A DNA stretch of 64,000 nucleotides. Origin: Asterionella formosa (Eukaryota). The notes below the pieces were generated by a model, which saw nothing but the letters and a program-made list of their open reading frames with translations, had not been told where the DNA came from and ran no database searches. The translations under genes were made by a program, and so were the position numbers. This document shows, in pieces, positions 1 through 64,000 of the stretch. Location of the stretch: contig NKIB01009122.1 in assembly GCA_002256025.1 (NCBI GenBank), forward strand, positions 1-64,000. Direction: 5' to 3'. The number at the start of each line of letters is the position of its first letter. Within the stretch, counting starts at the first letter, position 1.

Positions 1-886
1 ACAATAATTGCGGTTGTCGATACAGAAATTATATGATCGGCCATAAAAAAATATTGTTAGTTTGCCCCAAAATTTATGTGGGTTTATAAAAAATTTAGGA
101 AGTTGTCGAAAATATCTTAGTTCACTCCTATCATATATATTCTATGATGCATCACATTTTATATTTTATATCATACCCTTAAATTATGAATATAGCCCAA
201 TTTGTCATAGTGGGCCACCCAAAATTTTAATTTGGGTGATCATATTTGACTAGCGTTTTTTTTGTGGTGGCTGTACCAATAATCGGCGTTGTAGATGATG
301 TTGTTGTCTTGTCAATCTTGCAATGGCAACATAATGTTAACAATCATGGAAATGTAAGTGACAACAAGGATGAGGCAGGTAAAAATCACTTAACCAAGCA
401 ATAAGCAGGATGAGAGAGGGCAAAGACTACATTCAACCCAGCAATATTACTACTTAAAGAAGAAATGTCTAAACAGGCAGGAGAAATGAAATTCAGAGTT
501 TTATCATGATCGAAGGTGGCTGATTTGATGCTTGCTTTCTTGGCATAAGAAGTTTGAGGATATTCAGAATGAAAATATGGAACTTTTTGAGAGCAATATG
601 CTGCTTACAAAAACAAAGAATTCTATTCAAATTCAAAATGAGTCGGGCTTAGAGGTGCACTAATCACTGGCATGGATCAATTCATTGATGCGAAGACGAA
701 AGTGACAAGTCCAAATCACATGGAGAATCTGGTTGCTGAGTTGCTTGCTAGGAGGCAATGTTGAGTTGGGGATTGCCAGTCACATTTGTGCACTCAAGGT
801 TTCCCTTGAGGTAGATGAACAGCTATGGTGGATAGGAAAGAATCCAGGAGTTTCTGAAACTTAGTAGAATAGTTCCTACTTCATAC

Positions 887-1050
887 CGTCTGCAAATAAA
901 AACTATCATAGTTTCCATGATGCATCATAGGATTGTGATCATCTGATCATAATATTTCGTTATATCATCTAATAATTTTGATAAATGCCCTTGTAATTTA
1001 AAAAGTAACCCTTTTGACTACATATATTTAATTATTATATGTATTGTTTC
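887..1050 (+). repeat. Left arm of ~165-bp inverted repeat (partner at 16317-16478), rich in ATCATA/TATGAT; probable DNA-transposon end
   Basis: cgtctgcaaataaaaactatcatag...tcatctaataattttgataaatgcccttgtaattta aligns by eye along its length with the reverse complement of 16317-16478. Confidence 0.85.
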
Positions 1051-1452
1051 TATTAGATTCCTGTATTTGAATTTCTTGGTAGGATAATGCACCAGCTGAA
1101 GTAATGTAATTTGGCTCGTCATTTCCATCCGTCATCACTCCTCGTCATTTTCATCCATCATCACTCCGATTTTTGCAACAACAACAAAATACTAGTAGTA
1201 ATGATAACAAATGGAATGATTGTTTGCGATAACAATCTCGCCAATCAACCCGTAAACAAACACATTCTACTTGTTCTCGTTGACATTTTCAATTCTCACA
1301 TGATACTACATCTACTATTGAGATTCAGCATAGAAGGAGAAACGAAAATGTAACAGACTACTGTCCACATAGCTATAGTTATAGAATGATTCTGATTACA
1401 ATTTCTTTTTCATGTCGCTCGTTTCTGCATTTGGCATGCTGTACTTGTATTT

Positions 1453-1905
1453 ACTATTGAACTTGTCCGCATCTTTGATACCATCAAGAGAGCAAAAGCA
1501 AGTGGCTCACTTCATTGCTGTTTGCTCATTGGACATATTTGATATCCGTATCGTCATTTGCTTGTTGGAACTGTCCGTTGCCTCAAGCCTGCTTGGCGTG
1601 TGCGTACACACACTGCCGACTTGTTTTCATTGGTATGTTGTTCTTTTTTTCACTGTTGAACTTATCCGCATCTTTGTTACCATCAATTGAGCGACAAGTG
1701 GGTGCGTCTCTTCATTGTTGTTTGCTCCTGGAAAAGTCGGTGTCCGTGTCATCCTCATAAATAGAGGGACAAGTGTCCTTCATCATTGCGGTTTGCCGCT
1801 GGAAAAATTGGTAACCGTGCTATCGTCATTTGCTTGGTTGAACCACTGTCCGTTGCCTCAAACCTGATTAGCGTGTGTGTATGTGCACTGTCGACTTGTT
1901 TACAT
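1453..1905 (+). repeat. Degenerate tandem duplication (~1453-1632 and ~1652-1905)
   Basis: Both copies share ttgaactt(g/a)tccgcatctttg, tatcgtcatttgcttg, actgtccgttgcctcaa and cgacttgttt. Confidence 0.75.
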
Positions 1906-4568
1906 TACAGGAGTGACTTAGCTACTAAAGTGCGTCTTATAATATCATACTCCATAGTACGATGCAGAATACTACAGTTCCCAATCATCTCATCATGATT
2001 GATAAGATGATAATGTGACATCAAGATAGGGTTACATCGATGCATACATCGCCAAAGTATGATACGTAATATTGAATAAAGTATATCACATAACTATGAT
2101 GAATTGATCATAGAACTGTGATGATTTTTTAAAATGTGCATGATATAATTTTGATCAAAATATCATCATGTTAAAATAAAACAATGATAATAAAATACGA
2201 TAAAATATTTACTTAAGTGTTATCAATACATCATAGAAAATCAATCAATCAATCATAAAGTATGTTACTTAATTTATAAATTTGACATTAAATGTATACA
2301 GTAAGAGCCAACAGTTAATATGATAGTATTATATGGTGGATAGGATCTGAGTATAAGGATGCATTGATATGTACATCACCATAATATGATTTGTGATATG
2401 GATTGATGCATATCACATACCGGTATCCTCAACAACCAGCCATTACGTTCATTGTCATGTCGTTTTTACTTGTTATAGCTATGAATACCAGCATATGTAT
2501 TGTGTAAACACTACGCTGGCGGAACATGCATATTACACTGTGCTCTGTTCAAAAATTACTACACTCGGTTACCATCACACCAGCTGCACCTCCACAAGCG
2601 CCGCAAAAAGCTCCGCGTTTCCCTTCCACTGTTTTACATCATAGTCCTCTGGCCCTTTGACAACTTTCCAAATGGCATTTCATGGATTTCATGCAAAGAA
2701 TCAGTCAAACAAGAACCGTGACATACTTCCGTTGTTTACACTACACGACTTTATGTTTTCGGAAAAGAAGATGAAGAAACTTATGAAATCAATCGAAGAT
2801 TTGCTCCTTTGAATACACTCAAAGATCAGATGAATTTGAACAGATTCATAATACTCCAGAAAAAATGAAGTATGCCAAGGATACAATAGTAGCAGAGATT
2901 GAAAAGAAGGAAAGATTGCTTTCGAAGAGCACGGAAACCCAAACAGTTATTCTTCGCGGATGAACACTCTTTTTTTACAGAGTCATATTTCCATCCAGTG
3001 TCATATTTTTCTCATTTGTCTCCTGCTAAAAATGGTTCTCCACAGCTTGTCCTGCCTATAAAATACACTGGAGCAAGAACATCACGCCAGACTTGGTATC
3101 CATGGCTTCCCCTGTCAATGTCCTTTGACTGCCCAAAACGATAAAGCGTGCACCTAATAAAGTCATCAATATCCATAGTCTGGAAGGAGTTATATTCTGT
3201 TAGACCAGCTGGTGAGTCATGAATTATGTTAGAATTTTTAAATTCAAACATATTTGATAAGAATATAATCACCAACTCAAAAGATGATGCTTTCAGAGCA
3301 TCTCCCGCCCTGCAACAAGAACTTACCTAAGATTCCTTTAAATTGATTATTCAATACATTCTGACATTCTCTCAACTTTTTAATGCAAATGCCACCAAAT
3401 GTTGATTTAATATAATCTTAAAGTGCCTTGTTGGTACGTTCAATGGTCTGATTCATCGGAATTAGTGCATCAGAACCATTCCATATGAAGTCGGCAAGCT
3501 CTGGGTCACTCTCCAATTTTTTGCCTAACTCCGATTTCACTGTGTACAGCCGAGTTAGGCAACATTGGACAAACTAGCCAATCCTGTTTGTGATTGAAAA
3601 TGCCTTTCATACTACTTGGACCAGATAGGCAGGGCGGGATGTTTGATTCTCTTTTGGGACCAGAAAAAAGCACATTAGATTGATATTCTGTTTTACAGTA
3701 CCTGCAATTCGCAAACTATAACCTCAAACTTATATGTTCACAGCAAAACTTCTTGGTCTTGAAAGCAAATAAAACTCACAACCTTTGTGACAATTGATGG
3801 ATCAGTTCAATTTTAGCTAAGCGGGAACGACGTTCTGATTAGGCTGCTGAAATTGAAGATTCTTGATAACCTTGTATGGACGAGTTTTGAACCGAATTAG
3901 GACCTTTGTAGTGATTGAGTTCATTGACCAATTGATAATATCCTTTGGAAATTGCAAAATGTTTTTCCCTCAGTTTGTCATGTACTTGTTGGTCCGTGCG
4001 ATTAGGAAATTTATGATATGGTACCATGTCATCCATCTGCATCCGGGAGTTATTAATGGTATCTTCGACAGGAGCCATTTTTCTTGTATCAACAACTGAA
4101 AAAGAAATGTCATCATCGCTTTCAGTATCAATTACGGGATCCTTTGTACCAGTAGCTGATGGTGTCCCCATCAACGATGGGGTTGTAAACCCCCAACTCC
4201 CTGTCGCCGATTGGGTTCCTTTGGATAATTATCTATTCGCTTTTTCTTTGTTATCTCATTTTGGTACTTGCTTCTTTGTTCCATACCAGCAGTATTTGCC
4301 ACATGTCGCTTGTTTCTTCTATGAACCTCTTTATGGTTTTTTGAAGACTTTGTAATACTCTAATTTTTGTCGTTGTCTTCCTTAAAGTTCGATGATCTTA
4401 AAATCAGGTGTTGCTAGCTACAATGAAATGAATCATCATCCACTACATATAGTATTTTACGCTGTCTACATATGATATCATAAAACCAACAGTGCTATTT
4501 ACATTATCGTATACAAAATCAGAACCGAGTTTGAGTAATGGCATATCTGGTTTTCAATTATACCATTA

Positions 4569-4763
4569 TATGATCCTGAAACTAGATGCTTTACTGTCCC
4601 ACTGTAGTAGCAACAGTCCTGAACATATGGTGTTCTGTTGCTCGCTTACTACTCCGTTTACCCTCTTTCAAATTTACGATCATACGATCCTGAAACTATG
4701 ATGATTTACTGTCCCGCTGCAGTAGCAACAGTCATGAACATATGGTGTTCTGTTGCTTACTAC
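4569..4763 (+). repeat. Tandem duplication of an ~82-bp unit (4569-4652 and 4683-4763)
   Basis: gatcctgaaacta...tttactgtccc...agtagcaacagtc.tgaacatatggtgttctgttgct occurs twice. Confidence 0.85.
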
Positions 4764-6205
4764 CTGGTACTCTGACTACCTGGTACCCCCAGTATATCAC
4801 TTCCTACCTGCTACTGGCACTCTGTATATATATGATAAAATGTTATTGTCATTTGATGTACCGGTACACATGAAGAACTCCCGCCCAAGAAAGGGGCTTA
4901 AACAATTTGCTACCAAAATCCTTGCATATAAATATTGATACAAATGGGTTATGACTTAGTACACCAATTGAATGGTCTAAATAATTAGTTCCAACGGTCG
5001 TAGAAAATATTGATGTAAACAAATATCAAAAAAACAGTACTGGTACATGAAGTCGTGGAAAACAATGGAGATATAGTGCATTGAATATTTTCGAATTATC
5101 TATATGCAAATATGATCATCTCAATAATACCAGACGTTCCATATTGTGAGTGCCTTTGAATTTTATAAATGTACGACACTTGATATATATATACATTTAC
5201 AAATTTTATAACTATTTACATGGCAAATTTATTTGAAATCGTTCTTTCATGTTAACAAACAATACCTGGTTCATGAAAAGAAATATCGGAGTAAAGCACA
5301 TGACAAGAAAGGAAAAGTTTACGCAATAACGAAAAACACTGTGGCTTCGACACATTGCGCCTTCGAAGGATGGAGTATGTTTAAGGTAATGAAGCCATCA
5401 ATGTGTTACTTGGATGAAAATCGTTGGGACTCAGGACAACAACAAATTGTAAATTGAATGCACATATCCTTTTTTCTCAGTTGATTCAATAGCTCGTTTT
5501 GCTTGTTGGGGAGCACCGATGTGAAACAAAACAAATTTCGTAAGTGCTCTTGTCGTTGGACCTATTCACTTCTGTTGGAACATAACTGACAGACAAGCCA
5601 CATTTACCTTCTCTCAAAGTTAAGCTAACGAAAATGAATCGGTAAGTTTTATTCGGCAACATTGGAAACCTGAAACTTACTTATTCAAGAGTTTACTGAC
5701 AATTTACTATCACAGACTTATGCATCACTTGCTTTGATTTGTGGTAAGTGAAGCAAGCAAGAGGATACAATGGAATGGCGTGATGTTGTGTCAGTGTAAT
5801 ATGTCTAGCTAACAAGGCTTTCCTTCTCATTGTTACTGTAACTGCATAGGACAATAAAACCGATCAAACAACGGAATAGTCGGCAAGTTCAAAATGACAC
5901 TAATAGCAGGGAAAGAGACGCAATATTAGTAAGGCATTGCTTGGCACAAGATTCAGAATAGAGGAAGAAAAGGGCGAGACAGGAATATACATTGAGATGA
6001 GTGGAGAGGAGAGAAACATTCCTCGTGTAGCTGAGGAAACAGAAATACAATTGCTAAATTTGTTAATTAAATTACAATTTTTCCAATCCTTTTTGAACAA
6101 TGCTTGTGATTAGAATTATGATCATGTTTTAGATAAATTTACGATGAAACAATTCACATGATAGCATAGAGTTGAGCTGATTTTAGGATGCATTGTAGTA
6201 ATAAT

Positions 6206-7025
6206 TTACATCGGGCGATCATGTAGACGTAAAACCATTTCCATGTCGTCCTTTGTAGGAGCTCGCAAATATTCTGTTCCATACCTGCTGATTATTGAGT
6301 TACAAAACACTTTTAGGTTGTGGAGTGTAGTCAATTCAGCCATTCTTGTGAGGTCATCCATCTGATCCGCCAAAGTTCCGTAAGCCAACATTCGAAGCGA
6401 TGAGGTTAACTTTTGATGCGGCGAAAAAAGACCAGATCCAAGGCATCTTTCTTCTGTTCAAATTATGGATTCGCCTCAACCAAATCTTCAAGAATCTTTT
6501 CAAATAAGGAGCAATGCATCCGGAAGCACCTCCTGAAATGTGTAGGTGGCAGAGTAGATTGGATTCTTGCCGGAATAGTTGTCCTTCAACAGCTTATCGT
6601 ACTCTGCGCGAAAGCGATTCACGTTACTAGCCTTGCCAGCCTGGGAACCTCCTCCCCTATTTTGTATTTTCTTTGCATCATTCTCACCTTTTTGTTGACG
6701 ATGCATCTTGCGGAAATGGTAGCTAGAGGCGATCATCATCAGATGAGTCGCTATCATTGCTCATTGTTTCATTTTGTGTTTATATTGCTATGTAGTAGTA
6801 CATACCGCTGTATCAATGATACACATATAAAGACAATATAGCTCTATTTCTATTTGCTAAAATTTCGGCACAAGATTTGACTATTTTTAGGATTTGGTCG
6901 ATGCGGTGGGAAAAGATATGAAGAATTCGACTATTGATAAAAAATTTCTTGATGACCAAGTGACATGTATTGATGTTTTCAACTGCAATTGGCTTTGGTA
7001 TTTGGTTGATGCACTGGAGATGCTC
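6206..7025 (-). mobile_element. PIF/Harbinger transposon remnant: 5' TIR plus frameshifted, 3'-truncated transposase
   Basis: Minus-strand peptides KLTSSLRMLAYGTLADQMDDLTRMAELTTLHNLKVFCNSIISRYGTEYLRAPT and NYSGKNPIYS resemble Plant_tran/Harbinger transposases. The minus strand reads TTA-GAGCATCTCCA at 7028-7015, a PIF/Tourist-type terminus with a TAA/TTA target. Confidence 0.8.
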
Positions 7026-7699
7026 TAAGAAGAAAACGGCGATCGCAATTATTATTTTGAAAACACAAGTTTTATCGTAATGAAATTCAAACAGTTTCCG
7101 GGTTTCCGGTAAACCAAAAAATACCTGATTTCGCGACATCCGTGAGTGAGCACTAAAATAAAAAAAATGTAAAATGCAAACAAGCAAGCAAACAATTCAT
7201 ATTTCATTTGACTATCGGTGGTATTTCCTCTACCTGGTTCATGATGGTGAGTCCTGGGAGGAAAAAGGTACCTGATGGTAGCGAGACCTAACCCTCTTTT
7301 TGGTTCAAATTGCTTGATGATTCAGTTAGACCATTTATCATATGTTGATATTTCGAATGACTGCTTCTTCCATCCAGAGGCATCGACCCGAACATTCATT
7401 AGAAGCACCTGGACTAGTGTTACATTTTGAGCAATGATAAGTAGATAATTTGTAGTAACGTTCGCTCAATTACATTCCAGGTATGCAAATTGAAGGTTGG
7501 TGACAGCTTTATTTAGTCGGAAATACACAATAGATCGGGCTAGTGGGAACAAGGATTGCATACTATGTCACATTAATCATTTAGACTCATGTGGCACTAC
7601 ATGATGACAGCACTATTTTGACAGAAGGGATAGATTTCACTTCCAGGTTTTTGATGGTGCCAGGAACCAATTCCTTCAATTGGCCCTGTTCCTTTTGTT

Positions 7700-9163
7700 T
7701 CATTCATAGGGATTTGCACCCTGGATTTTCCTCCGTGAAACACCTTTGAGCAGCTTCCAAGGCTTCTTCAGTGTTGTGCTTTTCTTGCTCGGTTGGGCAT
7801 ACTTATAAGATTCTTCACTATCTTCGCTTTCCCCAGAAGACGACTCACTGTCATCATCAGACTGGCTCAAAGACCGATCCGGACCTTGACGACCTTTCTG
7901 TTCTCTTCGACGAGGGGAGGTCCTCCTATTGGACTCGCCTCGTCGATCTTCGTCCAAGGAATCTTGGGATTCCTCACTGAGAACATACTCTTCATAGCTC
8001 TTAAGGCTACGAAAGAGTTCATCAGATTCGACGGAACTACATGACGACGACGGTCGGGAATTATCAAGAACTGGTGCTGGGTTGTTTGAACTTTCTTTCC
8101 CGGTCCGAGTTCGTGTATGATCCTTAGTCGTCGGCGAAGGTGCGCCATCATCAATAGTTTTCTGGTCCGGGCGGCACTGAAAAGCGTTGGTGAGGCTGAG
8201 AATAGTGCTCGCCATGAATGAGGAACTGCGACTCTCGACTGTTTCGCGTGAGTGGATACTTTCACTTGACAAGTCATCGGAGTACGTTGATCCGTCCTCG
8301 TCGGAAGAGGTATGGTCTCTGTATGGATTCTTGTTTCGTTTACTATTCTTGAAATTATCCATGAAATAGCCCAGATCTTCGCCACTCGGACCAGTTTCAA
8401 CTTTAGTGGATCGAGGAACGCGTACCTCTTCTTTTTTGGGCTTTCGTGTTGTCTCAACACGGATTGCCACCTGCCTTGTGATATCTTTTTCTCCTTCTTT
8501 TTCTTCTTCTTCCTCCGCCGACGTCATGGAAAACAAACTACCACTAGGCTCTTCTTTAATTGCTTCAGGGACGGCGCCTCGTCCAAGTTGCGATGACGTC
8601 TGCAAATTATTGGGCACTCTTCCACCGGCTGGCACAACTATAGGCCGAGTATTCATAGTGTGCCCAACATTGCGGCTCGACATACTCAGATGACTGCCCG
8701 AAGCTACTGATCGGTTGTCGAAACTAATAGCTTGGCCAGCATGGTGAGATCTTACGGAAGGACTTTTGGACATGTCATATTGAACTTGCATCATCTGAAG
8801 CTTGTGGTCCATCAACGACTCCGTATTGGAGAGCAAGTCCCACTCGGTACCTTGGCGATAGCTGTTGGAGGCCGAAACCAAAGCCATGCTCGCAATAACT
8901 TCTGCTTGCTGCTTGATTTTGCGCCTTCTCAGCATACCTTTAGGTCCATTGCCTAGATCCTTTTCGTTTCCCATCAAGACACCTTGGGCGGCAGCTTTTG
9001 CCGTCTTGAGTGCTGTTTTTTCTGTGCCTCCAGACAAGAGAATGGACTTTGCAGCAATCGTCGCTTGCGACGTAGCCTGCGAGAGGAGTCTAGCATCATA
9101 TTCACTCTCGAAGTTAACTGATTCCATGGCACCATCATCGTCAATGCTGTAATGAGATGACAT
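7700..9163 (-). CDS. Hypothetical protein, 487 aa: Ala-rich helical N-terminal block, then a Ser/acidic/basic disordered region
   Basis: Uninterrupted ATG-to-stop ORF; motif QATIAAKSILLSGGTEKTALKTAKAAAQGVL; no recognised domain. Confidence 0.8.
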   Translation of the reverse strand: MSSHYSIDDDGAMESVNFESEYDARLLSQATSQATIAAKSILLSGGTEKTALKTAKAAAQGVLMGNEKDLGNGPKGMLRRRKIKQQAEVIASMALVSASNSYRQGTEWDLLSNTESLMDHKLQMMQVQYDMSKSPSVRSHHAGQAISFDNRSVASGSHLSMSSRNVGHTMNTRPIVVPAGGRVPNNLQTSSQLGRGAVPEAIKEEPSGSLFSMTSAEEEEEKEGEKDITRQVAIRVETTRKPKKEEVRVPRSTKVETGPSGEDLGYFMDNFKNSKRNKNPYRDHTSSDEDGSTYSDDLSSESIHSRETVESRSSSFMASTILSLTNAFQCRPDQKTIDDGAPSPTTKDHTRTRTGKESSNNPAPVLDNSRPSSSCSSVESDELFRSLKSYEEYVLSEESQDSLDEDRRGESNRRTSPRRREQKGRQGPDRSLSQSDDDSESSSGESEDSEESYKYAQPSKKSTTLKKPWKLLKGVSRRKIQGANPYE

Positions 9164-9806
9164 GCTATTACTTGTTTTTCTGCTCCAAGAATAGAGAACC
9201 AGTTTTCCAGCCGTTTACAATGAGAAACCGAAAAGAGATAACTCACAAACTCAGCACGTCGACTCCTTCCAGTTTTATTTCGCCCTCTGTTGGATCGCCA
9301 ATGGGGAATGATCTCGTACTTTTTGGGGCCGCAACTATGTGAGAGTATTGGCGAGGTGTCGTTTTGTGAGAGTTGTGAGGATAGCGAGCACGTCAGTGCG
9401 CCTTTTGGCGAGGAAGCGGCTTCTCCGCGCATGCGTTCTATTGTCACACATTTCAATACTAAAAAGTTACGGTTGCATGTATCATATATATACACCACAC
9501 TGCATTCACCTAAACAACAAGTAAAAGCGTGACTATTTTTTGTTCGCTGCCAACACAAAACGGACCATAATTAGCAATCGACTCACTCGAATGAAACAAT
9601 CAACACGAACGTCAGCCACAAACTCTTGGCCACAATGGAAAGGCAGCAGCCTGCCCGCTCGAGTCGTCATCCTCGTCATCGGCACGCGTCGAAATAATGG
9701 CCATTGGTACGATTGTTTGTCAAATCGCAACGAGTCGAGAGGTCGAGTGATGGTGGCTGATGATACTGAAAAGGAGCGATGCATCACGCAAATGCGATGA
9801 TGCCAT

Positions 9807-9855
9807 GGTACCTGGTACCTGGTACCAGTTACCTGGTGAGTACCTAGTACCGGTA
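9807..9855. promoter_or_regulatory. TACCWGGTAC array upstream of the 7700-9163 gene
   Basis: ggtacctggtacctggtaccagttacctggtgagtacctagtaccggta; the regulatory role is inferred from position only. Confidence 0.5.
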
Positions 9856-10007
9856 TCTATTTCATAGCTCGGCAAAACCTGTACATTGGCCAGCAATAAT
9901 CACAACAAACATGCACATTCCCACGTATTACAGAATCAATGTTATGTAGCAAATGTATGCTTCAGGTAAAACACAACCGAGAGTGGAGACTGGCTGACTG
10001 TAAGAAT

Positions 10008-11644
10008 TCTTGTGTTGCAGGCTTGGGAGGCATGAGTAGGTTGACTGAATGAGCAGTGCCCCGGTGGTACCACAATGAAGAAAGTACAATGCAATGATAT
10101 GAATCCCACCAGAAGTTAAATCATCCATGAACCAGCCACATCCAGCCAGCATCAGATGATGAATCTACTTGATTCATCAATTAACACAGCTTGTATACTT
10201 AGTCTGAACATGCTGGAAGACAGCAGGGATGTATATAGTGGAATTGCCACCAACACTTTACAGGAAACCATCATTTCATCCCTTCATGTGGTTCATCCTA
10301 CTCTCTTTCAATTTTGGCTGTCAGTTTTGCTTAAGTAAACAGCAGTCAAATGAGGGGCTATAACTAGATATCAACATAGGTTGGTGATATTATACTGCAG
10401 TAACACTGCGGGCTTTTTTAGAGAAAGTTAGTATACTGGTATACTGTATTCACTTGGCGAACATTTAAGCATTTCAATACGCAAATTTTTTGGCCAATAA
10501 CAAAGGATGCAGCAGGCAATAATGGCAGCTACTTAAGTGTATTGGTTCAATCATGTTAATCTACTTGATCATCATCCATCTCTAATGTGATAGTCCTACC
10601 CATTGCTCTACTGACCACAATCTCATTCTAGTAATGACAATTCATTTTTAGAAATAGGATCATTTCAAACACAGCAGGTGATGTTGACTTCCTCATACAA
10701 GTAAGAATGTGCTTTGCAATGGAAAAGAGCCTTACACAACTAACAGAAGTACCAAGGAGGATGTCAAGACAAATATATTTTCTATAGTATGCCGATTTTT
10801 TCTATTTTGGTGTTGCCTAATAGCCCAAGCATTGAACGGAATTTCGCTCTACAAGTATTGCTACAAGACATGCCGGATTTTCTGAAGATTCCTACATAGC
10901 AGTACACTGGCAAAATTTTGGAACAGTTTGGTATTTGGAATATAGAATGACAGTATACTGGTATACTGATACTGCCTCTGGAGCAGTATCAGTATCCAAT
11001 ACTGCAGTATACTTTCACTAACCTCTGGATATCAGTAATCCAATTCCCTTAAATAAATGGCTGTCAAAATCGGCAGAATATAAATGGTAGTATAGCAATC
11101 CAAAAATGGAGCACATGAAGCATACAAAATATGTATTATATGAAGGACAATTGCAGAATTAAGCAATTCAAAAACTGATCACATGAAATATACACGATAT
11201 GTTTCATTTGACGGGCAATTGGTAAGTTCACATCCAACATTCAAACTATCTAAATGATTGTTTTAAATGTTAGCTGAAAGTGCAACATAGAGGCGAAAAG
11301 CGCGCCGATAGCTAGGTTGTGAATTACCTAGTTAAGACCCTGCTCGAAAGGAGTCTTCCTACTTGTAATCTTGTGTACTTGACTTGGGAGGCACAAGTAG
11401 GTTGACCGAATGAGCGGTGCCCTTTCTTATGTTCAGTTTTTGAATTACTCAAGAGTTGACAGCAATTCCACTAGATAGTACATCCCTGCTGTTTTCCAGC
11501 ATGTGCATAATTATTCAAGCTGTGTTCATTGATGAATCAAGTAGTTATTGGTCATCTCATGGATGCGGCTGGATGTTCGATGATTCAACTTCTGGTGGGA
11601 TTCATATCATCGCATCATACTTGCTTCGTTCTGGTGGCACCGGT
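10008..11644. repeat. Rearranged duplication: block A direct (10008-10062 / 11369-11422), block B inverted (10060-10259 / 11451-11644)
   Basis: cttgggaggca..agtaggttgac.gaatgagc.gtgccc occurs twice directly. gatatgaatcccaccagaagtt...ctacttgattcatcaat...acagcagggatgta matches the reverse complement of 11451-11644. Confidence 0.85.
10375..11027 (-). mobile_element. Non-autonomous (internally deleted) hAT element, 653 bp
   Basis: TIRs cataggttggtgatattatactgcagta / rc cagaggttagtgaaagtatactgcagta. 8-bp TSD gatatcaa (10367-10374) / gatatcag (11028-11035). Minus-strand fragment GTSVSCVRLFSIAKHILTCMRKSTSPAVFEMILFLKMN (10628-10759) resembles the hAT C-terminal dimerisation region. Confidence 0.85.
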
Positions 11645-14600
11645 AATTTTGGATTTTCGTCAGATATGATTGGCCGTTAAATATATCTATAATTCTTTGG
11701 TGTGTTTTCTACGTTTCCTACGCTATTTCAAATCAGATCTTGGCAGCAAGCTATAGTGCTCATTTGCTGGCTTTTCCCGCTGCTCTAAAATAGCATTGTT
11801 TCTGTAGGTTATTTTATCACAATTATTGTTATTGTTCCATTATCATAAATCGACAATGACAACGAGAACCAGCAGCCATTTCTGGTATGCTAACTGAGCT
11901 ATTTGTTTGAGTGGAGAAGCACCCGCCAGGATGACAACAGGAATCAGTGAAGTGCTCTTGTTGTTTTGATTGGTTCACTCTGGTATACTTTGTTGATTTT
12001 TTGTTCGCTTCCATGCAATTACTGTCATACCAATACTCTAATTCTGTCGTTGTCCCCATTGAAAACCTCAACAATGGCGTAATTTCCTCACATTCAAATA
12101 ATCCCAAAGAGCCAGTATCACATTTATTCTTTCCGGCTGCAGCTGCAATATTTCTATTGCCTCAAATTGATTCCCAAGCTGTGGTATATTCTGTTGATTG
12201 TTGCGTCTTTGGGCTTCTATTTGCCTTCTCTGAAACTCAATTCCTTTTGTAATTTGCTCCTGTGCCTTGTCAAAAAAGAACAAAAGGCGCATTATCGGTT
12301 TCGCTCTTCCAATCAATGCAGAAACTGAATGATTTCCAAGCCAGCATTTAAATAATTATGATCGACATCATTCATGCCAACAACAACTTCCAATGGACCA
12401 TTTGTCTGTAAAAAAACTATCATGAATATAGGATCAAGGGTATTGTACGCTAAGTGGCAAAGGATTTTTACTTATACGATAGTTTTTCGATCAAAAATAT
12501 GATCAATGTATCATATAATTATGATCATGCAGTAAAATTTTACCGAGCTTGAAGTATGATGATACTATCATAGTTATAATACCATTGCATCATATAATTA
12601 GTTAAACATGGTCAAATGATGTGTATACTTTTGCCATGCATCTATCTTAGCATGATCGTAATTCTCATCGATATCACTGTCTAAAATAGGATGAAATGGA
12701 TCGAAACTTAGAACTATATTTAAGAATAGTTTTATGTTGCTCTCTATATCTTGAGTGGCTACAGAATGTTCTACAATTCTCTCATCTTAATGATTGGTGC
12801 TTCAGTTTTCACTTTCACCTTCCCCCCAATCCAATTCTGAAGGTTGTTGTACTGGTTGCCTTGCCGTTGTTCCCCTGCTTTGTTCCATTTACTCCAGACG
12901 GATCTGAGTTTGCATTCACGCATTTTCCTATTACTATTGAATCCGTTTCGTCGTTCCAATCAGCCATACTAACAAAGTGAAGCAATTCATTGTTAGCTGT
13001 TCATGTTTTGCTTACACAACAACATGCATTTCGCTTCTATCTTCACTTACCACAAATTGAGGAAGTAACAGATGCATATTTCTGTAAAATAATGTGAGTG
13101 TCAGTTGAAGATTGAAGAAGAAAGTATCGATCAATAAATGGGTTCCAACACTGGCTGCTGTTTGTAACTTACAAATACTGTTTGTCTACCATTATCTTGA
13201 AAGAAGCAACACATATGTGTCAGTTTTTCTAACAGATGTGGATTGATCCAAAGATGATAGCACTTACCGATTTCTTTTGTCCACATTGATGGTTGGCCAG
13301 CCACCAAATCGAAAAGGAGCCAGAAAGGGGACAAGTCACTCCATATTTATAATCCCAACAATTGATCATCCTGGTATTTGCTCTTGACAAACCGTGATGC
13401 TATGCACAGCTTGTTGATTCCGTCCTTCTCCATCATATTCACTCATTCTTAGCTGCATTGTGTTTCTTTGTGCTGTATTGTCACTTCAGTTTTTCACATC
13501 ATGTGTTGCTTGAGATCCTTCATTTCAGGAATTGGATGCATGACAAGGAACATGAAAGGCATTTGATCTTGACTTCTTGCCATCAATTGATTCCGCCCTT
13601 CTCTTCTAAGCCGCAAGTATCATTGTGCTGTATTATCACTTTCGTTTTTCGCGTCATCATGTGTGATAATCCTTCATTTCAGGAGCAAAGTGTATGCGTG
13701 ACAAGGAACATGAAAACAAGATTTCAAATGTTTCAGCCATGAATAGGTACATATATATAAAGATTTGTCAGAAGTTTAAATGTATATATAGTTGAACATT
13801 TGCATAGTTTTAAACACGATCATTATACAGCACTTCCTGTGTATAGTAATATCAATTTTGATTATACATAGTTCAAATATATACAATGCATGATGAGTTC
13901 ATAGTTTTCCACGACCTGTTGAATTTTTTCAATTTGTTTTGTGTCAATTCTTGTACCTACAAGTCAGTGGCTGATTTAATAAAGCCCCCTAATAAACGTG
14001 TCATCACCAATTTTTCAAATGGTCGAAATCATACATTTATGTATATAGACATATTGACCAAAATTTATATGGCCTACCGGTAGTACTGTATACTTGCTGG
14101 GAATTACTTCTATCATGGAAATGCCACAATAGTGCAGCGGAAAACTGAATATGCTCATTTTTTTAGGATCATTTGATCATATTTTTAAGATCAATTAATC
14201 CTGATTCTTGAAAATAAGTTTTGATCTTTCATTTTCTCATCAACGACACCGTTTATCATATGATCAATATGTTATGATCAAAGTTATAGGATAAACAAAT
14301 CTAAATTTATTGATTAAAGATCATAGTTTATACCGGAGTAGTTCGTCTTGCTCATGCATGCAACCCCTTCCCCCCTGTATACAGTATGGAATTGATAAAC
14401 CCCAAGCTACCAAATTCTTATGTCTTGTGAGAATTATTGCAGCATGCATTCATACATGACTCCTACTGGTATATACAATGAGGAAATGATGACCACCATA
14501 CTACTAATCCTATAGGTCCTGTAGAATTATCGAAACATGGCTGCATATATAATGAAAGGGCGGGAGGAGTCATCCATACTGCACCTGTATAGTATGAAAT

Positions 14601-16316
14601 ATGGAAATGATCAAATATAGCTAGTCTACACAAGGAGCAGTGCATCATATATGCTCAGTTATTTCCTGTCTTTTGTGCACCCTCGTTGTGTTTGTACTTG
14701 ACTTGGCAACTGTCAGCCAAGAGCAGCCATGGTATGCCTCCATTTATTGTCTAGTATACGAGTTTCGAATGCGTTCAGCTATGATAACTTTTGCTGCCCC
14801 CTCCTCAACACTATCTCACCACCCTTGTCATAGATTTTTCTTTATCCTTTGGCTTCACAGGCACAGGTTACTCAATGCCTTCATCTGCAAGTTCAGCCAA
14901 GCACGCCCACGTTGGCGTCAAGAAAACCTCAACCCCGACTTTCCTCACATGCTCCACCCATTGACTTCTTCATTGATGAATTCGAGGTAGATATATTGAT
15001 GTCAGGCGGCGCAGGCTTGTGTATAGATTGATGATGCCGAAAGCATTGCTTCCTTTTCCCGTAGGTACCTATTTTTCAACATTGTTTGGGTCAATCCATT
15101 CTTGTTCCCGCAAGACCAGAAGCAATTATCCCTTTACAACTCCTCCCAAGAACCTTCATTTCTCTTTCACAATTGTCCTGATATTTGCAGAGCATTTTTA
15201 GTTCCCTTTTGATTTTTCTACTGGTTTCGATCACTTTTGCATTCAAGTCAAGAAAGAAGCAACTCATTGAGATTTCTGGAGGTTTTGGGCAGTGGCACCA
15301 TACAGCAACAATCAACAGATCATGGCGGCTGTTCTCCATTCTCTGCAGCAAGTGACATTCAAGAAAGGTCTGGGATCATTGGGGAGAAAAATTAGTAGGA
15401 TTCTCTGCGTTTGCCCCCGCCCATTTGGCATTCTACCACTGCTTCCTCTCACCACTCAATACCAGCTAGTTTAGCTAATGAAAACCGTAATTAGATGAAA
15501 TGTGACTTCCGGTTTCTAATATTTTACATTGTTGCACTACTGAAACTTGAATCCATAAATGGGCTTTCAACTTGTGCTTCTTGCATTTTTGCAGTATAGA
15601 CTGGCTCACTGGTGGTCGATAGGCCAAAGTGTCTCGCTTTTCATGAAAATCTTCAAAGTACTAGTGCTTTTGTCGAGGTTTGTGTCTAAATCCAACTGCT
15701 ACCATCCATTGAAATATTCCAGATACATCAAAGAATACGCTCCTGTCGTCAAAGGGAAGGAACTACGGTAGTACGATGACAAAGAAAATCTTATCAGACA
15801 TGAAAATTATAAAACCAGAATCACAGTGTTACTATAAATAGACAGTCTCATGCTTCTTTGTGCAAATCGCCTACCATGCTGCGTTTCAATTCTAGATGTA
15901 TAACGTTCTTGTTAGAGAGACGATGTTACTACAGAGAAGTAGATTGTGCTGTTCTATAATGGATGCTGTTTAGCTATGATTGAGGTTGTAATATGGATTG
16001 ATGCTCTGGTGACAGACCGGAAATATTCGTCTTGTGTGATCATGAGCCATTTCGTTTTCATTGGATTTCTTTTCAAGCTCTTAACGGATTGCATACAAAC
16101 ACGATACTGTGCAATGTAGATGATGATTCATCGAAGACATATGATGACTTGAATGACAAATGAAGATTTTATCACAAACACTCGTTCCTCTCGACATGGC
16201 TGCTTTGTCGTTGTTGCAAGAATCAGAGTGAGGACTGGCAAGGATGATGAGCCAAACCACATTACTTTAACTGGTACATTATCTTACCAAGAAATTTAAA
16301 TGAAGGAACCAAAAAG

Positions 16317-16478
16317 GAACAATACATATAATAATTAAATTTCCATAGTCAAAAGGTTTACTATTTAAATTACAAGGGCATTTATCAAAATTATTAGATG
16401 ACATAACGAAAAATTATGATCAGATGATCATAATCATATGATGCATCATAGGAATATGATGGTTTTTATTTGCAGACG
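16317..16478 (-). repeat. Right arm of the inverted repeat paired with 887-1050
   Basis: Ends ...atgatgcatcataggaatatgatggtttttatttgcagacg, the reverse complement of the 887 terminus. Confidence 0.85.
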
Positions 16479-17587
16479 TTCTTTAATGCCACACCCCACC
16501 CAATGCAAGTGAGGAGGCATCTCAGCTTATTATTTCTGGATTGAACCCTACAGTTGAAAGTGACTCTGTCACTGCATACTAGAACATTTCTAACCATGAT
16601 ATTGATTGTGATCTCGCTTTTCTTAAAAATCCAGCCATCCAGTTCATCCTTCTCATCCTCCTTTACAAAATGCTAGCTAACAGCACAATACACCAACACC
16701 GCCAAAGTTTACAATCACACGGATGCTCCTCCACAACCACCACACCAAGCAAGTCACAATTCCTCCAGCACCATCTCCTCCAAAGCCAATTTAATAAGCA
16801 GTTGCTGCATCTCTAGGCCTGCTTGAACATTTCATTTATTTTGCTTGGACAACATGAAGAAAGTGTAAGTTCACAATTGTTAATGAACATACATTGACAT
16901 TTTTTCCAAGACTTTCAGCTAACTCATTTTCTTTTTCATTATTTATTCTGCTACTTGCTCGTCATTGTCACTGCTTAGCTTTTGTTTTCCGATTCATGAT
17001 TTGGTTGCTTCAAAACATCATGTCGAATTTTTCAATGCTTGTTAAAACCTCGCTTGTGTCATCTTTTTTCATGCTGTGTCATCTTTTTTCATGCATACCT
17101 GTATACCGTTATTCAGTGGGAGATGCATGTTTGATGTGGTATCGATTTCTAAACTTAGTTCCCATGAAAATTCTCTTCCTGGTGTTGCTGGATGGTCCCT
17201 CCTTAAACCTACAATTGGATTTCCGAAAAGTCCACTGTGCCCATATATTGCCCCTCAATAAATTACTTAGATACCAGAAATTGCTTAGAAACCACAGTTC
17301 TCATCGAAAAGCACGACGATGGCATGTATGGTGGCGATTCCAGTACCTGGTACTGACTCGTGCTCCTAATACTGGTACCGTAGTTTGCTGACGTACAGTC
17401 TATAGGAGCGAGCATAAGACGAAGAGAGCACACCGGTAATTAATAGCTATAGTGGTGCGTAGGAGCGAACACATCCTCACCAGCCAACATTGATTAAGAG
17501 AACAACAATAATAACCGAGTGATGTAAGTGATATAATTTCTTGTGGCAACAACTTCAATATTTAACTGTCAATTGTTGAAAGGTGCC

Positions 17588-20289
17588 ATGGAATACATTG
17601 CAATAGCAGCCCTTCTGCTAACTTACTACACTGGATCAACCGATGGCTTTGCATATGCCCCAAACTTCATTACGAAGATAATCAAGGATGAAACTAACAT
17701 TGAGCCCGTCGGATTGCTCGTGCCTTCAGAAAATGGGGCCACTCAACTTTCGAAAGAAACGGTACAAGCTACTCAAAAGGTGACCACCCGTTTTCCTCCA
17801 GAACCCAACGGATACCTCCATTTGGGTCATGCGAAGGCAGTCAGCTTCAATTTTGCTGTAGCTCGCATGTTTGGTGGAGACTGCCACATGCGACTGGACG
17901 ACACCAATCCCTCAAAGGAAGACGAAGAATACGTTACAAGCATTCTGGAAGATGTGCAGTGGATTCAAAGTGGGCTGGGAGAGCCAGGAAAGAAACCTTG
18001 GAGTGGCAGTGTCAGAAAGACGAGTGATTACTTTGAACAAATCTATGAGTGTGCCGTTTCCTTAATCAAGTCAGGTGACGCCTTTGTTGATTCCCTGAGT
18101 GCCGATGAAATGAGAGAATATCGTGGTACTTTGACAGAACCTGGAAAAGACAGTCCGTATCGAACAAGGAGTGTCGAAAAAAACCTTGAACTATTTGAAG
18201 GGGTGAGTGCTTCTTCCTCTGATAGCTGATTCGTGCCGTGTCACTGAATGATAGCCAATCTCACTTTGAATTTCCCCCAAATCACAGATGCGCAAGGGGA
18301 AATTCGCTGAAGGAACTCACATCTTGCGTGCCAAGATTGATATGGCATCGCCTAATATTAACATGAGAGATCCTACCCTGTTTCGAATCAAGCACGAGTC
18401 CCATCAGGCGACAGGGGATACATGGTGTATTTATCCCATGTATGACTTCTCACATCCCATTTCCGATTCTTTAGAAGGAATCTCGTATTCTCTTTGCACT
18501 CTTGAGTTTGAAGATCACCGGCCGTTTTATGACTGGACAGTGGACAAATTAAAAGACAATGGAATGCTAGAGTGCAAACCACAGCAAATCGAGTTTAGTC
18601 GGTTGAACGTTAAGTGAGTGCTGTTGAATGACGACTATTGACTGTTTCGAAGCTATTTGGTAGAATGCAATTGATCACTCACTCACCTCCTTTTCATGAA
18701 GAAATACAGTTTTATCCAAAAGAAAGCTCATTCAACTAGTTCATCAAAACCATGTCAGCGGTTGGGATGATCCTCGAATGCCAACGCTGTCGGGCATACG
18801 TCGACGAGGTGTGCCCCCTGCTGCGTTGCGCCTCTTTTGTGAACGCGTCGGTATCAGTAAGGCTGATTCCAACATTGACTATGTTGTATTGGAGGACTGC
18901 ATTCGTGAAGAAATGGACAAAGTCTGCGTTAGGGCTTTTTGCGTACTGGATCCATTGAAGATTACATTGACAAATTGGGGTGGATCAGCGATTGAAGACC
19001 TTGAGATAGCACGTCATCCGAAAATGGAGGAGCTTGGAAACCGTGTCGTGCCGTTTGGAAAGCACCTCTTTATTGAACGTTCAGATTTCTTTGATTTGGA
19101 AGGACCAGAAGGATCTAAAACTGAGGGTTCGGTTCCCAAAGACTTCAAGCGATTGTTGTTGGGTGGCATGGTTAGACTTAAGTTTGCATATGTTGTTAGT
19201 TGCGATGAAATTGTCAGAGACCCCGAAACTCAGGAACCGGTTGAGTTGAAGTGCACTGTGTACCCTGAGACTCGAAATGGTGTGACACCAGACGGCATGC
19301 AAAAAGTCAAAGGGATTATCCATTGGGTGGAAGCATCAACTGGAATTAAATGTCAAGTTAATCAATATGATAGACTCTTTTTGACGGAAGAACCAGGTAA
19401 AGATTCAGATGACTTCATCAATGATATCAACCCTGACTCGTTTAAGGCCATAACGAACGTCATCGTTGAGCCAAGTGTTGCAATAGATTCATTGGCTACA
19501 ATGGCGGAAATTCGCCGTGCTGCAGAGGGCGAAAAGATATATGCTTCATCTCTTGCCTATCAATTTGAACGATCAGGATACTTCGCCCTTGACCAGGACT
19601 CCACAGGAATTGATAACTTGATCTTCAATCGAGTTGTGACTCTCCGCGATGCATGGGGAACATCGCAACAACATGTTAGAAGTGAAGAACAACGAAACCG
19701 AGGAGGAGGCCACGTTCAAAAAGATCCATCAGACAATGAAACACTTGAAGACATTAGAAGAGTCGCACTCAAGGCTGCGACGATATTAAATGCTGGTCCT
19801 CACCCTGAAGCGGACAATTTGCTGATCTGTAAGGTAGATTGTGGAGATGTGACTACAACAGGAGAAGCTGCTGAGCCTCGAACAGTTGTTGCAGGGCTCG
19901 CTGGCAAGATTCCCTCAAGTGAATTAATTGGCAAGAAGGTTGTTGTCATTACTAATCTAAAGCCCGCCAAAATGCGAGGTGTTGATTCCATGGCAATGCT
20001 CTTGGCCGCTTCAGGTGGCAAAGAGGGTGACGAAAAAGTGGAATTGCTTTCTCTCCCCGACTCTGTTCCTAATGGGGAGTTAGTTTCTTTTGAGGGGATA
20101 GGGACTGCTAAACCTGACGACATGCTGAAATCCAAAGGAGCTCTCAGAGTTTGGGATAGAGTCAAGGCCAGTTTAAAGTCAAATGCTATTGGAGAAGCAA
20201 CTTATCTGCAAGGTGACACTTCACATCGTATGATGACATCTGGAGGCCCAGTGATGACTGCCACGCTTACCAATGCCCCTATCCAATAA
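17588..20289 (+). CDS. glnS: Glutaminyl-tRNA synthetase (bacterial-type, probably organelle-targeted) with C-terminal tRNA-binding OB-fold. Exons 17588-18202, 18288-18613, 18702-20289
   Basis: [14 protein letters not shown] (HIGH), [22 protein letters not shown], spliced [42 protein letters not shown] introns 18203-18287 and 18614-18701 restore the frame. C-terminal HPEADNL...RTVVAGL...[20 protein letters not shown] is Trbp111/EMAPII-like. Confidence 0.95.
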
Positions 20290-20941
20290 CACTAGTCACT
20301 TGATTTTATCCGATGTTGGCTTTATAACTAGCACTGTCACCTTGATTCTCTTCTTCGTTCAAGATTCTAGCCAGATGCTCTGTGCCTAGATACTTACAAT
20401 TGTCCATTCTCGTACCTCCCCTCAAACGCTGCCACTAGCTTAAGAGTCAGCAAGAATCATAGCTACGATAGAATAATCGCAGCTATATGAATTTAGGAGT
20501 CTGGAGTGCTACAGGAGATGAATTATTTACTCTCCGTGATCTGGTAAATGCGCACTATATGTTTATCAGTCGTTGCACTCCATGACAATATAATTTGAGG
20601 TGATTTCCCCTTATTGATGGTCCTGCCCTGATACCATCATACTTAAGGGGATTGGATGTCGTTTTTGGACTGTAAATTAATTCTGAAAGAGCATCGCTAT
20701 CTGTACTAAACTGTATAACAGAAAATCTCGGAAAAGCATATTGAAACGAAGCGCAAGTACGTGCTACTTCTTTTTATGTGTTTTGAGACCAATGCATCAC
20801 CGCATCCTGGGAGAAAGGTACGCTAATTTCGGATAAGAAAAGAAGGATATGATTCGAAAGGAGGTGAGAAACTACGGAAAACGAATTTTTTGATTTCTAA
20901 ATAAAATATTTTAGCATGAAAGTGCGGTAAATACATTTGGC

Positions 20942-22423
20942 TTACGCCGCTGTCGCTTGCCGCACAGAAATAGGCTGCTGGTCTGCCACCTCTAGATTTC
21001 CCAGAAAATTGGGTCGGATACTCCGTATATTCATTGTTATCTTGGAAAGCTGCTTCGACAGGAGGCGATGGCTGGGAATAGCTACACAGTCACTGTTGAA
21101 AATATTTGTAGATCGGGGAATAACATCCTCAAGCCCAGCCTCATTCCCATCACGAAGCGCGGATATTTCTCGCTTCAGAATCTCGGATATCACATCCATT
21201 GATGGTCGAAGTAATGGATTAGGGTCCCAAGACCGCTTCAGAAGAATCTTGATTTGAGTGCTCCAGCTTCGGTTGAGCTCAGGTCGCTCTGAGCCTTTAA
21301 CAACATTTGTTAAGTGATCACAACGGTTCATACCATCGTATGGCACTTCTAGGCTGCACAAATGCCACAAGACTAAGTCGAAGGAGTAAACGTCGGCTGT
21401 TAAGTTATATGGTTCCGAGAGGGCAACCTCTGGAGCCATGTATCGTAGGCTTCCAGTGTTTCCTGACATTTCATAGAAGTCCGAACATCCAGATTTCATG
21501 TTATCATCAAGTTCCTTGGCAAGTCCAAAATCAAATAGCTTTACGTCTCCATGGATGTCAAAGCCAATGTTTTCTGGTTTTAGATCTCGATCTGTAAAGG
21601 AAACACGAAGAAGGAGGCTGGTTAGTTGCAATTTCATGTTAACTGACACATTATTATAAAGCGACAATGAAAACTCACAAATGATCTTGTTTTCGTGAAG
21701 GTATCGGAGAGCACAAGCCACATTAAAGGCAATGTGTAGTCTATTTGCTAAGAATGCAGAATCCCTTTTGCCTCCACGATCGAAAAGCTTGAGCGGAAAG
21801 TTATGTTCTAATTTCAAGGACTGCTCTTTCCACTCCTTCAAGCGATCAGCCAAAGTTGACATCAATCCGTCCAAAATCAAGAAATACCCCATGGCTTTGC
21901 AGGAAGCAAATCCAGATGTTCCGGCGGCGGCCATGCCTCTTAGCTTAATAATATTAGGATGGTCCAAGCTGGCAAGGAACTTGGCCTCAATGACCAAATC
22001 GGCAGCGCCTGTGCGAAATCGCTCAGGATCATCGATAGTTTCTTGAGAAAGGAGCTTAATGGCATATCTCCGTTCTCCAGAAGATCCTCGATGAGCGTTT
22101 TGAGACAGAAAGTTTCGATGCAACTGCTGTGTTTCCGAGCAAATTTTGCGAGCGTGTTCAGACGTGAGGGGCAGTTTCACAAGGTTGACGGCCTCCAACG
22201 CGAAAACGTCGTTGAAGCCTCCGCTTCCCAGTAGCTCACCAACCACGACTTCCTCGCAAAGAAGCCTTGGAATCTGCTTCTCCATCACTGGATTGACAAT
22301 CTTTGAATGCTTCGTCATGCTCCTGGCCGCTCGGCTAGCTGACTTCCATGCTTTCAGACCGACTAGGGAATATTCAGGTTGGTCATGAAATATGTTGGTG
22401 GACTCATTCTCGTTTAAGCTCAT
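20942..22423 (-). CDS. Ser/Thr protein kinase (TKL-like, diatom-expanded type). Exons 22423-21679, 21591-20942
   Basis: GSGGFNDV, YAIK, HPNIIKL, DLKPENIGF, DFGLAKE, GSLRYMAPE, DVYSF. Removing the 87-nt GTGAGT..ACAG intron 21592-21678 gives IIYRDLKPEN. Confidence 0.92.
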   Translation of the reverse strand: MSLNENESTNIFHDQPEYSLVGLKAWKSASRAARSMTKHSKIVNPVMEKQIPRLLCEEVVVGELLGSGGFNDVFALEAVNLVKLPLTSEHARKICSETQQLHRNFLSQNAHRGSSGERRYAIKLLSQETIDDPERFRTGAADLVIEAKFLASLDHPNIIKLRGMAAAGTSGFASCKAMGYFLILDGLMSTLADRLKEWKEQSLKLEHNFPLKLFDRGGKRDSAFLANRLHIAFNVACALRYLHENKIICEFSLSLYNNVSVNMKLQLTSLLLRVSFTDRDLKPENIGFDIHGDVKLFDFGLAKELDDNMKSGCSDFYEMSGNTGSLRYMAPEVALSEPYNLTADVYSFDLVLWHLCSLEVPYDGMNRCDHLTNVVKGSERPELNRSWSTQIKILLKRSWDPNPLLRPSMDVISEILKREISALRDGNEAGLEDVIPRSTNIFNSDCVAIPSHRLLSKQLSKITMNIRSIRPNFLGNLEVADQQPISVRQATAA

Positions 22424-23895
22424 TTGCAAGAAGAGACGTAAACGGTCGCAACCGTGGGAGAAGAGGAGAAGGGGATGAAGAAACCTAACGATGCAGGCCT
22501 TGAAGGGGACAACACTTGAGGTCGTCCTTTATATCTAGTAGAGTATGCTCTTTGTTTTTATGAACTGTGACTTTTTATATGATCAACACGACATCAACAA
22601 AAATCCGTAACTCTATGGACTCAATGATCAGAACATAAAACAACTTACAAAGTAGAAGTACTGGTACATCTGTACTCCACAAGAACCTTACATATTATTA
22701 TGTATGGTAGGTTATTAAAAAGGACTCGTTTTGCCTCACTATCTGTTCAACCGGGATCGATTTGTGCCATGGAAAACCGCTTCTCAGTTCTGAATTTATA
22801 ACCAGACATGAACATATTCATAGACCTAAGAGCGACAGATACCAGACAGTATCGGCGATCTCGAATGACCCATTCCCGGACAATGATAGCACTTCGACAG
22901 TAATTTGACAGGAAAACAACTTAAAATCATTGGCTTCGCTAACTTGAAGGTCGTTCTTGGGTTTTTTCAATCATGGTTTGTTGGCTTGTATGCATTCCTG
23001 TTGGGTGTCAGAAAAAGCAGTCTTTAAGAGACGGAGGTCTATATAGTACCTGTACTTGGAAAGGGTATGTTCTACGTGGAGTCCATACCCGGTATTTCAA
23101 AATAAATGATTGTGGGACTGTATATTGAATATTGCAGGCAAGAACATTGCCCCATTCTGAGTCTGCATTCGACTGGTCTACCGTCGGATTACTCACATAT
23201 ACTGCATACTGTTCTCCGATGAATTGAGTACTGGTAGTAACTGATGATACCCCGGACACCATCGGTACAGTAGCAGGTACAGCGCCAAGTTCAACAAGAT
23301 TCTTCGAATGACCTAACCCTTGGTTTTGGTTTTACACGACTTTCGATATGATGCGGGTCTATCAAACAAAATCGTTGTTTCCTTGTTGTTCCTTGACACG
23401 TCGCTAACAGCCAATAGAAATCATTCCCTTTAGTAGTCGATATTTCACGACATGCAGGTTTTGTCAGACCTGCATAATTGGGAGTGAATTGCTACGACGT
23501 ACCACATACATACACACGCAACCTTTAGTGCTTCAAACGTTTGTAGAAGAAAAGGGCAATGCTAGACAGTCAATGTTAATATTCCTGCATTTGAACCCCT
23601 AGGCAAAAATTAAAATATTGCTTAGGGTTGCCGAAATTCCCTGGAACAAAGAATTTTTATGAGTTAATTTTGAATGACATGATTCCATTTGAAATATTTG
23701 AATCACTGGAAATTTGTGCGTACATACATAGATTCCTTTTCAAATTCATTAAATATATACATAAACATTCTCCATTGCTCAATGTTTATATACCCTATCA
23801 TACAATCAACATATATGTGTCAGATGAGCTGGCAGCATGGCAAATATTGTTGATGACTACTGGTACTAAGAAACAAAGAAAAGCAACAATCAACC

Positions 23896-24353
23896 ATGAG
23901 CGAAATTACACATCAAAATGGTGACAATGGTAATGACGAATTTAACTACAGTCATGATAGTTGTCCTACCTGCCAAGACCGGTTGATTGTAGAGTCATAT
24001 GTGGAGGGATGTGAGGATCGCATCTTTTGCAAATGTTGCGATTTTTGCTGCCCTGAATGTCAGTGCCAATGGGATGAAGTCGAAGAGTTGGTGGAGAAGT
24101 TTCTGGAAGGTGAATCCATTCTTACCAGGTTGAAGGATGAAGACATTATGGCATCAAGAGCCCGCAATCTTCTGTACAAGTTTCTAATCATGTTTTCAGT
24201 GGTCCATTGGGAAAAGGTGTTCGGATGCAACTTCCTGACTGTTGTTTGAAGGGGGTTCGATCTCTTTTGAAGAACAAGGACCCAAACAAAGTGTACACTG
24301 GTTTTAAACCAACTTCCAAACATTCTAAATGTTCTAAATCTATTAGTGATTAG
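23896..24353 (+). pseudogene. KolX / P2X7 C-terminal (ballast)-like Cys-rich ORF with one frameshift near 24200
   Basis: CPTC...CKCCDFCCPECQC...RARNLLYKF, then from 24201 in a shifted frame GPLGKGVRMQLPDCCLKGVRSLL...VYTGFK, matching the G.LG.G.R..LP.C....R...Y.GF signature. Confidence 0.75.
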
Positions 24354-24611
24354 TGTTTTTACGATTTTCATTTATTTCATTAGTAAATCAAGAACTTCAA
24401 TCCACCTACGTATGATGTTTCAAAACCTTCTAGAAATGAGGTGGCATGAATGACAAATATATTTTTATTTTTACACAATCTAACGAATCAACCAGCCATA
24501 AAAAACAGCAACACCAACTATCATAAGAAAAAATCATGCCACGTTCCAGTGGTAGCTGTCTCATTTCCGAGATTGGTGTTGGTGGTCAAGGAGGACAAAA
24601 TATAGCGTCCG

Positions 24612-26600
24612 ATGAAAATCAAAATTGGTGGACCTCTAGCTAAGATGCCTTTTTGTCCCCCTACAACAACCACTTCACCAATTGAACTAGCAATCACATC
24701 GTCACCAATTAAAACAGACTGCTCTCAACTGAACATGAATCATATAATCGACTATAATATATTGTCGAAATTTTTGCAGGAAGATATGTATTGCAAAAGT
24801 TGTGTTAATAAATTTGTAAAAGAATATTGCAAACAATCACTTCGTGACTTTGTAACTTACTTTACATCAAATAGACAACAAAAGCTGTCCATTGAACAGC
24901 AATGTGAATCATTTCTGGAGCAGGATGTGTTTGACTTTCCGATTTCAACAATGAAACAACCGTTGATAATTGTCTCTACCAAAAATTACGGCTTCTTGGC
25001 AAGCGAATTCAAAGTCTCTTGTTTGACCTGTCAGAAACTGATTTCTAAACTCGACCCTGCAAGAAGCAACAGCAATGGAGACAGAAATGATGAGATAAGA
25101 AATAACGCAATAGAAGCCAAACAGTTTATTTTGGGTTGTCGCGAAGCCAGAATGGGACCAACAGATGCAGATATCATCTGCTCCGCAAAGAATCTTCCAC
25201 TTACCATTGGATTTTGGTCTACGCAAGGTAACTTTGGTGCAGTAGAGGAACTGGTAGGAAACGCTGAAAGTTACTGCAACCGCTCTTACAATGAAAGAGG
25301 CGTGTCAGGAGGAAATATATCTGACACTCAATGTGCATGAACGAGGAGACTGGGCTGACAATGGACGTGATTTTCAGTGGTGGAACAGTCTGACTGGTAC
25401 GGATTGCTTGTTGTCTGTACTGAATATGCCTCGACTCACTGTTAGTTACGATATGCGCTGGCAGCAGCGGTCCAGTGGGAATAAGTACAACTCTGTAAGT
25501 GGACATGCTTTTTGTATTGGCGGCTACACGAAAAAGATACTAGACTACAGAGTGAAATCTAAGGTCTGTAATGTGTGCAACAGGGCTATATGGTACAAGA
25601 AACCAATCAAGGAACATGTTTGTCCCAAGAATCATGTAACTGGTAGTTCGAAAGCAATGGAACCAGATGCTGGTGGAAATGATGATTGATGCAGTAATGA
25701 AAAACAATGTTATCTACTCTACAATCATCTGTGATGATGATTCTAGCCACTATTCGAGCTGTAACTCAGTGGTCCTATAAGGAGTTATTGAAGCTACAGT
25801 CATCCTTCCAATGGCCTAGAACTTGAAAGGATTAAAAAAATCGGACAAGGGATGCCTTCCACTGACTGTACCCAAACCTACATTTCTGTCTGACCCATCC
25901 CACAGAGTACGGGTCCTTCTCCAGCCACCCAGCTTTTATGAAATCCAATGGCCCAGTCTCAAGATTGTCTCCGGTTGAAAGTTTACTATGGCGCTTGGAT
26001 TAAAAAAACCGAAACCTCTTGCTGACCGAATTTAGGATTTCCTCCAAGGCACCAATCAACTATTTATTTGGCTGCCACGATTACTGCTCTGAGACATGGT
26101 TCCCTGTGAAAGTAGGAAAAATGGTTAGTATTAATGGAAAATATCATGACATGTTGCAAAGAATGTCGAAGGCGAAAAGCTACTATCATTGCATCATCCC
26201 TTTGACACGCAGATTAATGAGGCAATGAACAATGCAGTGTCGTGACGATGTCCAAAAAACAAGGTGTTTGCGGGATCTGGAGGCCTTCAATATCGAGTGG
26301 CTTCGGTTGCTGGGCAACATCAGCTACCTACTACTGTGGATATTGTACCGGCCAACACCCAAGAAAATGTTACATGTGCATCCAGTGTGGCCAACTTGGG
26401 TTTGCAAGACCGCGCAAACCATGCCAATAAATTGTCAGTACTAAGTAATTGAACTTGTCCAATCAAAATATTTATAGTGAAGCGTGCACTTAGAATGGAT
26501 TTTTTTGTACAGGCGATTGTAGGCCGAAAAATCTAATCACAAGACTCTTATTCCGATGATGACGTTTCTGCGATTAGTGATTCTAATTCTGACGTTTTGG
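24612..26600 (+). pseudogene. Kolobok (Mutator-like domain) DDE transposase with multiple frameshifts
   Basis: LTVSYDMRWQQRSSGNKYNSVSGH...ILDYRVKSKVCNVC...HVCPKNHVTGSSKAMEPDA, then YSTIICDDDSS and FLSDPSHRVRVL; 3' end approximate. Confidence 0.85.
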
Positions 26601-27587
26601 TGACCGTTGAAAAGGCCGATATTGTCGAATTTTTGGACGACAATAGCTCAACGTTGGCAGGGTTTGAAGAAGAGTTAAGTACATAACTATGCCAAATAAA
26701 CGAGTTGGCCCGGTAAAATCCACTATTTTCAGCATAGTTAAAAAACCGAAGCTCCTTTCTGCAGTTTCTCGCCAGATCCTACTATGATATCCTGACGATA
26801 TACAGCGTTGACCTATACCCCTAATTTGTCAGAAGACTGTATCTAAGCATATGGAAAGGGTGTATATTGGTGAAAGCTCCGTTTAGCGATATACATTTAC
26901 ATTTTTGGCGTAAGAAGTGTGAGTTTGACTACTCTGACTCAATACTATTTTTTTAACCCTAACTCGAGCTAGGGGTTCAAATGCAGGAACCTTAAACGAA
27001 TTCTAATAAAATTTTGTCTTGTGTTTTCTTAGCAAATAAATTTTGTTTTATCATGCCAATCGAGCAACGGAAAATGAGGGGTTGATCACTGTCATTTTTC
27101 AACGTTAAACTTCTTCATCTCTCAGGGAATCTTGGCAGCATTCCAGACTTGAACCAAGAGATGAAGAAATCGAAAATCACAAATCACAACAATTTCATAA
27201 TTTCAGAGATTTGTCATTGATATGTTCCTACATAGAAGCAACCTTCATAGTAGATTTCATTCTCCTTCTGAGAACAACATGGTAAAGCTAGTACTACAAA
27301 CACAGTGTACAAACACCATGAATCATCACACCTCACCTGTAGTATCATCATTCTTTTTACGCTTTTTAACTGAGTTTAAAGGCAAGCGTAAGATGCGCAA
27401 TTCAGACCAATGGTGATATTAATAGATTTGACACTTTCATCACAGTATGCAACACTCTACACTACAGTAATCTCTAGGTCAAACCAAATTTTGTTTGATT
27501 CTCTCTCTATTTGAATAATATCAATAAATAGTCCATTGAAATGTTCAAAATGACTCTTTTGTTTATGATTACTGATCCAGCCAGTTT

Positions 27588-28091
27588 GCGGCTTTAGTCG
27601 CTTTGCCTATGACTTCCACTCTTTCTCAACTTGAGTTTGTGCGTGATATACAGAAATTTCAATAGTAGCTAGTAGGAGAAGCTGGGTGATGATGGGTGTG
27701 ATTTCTATAAATGGACAACCTTTGCTGGAGTATAGATCTAAAGTTATTCTTCTTTTGGTTTCTGAGCTTGCTTTCAAAGTCAGCACTGCTCAAAGCGGAC
27801 TTCTGTTTTGATCAAGAAGGGTGTTTTCAATGTCACCGGTTTTGGCAAAAGAATGTGCTCTTATTCTTTTCCACTGCCGGGGTATATATCCATTTGTGCG
27901 TGTGGCTATGCAAATGCAGTTGCTCCCTCGATCCCATCCCATCCCAGGCTACAGCGGCTTTTGCCGCTTTGCCTAGAACTCCCACTCTTACTCAACTTGT
28001 TGAGTGTGGGATATACAGGAAATTTAGGTAGTAGTAGGAGAAGCTAGTTGATGGTGGTGGTAATGGCGGATTTCCTAGGAATTTCGACACC
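27588..28091 (+). repeat. Diverged direct repeat of ~130 bp (27588-27720 and 27954-28091)
   Basis: gcggcttt.g.cgctttgccta..act.ccactctt.ctcaacttg...gatatacag.aaattt...tagtaggagaagct in both copies. Confidence 0.75.
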
Positions 28092-28514
28092 TTGGTACCA
28101 CCTTACTCAGAGTCTGAAGGCTGGATTTGTCCTATACACTAGGCGAGACAGAGTGTGTGGCCCTGCTCGTTAGGGGGCATTTGAGTTGGGTTGATTTAGG
28201 AAGGCGTTGGAGATGTCCCAGCCAGGGATCAAAGTGTACTAGGTGCCGCTAGCTACCATTTGGCGGGCGAGGTCTTTCATCTGTGCCTGTAGTTGGAGGT
28301 AGCTCAACATTTCGTCAGAGCGCCAGCGGCCAGCCAACAAGGCGGAGCGATGCGAATGGTGTCTATTACATGGGAACACAGGATTGCATTCGTTACAAGT
28401 TGTATGATGCAATCATATCAAATGCAGAAACTGGCCATCACCACAGACAAAAGTAGCAACAACCCGAGCGCATGTGTGCTGAAATGTAGTACAAAGCATG
28501 GGTTTGAGCCCCCT

Positions 28515-29320
28515 TTTAACTTTGGTATTGTGCCATTGACATTTTAGGAAGTACAACGGATCCATTTGGTGGAAATCCAACTGGTAATGTCAACAATTTT
28601 TCAACAATACTATTTTTGATGCTGAGATTGATTCAATCCTAAATTTATTGGAGTCTATCGCAGCATCTGCTACTTTGGACACCCATTGGTCTAATCTCCT
28701 TCTCAACTGATGTATGTTACCATGGAAGGTATTCTCTGCTCAACACCATGAATCGCACCAAAATCAATGGAGACCTCAAGAATAAGCTGATATCATTAAG
28801 GGCTGCATGCTGAACTAGCTTTGAAGATGCCTTAGACAAGGCTGTTAATTACTTCAAGGCAGCATCCAAAAATAGACGAAACAAACTTCTATTATTCTTA
28901 TCCGACGGAATTCTGAATGTTGAGGGTGATGGCGATGGAGAAAAATCAGTTTCCATCATCCCAAAAGACAATCAAGGAAGTGCTCATCATTGCACCAGTG
29001 AGTTTGCTTTATTAGGCACCTTGGGGGTTGTATACAAATTGTCATTGGTATTGTTTTGAGCAGTGAATAAGGGTAGTGCTTTGTAGCTATGTAATTGACA
29101 GCACAGTTGATGAATTGACTGGAACATGCTGAGCTCAGCAAGTCACAACTTCAGATGCCCTCACAGATATCCTCCTCCACAACCCTGTTGTTGGGGCTTT
29201 AATTGATTTGAAGATCATATTCAAGCCAATGATGTAATTCAACCCATTATTTATCTTGTTTCTCAAATTTCTGCTGGTCCTACTGGATACAATTATGGAA
29301 CATATTTTGTATCTGTAACT
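28515..29320 (+). pseudogene. von Willebrand factor A domain gene remnant
   Basis: Frameshifted peptides AIDILGSTTDPFGGNPTGNVN (decayed MIDAS DxSGS), DAEIDSILNLLESI, TSFEDALDKAVNYF...LLLFLSDG; boundaries approximate. Confidence 0.7.
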
Positions 29321-30632
29321 CTTTTGTCAGGTTCAGTTCAAGTGTGCGTATTTCGTCGTCTTCTTATTTATGTTGCTTGTCTCAATACAGTAGTTACCTA
29401 AGGTGTGATCACAGATATTAGGGAGGTATGGGAAACTCCGTACTTTCTCGGTATGTAGAAAATTCCTCATCTGTGCATATCATGCACAGACCTTGCTGTT
29501 TATTTTCCAAATACCAAGCAAAATTCTAGTTGCGCATTCTTCTGCAAACCTTGCATACTTCTTGTATATTACGTGTGAATATCATGTTGTCATAGACAAT
29601 TTGAGCTCTACCAAGGCATTAAACATCCAGGGACAATATGAACATTGCTTCCAATGCATGGCAAGAAATCGTGTACCTGATAGTATCAGAATGAGAGACT
29701 TCGAACAAAACGACCGCAAAAGTACGCAAAAAACCGGAATTTTGCAAAAGACTGCAAAATAACTAGAAAACCCGGATATACGACGGTTATTTTGCGGTAT
29801 TTTGCGAACATCGCATTCTTTGGTGTTTTTTCGGAAAACGTTATAGAGGTTGATTTTAGATGAAACACAGTTTTTGTATGGGACATTCCATACTTGTTCG
29901 GAGTATCCATCAACTCCCATTTGATCAACTCGCTCAGTTTGCAAACAAACAAGAAAAAATAACGAGATGAAGAAAAACAATCGTTGCTGTTCACAATTCA
30001 ATTCAATTCGAATGGCAAGAGAAACGATTTGGGTTCAAACCTGATCAGTGAAGGAAAAGGACAAGAGAGATCAAGGAAGGCATTAAACGATTGAGGAGAT
30101 GAGAGAAAGTTTGACTGATAACTGACCTGACAAAATCTAAAGGAGATTGGAAGAGGGTTTTGTTAAAAGAGTGATTAATGTACCAGTAGAGAATGAATAT
30201 TTAGATAGTAAACAAGAAAGAAAGTGATTCGAGGAGGTCATCCAAACAATCAGACAAACAGACAAATACTGATATGTCATATGTAGTTTACCGGTACATG
30301 GTGATTTACAACACAGACATGTGCACAGAGGTTGATACCAATGTGATATGGGCAATACTTCTTTCTGCCTACCGGTAGTTACATACCAGTATGTAAAACG
30401 GAAAACCGGTTGATGTTCTTAAGTGATCCAGATATTGAGAAACCATTCGTACCAAATACGACGATCCACTGACGAACAACGAGGAACACAGCTTTTCTGA
30501 CTCAGCTGTACCAACGTGTCCAACGTGCTCACAATTTCAATCGCAACCACGCAAGGAAAAACCAGCGACGCGCATATAAGCTTTGTCATCCATTATATGC
30601 AATCATATAAACGCTAATAAACAAAAGCAACA

Positions 30633-31151
30633 ATGCCACCCCTTAACGCTACTATCGAGCCGTCTTCCTTTGAGTCTGATTACTCTGGTCATTCGACCAT
30701 GACATCCGATCAACCAAAGAAGACATTGGTGAAATTCTCGAGCGTCACCGTGCGCGAATACGATCGCATTGTTGGCGATCACCCTGATTGTAAGGTTGGC
30801 CCTCCTATAACAATTGGTTGGGAATACACAGAAAAATCACCGAGAGAACTTGACGACTATGAATCTAGTCATACTAGGCGAAACATCATTCGATTATCAA
30901 GCATCACAAGAAAGAATATTCTACACAATGTCTTTGGCATCCCGGAAGAAGAGATTCGCTTGGCAGAGAAGGAAGTTCAAAAAATTATGAAACAAAGAAC
31001 AAATTCTAAGAATCAAACCAAAGCTAGTGAAAAAACAGAAGCTTTTGTCCAGTCAGCGAAGCGAAAGTTGAGGCGTGCCTTGTCAACGAAGAGCCTATTG
31101 AATGCGTTTATTCAAAGCCAGAAGAACATGTTTCCAATGGTTGTCCAATAA
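30633..31151 (+). CDS. Hypothetical protein, 172 aa, diatom-type family with a V.F..V.VREY..IVGDHP....GPPITIGW.Y motif
   Basis: Clean ATG ORF with an A-rich start context; motif VKFSSVTVREYDRIVGDHPDCKVGPPITIGWEY. Confidence 0.85.
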   Translation: MPPLNATIEPSSFESDYSGHSTMTSDQPKKTLVKFSSVTVREYDRIVGDHPDCKVGPPITIGWEYTEKSPRELDDYESSHTRRNIIRLSSITRKNILHNVFGIPEEEIRLAEKEVQKIMKQRTNSKNQTKASEKTEAFVQSAKRKLRRALSTKSLLNAFIQSQKNMFPMVVQ

Positions 31152-31409
31152 GATAAGTCGTCCTACAAGGGGTACATCTATTATAGAATTTTTAAATAGA
31201 AATAAAGAATTGATTTTCTCCGCTCTTGTCAATTTCAAACACGTTACGAAAAAGTTTTGATTTGCAGCTTCATATAAAACCAATGGAATCTGTACATTTT
31301 GTGGCACAAGGTTTTTCGAATTCGTCATGTGGTGCGCAATTCCATTCAACGTCAACTCCAACATTTGTTGTAGCTGGTACCAAGTTGAAGCTGGGTAGCC
31401 GAATTGTAA

Positions 31410-33098
31410 TCCGTTCTCCATCGGAGCGGCAATATTGAGTCAGGGATTGTTTGATTTAAATTATAAGGGTCGTGGTCAGAATAAAGGATTGCTGATCTCG
31501 GGACCCCACGAAGCTTTCTGATGACTTTATGCTCTTGAAGGCTTTTTGAGTAGACAAGGATCATATAGACTGTCACTGCTTCATCGATTCCAAGCAATGC
31601 ACAAGGGTACCAACAACAACTTGTTGTCCTTAATTCGAAGTTTCATATGATCTCTCGAGTTCTCGAAGAAGACCTTTGGATTGGACCTGTATTCTTCCTC
31701 GTCACTCCTCGGTTGCGCAAGGCTCGAGTTTAGTTTCATAGCTATGGCGAACCATCATTCGCGGGTCATCGGACAGCATGATAGTTTTGCTTCTTTTGTT
31801 TACAGTGCTTGATGGTATGTATGTGCGCCATGATTCAGGTGGTTTCCATTTATTAATGTTTGCCAATAACGCGTTCTCTGCCTGGTTGAATATCTTTAGT
31901 CGCGACAAAATCGAATGATTTTTGTGACGGCTATAAACCTTCATCTCTTCAAGAACTTCCTGATGATTTTCCACATTGGCATTGATCCTGCTGCCCATCG
32001 GATTTCGTTTGTGCCTTGTGAGTTGTGATTGATCAATACAGCGCGCGCCGATAGACAGAGCAGAATTTGTGATTGTCTATGACCGAAGCAGTATTTTAAC
32101 CGCAATTGTTGAGTTGAATTAATCTGCGAGTTAGTTAATCTCAGGGATGATTTATTCATGATTTGCATCAAGGGTGCAGGGAAAGCAACTGTTCCACTTG
32201 TCAAGAATCTGGTCGAGAAAGCTCTACGTCCAAATTCGGCTAGAGTGCTCACTCCTTCTTTGGTATTGTCGAGAAACTTTCCATTTAGTTTCAGCTACTT
32301 CAAGCTTCGCTCCAATAGATCCATCATACCCATCGTAACCTCCTTGGCCCTCATCAAGAAATGCAAGTCAAGGGGAAATAGGCTTGCAGCATAGGCTCAC
32401 TCTTCATAAGTTCAGTTCGCATATGATCCAATAAGTCAATTCACTGCTCTTCGCTGAGATCAGGAAGTTTTGTCGGTAAATCAAGAGTTCTTCAACAATT
32501 GAGTTTGCTCTGGTATAGTGGACATGTTGAGGAAGGGCTGAAATGCTGACCCAATCCTGATTCGACTCAAGAAACAGTTCATCACCGGCAGATATGCGCT
32601 AGCATGCAATAAAGTAAAGACATGATAGGAAGTAATCCTATCGGTCATGGGATCGTTTGTCCTTCTAGAGTGCGACGGTTGATTTTAAAAAACAGCGGCT
32701 CAAGGGCATCCAAGGGATCAATTTTACTTTATTCGCTTCGCTAAATGCTCCGACAGTCGCTATTTGCCAGCGAAGACCTGTAAGCGCGCCAATGGCTTTG
32801 ATGGATTCCGGCATTTTGAACCCTGCAGATGCAATTAATTACATTGCACATCTTTGCATCACGATGGCCCAACCACATCAAATCATTAATGTCTCACCCC
32901 TCGGTTGCTGGGATATAAGTCCCTTCCAGCAAAGACACCCCAGCCGGCATTCTGGATAGACCTTTCGGCCGGCCATATGCACTCCTCACGACTGCTCGTC
33001 GGAATTACCAATGCTGGCTTGTGCATTTCCGATGAAGGCAAGCTAAACAACAACCTTGAATGCCACTGTGCTCGTGCATAGCGCCGAGGATGGACCAC
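31410..33098 (-). pseudogene. Degraded diatom-type SET-domain family gene
   Basis: Collinear fragments ECIWPAERSIQNAGWGVFAGRD, QLRLKYCFGHRQSQILLCL...LINH, GVPRSAILYSD..PY and IPDSILPLRW, broken by many stops and frameshifts. Confidence 0.7.
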
Positions 33099-33529
33099 AT
33101 TCTATGGATCGTCCACAGTAGCTTTGCGGTAAGAGTTAGCAATGTGTACCGGTAATTGATAGGAATCCTAGTATCTAGGACCATACCAGCAGGCTTGTAC
33201 TGGCAACAAATTTTCTCACGAATGAATGGATGATGGCAAGCAAAATGATCACCGGTACCGATATACCGCACTTAGAACAAACCCGGGGACATCCGCTGAT
33301 AACCTGACAATTTATGGAACATACAGCTATCGGTACTGGTAAGCGGGCGCGTCAACGAAGAGCGAAAGCACGGTACCTGGTACCTGGTAGTCAAAAATTT
33401 CAATTCCCACCAGTCTTGAGCATGTGATGTCTTCACTGCGCGTATCGGTATCACTTTTCGTTAAATATTTTCTGATCCATCACATCACCTGTTGTCACCC
33501 CGTCCAAACGCATTGTCATTGTTCAGATC

Positions 33530-34273
33530 ATGTCTCAGCTTCTCTCGCTACTAATTCTTTCCCTTTGTTTTTCTTGTTGCTCTGCTTCACCTTTCTTGCC
33601 AATAATACAGCATGCACGGAAACAGTTTCTGCCATTCCCTGAGAATCTTTCACGGCAGCAGCTAACGAAACAACGACCTCGTATGCGCGGTTCTCCATAC
33701 ACAGCCTTTGCTGATCCAACCGAATTCTTCGCTGCTATCGGCACCTTTTACAAAAACTCTCCTCTTGCTTCTGCCTTTGTGACCTGTGCTATCAAGGGTT
33801 CCGCCGCTGACTTTGTAGCCCAATCCAAGACTCAGCGAGTTTCACATGACGGATCCATCGGTTTGGCCCCAATGCAGTTTCAACTGAAACGGAATCTGGC
33901 CTTCTTGCTTTACGGTGGAATTTATCAAGGTTTAGGCTTTGAGTTTTTATACAATATGTTGTTTCCAAGGTTGTTTGGCGATTCAATAGCGAAAAAAGTC
34001 TTTGCCAGCATGTTTGTTTTGACGCCCTGTGTGACCCTGCCACTTGCCTATCTCTTTAAGGCCATAGTTCTTCAAGATTCTTTGCAAAACGCGTTAAATC
34101 AATACAAAAGTGATGTCATGGAAAAGGGCTTGCTCACGAAGTATTGGCTCATGTGGATACCCTTGCAGACGCTCAGTTTTGCGGTTGTCCCTCAGCATTT
34201 CCGGATTTCATTCATTGCGGCATTTTCTTTCTTTTGGATGATACTATTTTCAATAATTTCATCCAGAAACTAA
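33530..34273 (+). CDS. Mpv17/PMP22 family membrane protein with N-terminal signal peptide (possible organellar targeting)
   Basis: SAFVTCAIKGSAADFVAQ, RNLAFLLYGGIYQG, YWLMWIPLQTLSFAVVPQHFRISFIAAFSFFWMILFS. Confidence 0.9.
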   Translation: MSQLLSLLILSLCFSCCSASPFLPIIQHARKQFLPFPENLSRQQLTKQRPRMRGSPYTAFADPTEFFAAIGTFYKNSPLASAFVTCAIKGSAADFVAQSKTQRVSHDGSIGLAPMQFQLKRNLAFLLYGGIYQGLGFEFLYNMLFPRLFGDSIAKKVFASMFVLTPCVTLPLAYLFKAIVLQDSLQNALNQYKSDVMEKGLLTKYWLMWIPLQTLSFAVVPQHFRISFIAAFSFFWMILFSIISSRN

Positions 34274-34682
34274 GCATGAGCATCTGATTGACATACTGGC
34301 TGGTGTCGGATTTTTCACTTTTATCAAGAAAACGATGTGCCCTTGTGTGAATCTACTTTCCTGAAGGTCGCCATTCATCTGTAAGTAGGCAACAGAAAGT
34401 ACGAGGTACAGTTAGCAATACTAAAATATAATACCGGTAAAATAGTCTTCATAGTACCAAGCTAATCTTTATTTCCAGTAATTAATGGCTTAATACTTGT
34501 GGTAGAGTACCAAAGCCTATTGTTAGACACTTTGCTAATAATCATTTTGTTTTGTAGATCTCAGCTTTGACTTGTTTTGATGGAAATCACATAACTTATT
34601 TTCTGAAACCATTCTGGTTTGATTTCGCCTTTTTTCGCCTTCCGGATTGGGCTTGCCGCTATTCCATGAGTCGTGAAAACAA

Positions 34683-35003
34683 CTATGTGCTGATTTCATC
34701 ATCTACCTCAATATCTTTCATCATGATTGGAGGAACGACACATACAACATCCAAATGGCACTTCATGCCATATTCTTCACAGTCCATATGCTCTTCGTCC
34801 TTGTCCACTTCACCGTCGCAACGCTCGTAGCAATCCAATGTGCCTGCCTTCCCTGTTGAACGCATACAATCAGGGACCTTCTGGCAAAAGTGTTGGACTT
34901 CAGCAATACTCGCATCTTCAAAGTAGCAAACACCCATCGGCACAGGTATTTGAGCCTGTGTGGTAGCGATAACGACGACAACGATAATGAGAGAGCGGAG
35001 CAT
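34683..35003 (-). CDS. Small secreted cysteine-rich protein (106 aa, 8 Cys, acidic tail)
   Basis: Signal-peptide-like MLRSLIIVVVVIATTQA, an even number of Cys, intact ORF, taccggtac tract just upstream. Confidence 0.7.
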   Translation of the reverse strand: MLRSLIIVVVVIATTQAQIPVPMGVCYFEDASIAEVQHFCQKVPDCMRSTGKAGTLDCYERCDGEVDKDEEHMDCEEYGMKCHLDVVCVVPPIMMKDIEVDDEIST

Positions 35004-36811
35004 TCTTCGGAATGTTTCGAGTCATCAATTAAGTACCGGTACGGTATTGATGTGACTGAAACGCTGAATCATCCCCTTGCATTTTGGAAACAATATTTAG
35101 TAGCAGGTAGCAGGGAAAAACTCCTCTGACCCACTGAGTTCTCCTATTCGTTTGATTAGTTCGACTAAACCTATTCCATGCTGGGTGAGAATCAAACATG
35201 CAGCAACTGTTAATCAAAGGTGTCAGCAGGTTGTGGATCTGTTGTTATTTTCATTGAAGGTTGAGGTGCTGACACTGAGATACAAACCCTTTTATGTGAA
35301 CATAATTTGCTGGTGATGGGTCACAGCAGTACTTGAAACCCTTCTCCTTTTCCAAATCGCTTGGTATCCATTATGTATGGCAACAAGCAACTTTATCTTC
35401 AAGTTTGTAAGCCATGGCACCTCAAATGTTGCCATCTTCATTTTCTATTGGATAAGTCTTCGAGTGGCTGATATTCTCCTCTCTTTCTTTCTACTGATTG
35501 ATTATAATTGTCTCTACATGGAACCCTTTGTTGTTTTTTAGTTGTTGCTATTGAGTGTTATTTATACTCTCTAGCTACAGAGTGAATTTTTGTTGTAGTT
35601 CACTAACTGTACCAGCCTGTGGGCCTCATCACTGCTTTTGTTTTCTGATATCTTCCGCAGACATGTGTATCAATACCGAAAATGGAATTCTTTTCTGTAG
35701 TTTGGTCAGATACGCCTTTGTTACCAGCAGACGAATCTCCACTCTGATCAATGCCGACTCTTTTCTTGAGCTTGACACCTGCGACTTTGTCCTTGACACT
35801 GCCGACTTTTTTTTCGCCTTGTCGTCCTTCTCTGTAGCTTGGGCAAACATGCACGCCGTTGCTTCGCAAATAATAACTTTCTTACTTTGCTGGTTCGGTT
35901 GAGCAGAATGGGTCCTGATAAACTATTAAAGGAAAGCGATCAGGGGAGTACACCTACCCAGAGAACATCACAACTGTTACAATACAGTCCTTGAAAGTGC
36001 TGGATAAAACAGGATAATTTGTAAATCATATCCTATATTATGACTGATGTTTATCTAATTGCAACCAATGATATTCCCTTCACATTTGTGGTCTGACCAG
36101 CTGAATGGTGACATGGTGCAAATTCTGTGGTCAGCTGAATGGTCTATAGGTTGTCTGTAATAATGGATCTATGATAACTTCTTGTGTAATAGCTGTTTTT
36201 CCTTCATCAAAAAATTTAGTAGTACTAGTAGATGTGTATTCAGGAATGTGGAGACTACATTTTATCGGTTATCTATCTTCGCTCAACTTCAGTGCCCTAA
36301 CTATAACTATTATTTCGGCAGAAGCAGTTTTGCTCTTTGTCACCTAGCTAACTACCAGTAGGTGACTGCCTCCTGATACCAGGGGATCCAACAAACTCTA
36401 GCACATTAGAGTACCAACCGGCACATATGTATTCTCAAATGCACAGCACAGAATCAGGAGTGCCACTTAAATGGTTAACTTTAATAGGCAAAGCACCGAA
36501 GGTTTTCTACACACGAAATTAGAATGAAAAATTACTAGATTCGTTGATGCTATCATCCTGTGGGTATCCAAGTACAAAGCAACACATAATTTTGTTTAAA
36601 GCTTATGGCGAGGATAAATGCATCTAAAGCACAATTCTGTCCTTCGATCTGGACTGGACCAGCTTGGTGGGCTGTTTACTACCGCACGCGTTGGTATTTT
36701 ATTTATTTGATGTTACCTTCCACAATCGACACGCGCAAGGAAACCAAATGATTTGGTGAAGGTCCTTGCAAGTTGAATCTACTTAGACATGTTGAACTTT
36801 GGCCTACTCCT

Positions 36812-37222
36812 CTACCTCTGCCACGGCCATTGCTTTCCAACTCTTCCCTTGCGATCATCGGCATCGTCGGTACTCAACCAGGAGTCGTTGTCCTCTGGGA
36901 TCGAATACCCAACCAAGGATCTCACTTGACTCAATCTCCTCTCTCCGTCCTTTACTGCCATTTGAATACTTAACGCGTTGGTTTCCATGGAATCCCTACG
37001 AAAATTTAACATGACCTCCTGTTGTGCGTCCAGCTTGTGATCGTTATCCTTGATGACAGCAACCGCTTTCAAAAAATGCCGATATTGACGTAGGACAGTC
37101 TGCTTATGAACGAACTCTTGGAGGGAAGGGATCCCTGGCAACAGCCTTCCGCCGCGTTGGCGATGTCGTTTGGTGAGTATTGTCCCAGTGCGGTCAACAA
37201 TTACTTTACCTGCAGAGGACAT
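36812..37222 (-). CDS. LYR-motif (Complex1_LYR-like) mitochondrial protein
   Basis: PSLQEFVHKQTVLRQYRHFLKAV...VMLNFR...KDGERRL...RVGKQWPW; Arg-rich N-terminus. Confidence 0.75.
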   Translation of the reverse strand: MSSAGKVIVDRTGTILTKRHRQRGGRLLPGIPSLQEFVHKQTVLRQYRHFLKAVAVIKDNDHKLDAQQEVMLNFRRDSMETNALSIQMAVKDGERRLSQVRSLVGYSIPEDNDSWLSTDDADDRKGRVGKQWPWQR

Positions 37223-37366
37223 GGTGTAGAGTAAGATTCGTGTTTTTAATGCAATTGATGGCGATGAAGCACGAGCAAAGCCATCATGATCGATGCACTT
37301 TTCCTTAGTTTTTGTTTACGGCACCTGGCTGATGAGCGATTCGTTCCCTTTGACCACGCCGATATG

Positions 37367-37497
37367 TGTACCGGTATGTTACCGGTACTGGTACCTGGTA
37401 CAGTACCATGTACCTGCTACCTTGCATACGTACCTGGCAGTACCGTATACGGGTACCACCAAGTACCAGGGTAAGTACCTGGTACTCCCCAGGTACA
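37367..37497. promoter_or_regulatory. Long TACC(W)GGTAC array upstream of the LYR gene
   Basis: gtaccggtatgttaccggtactggtacctggtacagtaccatgtacctg...taccagggtaagtacctggtactccccaggtac. Confidence 0.55.
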
Positions 37498-37546
37498 GTG
37501 CCAGGAATGATGGGAGTGTGAGGAGAGGCAAGCAACAAGAGAGGTT

Positions 37547-37915
37547 TGATTGATTGCAAACGAGATAATTATTGAAGAATGAGCAAAACGCATGTTTACT
37601 ATGTGTGTTCCAAGTGTCATCCTGGTGGCGTCATCTCTGATGATGTGCCCTTTTTCTTTTTTATTGTACCTGTATCCATCCATTGTCTGTAGTACTATGT
37701 ATGTTGGCATCTATATTCTACAATGCACTGCTGTGATCCAGGAGGCCTGGGGCATCTAGATCAGCATTCATAATTTGGTCTCTAAACTTCTGGAAGGTGG
37801 CACCCTGTAGTGTTTTATCAAAGAAATCAGCAATCATGCTCTCAGTTGGGCAGTATCTCATGGTCACCTCATTTGTTGCAAAACAATCAGTCACAAAGAA
37901 GTACAATGCATGGAC
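37547..37915 (-). mobile_element. Ty1/Copia (CoDi-like) 3' remnant: RNase H end plus probable short 3' LTR (~37547-37725)
   Basis: YFFVTD...VTMRYCPTESMIADFFDKTLQGATFQKFRDQIMN is the copia RNase H C-terminus. It is followed by gatcacagcagtg, a PPT/LTR-junction-like sequence. Confidence 0.8.
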
Positions 37916-38344
37916 TGAACGTTGCAAGACGAATGAAATTCTCGGTGTTTTTGAAGATTGAGATGATGTGAGCAAGGTATGTCGTAGTATCTTAAGGGGG
38001 AGGGGGGGCAAGTTGTGATGGCTTTCATTCCCGTCACCTATTGCAGAAACACCATAATCTGACGACGGAAACATTTCAGTTCTCTACATATCTTTTATTT
38101 CTTCGTCTGTGTATCTGTCTCGAGTAACGCGAACGCAGCAAGTTGAAGAATACTGTATTGTGATAAAGAAGGAATGTGTCAGCCCCTGTCAACAATTGAT
38201 CCACAATGCGAACTCTGAAGTCAGAATTCTCATACATCGAAGCCGAACGCAAAATACCAAACCACGACGATAGGGCAAATACAGAGAGCTCACAAATCAA
38301 TCTTTTTTTATTTCTCATTAACAGACACCTAAGCAGCAAGGACG

Positions 38345-38799
38345 ATGGTGGAGCTTACCATTCATTCCAAAGCAGTCAATCTAGCCCGTCGTTACACTGT
38401 CCAGAACGAGAACGATCTCTTGCGTAAGTTGGCGTTCTACTTTCAGTAGACTTTAGGAAGAAGTTATTCATGCTCTTGTACATTACTGATTTATTATTAT
38501 TTTCTTAAATCATCTCACACGCATTAACAGAGGAGGACTATGCCGGTAAGTGAGTTTGTGTCATTAATAGGCCTAATTTGTTCAGGATGACTAACATTCT
38601 CAAATGTCTATATCCAGACGATGTGAGTGATTCTGCGAAGCAGAAAAAGGTTTACGACCATGCCTTTTGTAACGAACTGGCTTCCCACATGGATAATGTT
38701 AAGAATCTTCCTCCCCAATGCAAACAGTATGACGATATCGTGAAGGACCTGCAGAAACGTGAACGCGATAACGTGGAACCAACTCAGTTCTTGAGTTAA
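38345..38799 (+). CDS. Small hypothetical protein (91 aa), three exons 38345-38423, 38531-38545 (15-nt microexon), 38618-38799
   Basis: Introns 38424-38530 (GTAAGT..AACAG) and 38546-38617 (GTAAGT..CTAAC..CCAG) join in frame to give MVELTIHSKAVNLARRYTVQNENDLLQEDYADDVSDSAKQKKVYDHAFCNELASH...QFLS. An in-frame TAA lies upstream of the ATG. Confidence 0.7.
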
Positions 38800-39458
38800 G
38801 TGAGTTTTGGTCACAAATAACATCCATGAATGAACTGAAAATTTCTGGAATAGAATCGAGGAGCAAAACGATGGGATTTCCATGTCTCCCTCCTGTTAGT
38901 ATCAATCGGATTTTTAATAGAGATGGTTAACTTCTACCTATAGTAGGTCACACCGTACATTGGGGTCGATTTGAAATGATGGCGATGATTCTCGGCACTC
39001 TCAACGTCTTACTAGGTGATGGGAATTCTGTACATAGGGATCAATAGCAATGATGCACGATACTTGCTGGGTGGAAATTTCTTCAGCGAATACCACTCTC
39101 ATGTGAACAAGGATAAATATGTAAACTATTATATAAACGAAGCTATTGAGATGTATCCATCTGAAGGTCAAACGTAAGAGTAGAAAGGGCTGGTCCTTGA
39201 TGAAACTTGAAAATGCCACGGGGTTTTCTCTTATTGAAAATCTTTTGAATGCGATCTCAAACTCATTCAAGCTGTTTTGGCTACGGAGGAGCATACATGC
39301 AAATATTCCTTGTATCAGTCTGCGATGGGCAGTTCGTCCCAAATATGGAAATAAAGTACCCTGCCGAGTATGCCGATGAGAGTATAAATGAAAAGAATAG
39401 AGTTAAGAGAGGATTGTACATGATATAAAATCGTGCAGAGCTTTTTGCCGTTGCTGGC

Positions 39459-40521
39459 TCATGCTTTGGGCATGACAATTCGACTAGGTTGCTGTAGAGA
39501 ATCTTCCAAGTCATCCTCTGAAAGGAGACCAGCCTTCTTGGCAGCATATCCAATAATGACTCCTCTTTTTTTGGCAGACTGCACGTAAGACTTGAAATAG
39601 CATCGGATGCGGTCTCTAACAGTGACGAAGGAAAATGCCTCCTCATCAAACACGTATCCATGTTCGACAGCCAGTTCAAGCAAACGCTCTGTTAGGCTGT
39701 TGTTGTATTGCTTTTGTTGGACCGTATAATTGAGAGCGGAATGGCGAAGATATTCTTCGCGGTTGGCAATGAGAAATGCTTCCAACTGAAAAAAGATTGA
39801 GAAAAAAGAAAAAAGTTAGAAAATCCAGACGAGCACTTAACTGACACGATCACAACAGCCTTCGGAATTTGCTTACCTCTGGAAAGTTCTTCCAAGAGAA
39901 CTTCTTCCGAAGGATAGTTTTGAGTGAGCTGCTTGGAGAAGCCGACTTGGAATTTAATTGAATCCTTTTGTTGGTCCTGGGACTCTCTGCCTTGGTTGTT
40001 CGCTGCTTACGCAATAGCGCCGCCTTGCGTAATGGGAACCTGCGTGACACAGGCGAATCGCTTGGTGCTACGACGTCTTCGGAGGCCGTCTTCTTCTCTC
40101 CTCGATAGGTAGCGAGGTCTTCAGGAATATCAATGGAGACGGAGCGGATTCGATTCCAGATGCTGAAAAGATTTGCTGGCACAGGAGATTCTGTGCAACA
40201 AGCCGACAATGTAGCACTTGGTAGACAGGTCCGCTCCGACTCAAAATCTGGCAACTTTGGGAAGTTCTCAAGGTCATCTTCCCAGTTCACCCCATCCTTA
40301 TCAATCTCCATGTTCACAATAGCAGCAACAGAAAGAAGGAGCGCAGCTCCGCGTTCCTCTTCTAGTTCTGTACTGATAGGAGTATCGGCAGTTTGCATCA
40401 AACCTGGATTTTCTTCAGTCGTTGTTGGAGAAATCTGATGAACAAAACCTTTTGAGAGGCAGCTGCTACCTGGGCTCATCAACCCAGCTTCATCAGGACT
40501 GATTGTGGAAAGCTGAACCAT
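39459..40521 (-). CDS. Hypothetical protein with conserved C-terminal KKFSWKN.PELE...RDRIRCYFKS domain. Exons 40521-39877, 39785-39459
   Basis: Intron 39786-39876 (GTAAGC..TTCAG) joins LRKKFSWKNFPE to LEAFLIANREEY; paralog at 44317. Confidence 0.88.
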
Positions 40522-41293
40522 GGTAACGGATAAATCTTGCGTGGTCAAAGAGCAAATCGACTTAATTTTGGTTGAGGTTTTCGATCGTTGGCGGATGCTA
40601 GATGAAAGAACAAATGTGATGCACACACACAGAACCAAGAAGAATCATTTCTCATCGGAGGGTCTGTAGAATCCCACGGGGACTTCAGTCGAGGAAATAT
40701 TGATGTGATGATGTCAACTCTCACCCCACCACTCATCAGTAGTGTTTTTGGCACTTCAACTTGTTCAATGTTCAGTTAAACTTATACTTAAAGTGTACGG
40801 GTGATGGGTATCGAACGTGTAGAAGGTATAGCCTGTGAGAGGGAGGTTCAAATATACGGGGAGTCTACGTAATAAAGAATTCTCGTCGCTTTGCTTCACT
40901 CCCATGTATGGATCTGGGATAGCGGATGAAATAATTAGGGTTATTTGGAGCATACTTGGTTTATTGATACAGTGGCAGGATGTGGTACTGGCTTCGTGGT
41001 GTCAACAGGCAGCTGTTGCGATCTCTATTTTGCGAAAACAATATCAACTAACAAGACCCACGTGTTCTTGTGTACGCAGTTATTTGGACGATGGATTAGA
41101 AAAGCAGTGATATGACACCACTATGGTTGGTCGCTTAATTAATTGGTCACCCCGTAGCTCGAAGGTTTCGCAACACTCCATTAGTTATAGGGGCTGTACA
41201 TATTGTTTGCCCCAGCCGCATGCCTCAATCTCCTACGTATGGAGTTCCGATGATTATCCCGTTCCATTATTATAACTACTAACATTATACGGC

Positions 41294-41463
41294 ACCTGGT
41301 ACCAGTACCCGGTAGTCAAGCAACCGGGAATACCGGTGTACAAGGTACCTGTTACCAGGTACCGTACTGTAGAAACAGGAATGACGCGATAGGAATGACA
41401 TATATACCGCGGTAGGCAACGTGTTACACTATCAGGTACCTGGTACCAGGTACTAGTACCGGA
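41294..41463. promoter_or_regulatory. TACCWGGTAC array in the divergent intergenic region
   Basis: cacctggtaccagtacccggtag...ggtacctgttaccaggtaccg...caggtacctggtaccaggtactagtaccgg. Confidence 0.5.
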
Positions 41464-41674
41464 AGAGTACTACTCGGAGTGCATAGCTGGTGACCACGCA
41501 CCATTGCGCATTTACCAGTAAGAAACAATCTGTCATGTCATTTCAGCTGAATTTTTAGCAGTAACTGATTATTGCATTATATGTTCTGGAAAAGGGATAA
41601 ATGAAAAGATATATTTATCCCTCAATAAAGATACATTGTCCATCCAAATGAGGCAGTCATTTCACCATTTTTGA

Positions 41675-41914
41675 ATGAAAAGAGACAAGCCGCCATACTT
41701 GCTTGATGGAACTTTCACTTGTGAAAATAATAGAAAAATGAGTATGAAGCAAGCTCATGCTTTGTGTTATCCTCAAGATAGCAAGTCAAAACGAAGGTGT
41801 AAGTGTATGAAAGAATGCACAAATGCTTGTGGATGTTTTAAGGAAAAGTATGGTTGCAGTGTGTCTTGCAAATGTTTTGCAACAGGTATGAAAAAATTCA
41901 ATAAAAAATTGTAA
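41675..41914 (+). pseudogene. Cys-rich (CXC-like) C-terminal fragment, probably from a transposase or integrase
   Basis: SMKQAHAL...CKCMKECTNACGCFKEKYGCSVSCKC, isolated in AT-rich DNA. Confidence 0.4.
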
Positions 41915-42799
41915 GTGATTATTAGTAGGTAACAATTCTTTTCATAAGATTTTTTGTCATATGAAAATCTGGTGAAACAGCTGTGTAGGAAACTGTGGTG
42001 GACACAGTAATGATTAGAAAATGCCTTATGCTACCAGCCAGGTAGTAGTATGGTCTATCTGATCAAATTTTCATCAGTATTATGCATACTACTACCAGTG
42101 TACTTAGGCGTATTGGAATCGACCCTACCGGTACATCAGGGATCAGAATGGTGATTTTTTTGGCCTATAAAACATTTAATTAAAGTTCAATTGCCTCCGA
42201 ATTGACTTGACATTTTAATCCGGGATTCGAAAAGGATGGCCATGACTGCAGAGCATATTCACAAAACAAGCGCTCGTATAAAGATACTGCGACTTCTCGC
42301 TTCAAATCTGATGAAGGAAAAAGCCGGAAAATTCAATAAATAGCTTCGATTCAGCAGATTTCACCAGTAAATTCTGCTGATTCGGATTTCATCAGATATG
42401 GCATAACGGATCTATTATGTCTTCCAAAAATTGGAGGGATTATGTCATTGTTCCCTGGCTGTCATATTTATTCCTTGTCATGGTTGGACGAAGGAGTACT
42501 GGTACGCAGGTGCTCCGTACTGGTGGTACCATGGTACCTTGGTACTACGTACCTGGTATTCCAGGAAGGCCCGATCGTGCATGTTTCATGCGCACTTTTT
42601 CAGTTTCGACTCACTCCCAATGACTCGTCTCATGCCTGCCAGACGAGATAGGCTGACTTTCCATTCCAAACTCTCGTAAGTAAATTTGTATTATGTTCTG
42701 ATCATCGAAATCGTGTTGACCTACCACTACTACTGGTAATGGTATTCAGCAAGAACTGCAAGACGGTTTACTAATGGAATTCACCACTCAGCAGTAAGA

Positions 42800-42914
42800 A
42801 CTTCTAGTCGTAGTCAGTAAATTCTGTTCTTAGTCAGCAACTTCTATTCGTAGTCAGCCACTTCTAATCATTTTCAGCCACTTCTAATCGTTATCAGCAA
42901 GTTCTAGTCGTTAT
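42800..42914 (+). repeat. Minisatellite, ~20-bp unit (tcagcaacttctagtcgtag), 5-6 degenerate copies
   Basis: acttctagtcgtagtcagtaaattctgttcttagtcagcaacttctattcgtagtcagccacttctaatcattttcagccacttctaatcgttatcagcaagttctagtcgtta. Confidence 0.8.
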
Positions 42915-44316
42915 ATGCAGTCACCTACTGGATCAGTAATCATAAACGAAAGAGTTATTTTGAAAATGTCTATGTGTCTATGGACAATTAATTATAATGG
43001 TTATATTTAGAGAATCAAACAAAATTTGGTTCGACCTACAGATTGCCATAGCGTAGAGTGTTGCATACTGTGAAAGTGTTAAATCTTGTCCTAACTTCGT
43101 TGTTTGGAATTGTGCATGGTCTAAAGTACATGAAGAAATGGGCCGTTGGCGACTTCAGTTTTCGTTGTCAATATTAGTGTTATTACAGTATTTTTTACGT
43201 TGTATTATCTATGTCGTTTTAGATATATTCACCCAATAGCAAAAGTATCATTTCAATTTTTTTGGAAAAATTCGCCATTTTCGTCATGGTCAAGGCGGAG
43301 ACGTGGCATGATGCAGGATTCTCCAGTCACTCACAAGAACTAGACTGTATTTATATATACATATAGAAACAAATCGCAACATTGCCGGAAAAGGAGTACT
43401 GGTACATCATACTGTGTGCCGTACCCGATATGCTGTCTTCTAATCGATGTACCGGTACCCGTTGTCTTATGTGATGATGTCATATGCTTCTCCTGATCCC
43501 GGATTCATATCATGCAAAAAGGAAAGATGCTACCGGTACCTGGTACCCTGGTAGTGGTGCCGGCGATTCGACGAAATTATTTTCAACCGGAGGGTGTATA
43601 TACCAGCTTTCACTGGTAACAGGTACTCCGAATACCCTGTTAGACTAGCATGGTCGTAAATATTTACCAGGGAGTTGTGGTTAACGACGGTTTTTGCTAT
43701 AAGGAAAACAAAGCTAAATTTCTCATTTGCTGCAGCTTGCAGGTAGACAGACTTCTTGTTGATATTGACTTGCGTCTTGTTGACGAACAGCAGAGATCGG
43801 CATGCTTTGAACTCCTGCTCATGATTGTTAGAATTATATATAAGGGGGGGGGGGCTGAATCAAGTTTACCGTACCTTTTTCACCTACCTGGTAATAATAT
43901 TCTTGACGGTATGAATGTTTATGATATGGATGATTATTATTTAGGAAATACTGTGCATAAAAAGAAAAAGGGCTATCATACAAACAATGATTATAATTAT
44001 CCAACTATATATTATACGTATATACGTTCACAATTTTAACTTTTCCTGAAGTTTAGTTTTAAGGCGACATGACATTCAATAGGTACCCAGTTTCTTCGTG
44101 TAAATGATGAGAACGAAGTCAAAACTAGTTGCTATCGTCCTCCTACTGAATTGGAACAAAGGTAAAGTAGCCGTTTTCACTGACGAGCCCCTCCTTACCC
44201 TAATCTGCTTGTATACTCCCTTGTGCGCTCCCTTTCCTCGCCCAGTAGCCGCGAACCTTGTAGAAATAAAACGATTGGGATTTGAGACGAGAGGTCGACG
44301 ATCGATAAGTAACGCC

Positions 44317-45186
44317 ATGTTGGAGTTATTGCATAACCAGCCTCAAAATCCAAGGATCGGCGATGCAAATTTGGTGTCAGCTGCCTTCATCCTGATACAA
44401 GTGGCAACAATAGCTAGCAATGAAATCAACGAGACGACTAGGAACAAACGAACACTCGTCGGTTACACCTTGACTGAAAATATAGTGTCCTGCGACGGAA
44501 ATTCTAATCATCCGTTATCTGATGAATTGATTGATGTTGAACGGCATGAGGAATCCTTAGGAATTCGCGGTCGATCCATATCATTGTCATCTACAGAAAC
44601 GAAGAATCTTCCCTTGCGATCTCCACCTAGCTCTCCTTGTATTGGCACTTCCAATGTTCCTCCAAGCGAAATTCTAGTTCAAGCTTTCCCGCCAATCATG
44701 GAATTGATTCCATCATCGCCACCAATTACTTCCAGAAAAAAAGCGAAGGTCGGCAAAGGCAAGATTATGTGTGTAGGACAAACAACACCTCATCGCCTAA
44801 AAGGTGTTCTCCACAAAAAGTTTTCCTGGAAAAACTTTCACGAGGTTCGTGATTCTTCTTGGTCTGAGCTCTATTCCTTACTAATATTGGCATAATGAGC
44901 TAACACATTATTGCTTCTCTCGTTTCAGCTCGAAGACTTTCTGGTCCTGCATAGGGACGAATACTTTCAACATTCTTGCAATCACAACTACTCAGCAACG
45001 CAGAAAGAGTACAACAACGCGTTAACGAACGAATTATTAGACCTTGCCAGCGGTTTAGGTTACACATTTGAAGAGTTTACTTTTGCTGAAATTCGTGATC
45101 GAATTCGGTGCTACTATAAATCCTACCTTCAAGCACTGAAGAAGCAACGCAAAAAGTTCGAACCAAGTCAAAAGGTGGATAAGTAA
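44317..45186 (+). CDS. Paralog of the 39459-40521 gene. Exons 44317-44844, 44929-45186
   Basis: Intron 44845-44928 (GTTCGT..CTAAC..TTCAG) joins LHKKFSWKNFHE to LEDFLVLHRDEY...RDRIRCYYKSYLQ. The start could be an upstream ATG near 44104. Confidence 0.85.
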
Positions 45187-45567
45187 CGACAGGGCTTGAT
45201 GCGTTTGTGTACGCGTAGGATATGTAGCATGTATTACTGATACAAACATATGGATATATTTTTATTTCATCTTGTATGACCGATGAGACCAATATGGTAG
45301 CTTGCAACTTCACATTTGAACGTCGGGTAGGTGCAATAATTATTTCCAACTTCGATTCGCAAAACTAACAATTGTGTGTGCGATAATTTGGGATACTCAT
45401 CGAAAGTTACAGTACCTCGAAACGATGCATACCTAACAGTTACCGCCCCTGCCACAATTTTGTACGATGCACAAGTCTGCTTGGTACGTCACAATTAATA
45501 ATATTCGGAAACGCATGAGTATATTGTCTTGACTACACGTAATTACACAATCGACAATCGTTCTCCG

Positions 45568-47300
45568 CTAGGCCTCCGGTCTGGTAGCGCCAGGCCCAGT
45601 TGGAATGATTTCCCCCGCTGCATCTAAAACCGATTGAAAATACTTGATGGTTTCCTTCAATCCATTTTCCACAGTCACTTTGGGTTCCCAGTTGATTTCC
45701 CGCTTCGCTGTCGAAATGTCGGGTCGCCTCTGTGAAGGATCATCCTCGTTTTTAGGCAAAAAGATAATTTCACTTTTGCTTCCAGTCATTTTCTTGATGT
45801 ATTCCGCAAATTTCTTGACGGAATACTCGTCAGGGTTTCCGAGGTTGACAGGGAGGTCGTAATTGCCATTCATCAACGAGTGCAACCCATCGACTAAGTC
45901 ACTGACATATTGAAAGGAGCGTGTCTGCTCCCCCTGGCCGTAAATTGTTATGTTCTTGTCCTGTAGGGACTGGATGATGAAATTACTCACCACACGGCCG
46001 TCGTTGGGATGCATACGTGGCCCAAATGTATTAAAAATACGGGCCACACGAACTTCCACCTGGTTTTGGTTGCGGTACGAATACATCATAGTTTCGGCAA
46101 CACGCTTTCCTTCGTCGTAGCAAGCGCGAGGTCCAATAGTATTGACATTCCCCCAGTAGGATTCATGCTGAGGATGAACCTTGGGGTCTCCATAAACCTC
46201 CGATGTCGAGGTTAGTAGCATACGAGCGTGGGTGCGCTTGGCGAGACCAAGCATATTAAGTGTACCCATGGTTGATGTCTTGATGGTCTTGACCGGGTTG
46301 TATTGGTAATGAGGAGGGGAAGCAGGGCAAGCTAGATGATAGATTTGATCGACTTCGAGAGTGATTGATTCCGTTACATCATGTACAATCAAACTGAAGA
46401 AAGAAAGTTGAAGAAAGCAAGTAAGTCAACATTGGAATAGTTAAGTCATAGTTGAAGAAATAATAACCACTTTTCAAAAGGAGGGACATTTTTCTCTCAC
46501 CTGAAGTTGGGATGATGTAGCCAGTGAGCAATATTCTTCTTCTGTCCCGTGAAAAAGTTATCAACAACGATAACTTCGTGTCCTTCCACCATCAGCTTAT
46601 CAACCAAATGAGATCCCACAAAGCCTGCTCCACCGGTAACCAGAATCTTCTTACGCTGATGATCAGGCAGTTGTGTTGTATACATAACAGTAGGAGTGGT
46701 GGAAGTGGGAATCGACTGCTTCGACGTGAGATCGTTGTCTTCCACCAATCTTGCTTGGATTGCAGTCAACACTCCAGGCTTGGCAACTGTGCTTTTCTCG
46801 TCGGTAGGCTTGTCAGCAGTGGCAACACCTTGGCTTTCACCAATAAGCTTAATTGCATTCTGTTCCTTTTCTTCCTCGGATTCGATCGGCAAATCTAGCC
46901 CTTCTTCTTGCTCGTCCGTCTCAATGCCCTCCTTCTTTTTTTCGGGTTTCTCTTCTTCACTTGGAGACAAATGTCGAGTAGAAAAGTGTGAATTCACATT
47001 CTTGTATTCGTCGTTATTGTTGCGAATTTTGTCCAAGATCGACGGACTCGTGGACTTGGAAATCGTAGTCATATCATCGAATCCCAAGTGCTGCACGAGA
47101 AGCACGGGCAAAATCAAATATCCAAAGAGTACGCCAAGTGTAAGGAGCATCAACGATTGACGCGAAACAAATGATCCAGACATGGACGTAGTGGCGCTTG
47201 GAAAACCACGGCGCGTAAGCAAGCTAGGAGGACTCCTAGGAGGATAGAGGGCACGACCTCGATGGCCCAACAAGGAGGAGCGGGAAGCAGGCTGTGACAT
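45568..47300 (-). CDS. UXS1: UDP-glucuronic acid decarboxylase (UDP-xylose synthase), type II membrane-anchored. Exons 47300-46501, 46393-45568
   Basis: [58 protein letters not shown]. Intron 46394-46500 gives [12 protein letters not shown]-terminal TM helix. Confidence 0.96.
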
Positions 47301-47844
47301 GGCTATTTCAATGACTTTGGAAAGGAGAACCTGGCAACACCGGGTACTATTATTAGATGAGATACGGTAATCCTACGTATGGATGGTCAGCTGCACGACT
47401 GCTACATGGCTCCAAATAAACATACCACCGCAATTCAAAGAATCCAACCTGCAGCAAGCCATACAAATACCGTTATATCACCCGTAACGTAAAAGCCTGT
47501 TTCCTATATACACTCCCCCTCATTATCATGAGCGTACATACCGGCAGCTGGTAGGTACTCCTGGTACCTGGTCCCAGGTACCTACCCATCCTAGTATAGT
47601 ACTCGAGGTGAAGGTGCCAGTATCAGAAGATAACTATCATATTAGTTAATCATTTTATCGAACTCATAACTAGGTTGACATCAAATAATTCAATTGGTGA
47701 TAGTTGAGTTCTCTCATTATCGAGTTTTGTAATACTTGATATAACCCTACTAAGTCTATATACACCTGGTGTATCATGCATGCATTGTGTGGGATCTCTC
47801 ACTCTCCCAGCACACTAAGCAAGGGAAAACCTTTCACATACTAT

Positions 47845-48960
47845 TAAAAGGTTTGCTTTGGCGAATGTTAATTCTTTCAGTTATGTGCATAGTTCATTGA
47901 AAAATGACTGTACCATTAGCATGCATTTGAATAATAGTATATGCCCTTTCCCATGATGTATTGGTGGTTATCAAATAGGATCATCTCCAAAACTTTGTAA
48001 TCACAAAAATGATGATGAAATTTAGCACCACGAAGTCTTTCATCAATTATTACTTGTCGATGTTGATGTATTAACAGTAAATTTTTAATCAATGGAATAT
48101 TTAATATCATGTCATGTTGGAAAAACAGTGTCAGCAGTGCTCCTGCTGGTGAAATATGAAATGCACTATAAACAGTTGCTCGAGCTGCATAGATGCAGCA
48201 GCAAAGCATGCATCTACAATATTCTGAGCTTGAAATTCATTGATTGGAGGATGAGCCTTTAACATTGTATGAAGGCTGTTACTGATGGATTGATGAGGCT
48301 GAACATTTACAACAAATAAAATGAGCTTGTTATGAATTCTTGACTTTAGTAGCTAGTAGTGCTGTCTTTAATTCCATTCAGACGAACCAACATTTGAAAA
48401 ATGAATACCCGTAAACTCATCCTCATTATCATGGATATAACTTCCTGGACAAGTATACCGGCTTGCCAATCATTTTTGAATTTCATAGCAATAGATTCTG
48501 ATGTTTGATTGTTGATACGTGAAATTTCTGCTAAATTGCTTGGTGACTGTGATCTATACGAGTTTAAGTCCAAAATTTAATCGCTTTTGCAGCCTGTCAC
48601 TCTTATCTTCCATGGGCCAATAAAATCCACTGCGAATTCTGCACTAGCTAATTCTGTACATCGACATGCTTCAGATGTGCTTGCAGGATTTTCCCCTCAT
48701 GCTTTAAATGTTGGATGATAAAAATCAGCAGCTATTATAGCATCCAATCTTGTCATGCCCACATGGGCTAACATAGTATGATGATACCAATTAATAATAT
48801 TTTTCAACGGGCACAGTGTAGAAAATATAGCGATACTACGGCAATTAAATCCTGGATTCTCCACAAAACTTTTTCAAGTGTATGTCATGAAAATTGATAG
48901 AATGAAATGTTAAAGGATAATTGTGTTGATAGATAATCAATTGAGAATCCAGCAATTGTC
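47845..48960 (-). mobile_element. Ty3/Gypsy retrotransposon integrase remnant (decayed)
   Basis: Fragments AVDFIGPWKI, EISRINNQTSESIAMKFKNDW, YAARATVYSAFHISP...FQHDMILNIPLI...RQVIIDERL and ITERINIRQSKPF; many stops. Confidence 0.8.
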
Positions 48961-49359
48961 TATCATGTATCAAATTAAAATCCAAGGATATTGAATATTG
49001 TTTCCTGCCAAAATTGGATGATTGAGAAAACAGGTATTAACAAGGTCGACATTGTCGGACTTGTGAACGTGGCATCATGGAAAAATTCCTTTGCAAATAT
49101 TGCGATAAACAGGAAAGCAATTTCCAAACGAGGATGGTAGGAGCCGAGAAGTACCAAATTTGGAATGCCGAATTGTATGCGAAAAAAATTTCCCCGAAGT
49201 TTGTTTGCTTTACCACGGAATTTGCTTCTGACCTCAACTTGGCGAAAAATCGAGGCGAATGTTCCCTAATTGGTAGCAATTGCCACCTGTTTGTTAATCA
49301 AGCCTCTCAACTCTCTGGGAGGTAGATTTCTGCATAAAGGTTATGATGTGATATTCAGT

Positions 49360-50710
49360 ATGTCACCTATAAAACTTCCAATTGGTACCTCCAAATTGGT
49401 TTTGCCAAATCGGTATTTCCAAATGGGTGTCACCAAATCGGCAGCGCCAAATTGGTAGAAAAATTGTTCTATATATGCCTTTTAAAATAGTATACATTAT
49501 TCATCAAGTAAAGCTAATAGTGAAGTAAGTTGTGAGTGTACACTGAAAACTACAAACCAACAACAACTAAACCAACAGGTCAGCCCAATCAAAACAATCC
49601 CAAATCAAAAGCAACGTGCTGATTGTTGATTCCAAAAGCTGACAATCCCTCAATCTAACGATTCTACACACCTTAGCTGACATATTGACGAACAGGTCAG
49701 CCCATGAATTTTTGACAATTAGTCCGACAGCAGAGCCTCTCCATAATATCCCATCAAAACCAACAGCTGAGCCAGACAATACATACATATAAATATGCAA
49801 CAATACACCACTGCTTGTCCTTTAAACAACTAGAAGATTCGCATTGTGTGAAAAGTCATGAATTCTACTGACTGACACTATATGAATTTTCGGAAATGTT
49901 TTGCAAAAATTTTATTCTTTCCAGTCCCCCTTCCCCACTCCCGACATGGCTGATGTCAGAACCGAAATGATTGGCTGTTGATGCCAACAGCGATTTACAT
50001 ACGAGGAAAAGGCAGGAATATACCCCCAGAAATTGTCGAACCCCTAAATTTTGCGCCGCTCCATTATTCTTTAAATAGTTTTTTACATAGACCTTAAGCC
50101 GTTACTCGTTTTATTGTCAAAATGAACTTGAAGTCAGCAGTAAGCAGTCAGCGATTCTGCTGTGGAAGGTGGCAGCGCTTTTCCGTTTGAAACTTTATAA
50201 CGATAACAGGAAGTATAAATACATAGAAATATTTTGAGATTTTTCATCATTTCGGAATTGGTGAGCCGGTCAGACTTCCAATGAAGTAGGTTGACACCGC
50301 TACATGGAATTTTTAGTAGTATATAGAGCGCGCAAAGATTACCGGACCTTCCTGACGAAAAGACAGGTCCCGTTGTGCCACAGGGATGAATAAAACCGGT
50401 ACAAATTGTGTCCATATATTTTGGCCCGATTGCAATTATTTGATAGCTTTAATGTACTAAACAATTTACTTGACATTATTTTAAAAACTTAATTGACACC
50501 AAGTTGGATAAAATTTGGTAGCAAATGATTCTAGTTTGGTTATTTTGTGACACTTAATAAACATATATATTAAGGGTGTCCATATCTTACAATTTTTGGC
50601 GGAATTGGTTTCAAAAATCTCAAATTGGCAAAAATCTCAATTTGGATTTCTGACAGAAAAACAATCGAAATTCCAATTTGGAATCCAAATTGGTATTACC
50701 TGTGTGGATA
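49360..50710. mobile_element. Probable non-autonomous DNA element with CCAAATTGG subterminal repeat clusters at both ends
   Basis: Six ccaa(a)t(t/c/g)gg copies at 49378-49455 and further copies at ~50500-50695; exact termini and TSD not resolved. Confidence 0.45.
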
Positions 50711-51988
50711 CGTGCATCAAACTTTGCTTGTTGTATTACTTACATAAATTCAGTCGGAAGGTGGACTAATGATATAATGGTGAGTTGTTTTTCAGGTTTA
50801 CCGGACATTTACGGTTGACCCGGAATACTACATGGCACTGAATGCACTTTTTAACCCGTAGCAGTGCCAACATCATGCTACTTCGAGGTATTGGATACGA
50901 TCTCTCGTTATGACAACAAATATCAATTCAGATCGAAAAAAATTCTGTTTGGGCCTGCTAACATTTGAGAATTGGGCCTACTAAGATTTAATTTTGTCCC
51001 AAAAAAGTTTAGGCGCATGGTGTCAACTCTGGTGCATCATGATGAACTTTCATTCTATGATGTCTTCCTCCTCCTCAATTCTGTGTGATTTTGTACATTT
51101 AGGTAAATACAATGTAGATGACAAAAAGGAATCATATGGAAATTTTTTATTGGTAAGGGATAACAAATTAATGAAATATCATGGCAAAATTAGATTTTAG
51201 CATTTTTCGCACTTCCTTAAGCCTATGGCGGTGATGTACACAGTTGCATCAATTTGGTGCATGAGGATGGCGAAAAATCTTTTCTCTGTATCTTCGTCAT
51301 TCCTTGGACGATTCACACCTTCTTGGCATATGCTATATACATCAACAGGATACATTTGGAACATGTTGCTTTACTGGCGAGGAATAACAAAGGAGAATTA
51401 AGTAGTACAAGTATATATATATATACTATTCATGGATCTGTAGCTTATGTGATTGTGCTCATTAGGGCAATTGAGCCGGAGAAAATCGTATGATAGGAGT
51501 CAAAATGGTCCCGGATGAATTATAACATTTGAGGCAATTGTTTTCGCCCAAACGAGGGGGTACCAGGGGCACCGGTCAACTTGCGTTAAATGTGCAATTT
51601 AGCTTTGTTTTCCGAATAATATATAGACCGTCTTCTACCGCTACTGCCAAGAGTACTTGATTACCAGTATGTACTCCCTCTGGGCGAAAGCAATTGCGTT
51701 AGCCAATTCTTAAAAATTCTCCGGTCCTTTTGGACTCCTATGTATGATTTCTCCTGCTCAATTGCCCTACACACATACATAATGTGTTCCTTGGAGTGCC
51801 TGATGGTATCTACCTAAGCACCAGAGAAAGTTCGCTTAATTTTTTGTCATGGTAACAACCGTCTTTTACCGTAGCTACCGATACCTGATGTGTGCGTAGC
51901 ATGACGACAAACGGGCATCCTCACAAGACGGTCTGCTGTATTGTTGCTTGCAACGACCGTATTTTGCTTTGCTCCGTTTAAATAACAC

Positions 51989-52060
51989 TACCCTGGTACC
52001 AGTTACCAGGTACCTGGTACCAGGTACTGCTACTACCCAGTCATCATGTTGGTACCGGTA
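51989..52060. promoter_or_regulatory. TACCWGGTAC array upstream of myosin
   Basis: taccctggtaccagttaccaggtacctggtaccaggtac...ggtaccggta. Confidence 0.55.
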
Positions 52061-52276
52061 TGTCGTGACGAGAAATGTCTGATTCTGATGTTCTCCCTTT
52101 TGGTGTTCATGCCTTTCAATTTGTTAAAACCACATCAACCACCAGAATCACCCACCCCGCAACGAGGCTCGACAGCAATTGTACTAACGACTATTACTAG
52201 CAAGCATCACTTCAGCACGGGTAAGACAAATTTCCCGTTGCAACAAGACGATTAAACTGAGCCATCTCGGAATAGA

Positions 52277-55200
52277 ATGACATCAACAACAAATACCAAT
52301 TTCAAAACGACGATGCAAGTCAACAATGCTGCATCGGTGTACATCAAAGACGATGCCTACTCTTGGCTGCCAGCGAGAATCTTCGAAAAGGGCAAAGATG
52401 GTACAGTCAAGGTTGCTATCACTATGCCGCAGGATTGGCGTCAAACCACTGTGCTATCACCAGACAGCACTGTTTTGGACCTGGAAGAGGCCATGGCCCA
52501 GCCTGGGACAGAGATTCTAGTCGTGTACCGTACAGTTGATCTGTGTGACTACGATCGAGGGGAACTTCCTTTTCAAAATCTAGATGTCAGGGGAAATTTG
52601 TTGGGAAAGCGCGACATGGCGGATTTACCATTTCTTCACGAAGCGGCTATATTGTACAATTTGAAGCAACGTCACGCCAATCTGCAACCATACACTCGTG
52701 TTGGTGATATTGTGGTAGCAATGAATCCGTTTCGGTGGATTCATAATTTATACAGTGACGAGACAAGGGAATTGTACAGTAGAAATTTGATTTGGAATGG
52801 TACGTATTCATGCTTGGACTGGGATCCGCAAGGTTTCGTTCCTCTCAGTGGCACTCACGTGTTTATGCACTTAAAAGATCAACGCCAGGAAAGTGACCAA
52901 GAAAACATTGTTAGTACGTTTGGCAGTTTGTACGACAAGCTTGGTTTTGACCCGCATGTGTATGAATCGTCCTCACTTGCATACCGTGGGTTGGCGGTGG
53001 AACAAAACAACCAAACGATTCTAGTGACGGGCGAATCCGGCGCTGGAAAAACCGAAACAGTAAAGATTGTTATGTCGCACTTGGCCACTTTGGAAAACAC
53101 AAGACCCGGTGGTCATCCACTAGATTACAATGGACACAGCATGATTGGAAGAACAGATACAGTAAAACGTGTCTTGGAGAGTTCACCTGTATTTGAAGCC
53201 TTTGGAAACGCCAAGACGCTGCGGAATGACAACAGCAGCCGATTTGGGAAGTTTACACAATTACAGTTCGACGTTGAACCTATCGATGCGGCAAAAGAAA
53301 AGGGGCGTGCCATCCCAGTCTGCCAGTTAGGTGGAAGCAAGTGCATCACGTATCTGCTGGAAAAATCTCGCGTAGTCTCTCATAGCGAAGGTGAACGCAC
53401 GTATCATATCTTCTACCAATTCTTGAGTGCCGACGATGAATTCAAGATTAATATTTGGAGTGAGCTAGCGGGAACAACAGTGGATTCTTTTTTGTATGTC
53501 GGCGACCATCAAGTCATTGAAGGAGAGCCAGACAACCAGCAGTGGCCAATCACATTGGCGTCATTGAAGTTGTTTCAGTTCGAAGGGGAAACGTTAAAAA
53601 CGTTGCTTCGAGCGCTCTGTGTTGTCCTGCAACTTGGAAATCTCACTTTTGAAGAAGATACGACAACTGATTCTGAAGAGGGCGGAACAGTCATTTCTTC
53701 CAAGGATGAACTGGCCAAACTCTCTGGTCTTATTTGTGTTGATGCCGACGAAATTGAAATGAGTATGACGACTAGAATCTTGAGGACTAGCTACGATATA
53801 GTTCATGTTCGCCTTCGTCCATCTGTTGCAAAAGAATCATGCGATGCTCTAGCTAAAGAAATTTATGCTCGTATCTTTGCGGTAATCGTAAGGAACATCA
53901 ATGAATATACTCGAGCTGAAGCTCATTTTCAAGACGAGAAGACCTTTGGTGAGATCTCTTTGTTAGATATTTTTGGTTTTGAGCGCTTCAAAATAAATCG
54001 ATTTGAACAGTTGTGTATCAACTATGCCAATGAACAGCTTCATCACAAATACGTGCTAGATAACTTTCAACAGGTCAAAGATGAATATCAATCTGAAGGA
54101 ATTGACATATTCGACTTCAGGATGGTTGATAACTCGGCTGTTTTGAACTTGCTCGAGAGTAGACTTGGTCTAATCATTTCGTTAAATGAAGAATGCGTGC
54201 GTCCGAAGGGAAGTGACGAGTCGTTTGTTTATAAGATTAAGATTGTACATCAAGACCATGATCGATTGATTGACGACAAATTGCATCTTCGGACTGAGTT
54301 CGGCATCCGTCACTTTGCTGGCCATGTAACATACAATGCTGATAGATTTGTTGAGCGCAACACTGATAAGCTCCCAGAAGATCTATTACGTACTGTTTCA
54401 AAGTCCTCGAATCTCTTGATTCGAACAGAATTCGAATCCCTTATTGCAGCTGAAACCGAAGAAACTGACACACCTGGAGCAAGGCGTAAGAAGGCTACTA
54501 GTAAAACTGTATTGCAGAAATTCAGAGGTCAACTTCAAGACTTGATGATGAACATGGAAGGTACAACGACCCGGTATATTCGTTGCATTAAACCAAATGA
54601 AATGTTGGCCCCCAAATTGACAGATCACTACACCACCATGCGACAATTAGAGTGCGCAGGTCTTGTGACCGCATTAACCATTTCTCGAGAGTCATTCCCC
54701 AACAAATTGGCTTATGAGTTAACAAAGGAACGATTCAACTTTCTTATGACGAAGCTAGATCATGATTACATGAGTGGTATCCCCGTCAAAGACGCTGTCC
54801 AATACATGCTTTCCAATCTACTGTACTCAATGGTAGAGGAACACCCGAATGGAACCCTCACTTTACCCTTCGCCTGCGGAAAAACAAGAGTATACTTCAG
54901 AGCAGGCGCTTTAGAACATTTGGAAACAAAGCGTTTGGACTACTACACACAAAGAGTGGTTACTATTCAGGCGTGGACTCGAAAATTGCAAGCAGTAAAT
55001 AAAATGGAGGAAGTACGTGCTGCAGTTATCAAGATACAGGCAACAGCAAGAGGCCAATTAGAGTGGAAGCACTATAGAAAGCAGCAACATGCCTCTATCG
55101 CTCTCTCATCGTGGTTTCGTGGGCGTCAAGCAACCTTTCTCGTCCAGAGTATGCGGAAACAACGGGCTGCGACTGTTTTGCAATCCAGGTTCCGTGCCAA

Positions 55201-56769
55201 GTCCAAAAGATACGCTCTTCGGCGTTTTAAGCGAGGCGCCATCATTATTCAGCGGGCATTCAGGAATAAAGAAAGAAGATCAAAAATTACAGCCAAAATG
55301 GCTATTGCCGTGGAAGAGGCTCGCATGGACCACAAATTGTTAGGACTGAAAGAAAAGATTTCCCTCGCCAGTTGCGCCAATACTGCCGCGCAGCAGAAGG
55401 CATCACCAGCTTCTGTCAAGGGAAGACAAGTGAACGATGAGCTGCTAGGAGAAATTGAAAAGTGAGTTTCAACGTTTGCATTTTTCTGCTCACGTTATTG
55501 CCAATTACTAACAATACTTTCCCCCTTGTTCACAGTATGTTTGAATACCTTCGAGGTGAGATTGTCATGTTACGAGGAAAAAATAGCGACCTCAAAGCAG
55601 AGCTTGTTGATACAGAAATTGATAAGCGAGAGTTACTTGCCCATGCTGAAAGTGCAGAAGTCGCTGCGTCCTCTGCAAGACTTCGTGTCGCTGCTTTGAC
55701 AAAGAGCAATGCAGCTTTGATGAGTGAAATTCTAGAGCACAAGCATGAAGCTGTTCATCTACGTAAGGAACTTAGGACCCAAAGCTTCTCCCGACAAGAA
55801 GAACTTGCGGTTGCGAAGGCTGATCACGATCGAATCCTCAAGGAGAGGGACATTGAGATTAGGAATCTACAAGTCACCATCAAACAAGGTCGAAATGATT
55901 TCGAGGTAGACAAAATCCAGTTGAAAAATCAGATAACAAAATTGCAAGAGGAGCGTATCAACGAAGTCTTGCGACTCAAGGATGAATTGAGAAGAACGCA
56001 AGATTCACACCATGATTATCTTGCAAAGCTTATGGATGTATTGGAGACTACTCATGCCGCTCGTGAAAGTGAAACTGCCAGAATAAGTTCCGAACTGCAT
56101 GCTATCAAAGAAGACAAAGATGCCCAAATTCGAAGCCTTCAACGCGAAGTGGAAACACTTCGAGAGTTAAACAGAAGTGATGCCAGCGCATTGCAAATTC
56201 AAATGAAAGGAAAAGAGAAAGAAGTAGCATCAGTGCGACGAGAACTAGATCGGAATTTGGTTGCACGTGGACAACGTGGTATAAAGTTCCATGAAGTTTC
56301 CAGCAAGCTTCGGGAGTTGGTCACTCCCGAAAATCTTGTCGCAATAACTTCGGCAAGGCGAGGACGAGGGAAGAAGCTCTCTGTTGTCGAAGAAGAATCT
56401 CAAAGAATGGAGAAGATGATTCGATTTCTCGACGATTTATACTCCCTAGAAGAGAACTCACAAGCCAAGGTGGATTCGGATATTCTGAGAATGATTGACA
56501 GGTATAAAGCCGCCTCGGCACCAAATCGCGCATTAAATGAGCTTCAGTTCTTGATCAAGCAGTTTGAGTTGGAAAATGCGAGATTAAAGGAACAAGTAAG
56601 ATTGAATGGTAACTGTGGTCGATGCGAAGCTAGGGACAACCGACGTGCTGCTCGTCAGCACAGTGCAGCTTCAAATATACCACGATCTCCTGATAACTCG
56701 TCCTTTGGAAGACACGAAGAAGAAAGAGGCAAATCCATGCAAGGAAACATCAGAAACCGCCGCAGCTAG
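52277..56769 (+). CDS. Myosin heavy chain (motor, ~5 IQ motifs, coiled-coil tail). Exons 52277-52799, 52878-55461, 55536-56769
   Basis: GESGAGKT, NDNSSRFGKF, LLEKSRV, LLDIFGFE, FEQLCINYANE, YIRCIKPN; IQ repeats. Intron 55462-55535 (GTGAGT..CTAAC..CACAG) joins the two ORFs. Probable in-frame intron 52800-52877. Confidence 0.96.
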
Positions 56770-56949
56770 ATATCTTGTAAACAAAGCCGGCACCATTATC
56801 AGGTGCTATGTGATTAATAGTATGATCACTTTTTCACAGTATTTACTAAAAAATTGCATCTTTGTCAAATTTCATGATATTTCTAGGTGGTCAAGGGCCA
56901 GCAAGATGCAGCAACTTATCTTGGAGTGAGGCCATCAGAATGATAGAAT

Positions 56950-58540
56950 GGGTTTGCATCTTTCAGCCAGTATAGGCCGCATTATCTTGTGTTAATTTAG
57001 AATGCTGATGATATCATAATTTTCAATTATATATGGGAGGCCTGCCTGTGACTTCTTTGCAAGCAAATGTTTCTTTGCTTTACCAATATTCATCTTGAAA
57101 CTTCTATTCTGCTGGCTAGAATCTCCGACTTGTTGCCAATACGAGGTGCCATAAGGCACGCCAATGCCTACTACACTCCATGGGTTAGCAGGATTGTTGA
57201 TATATTCCAAGGAAATCAAGTAGAAACGTGAGCCATGTCCATCAAGGAGTAGAGAGTGGGGAAAGCCATCATCAGTTCTGTCAAACACTTCACGTTTATC
57301 AATGATCTTCAGCATGATAGCAACAAGGAGATCTGCAATGATAGATCCACTTTCAGAGCAACAGCATATTGTTGGTATCTTTTTGCCTTTGAACTCACAG
57401 CCAGGACCCTGTGAATATCTTTTCCCCTCAACCCCTGTATTTGATATCAGGTTCTTGTCTTTTTCCCAAACCCAGTCTGCAAATACATCCAGTCCTTGCA
57501 CCCAACCATACTACTCCAGTTCCTTGGCAGCGAAATTATAGGGCACATTGGGGGTTCTCAAATAGAAGCCGTAAATCCAAGAACAGTAAAAATGTGCATC
57601 TTTCTGAGCACACTGTTGTTGAGGCCTTGCAGCTGACCAACCAAGTACCAAGTGTTTCTCCCCCCCCTCCATAGTGGCTATCCTTGCCTTGACTTTTATT
57701 GCTTCCACCTCATCAACAAATGTGAATATATCTGGAGCAGGAGTGTGTATTTTTGTGCCTGACTTTGACCCAAATGATTCTTCGTCCAGTTGAACAATGA
57801 TCCTTTCTTCATTGAACTAAGCTGACTGTTCCAATTTTGTTTGCAATTACAGTCTTGGCCAGCACCTCATAAACATCGTTGTATATCTTCTGAAATTTCT
57901 GAACAGTAGCTATCAAATTTGACTCCTCTCTTTACTTTCACAAGATGTCCATTTCTCTGCATGAATCCTCTACAGTAACCACATCCCAGCAAGATTGAGT
58001 CCGCTAGTACCTCCTTAGATCTCTGTTTGAAGTTGTTACAGTATTTGAGTCTCCAGTCGTTCACCTTCATGATTGATTTTCCCTTAACAAGAGAATTGGC
58101 AAGTTTTAGTCTCTGATGGCATGTGATGGGTTGCGCATTTTGGCCATTTATCCTATCATCTCAACAACAATGTATGAAGGTACAACCTCGATCATTGGCG
58201 AAGCTGTCATTCTGTTGAGTTATCCTCCTGTGATATACATGTTGCGCTTTGATGTGCTTTTGATCATTGTTTCTAAATTTAGTTTCGTCACAGAAGGAGG
58301 AATACCAAGCGCCTCTTTTGGCCCCAAAACTATACAGGCGAGTGTGCCTTTCGCTAGTCTTGATTTACCTTCCTGTTCACTCTGTTTTCTCACTTTTGAG
58401 TACTCCTCCTTGACGGACAAAATGGTAATAATGCTTGATTTTTGTGGCTAGCGACATTGAGGCTAATTTGGTTGCTCCATTTGTGGCCTTCCAACTTCAA
58501 CAGCAGAACTTTCCTCTTTGTTGTTGTTCTTGGCATCGAC
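56950..58540 (-). mobile_element. Tc1/mariner-pogo-like (DDE_1) transposase pseudogene
   Basis: GPGCEFKGKKIPTICCCSESGSI...LLLDGHGSRF...GVPYGTSYWQQVGDSSQQN, with upstream GYCRGFMQRNGHLV; frameshifted; boundaries approximate. Confidence 0.75.
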
Positions 58541-60366
58541 ATGATGTTTGTGATGAAATATAATGGATTATATATTGTGCACATTTTATTGCATGTTGTG
58601 ATGGGCGCAACCTCAATTAATTAATTTTAAATAAATGCTATGGGGCTAAATTAATGTATGTGCGATCTAAATAACATATGATAATAAGGTTCACCTAAGC
58701 AATTTTTACATATGCCTGTAAACTTCGAGGACGTGGTAAACAGCTATTTTGTCCAAAAAAGGTTGATCAACATTTTCACGTATTTATCGATCAAATAACT
58801 GAAATTTTCAGTGTAGCTCCTTCATGCATAGAAAAGCACTACATGCTTAGCAGCTATGAATGGATCGTTTCTGATTTGTAAACAATTAAAAATTCGTTGC
58901 AAAACGTGTTATTCTATTTATAGAGGTTCAAGTAGGTAAAATAATTTCGATGGAGGTTCAAAGCAGTTTTTGAATGGTACCAGCATGTTGCAGTCATTTT
59001 ACTGAAATTCGGTTACGTTACGTGACACAGGACAGGGGGCCCTACAATACATAGAAATGTCATCAATTCACTTTTTGAAATTGTTTGGTTGATCACCACT
59101 TAGTGACGACGTAAATTTTGTGCTAATTTTATTCCTGCAAACATGGAAATGTCAAAACATGGTTAAATGGCTTAAAAAAGCAAATAGGAAACACCGGTAA
59201 GGGCGGACCAAGCAAAAGTAAGCAAGTCTTGCTTACGTTGCTTTATTCTCTCCAAACTCAAAATCGTTCTCCTTTCCGGCCAAAGTGACGATGAAAATAA
59301 TCTATCTTATTTAGCAGTTTCAAAGTTGTTGGGATTGGAAATTCATAACTGCCAGAAACATCATATCAACTACCCAATATAACTATTATATACTTTATGT
59401 GTACAGTACATAGACATGTTATGTATTTATTGACTGTCGACTAATGAAGATAATAGCATACCAATGCTTACTGGTAAGCAAACAATTTTGAAATCTCATC
59501 ATTAGACTTCCATCCATCCCATGTCATAATGCATCCCTTTTGCAGTGTCGATACAAGCAATCAAATTTAAGTTAATAAAGAACTTGTTTTACATTTTTTG
59601 CTTTAATTTATCTTGTTATATTTTAGTCGTCTTTGTAGTCATTGTACAGTTACTGTTAAAGTGTCAAATCAGGTACCTGATACTCCCTAGTAGAGTACTC
59701 CCACTGTTCATGTATATTACTAGTTGCAACCAAACTTAAGGTCACGCACTGCCTGTCATGAAGGTAGCGTGCACTCGCTTCATTCACAAATGGAGATACT
59801 AGTGACAGGAGTGTCCCTGCAATATCAGAGTGGGAGAGGAATAAAATACTCACCTACCGATATTATAACACAAGAATGATTGAAACTCCAGAAAATCAAA
59901 ATACTGCCAACAATTAACTATTTTATGAAACTACAGAAATGAGGGATGATGTGGAGGAGGGGTCAGTAGTCATGTTTCCACTACACCAAAAACATTATTT
60001 GTTCTTTGGTACTAGGAATGCGAAATTTGAATTAGGGATGTAACAAGGTGGTTAGACTATTTACGAGAGTTGAGCATGGTAGAGTATTGTTGGTGCAGAG
60101 TTGTGTGGGATACTAGCTATGACTGCCCAACTTTGAGGTGTGGGTTATGTCCTGCTTCTTCACTGTCCACACTGCTGCAATTGTCAAATTGTCTGAGGCA
60201 TATATTCCAGATAGAACAGTAACACGACAGATTATCAATCAAATGATGTCTTATCATCACACTGGTGATCATCCACAGCTATGTATTTAGATTATTAAAT
60301 TTACTTGCATGCATGATTCTATTAGCTAAATTCATGGTCTCCATATTAGTATGTACCAGTACTGTA

Positions 60367-61116
60367 ACACTTAAAAAAGTGTAAGCCACCGCTATGACAA
60401 CTTTTGAACTGTAAGCCACCGCTAAACGGAGTAAACGCACGGTTTGAACTTAGTTTGGAAGATATGTTATTTATTGTCACGAAGGAGTTGTTCAGATTTA
60501 TATAGCGAGTAAATACGTACGTACTTGTATTGTTGCATTTGTGTAAGTTGTTGACTACTTATTATGGCCCAAAGGTTGCTGTCAACGCGAAATTGCGAAA
60601 AAATGGAAAATTTCATGTTTACTCTATTGAGCTGGCATCGTCTTTCTACACGTGCACATGTATATGGAGAAATTCTTGCCATAGAATTAATTTAGTATCA
60701 TTAAATGTGTGTACGACGTCATTGTGCTTTCGAATACATTATGCATCAGAAGAATTCGGTGATGATGCAAGCGCAAAAAGCATACTGCATAGCGCAAAAA
60801 GGCAAAGTAATACGAAAATAGTTTCTGTAGTATAAACGGAGTAAAAATAATCACGGTTTGGGGGGAAAATATACTCATGTATGGATAGAGAAATATGCAC
60901 TGTAAGCCACCGCTATGCAACAATCTTAATGACTTTAAAAAACTTAGATCTTCATGGCTTTATACACTGAATCGAAACTGATTACTTATTCGTAGAATAG
61001 AGTGCATCGTGTAACATAAACTTCGTACTTGTATCAGGTTTCGATTATTGTATTACTTGAATATGTTTTAGTCGTAAGATGGAGTAAAATAACGGTGGCT
61101 TACAGTTTTTAAGTGG
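60367..61116. mobile_element. MITE (~750 bp) with TIRs and internal copies of the TIR core
   Basis: Left cacttaaaaaagtgtaagccaccg; right rc cacttaaaaactgtaagccaccg. Extra tgtaagccaccgcta at 60410 and 60901. TA on both flanks. Confidence 0.75.
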
Positions 61117-61588
61117 TAGTCTAAAAGCCGGTACATCATGTGGACTAACCGTCGGACCAGCCATAAATTTATGTATGGATCATGATGTGTACAGTATTCA
61201 TTTATGCGTATTATATCCAAAAGGAAAATACAATTTGAAGCTAGTAGCAATGGTATTGTCGCTAGCTTTGTACACGGAACCAGGGTACTAGTAAATTACT
61301 AGCACAATCCTCTACTATTACGTAAGGGGGTTTCGCTGAGAATCCAATTTTTTACGGCTAGCTATAATACGTTCCCGATGTGGCTGCAGCCGTGCATAAC
61401 AAAAGTAAAATAATTGACAATAGATAAAACAAATCAAAGAACAGCAAGAAACAAAAGTGTCGTGCAGTACATAATAACTATAACGTGTTATTCAATGTTC
61501 CATTTTAATATACCGGTATTTCATATGAAATTATCAGTCCGTGTAATTGTAGTACTCACCCTATACACTGTTGCCTCCTATCATAACC

Positions 61589-62731
61589 ATGGGAATGACC
61601 GAAGAAATCACAGCATCGATCACTGTCGGGGACATTGTTGCACGACGAGTGCAGCTGTTTGAAAAGCACTCAACACTTGTGACTCCCTGCCCGATCCAAG
61701 AGCTTGATTATTCTGACGTCAACCTCGGTGCTCCGCTTGGGAAAGGCACTTATTCCAATGTCTACCAAGCCTCTTTGAAGGCAAATCCATCGAAATCGTA
61801 CGCACTCAAACGACTATCAGCGGATATTCCTCGCCATAAGAGGGACTTCAAGACTGGCAGTATAGATCTAGCGTTAGAGAGCAAGCTCCTTGAAAAACTC
61901 AGCCACCCAAATATTATCAAGGTTCATGGTGTGAAGAAAGGAAATATCAGTGAATCGGTAGAATCAGGAAATTACTTTGTGCTCCTTGATCTACTCAGCG
62001 AAACTCTGGAGGGTCGCATTGAAAAGTGGCTGGCTTCGCAAAAGAAAGGCTTCTTCCGAGGGGATAAGGAAATTGTTTCTAGAGTCAACACTTCTGCACT
62101 GGGTATCGCTTGCGGTATGCAGTACTTGCACAAGAAAGGCATTATTTTCAGAGATATGAAACCTCAGAATATCGGATTTTCTCCTGATGGCGAAGTCAAA
62201 ATATTTGACCTTGGGATCGCTCGGGAGGTTCAACAGTGTCGTGCAACGAATCAAAAGCTCGGGTTTGCTGGAACACCTCGCTATATGGCTCCCGAAGTTG
62301 GTAGAGGTGAATTATATGATATGAGCGCAGATGTGTACTCATTCGGTCTTGTTTTATGGGAAATCTCCACATTACTTCGTCCATTCCGTAAAATGAGTTC
62401 TCTTGGTGACTATCAGAAAATGGTTGTTGAGGGAGGCAAGCGTCCGCGCATTGGCAAGGTCAGGCATGCAGGACTGAGAGACTTAATTGTGGCATGCTGG
62501 TCGGACTTTCCAGACAAGCGACCATCGTTTGAAATCATCGTCGGAAGACTTGACGAGATTTGTGGACACACTAAGACTCCGTCCAAGCTGTCGAGGCATT
62601 CCAAAATTCAGGTGCGACAATCATCTTTGCCTAGTGACGCCTTAACAGAGACAGAGTCATCGATGGAAGCACTCAGTATTGGAGTAAGCTCTTCAAACCA
62701 CTGCAATAACGACCCCAAGGTGGCCACGTAG
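61589..62731 (+). CDS. Ser/Thr protein kinase, same family as 20942-22423, intronless
   Basis: LGKGTYSNV, YALK, HPNIIKV, IFRDMKPQNIGF, DLGIARE, GTPRYMAPE, DVYSFG; first ATG at 61589. Confidence 0.93.
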   Translation: MGMTEEITASITVGDIVARRVQLFEKHSTLVTPCPIQELDYSDVNLGAPLGKGTYSNVYQASLKANPSKSYALKRLSADIPRHKRDFKTGSIDLALESKLLEKLSHPNIIKVHGVKKGNISESVESGNYFVLLDLLSETLEGRIEKWLASQKKGFFRGDKEIVSRVNTSALGIACGMQYLHKKGIIFRDMKPQNIGFSPDGEVKIFDLGIAREVQQCRATNQKLGFAGTPRYMAPEVGRGELYDMSADVYSFGLVLWEISTLLRPFRKMSSLGDYQKMVVEGGKRPRIGKVRHAGLRDLIVACWSDFPDKRPSFEIIVGRLDEICGHTKTPSKLSRHSKIQVRQSSLPSDALTETESSMEALSIGVSSSNHCNNDPKVAT

Positions 62732-63648
62732 TATCACAAACATACACACAATGTTTATTAATTTAAGTCTTTTTTGCTACAAATGCTCGAAGGCGCAGTG
62801 TAATCGCATACAGTCACGTTCCATGAATTGAACCAGTCTACGAGTACATTGTTCTACATTGGTAGCCCGACTTTTGTATACATGACATCAGGAAAGGTTC
62901 CCCTTTGTTACTGGTAATACCTAGTCTACTTCTTGCCAAGCATTTTGTCTTGACAGCAAAATCAAGTAGTGTCAAAAAACCAAAGAAGCGAACTTCCTTC
63001 TGCTTTGTTGTCTTTCTGCAGCAATCGTCAGTGGTGAGACAACCAAGATTTGGGAGGGTTTGTCACTATATTGAGGGTGAGTCACATGTCTACTGGTAGA
63101 CATGAGGTACTCAACATAATCCAAATGACCAGTAGTCTACTAAGAAGAAATCGCCATCAAGATCTGAAGCAAGCTCAACTGTCTATTCTCGAAAAGGGGA
63201 TAGGAGGGCCAAGTCTGTCATGCCAATAGGCAGTTGAAAGATGGCTGGTTGTAGCTATGCTTCAGCCACAGTGGTGGGAACTGACTTTTGCATCCCCAGC
63301 CCAACAAGCATGGTGACTTTGGGTGCTGCAAGGCAGGGAAAGGGTGGATACATTCTCTCAAATGAGAGTAGTGGGACTTATGTGTGCTGTGTACTATGCC
63401 ATATTCTGGAAGTGGTGAGTTCTTCTGTCCCCAAATCTTGATGACTGAGGAGAAGGCAGATGACTTGGTTTGATCTTGTAATGAGACAATTATTTGCCTT
63501 TCACATGTTTGCCTCGCCTTTTGTGGTATTTATGGCAGACTCTGATATTATTGTGCAGCTTTAGGATCTGTTTGGATCAAAACAAAATTTGGTGACATGA
63601 TCATCATGACTCTTAATGAATGAATAATGCATCTTATGTAATTCCTGC

Positions 63649-63887
63649 CATTTTTGTCAAGCTCCTTGAGTTTTTCGTATTTTCTGTTGATTTTTTCATG
63701 TGTTCATAGCTTGTTGCATGCACTGTAGTTATTGTGTAGCTCGAAACGCCGGTGCAAACCCGCTTCTGATGCCAGGACATCGACAATGCGCTCTTCAATT
63801 GAATGATGGCTGCATGTTGTTTCATTCCAGTCATTTTCGTCAAGCTCCTTGAGTTTCTTGTTGTTTCTGTTGGTGATTCTTTCATGT
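63649..63887. repeat. Direct repeat of ~55 bp (63649-63701 and 63832-63887)
   Basis: catttt.gtcaagctccttgagttt...tttctgttg...tttcatgt occurs twice. Confidence 0.7.
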
Positions 63888-64000
63888 ATTTGTAGATGAT
63901 TGCATACAGTGCCGTGATTTGGTAGCAAGAGTGGTCTGATTTGATTGTGTGGCTGTAAATATGCATTGCCATCCATGGCAAGAGGGGCTGCTCACCAGTG

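Follow-up and report, generated by a model that had tools for sequence, protein, structure and literature searches.

The window, a 64,000-nucleotide stretch of contig NKIB01009122.1 of Asterionella formosa that was analysed as a whole, carries genes preceded by arrays of short palindromic units, together with a decayed pogo-like element and a MITE (Table 1). The first-pass annotation had reported 13 such tracts, most of them upstream of genes, and all 13 were found; the eight start codons that it listed were all recovered by the coding model. The upstream location held for most arrays, but not for the one at 4761, which is part of a dispersed repeat and lacks a nearby gene, nor for the one at 42495. 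The weak tract at 35033 was present, but the neighbouring minus-strand ORF had not been named.

Table 1. Unit arrays and transposon-like elements in the window.
Position	Strand	Feature	Gene downstream	Remarks
4761..4787		Two TA-CCTGG-TA units within a dispersed repeat
9807..9855		Putative scar array; units CCTGG, CCTGG, CCAGT, CCGG	Gene starting at 9163 (-)	About 640 bases upstream of gene
17340..17380		Putative scar array	Class I Glu/Gln-tRNA synthetase (17588+)
23040..23280		Loose tract of degenerate units	Protein kinase (22423-)
30289..30390		Two TA-CCGG-TA and one TA-CCAG-TA	Gene 30633+
33372..33390		CCTGG units, two chained	Mpv17/PMP22 (33530+)
35033..35047		TA-CCGG-TA-CGG-TA	106-aa ORF (35003-34683, -)	30 bases upstream of ORF; RNA contig end at 35029
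37367..37497		Long mixed array	LYR (37222-)
41294..41463		Long mixed array	Gene 40521 (-)	RNA contig extends to 41436
42495..42567		Array flanked by two repeats	No called gene within 1.5 kb
43530..43553		CCGG-CCTGG-CCCTGG chain	Gene 44317+	RNA contig starts at 44100, 44108
47548..47584		Array	UDP-glucuronate decarboxylase (47300-)
51989..52060		Array	Myosin (52277+)	RNA cover at 52202, none at 52126
57085..58979	-	Decayed pogo-like element, CCA-ended family		Broken transposase
60365..61118		Non-coding CCAC-ended MITE with terminal inverted repeats	Kinase (61589+)	470 bases upstream of gene

TACCWGGTA occurred 18 times in the window (0.5 expected from an order-2 Markov model) and TACCGGTA 16 times (about 0.45 expected). 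Genome-wide, exact GGTACCWGGTACC was found 9,910 times, compared with 5 for the reversed control, and perfect five-unit runs were scarce (106 placements; 0 for the control). The units total about 60,000, and 492 of 603 chains consisted of one unit only. An assembly artefact, raised in the first-pass annotation, was ruled out, since contigs of a separate lake-metagenome study span the arrays at 37367 and 51989 and show allelic differences of 6 and 7 bases within them. Of the 79 metagenome loci listed, many were discarded as unrelated simple repeats, which were GC-rich and had few units and prokaryote-like ORFs; viral contigs contained no exact 20-mer. The same words were present in a second, unrelated-looking diatom. 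The L098 and L112 regions aligned poorly.

The units read as TA-x-TA, where the inner x is enclosed by a duplicated TA and corresponds to a join of the ends of resident TA-targeting pogo/mariner-type elements (CCAG, CCGT, CTCC, and CCAC ends). N was W in 279 of the 302 TACC-N-GGTA sites, and NN was AG or CT in 35 of the 50 TACC-NN-GGTA sites. We compared 7,408 possible TA-x-TA word pairs with x of 4–7 bases, 21 of which can be formed by joining the four element ends. Among the 15 enriched words, six were such joins, including the top five (joins of CCAG and CCGT ends), and nine were not, although the test is partly circular because the ends were identified in these same data once the spectrum was known. 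The CTCC-end join CTCCGAG/CTCGGAG was seen 7 times against 0.1 expected. Some possible joins were not enriched in the genome, namely CCA (77 against 109 expected) and CCACTGG, CCAGCTGG, and CTCGAG (0 each). The word TACATGTA was not enriched in the genome either. TA-GC-TA and TA-GWC-TA were enriched; no element matching them was found.

TA-bounded elements with near-perfect terminal repeats start with CCAG, CCAC, CCGT, or CTCC, and for three of these four end types elements sit directly in a scar chain. Genome-wide, 187 CCAG and 111 CCGT ends were counted (0 for the controls). DDE_1 gave 93 matches in the genome, among them the CCGT-ended family, the copies of which are 99.1–100% identical across 1,955 bases; its terminal inverted repeats, TA duplication, and DDE_1 transposase identify it as a pogo-like transposon. 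The CCAG-ended family has terminal inverted repeats and the TA duplication. The ORF of a 3.4-kb CCAG-ended element gave 128 matches in the genome; the copy examined, which is frameshifted, had no Pfam match at the cut-off, and by its features the ORF resembles clusters with HTH_Tnp_Tc5 (93–96% of members) and DDE_1 (score 0.92). A copy on contig C14068 has an open frame of 779 aa. Searches of the genome gave no match for DDE_3 and none for Transposase_1, for which the controls were likewise without a match. In the second diatom, 30 loci contained no convincing element ends. In the window, the broken transposase at 57085..58979 is homologous to the one in the CCAG-ended element L257. A single terminal repeat of the window element was located, at 58979 beside a CTGG-TA flank, and a search for its second end found none. 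The MITE at 60365..61118 is flanked by TA-CCAG-TA-CTG-TA and TA-GTC-TA.

Of the outer flanks of the 30 CCAG ends examined, 25 had G at −1, 23 had G at −2, 23 had T at −3, and 19 had C at −4, compared with a background of 7% for GG preceding TA. CCAG-ended elements mostly lie directly after TGG or CCTGG, which is their own scar, whereas the outer flanks of 28 CCGT ends showed no such bias. In keeping with this difference, the C flank was found in 72% of lone CCWGG units (n = 89), and lone CCGG units had flanks like any TA (C in 27%, n = 227). The CTCC family, which is Stowaway-like, prefers TA flanked by (CC)TGG and CCA(GG), as the CCAG family does. In all 12 cases where a gene was called on the outer side of a CCAG end, the element faces the 5′ end of that gene; the other 18 of the 30 ends had no called gene.

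We consider that the arrays are very probably footprints stacked up by the excision of cut-and-paste transposons that target TA, members of the pogo/Tc1-mariner superfamily, and of their MITEs. Insertion takes place at TA and duplicates it, as seen in the TA-bounded intact elements; excision would leave a few terminal bases, and end-joining would yield TA-x-TA. If CCAG...CTGG ends are cut to leave 4-base overhangs, pairing over 4, 3, and 2 bases would give CCAG/CTGG, CCWGG, and CCAGGG/CCCTGG, respectively, where W would be one mismatch resolved either way; CCGG would come from CCG-ended elements. A CCWGG scar or element end supplies the flanks favoured by the CCAG and CTCC families, so each cycle would leave two good targets where one stood, and the array would grow. 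The elements would land mostly in the open DNA 5′ of genes that retains CpG, which is where they are found, scars in coding DNA would be purged, and a minority of units would be added by slippage. At a mutation rate of 5e-10, 1–3 excisions per million element-generations would suffice for the upkeep of the approximately 60,000 units. The first-pass annotation had allowed that the arrays might be fragments of one transposon family. The units do match transposon ends, but the arrays would be scars of several families and not pieces of one. Only 14 of 195 arrays lay within the repeats of the sample described below, and the 13-mer occurred at 129 sites in the unique non-coding DNA (270 kb) and at none in the repeats (135 kb), the repeats being those detected within the sample.

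The position of the arrays relative to genes was determined in 623 kb of the genome (19 stretches, 161 gene models). These contigs were chosen from motif-hit lists, so the absolute densities may be too high, but the 5′/3′ contrast is independent of that choice. In the first kilobase upstream of genes, TACC(W)GGTA reached a density of 3.21 per kb (335 sites), compared with 0.53 downstream (38 sites) and 0.02 in coding DNA (4 sites), whereas the reversed control was flat (0.04, 0.04, and 0.07 per kb, respectively). An array lay within 1 kb upstream of 100 of 148 genes and downstream of 23. Arrays occupied 37 of 44 divergent spacers and 4 of 46 convergent ones. The 5′ location noted earlier thus holds: arrays were enriched 5′ but not 3′ of genes (Fisher P = 1e-13), and a length-matched comparison gave 26/32 against 2/19 (P = 1e-6). 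Density peaked 200–600 bases upstream of the ATG, and the units had no strand bias relative to genes. The public RNA runs consist of contigs only and therefore give no start sites, so that an end of cover is a weak hint at most; the RNA contigs mostly begin downstream of the arrays. This distribution, the recurrence of the words in the second diatom, and the similar Phytophthora promoter motifs TACATGTA and TACCGGTA (PMC3597505, PMC3520976), of which the former is described as bound by PsMyb37 (PMC11134190), would also suit sites predicted to bind an abundant general promoter factor, such as a Myb-type protein, that are selected as homotypic clusters and merely targeted by transposons. We regard this explanation as improbable. 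It does not predict a closed TA-x-TA series that includes CCAGGG/CCCTGG yet no other spacers, nor the CTC(C/G)GAG words, nor the occurrence of complete units at bare TAs within repeats. Moreover, arrays were missing from the first kilobase upstream of 48 of the 148 genes, no full unit was present in 32 of the 45 upstream regions without an array, and single-base variants of the units are scattered across all positions.

Paired copies of the same site were compared for indels of 6–8 bases. Among 48 such indels, 21 duplicated a TA, compared with 2.5% expected by chance; 14 of these 21 were not exact end joins. Five indels were non-tandem and set TA against TA-CCTGG-TA or TA-CCGG-TA. In the window, both units at 4761..4787 are absent (plain TA) from an 87–91% identical paralogue on contig C71, and the first CCGG unit of the LYR array (37368) is plain TA in all four public runs compared. 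An empty TA at a homologous site may reflect gain or loss, since a unit could be lost between its TAs. The proposal that the arrays are a promoter microsatellite, expanding through slippage during replication and through strand switching at hairpins with no part played by transposons, would explain the 7-base periodicity, the extra 7-base unit at 52049 in one lake-metagenome allele (a perfect tandem duplication, which slippage fits equally well), and the excess of TT over AA, TA, and AT neighbours in the genome (39, 11, 22, and 10, respectively). We judge it highly improbable: tandem duplications made up 4 of the 48 indels, most chains are single units, units arise at bare TAs, and the second diatom shows complete mixing of A and T centres (26, 24, 24, and 23). 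Slippage as the main source of units is largely refuted.

A barrier that stops methylation from spreading out of transposon DNA into promoters is scarcely credible: CpG observed/expected, an indirect measure of methylation, is indeed 0.86–0.91 between array and ATG and 0.50–0.69 beyond the array, where repeats cover 34–48% of the distal side, but array-less genes show the same fall, from 0.79 to 0.49–0.64 beyond 750 bases, depletion begins 500–1000 bases upstream of the ATG with (71 genes) or without (45) an array, CpG-poor DNA abuts 3′ ends that have no arrays, and arrays occur in short divergent spacers (15 of 19 below 1.5 kb). Of the three roles proposed in the first-pass annotation, a self-expanding repeat is near in spirit to the excision footprints favoured here, but a dedicated promoter signal or a barrier is not the best reading.

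In regards to the wider meaning of excision footprints, we tentatively raise the minority possibility that a self-seeding loop, in which the scar is its own preferred target, produced a large part of the DNA upstream of genes in two or more distantly related diatoms, acts as a landing pad by which several element families are held away from coding DNA, and was adopted by a host factor as a putative promoter signal, and that the oomycete words TACATGTA and TACCGGTA arose likewise. If so, stramenopiles would share a class of promoter motifs that are excision scars turned to host use. The arrays would be a countable and datable record, by family, of tens of thousands of past excisions, a source of mutation directed at promoters, and a means of testing directly whether scars become regulatory sites. 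Phytophthora belongs to another stramenopile group, and, judged by the published motifs alone, it also has abundant TA-bounded palindromes upstream of genes: TACATGTA (motif-1, M93, AM-20) and TACCGGTA (M94), the latter an identical word (PMC3597505). In the available text these are interpreted as factor sites, TACATGTA being bound by a Myb protein (PMC11134190), and a footprint origin was weighed and then set aside (PMC3520976); the present finding reopens that question. The available part of PMC11267843 lists no TACCGG, GGTACC, or TACATG motif. No paper on footprint arrays in diatoms was found in the full-text literature, a scope that takes in few subscription papers and no supplements.

The elements share the TA duplication and short terminal repeats of pogo-like DDE_1 transposons and their MITEs; the CCGT-ended family also has a DDE_1 transposase, and the CCAG-family ORF resembles HTH plus DDE_1 transposases by its features. 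They differ in that the CCAG-family transposase falls outside Pfam at the cut-off and that the target consensus copies the element's own end. The CTCC end is like CTCCCTC, given as the terminal consensus of grass Mariner elements (PMC4423477). The footprints of Osmar5, Stowaway MITEs, ZB, and Tc1 show the same TA duplication enclosing terminal bases, described in the accessible text as 1–4 bases for Osmar5 and Stowaway (PMC1925063) and 0–3 for ZB (PMC7913693), and taCATGta is named as a Tc1 footprint (PMC3520976). The proposed 4-base stagger would exceed the range of ZB and lie within that of Osmar5. In the Triticeae beta-amylase intron, Stowaway insertion and loss are reported to have recurred at one site (PMC1925063), where, as here, elements are enclosed by an earlier footprint and a site carries several footprints. 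That case concerns one locus over the history of a tribe, and known Tc1/mariner footprints are rare single marks, whereas those proposed here number tens of thousands, derive from at least four end types, are chained, and dominate upstream DNA genome-wide, with a measured target consensus that is the scar itself.

All 13 tracts of TACC(W)GGTA-type units named in the first-pass annotation of the window were confirmed. TACCWGGTA occurred at 18 sites in the window (0.5 expected) and TACCGGTA at 16 (about 0.45 expected). In the whole assembly holding the window (68.4 Mb in 15,436 contigs), the 13-mer GGTACCWGGTACC gave 9,910 exact matches and its reversed pattern 5, and five-unit runs had 106 placements. 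The arrays at 37367 and 51989 were bridged by contigs of a DNA run from another study, which differed there by 6 and 7 bases. These results indicate that the arrays are real and polymorphic. The window stretch was also present in lake metagenomes, and the UDP-glucuronate decarboxylase it encodes had diatoms as its named relatives.

The positions of the units were determined with a coding model of 623,169 bases (161 gene models) in 19 stretches of the assembly picked from motif-match lists; short genes, such as that at window 35003-34683, escape this model. The density of TACC(W)GGTA was 3.21 per kb in the upstream kilobase, 0.53 downstream and 0.02 in coding sequence, and the reversed control was flat. 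An array was defined as at least 3 half-sites within 60 bases. By this measure, 37 of the 44 divergent spacers contained one, as did 38 of the 52 tandem and 4 of the 46 convergent ones; among spacers of 0.5–4 kb, the counts were 26/32 for divergent versus 2/19 for convergent ones (P 1e-6). The median distance from the ATG to the nearest array was 396 bases, and the arrays in this sample had no strand bias. Runs of C/G were also enriched upstream.

The arrays were also considered as clustered sites of a putative general promoter factor, akin to the Phytophthora TACATGTA and TACCGGTA motifs (excerpts of PMC3597505, PMC3520976 and PMC11134190); this was given up for a reading as excision scars. 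A barrier against spreading methylation had been proposed as well. The observed/expected CpG ratio stepped from about 0.9 to 0.5–0.7 at arrays, and the idea is weakened because 45 array-less upstream regions showed a similar fall beyond 750 bases.

We read each TA-x-TA unit as the footprint of a TA-targeting transposon, x being the join of the element ends. The main non-coding words were CCWGG (279 sites), CCGG (271), CCAG/CTGG (181), CCAGGG/CCCTGG (35) and CCSGG (23); in TACC-NN-GGTA, NN was AG or CT in 35 of 50 cases. A search of the assembly sample for TA-bounded inverted repeats starting with TAC gave 8 candidate elements, four of which have terminal repeats beginning CCAG, CCAC, CCGT or CTCC. 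Joins of these four ends make up 21 of 7,408 word pairs (4–7 bases), yet they account for 6 of the 15 enriched words, including the top five, with the ends drawn from the same data as the spectrum. The other 9 enriched words had no matching element, and several possible joins were not enriched. Enrichment in the non-coding sample extended to TA-GC-TA and TA-GWC-TA, and TA to TA-GC-TA indels were seen; neither word corresponds to the ends of any element found. Two 4-base CCAG overhangs paired over 4, 3 or 2 bases would yield CCAG/CTGG, CCWGG and CCAGGG/CCCTGG, respectively.

Copies of the CCAG, CCAC and CTCC elements are hosted directly in scar chains. Within one mismatch, the assembly contained 187 CCAG and 111 CCGT ends, and 0 of the controls. 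DDE_1 gave 93 matches in the assembly, among them a CCGT-ended family whose copies are 99.1–100% identical over 1,955 bases, and which has therefore been recently active. A 3.4-kb CCAG-ended element at locus L257 lies within a scar chain, and its family has 128 matches in the assembly. Its frameshifted ORFs had no Pfam match; their nearest named clusters by features (0.92) carry HTH_Tnp_Tc5 and DDE_1.

Further features are listed in the table. At loci L229 and L250, two related CCA-ended elements abut each other and have one TA in common, as expected if ends serve as targets, and CCAG MITE copies (L229–L254) contain internal scar arrays that vary between copies. The 2.1-kb multi-copy element at locus L064, with assembly copies 97–100% identical, has ends that start with CCAG and CCAC and lie within scar arrays. 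It holds a peptidase M3 fragment with an internal array upstream of it and is possibly a gene-capturing element. The two divergent genes in the table are likely paralogues because their first exons both end in KKFSWKNF.

Coordinates of elements, genes, transcripts and repeats (window positions unless a locus is named)
Position	Strand	Feature	Observation
18700-20289	+	Class I Glu/Gln-tRNA synthetase	tRNA_bind domain at C-terminus
23573-27000		Mutator-like transposase	Decayed, within multi-copy repeat
34683-35003	-	Unannotated 106-aa cysteine-rich ORF	Hydrophobic N-terminus; RNA contig covers it and convergent Mpv17 gene
37718-38083		Remnant, presumably retrotransposon-like	No match in Pfam search
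37718-40521		Very deep RNA contigs	From gene 40521 (-) via spliced tail to about 38045, then over the remnant
38423-38617		Joint	14 other letters in one run
39850-40644	-	Divergent gene	No Pfam match
44104-44895	+	Divergent gene	No Pfam match
44100-47192		Single RNA contig	Spans 44317+ gene and convergent UDP-glucuronate decarboxylase gene; overlapping 3' ends
42799-42914		20-base degenerate tandem repeat	Unrelated to arrays
49380-49457		14-base degenerate tandem repeat	Unrelated to arrays
57085-58979		Decayed member of L257 family	
60365-61118		CCAC-ended MITE	
L064:205-2265		2.1-kb multi-copy element	
L084:3-4020 (metagenome contig)		Copia gag-pol ORF	Array about 850 bases upstream of the ORF

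We examined the target flanks of 30 distinct CCAG ends, which came from the first 30 exact-match loci among the 187. Outside these ends the consensus is ACCTGG|TA; counted outward from the TA, its bases were present in 25 (G), 23 (G), 23 (T), 19 (C), 14 (C) and 14 (A) of the 30 flanks. GG precedes any TA in 7% of cases. Since the two ends of one copy have different flanks and no other duplication, these flanks belong to the target and not to the element. CTCC-type ends were preceded by TGG or CAGG in 6 of 7 cases, and CCGT ends (n = 28) had no flank bias of the CCAG kind. C flanks lone CCWGG units in 72% and lone CCGG units in 27%, the latter close to background. Thus, a CCWGG scar restores the favoured target at each of its two sides. 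A called gene lay on the outer side of 12 of the 30 CCAG ends, and all 12 ends face its 5' end; 10 had no gene in 1 kb or more, and 8 were too short. TA frequency is similar on both sides of genes (76 per kb upstream, 73 downstream). Upstream density exceeds downstream density 15-fold for CCWGG units and 3-fold for CCGG units, and GC units have no upstream excess, which indicates a family-specific 5' bias that is greatest in the self-targeting family.

Comparison of paired copies gave 302 distinct indels, 48 of them of 6–8 bases. Among these 48, TA was duplicated in 21 (2.5% by chance), 7 were exact end joins (5 non-tandem) and 4 were tandem duplications. In the repeat around 4761, a paralogue has a plain TA at both places of TA-CCTGG-TA in the window, and the CCGG unit at 37368 was absent in 4/4 runs compared; both differences are unpolarised. 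No paired copies had an element in one and a scar in the other at the same site. By the three features testable here (a duplicated TA, inner bases matching resident element ends and an empty TA at a homologous site), the arrays are a set of Tc1/mariner-pogo excision footprints.

A metagenome scan with a three-unit pattern gave at least 124 stretches. From the 79 loci among the matches listed, 35 were taken by contig-name series and GC, and 32 were left after redundancy removal; L064, L098 and L112, being repeats of the A. formosa type, were excluded, and the word spectra were drawn from 30 loci. The phosphomannomutase encoded at one locus shares 62% identity with its A. formosa match across the main exon, and its named relatives are diatoms; the remaining loci are assigned to this second diatom by assumption. 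Full units numbered 0 in 74 kb of coding and 404 in 86 kb of non-coding sequence. Arrays were found in 4/12 divergent, 7/17 tandem and 0/15 convergent spacers, a weak test with short spacers. Of the 8 enriched words, 6 were joins, with CCACG and CTCGAG now among them, and no convincing element ends were found in the 30 loci.

Extrapolated totals for the A. formosa assembly are about 30,000 CCWGG and 30,000 CCGG units, both upper estimates. With a mutation rate of 5e-10 and 100–300 elements, the excision rate needed is 1–3 per million element-generations; therefore, selection is not required.

Our literature search found no description of such footprint arrays in diatoms. Footprints of 1–4 terminal bases are described for Osmar5 and Stowaway (excerpt of PMC1925063), and of 0–3 for ZB, which reportedly has a slight bias toward open chromatin (excerpt of PMC7913693). 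Compared with known footprints, the scale, the loop in which scar equals target and the promoter location are new.
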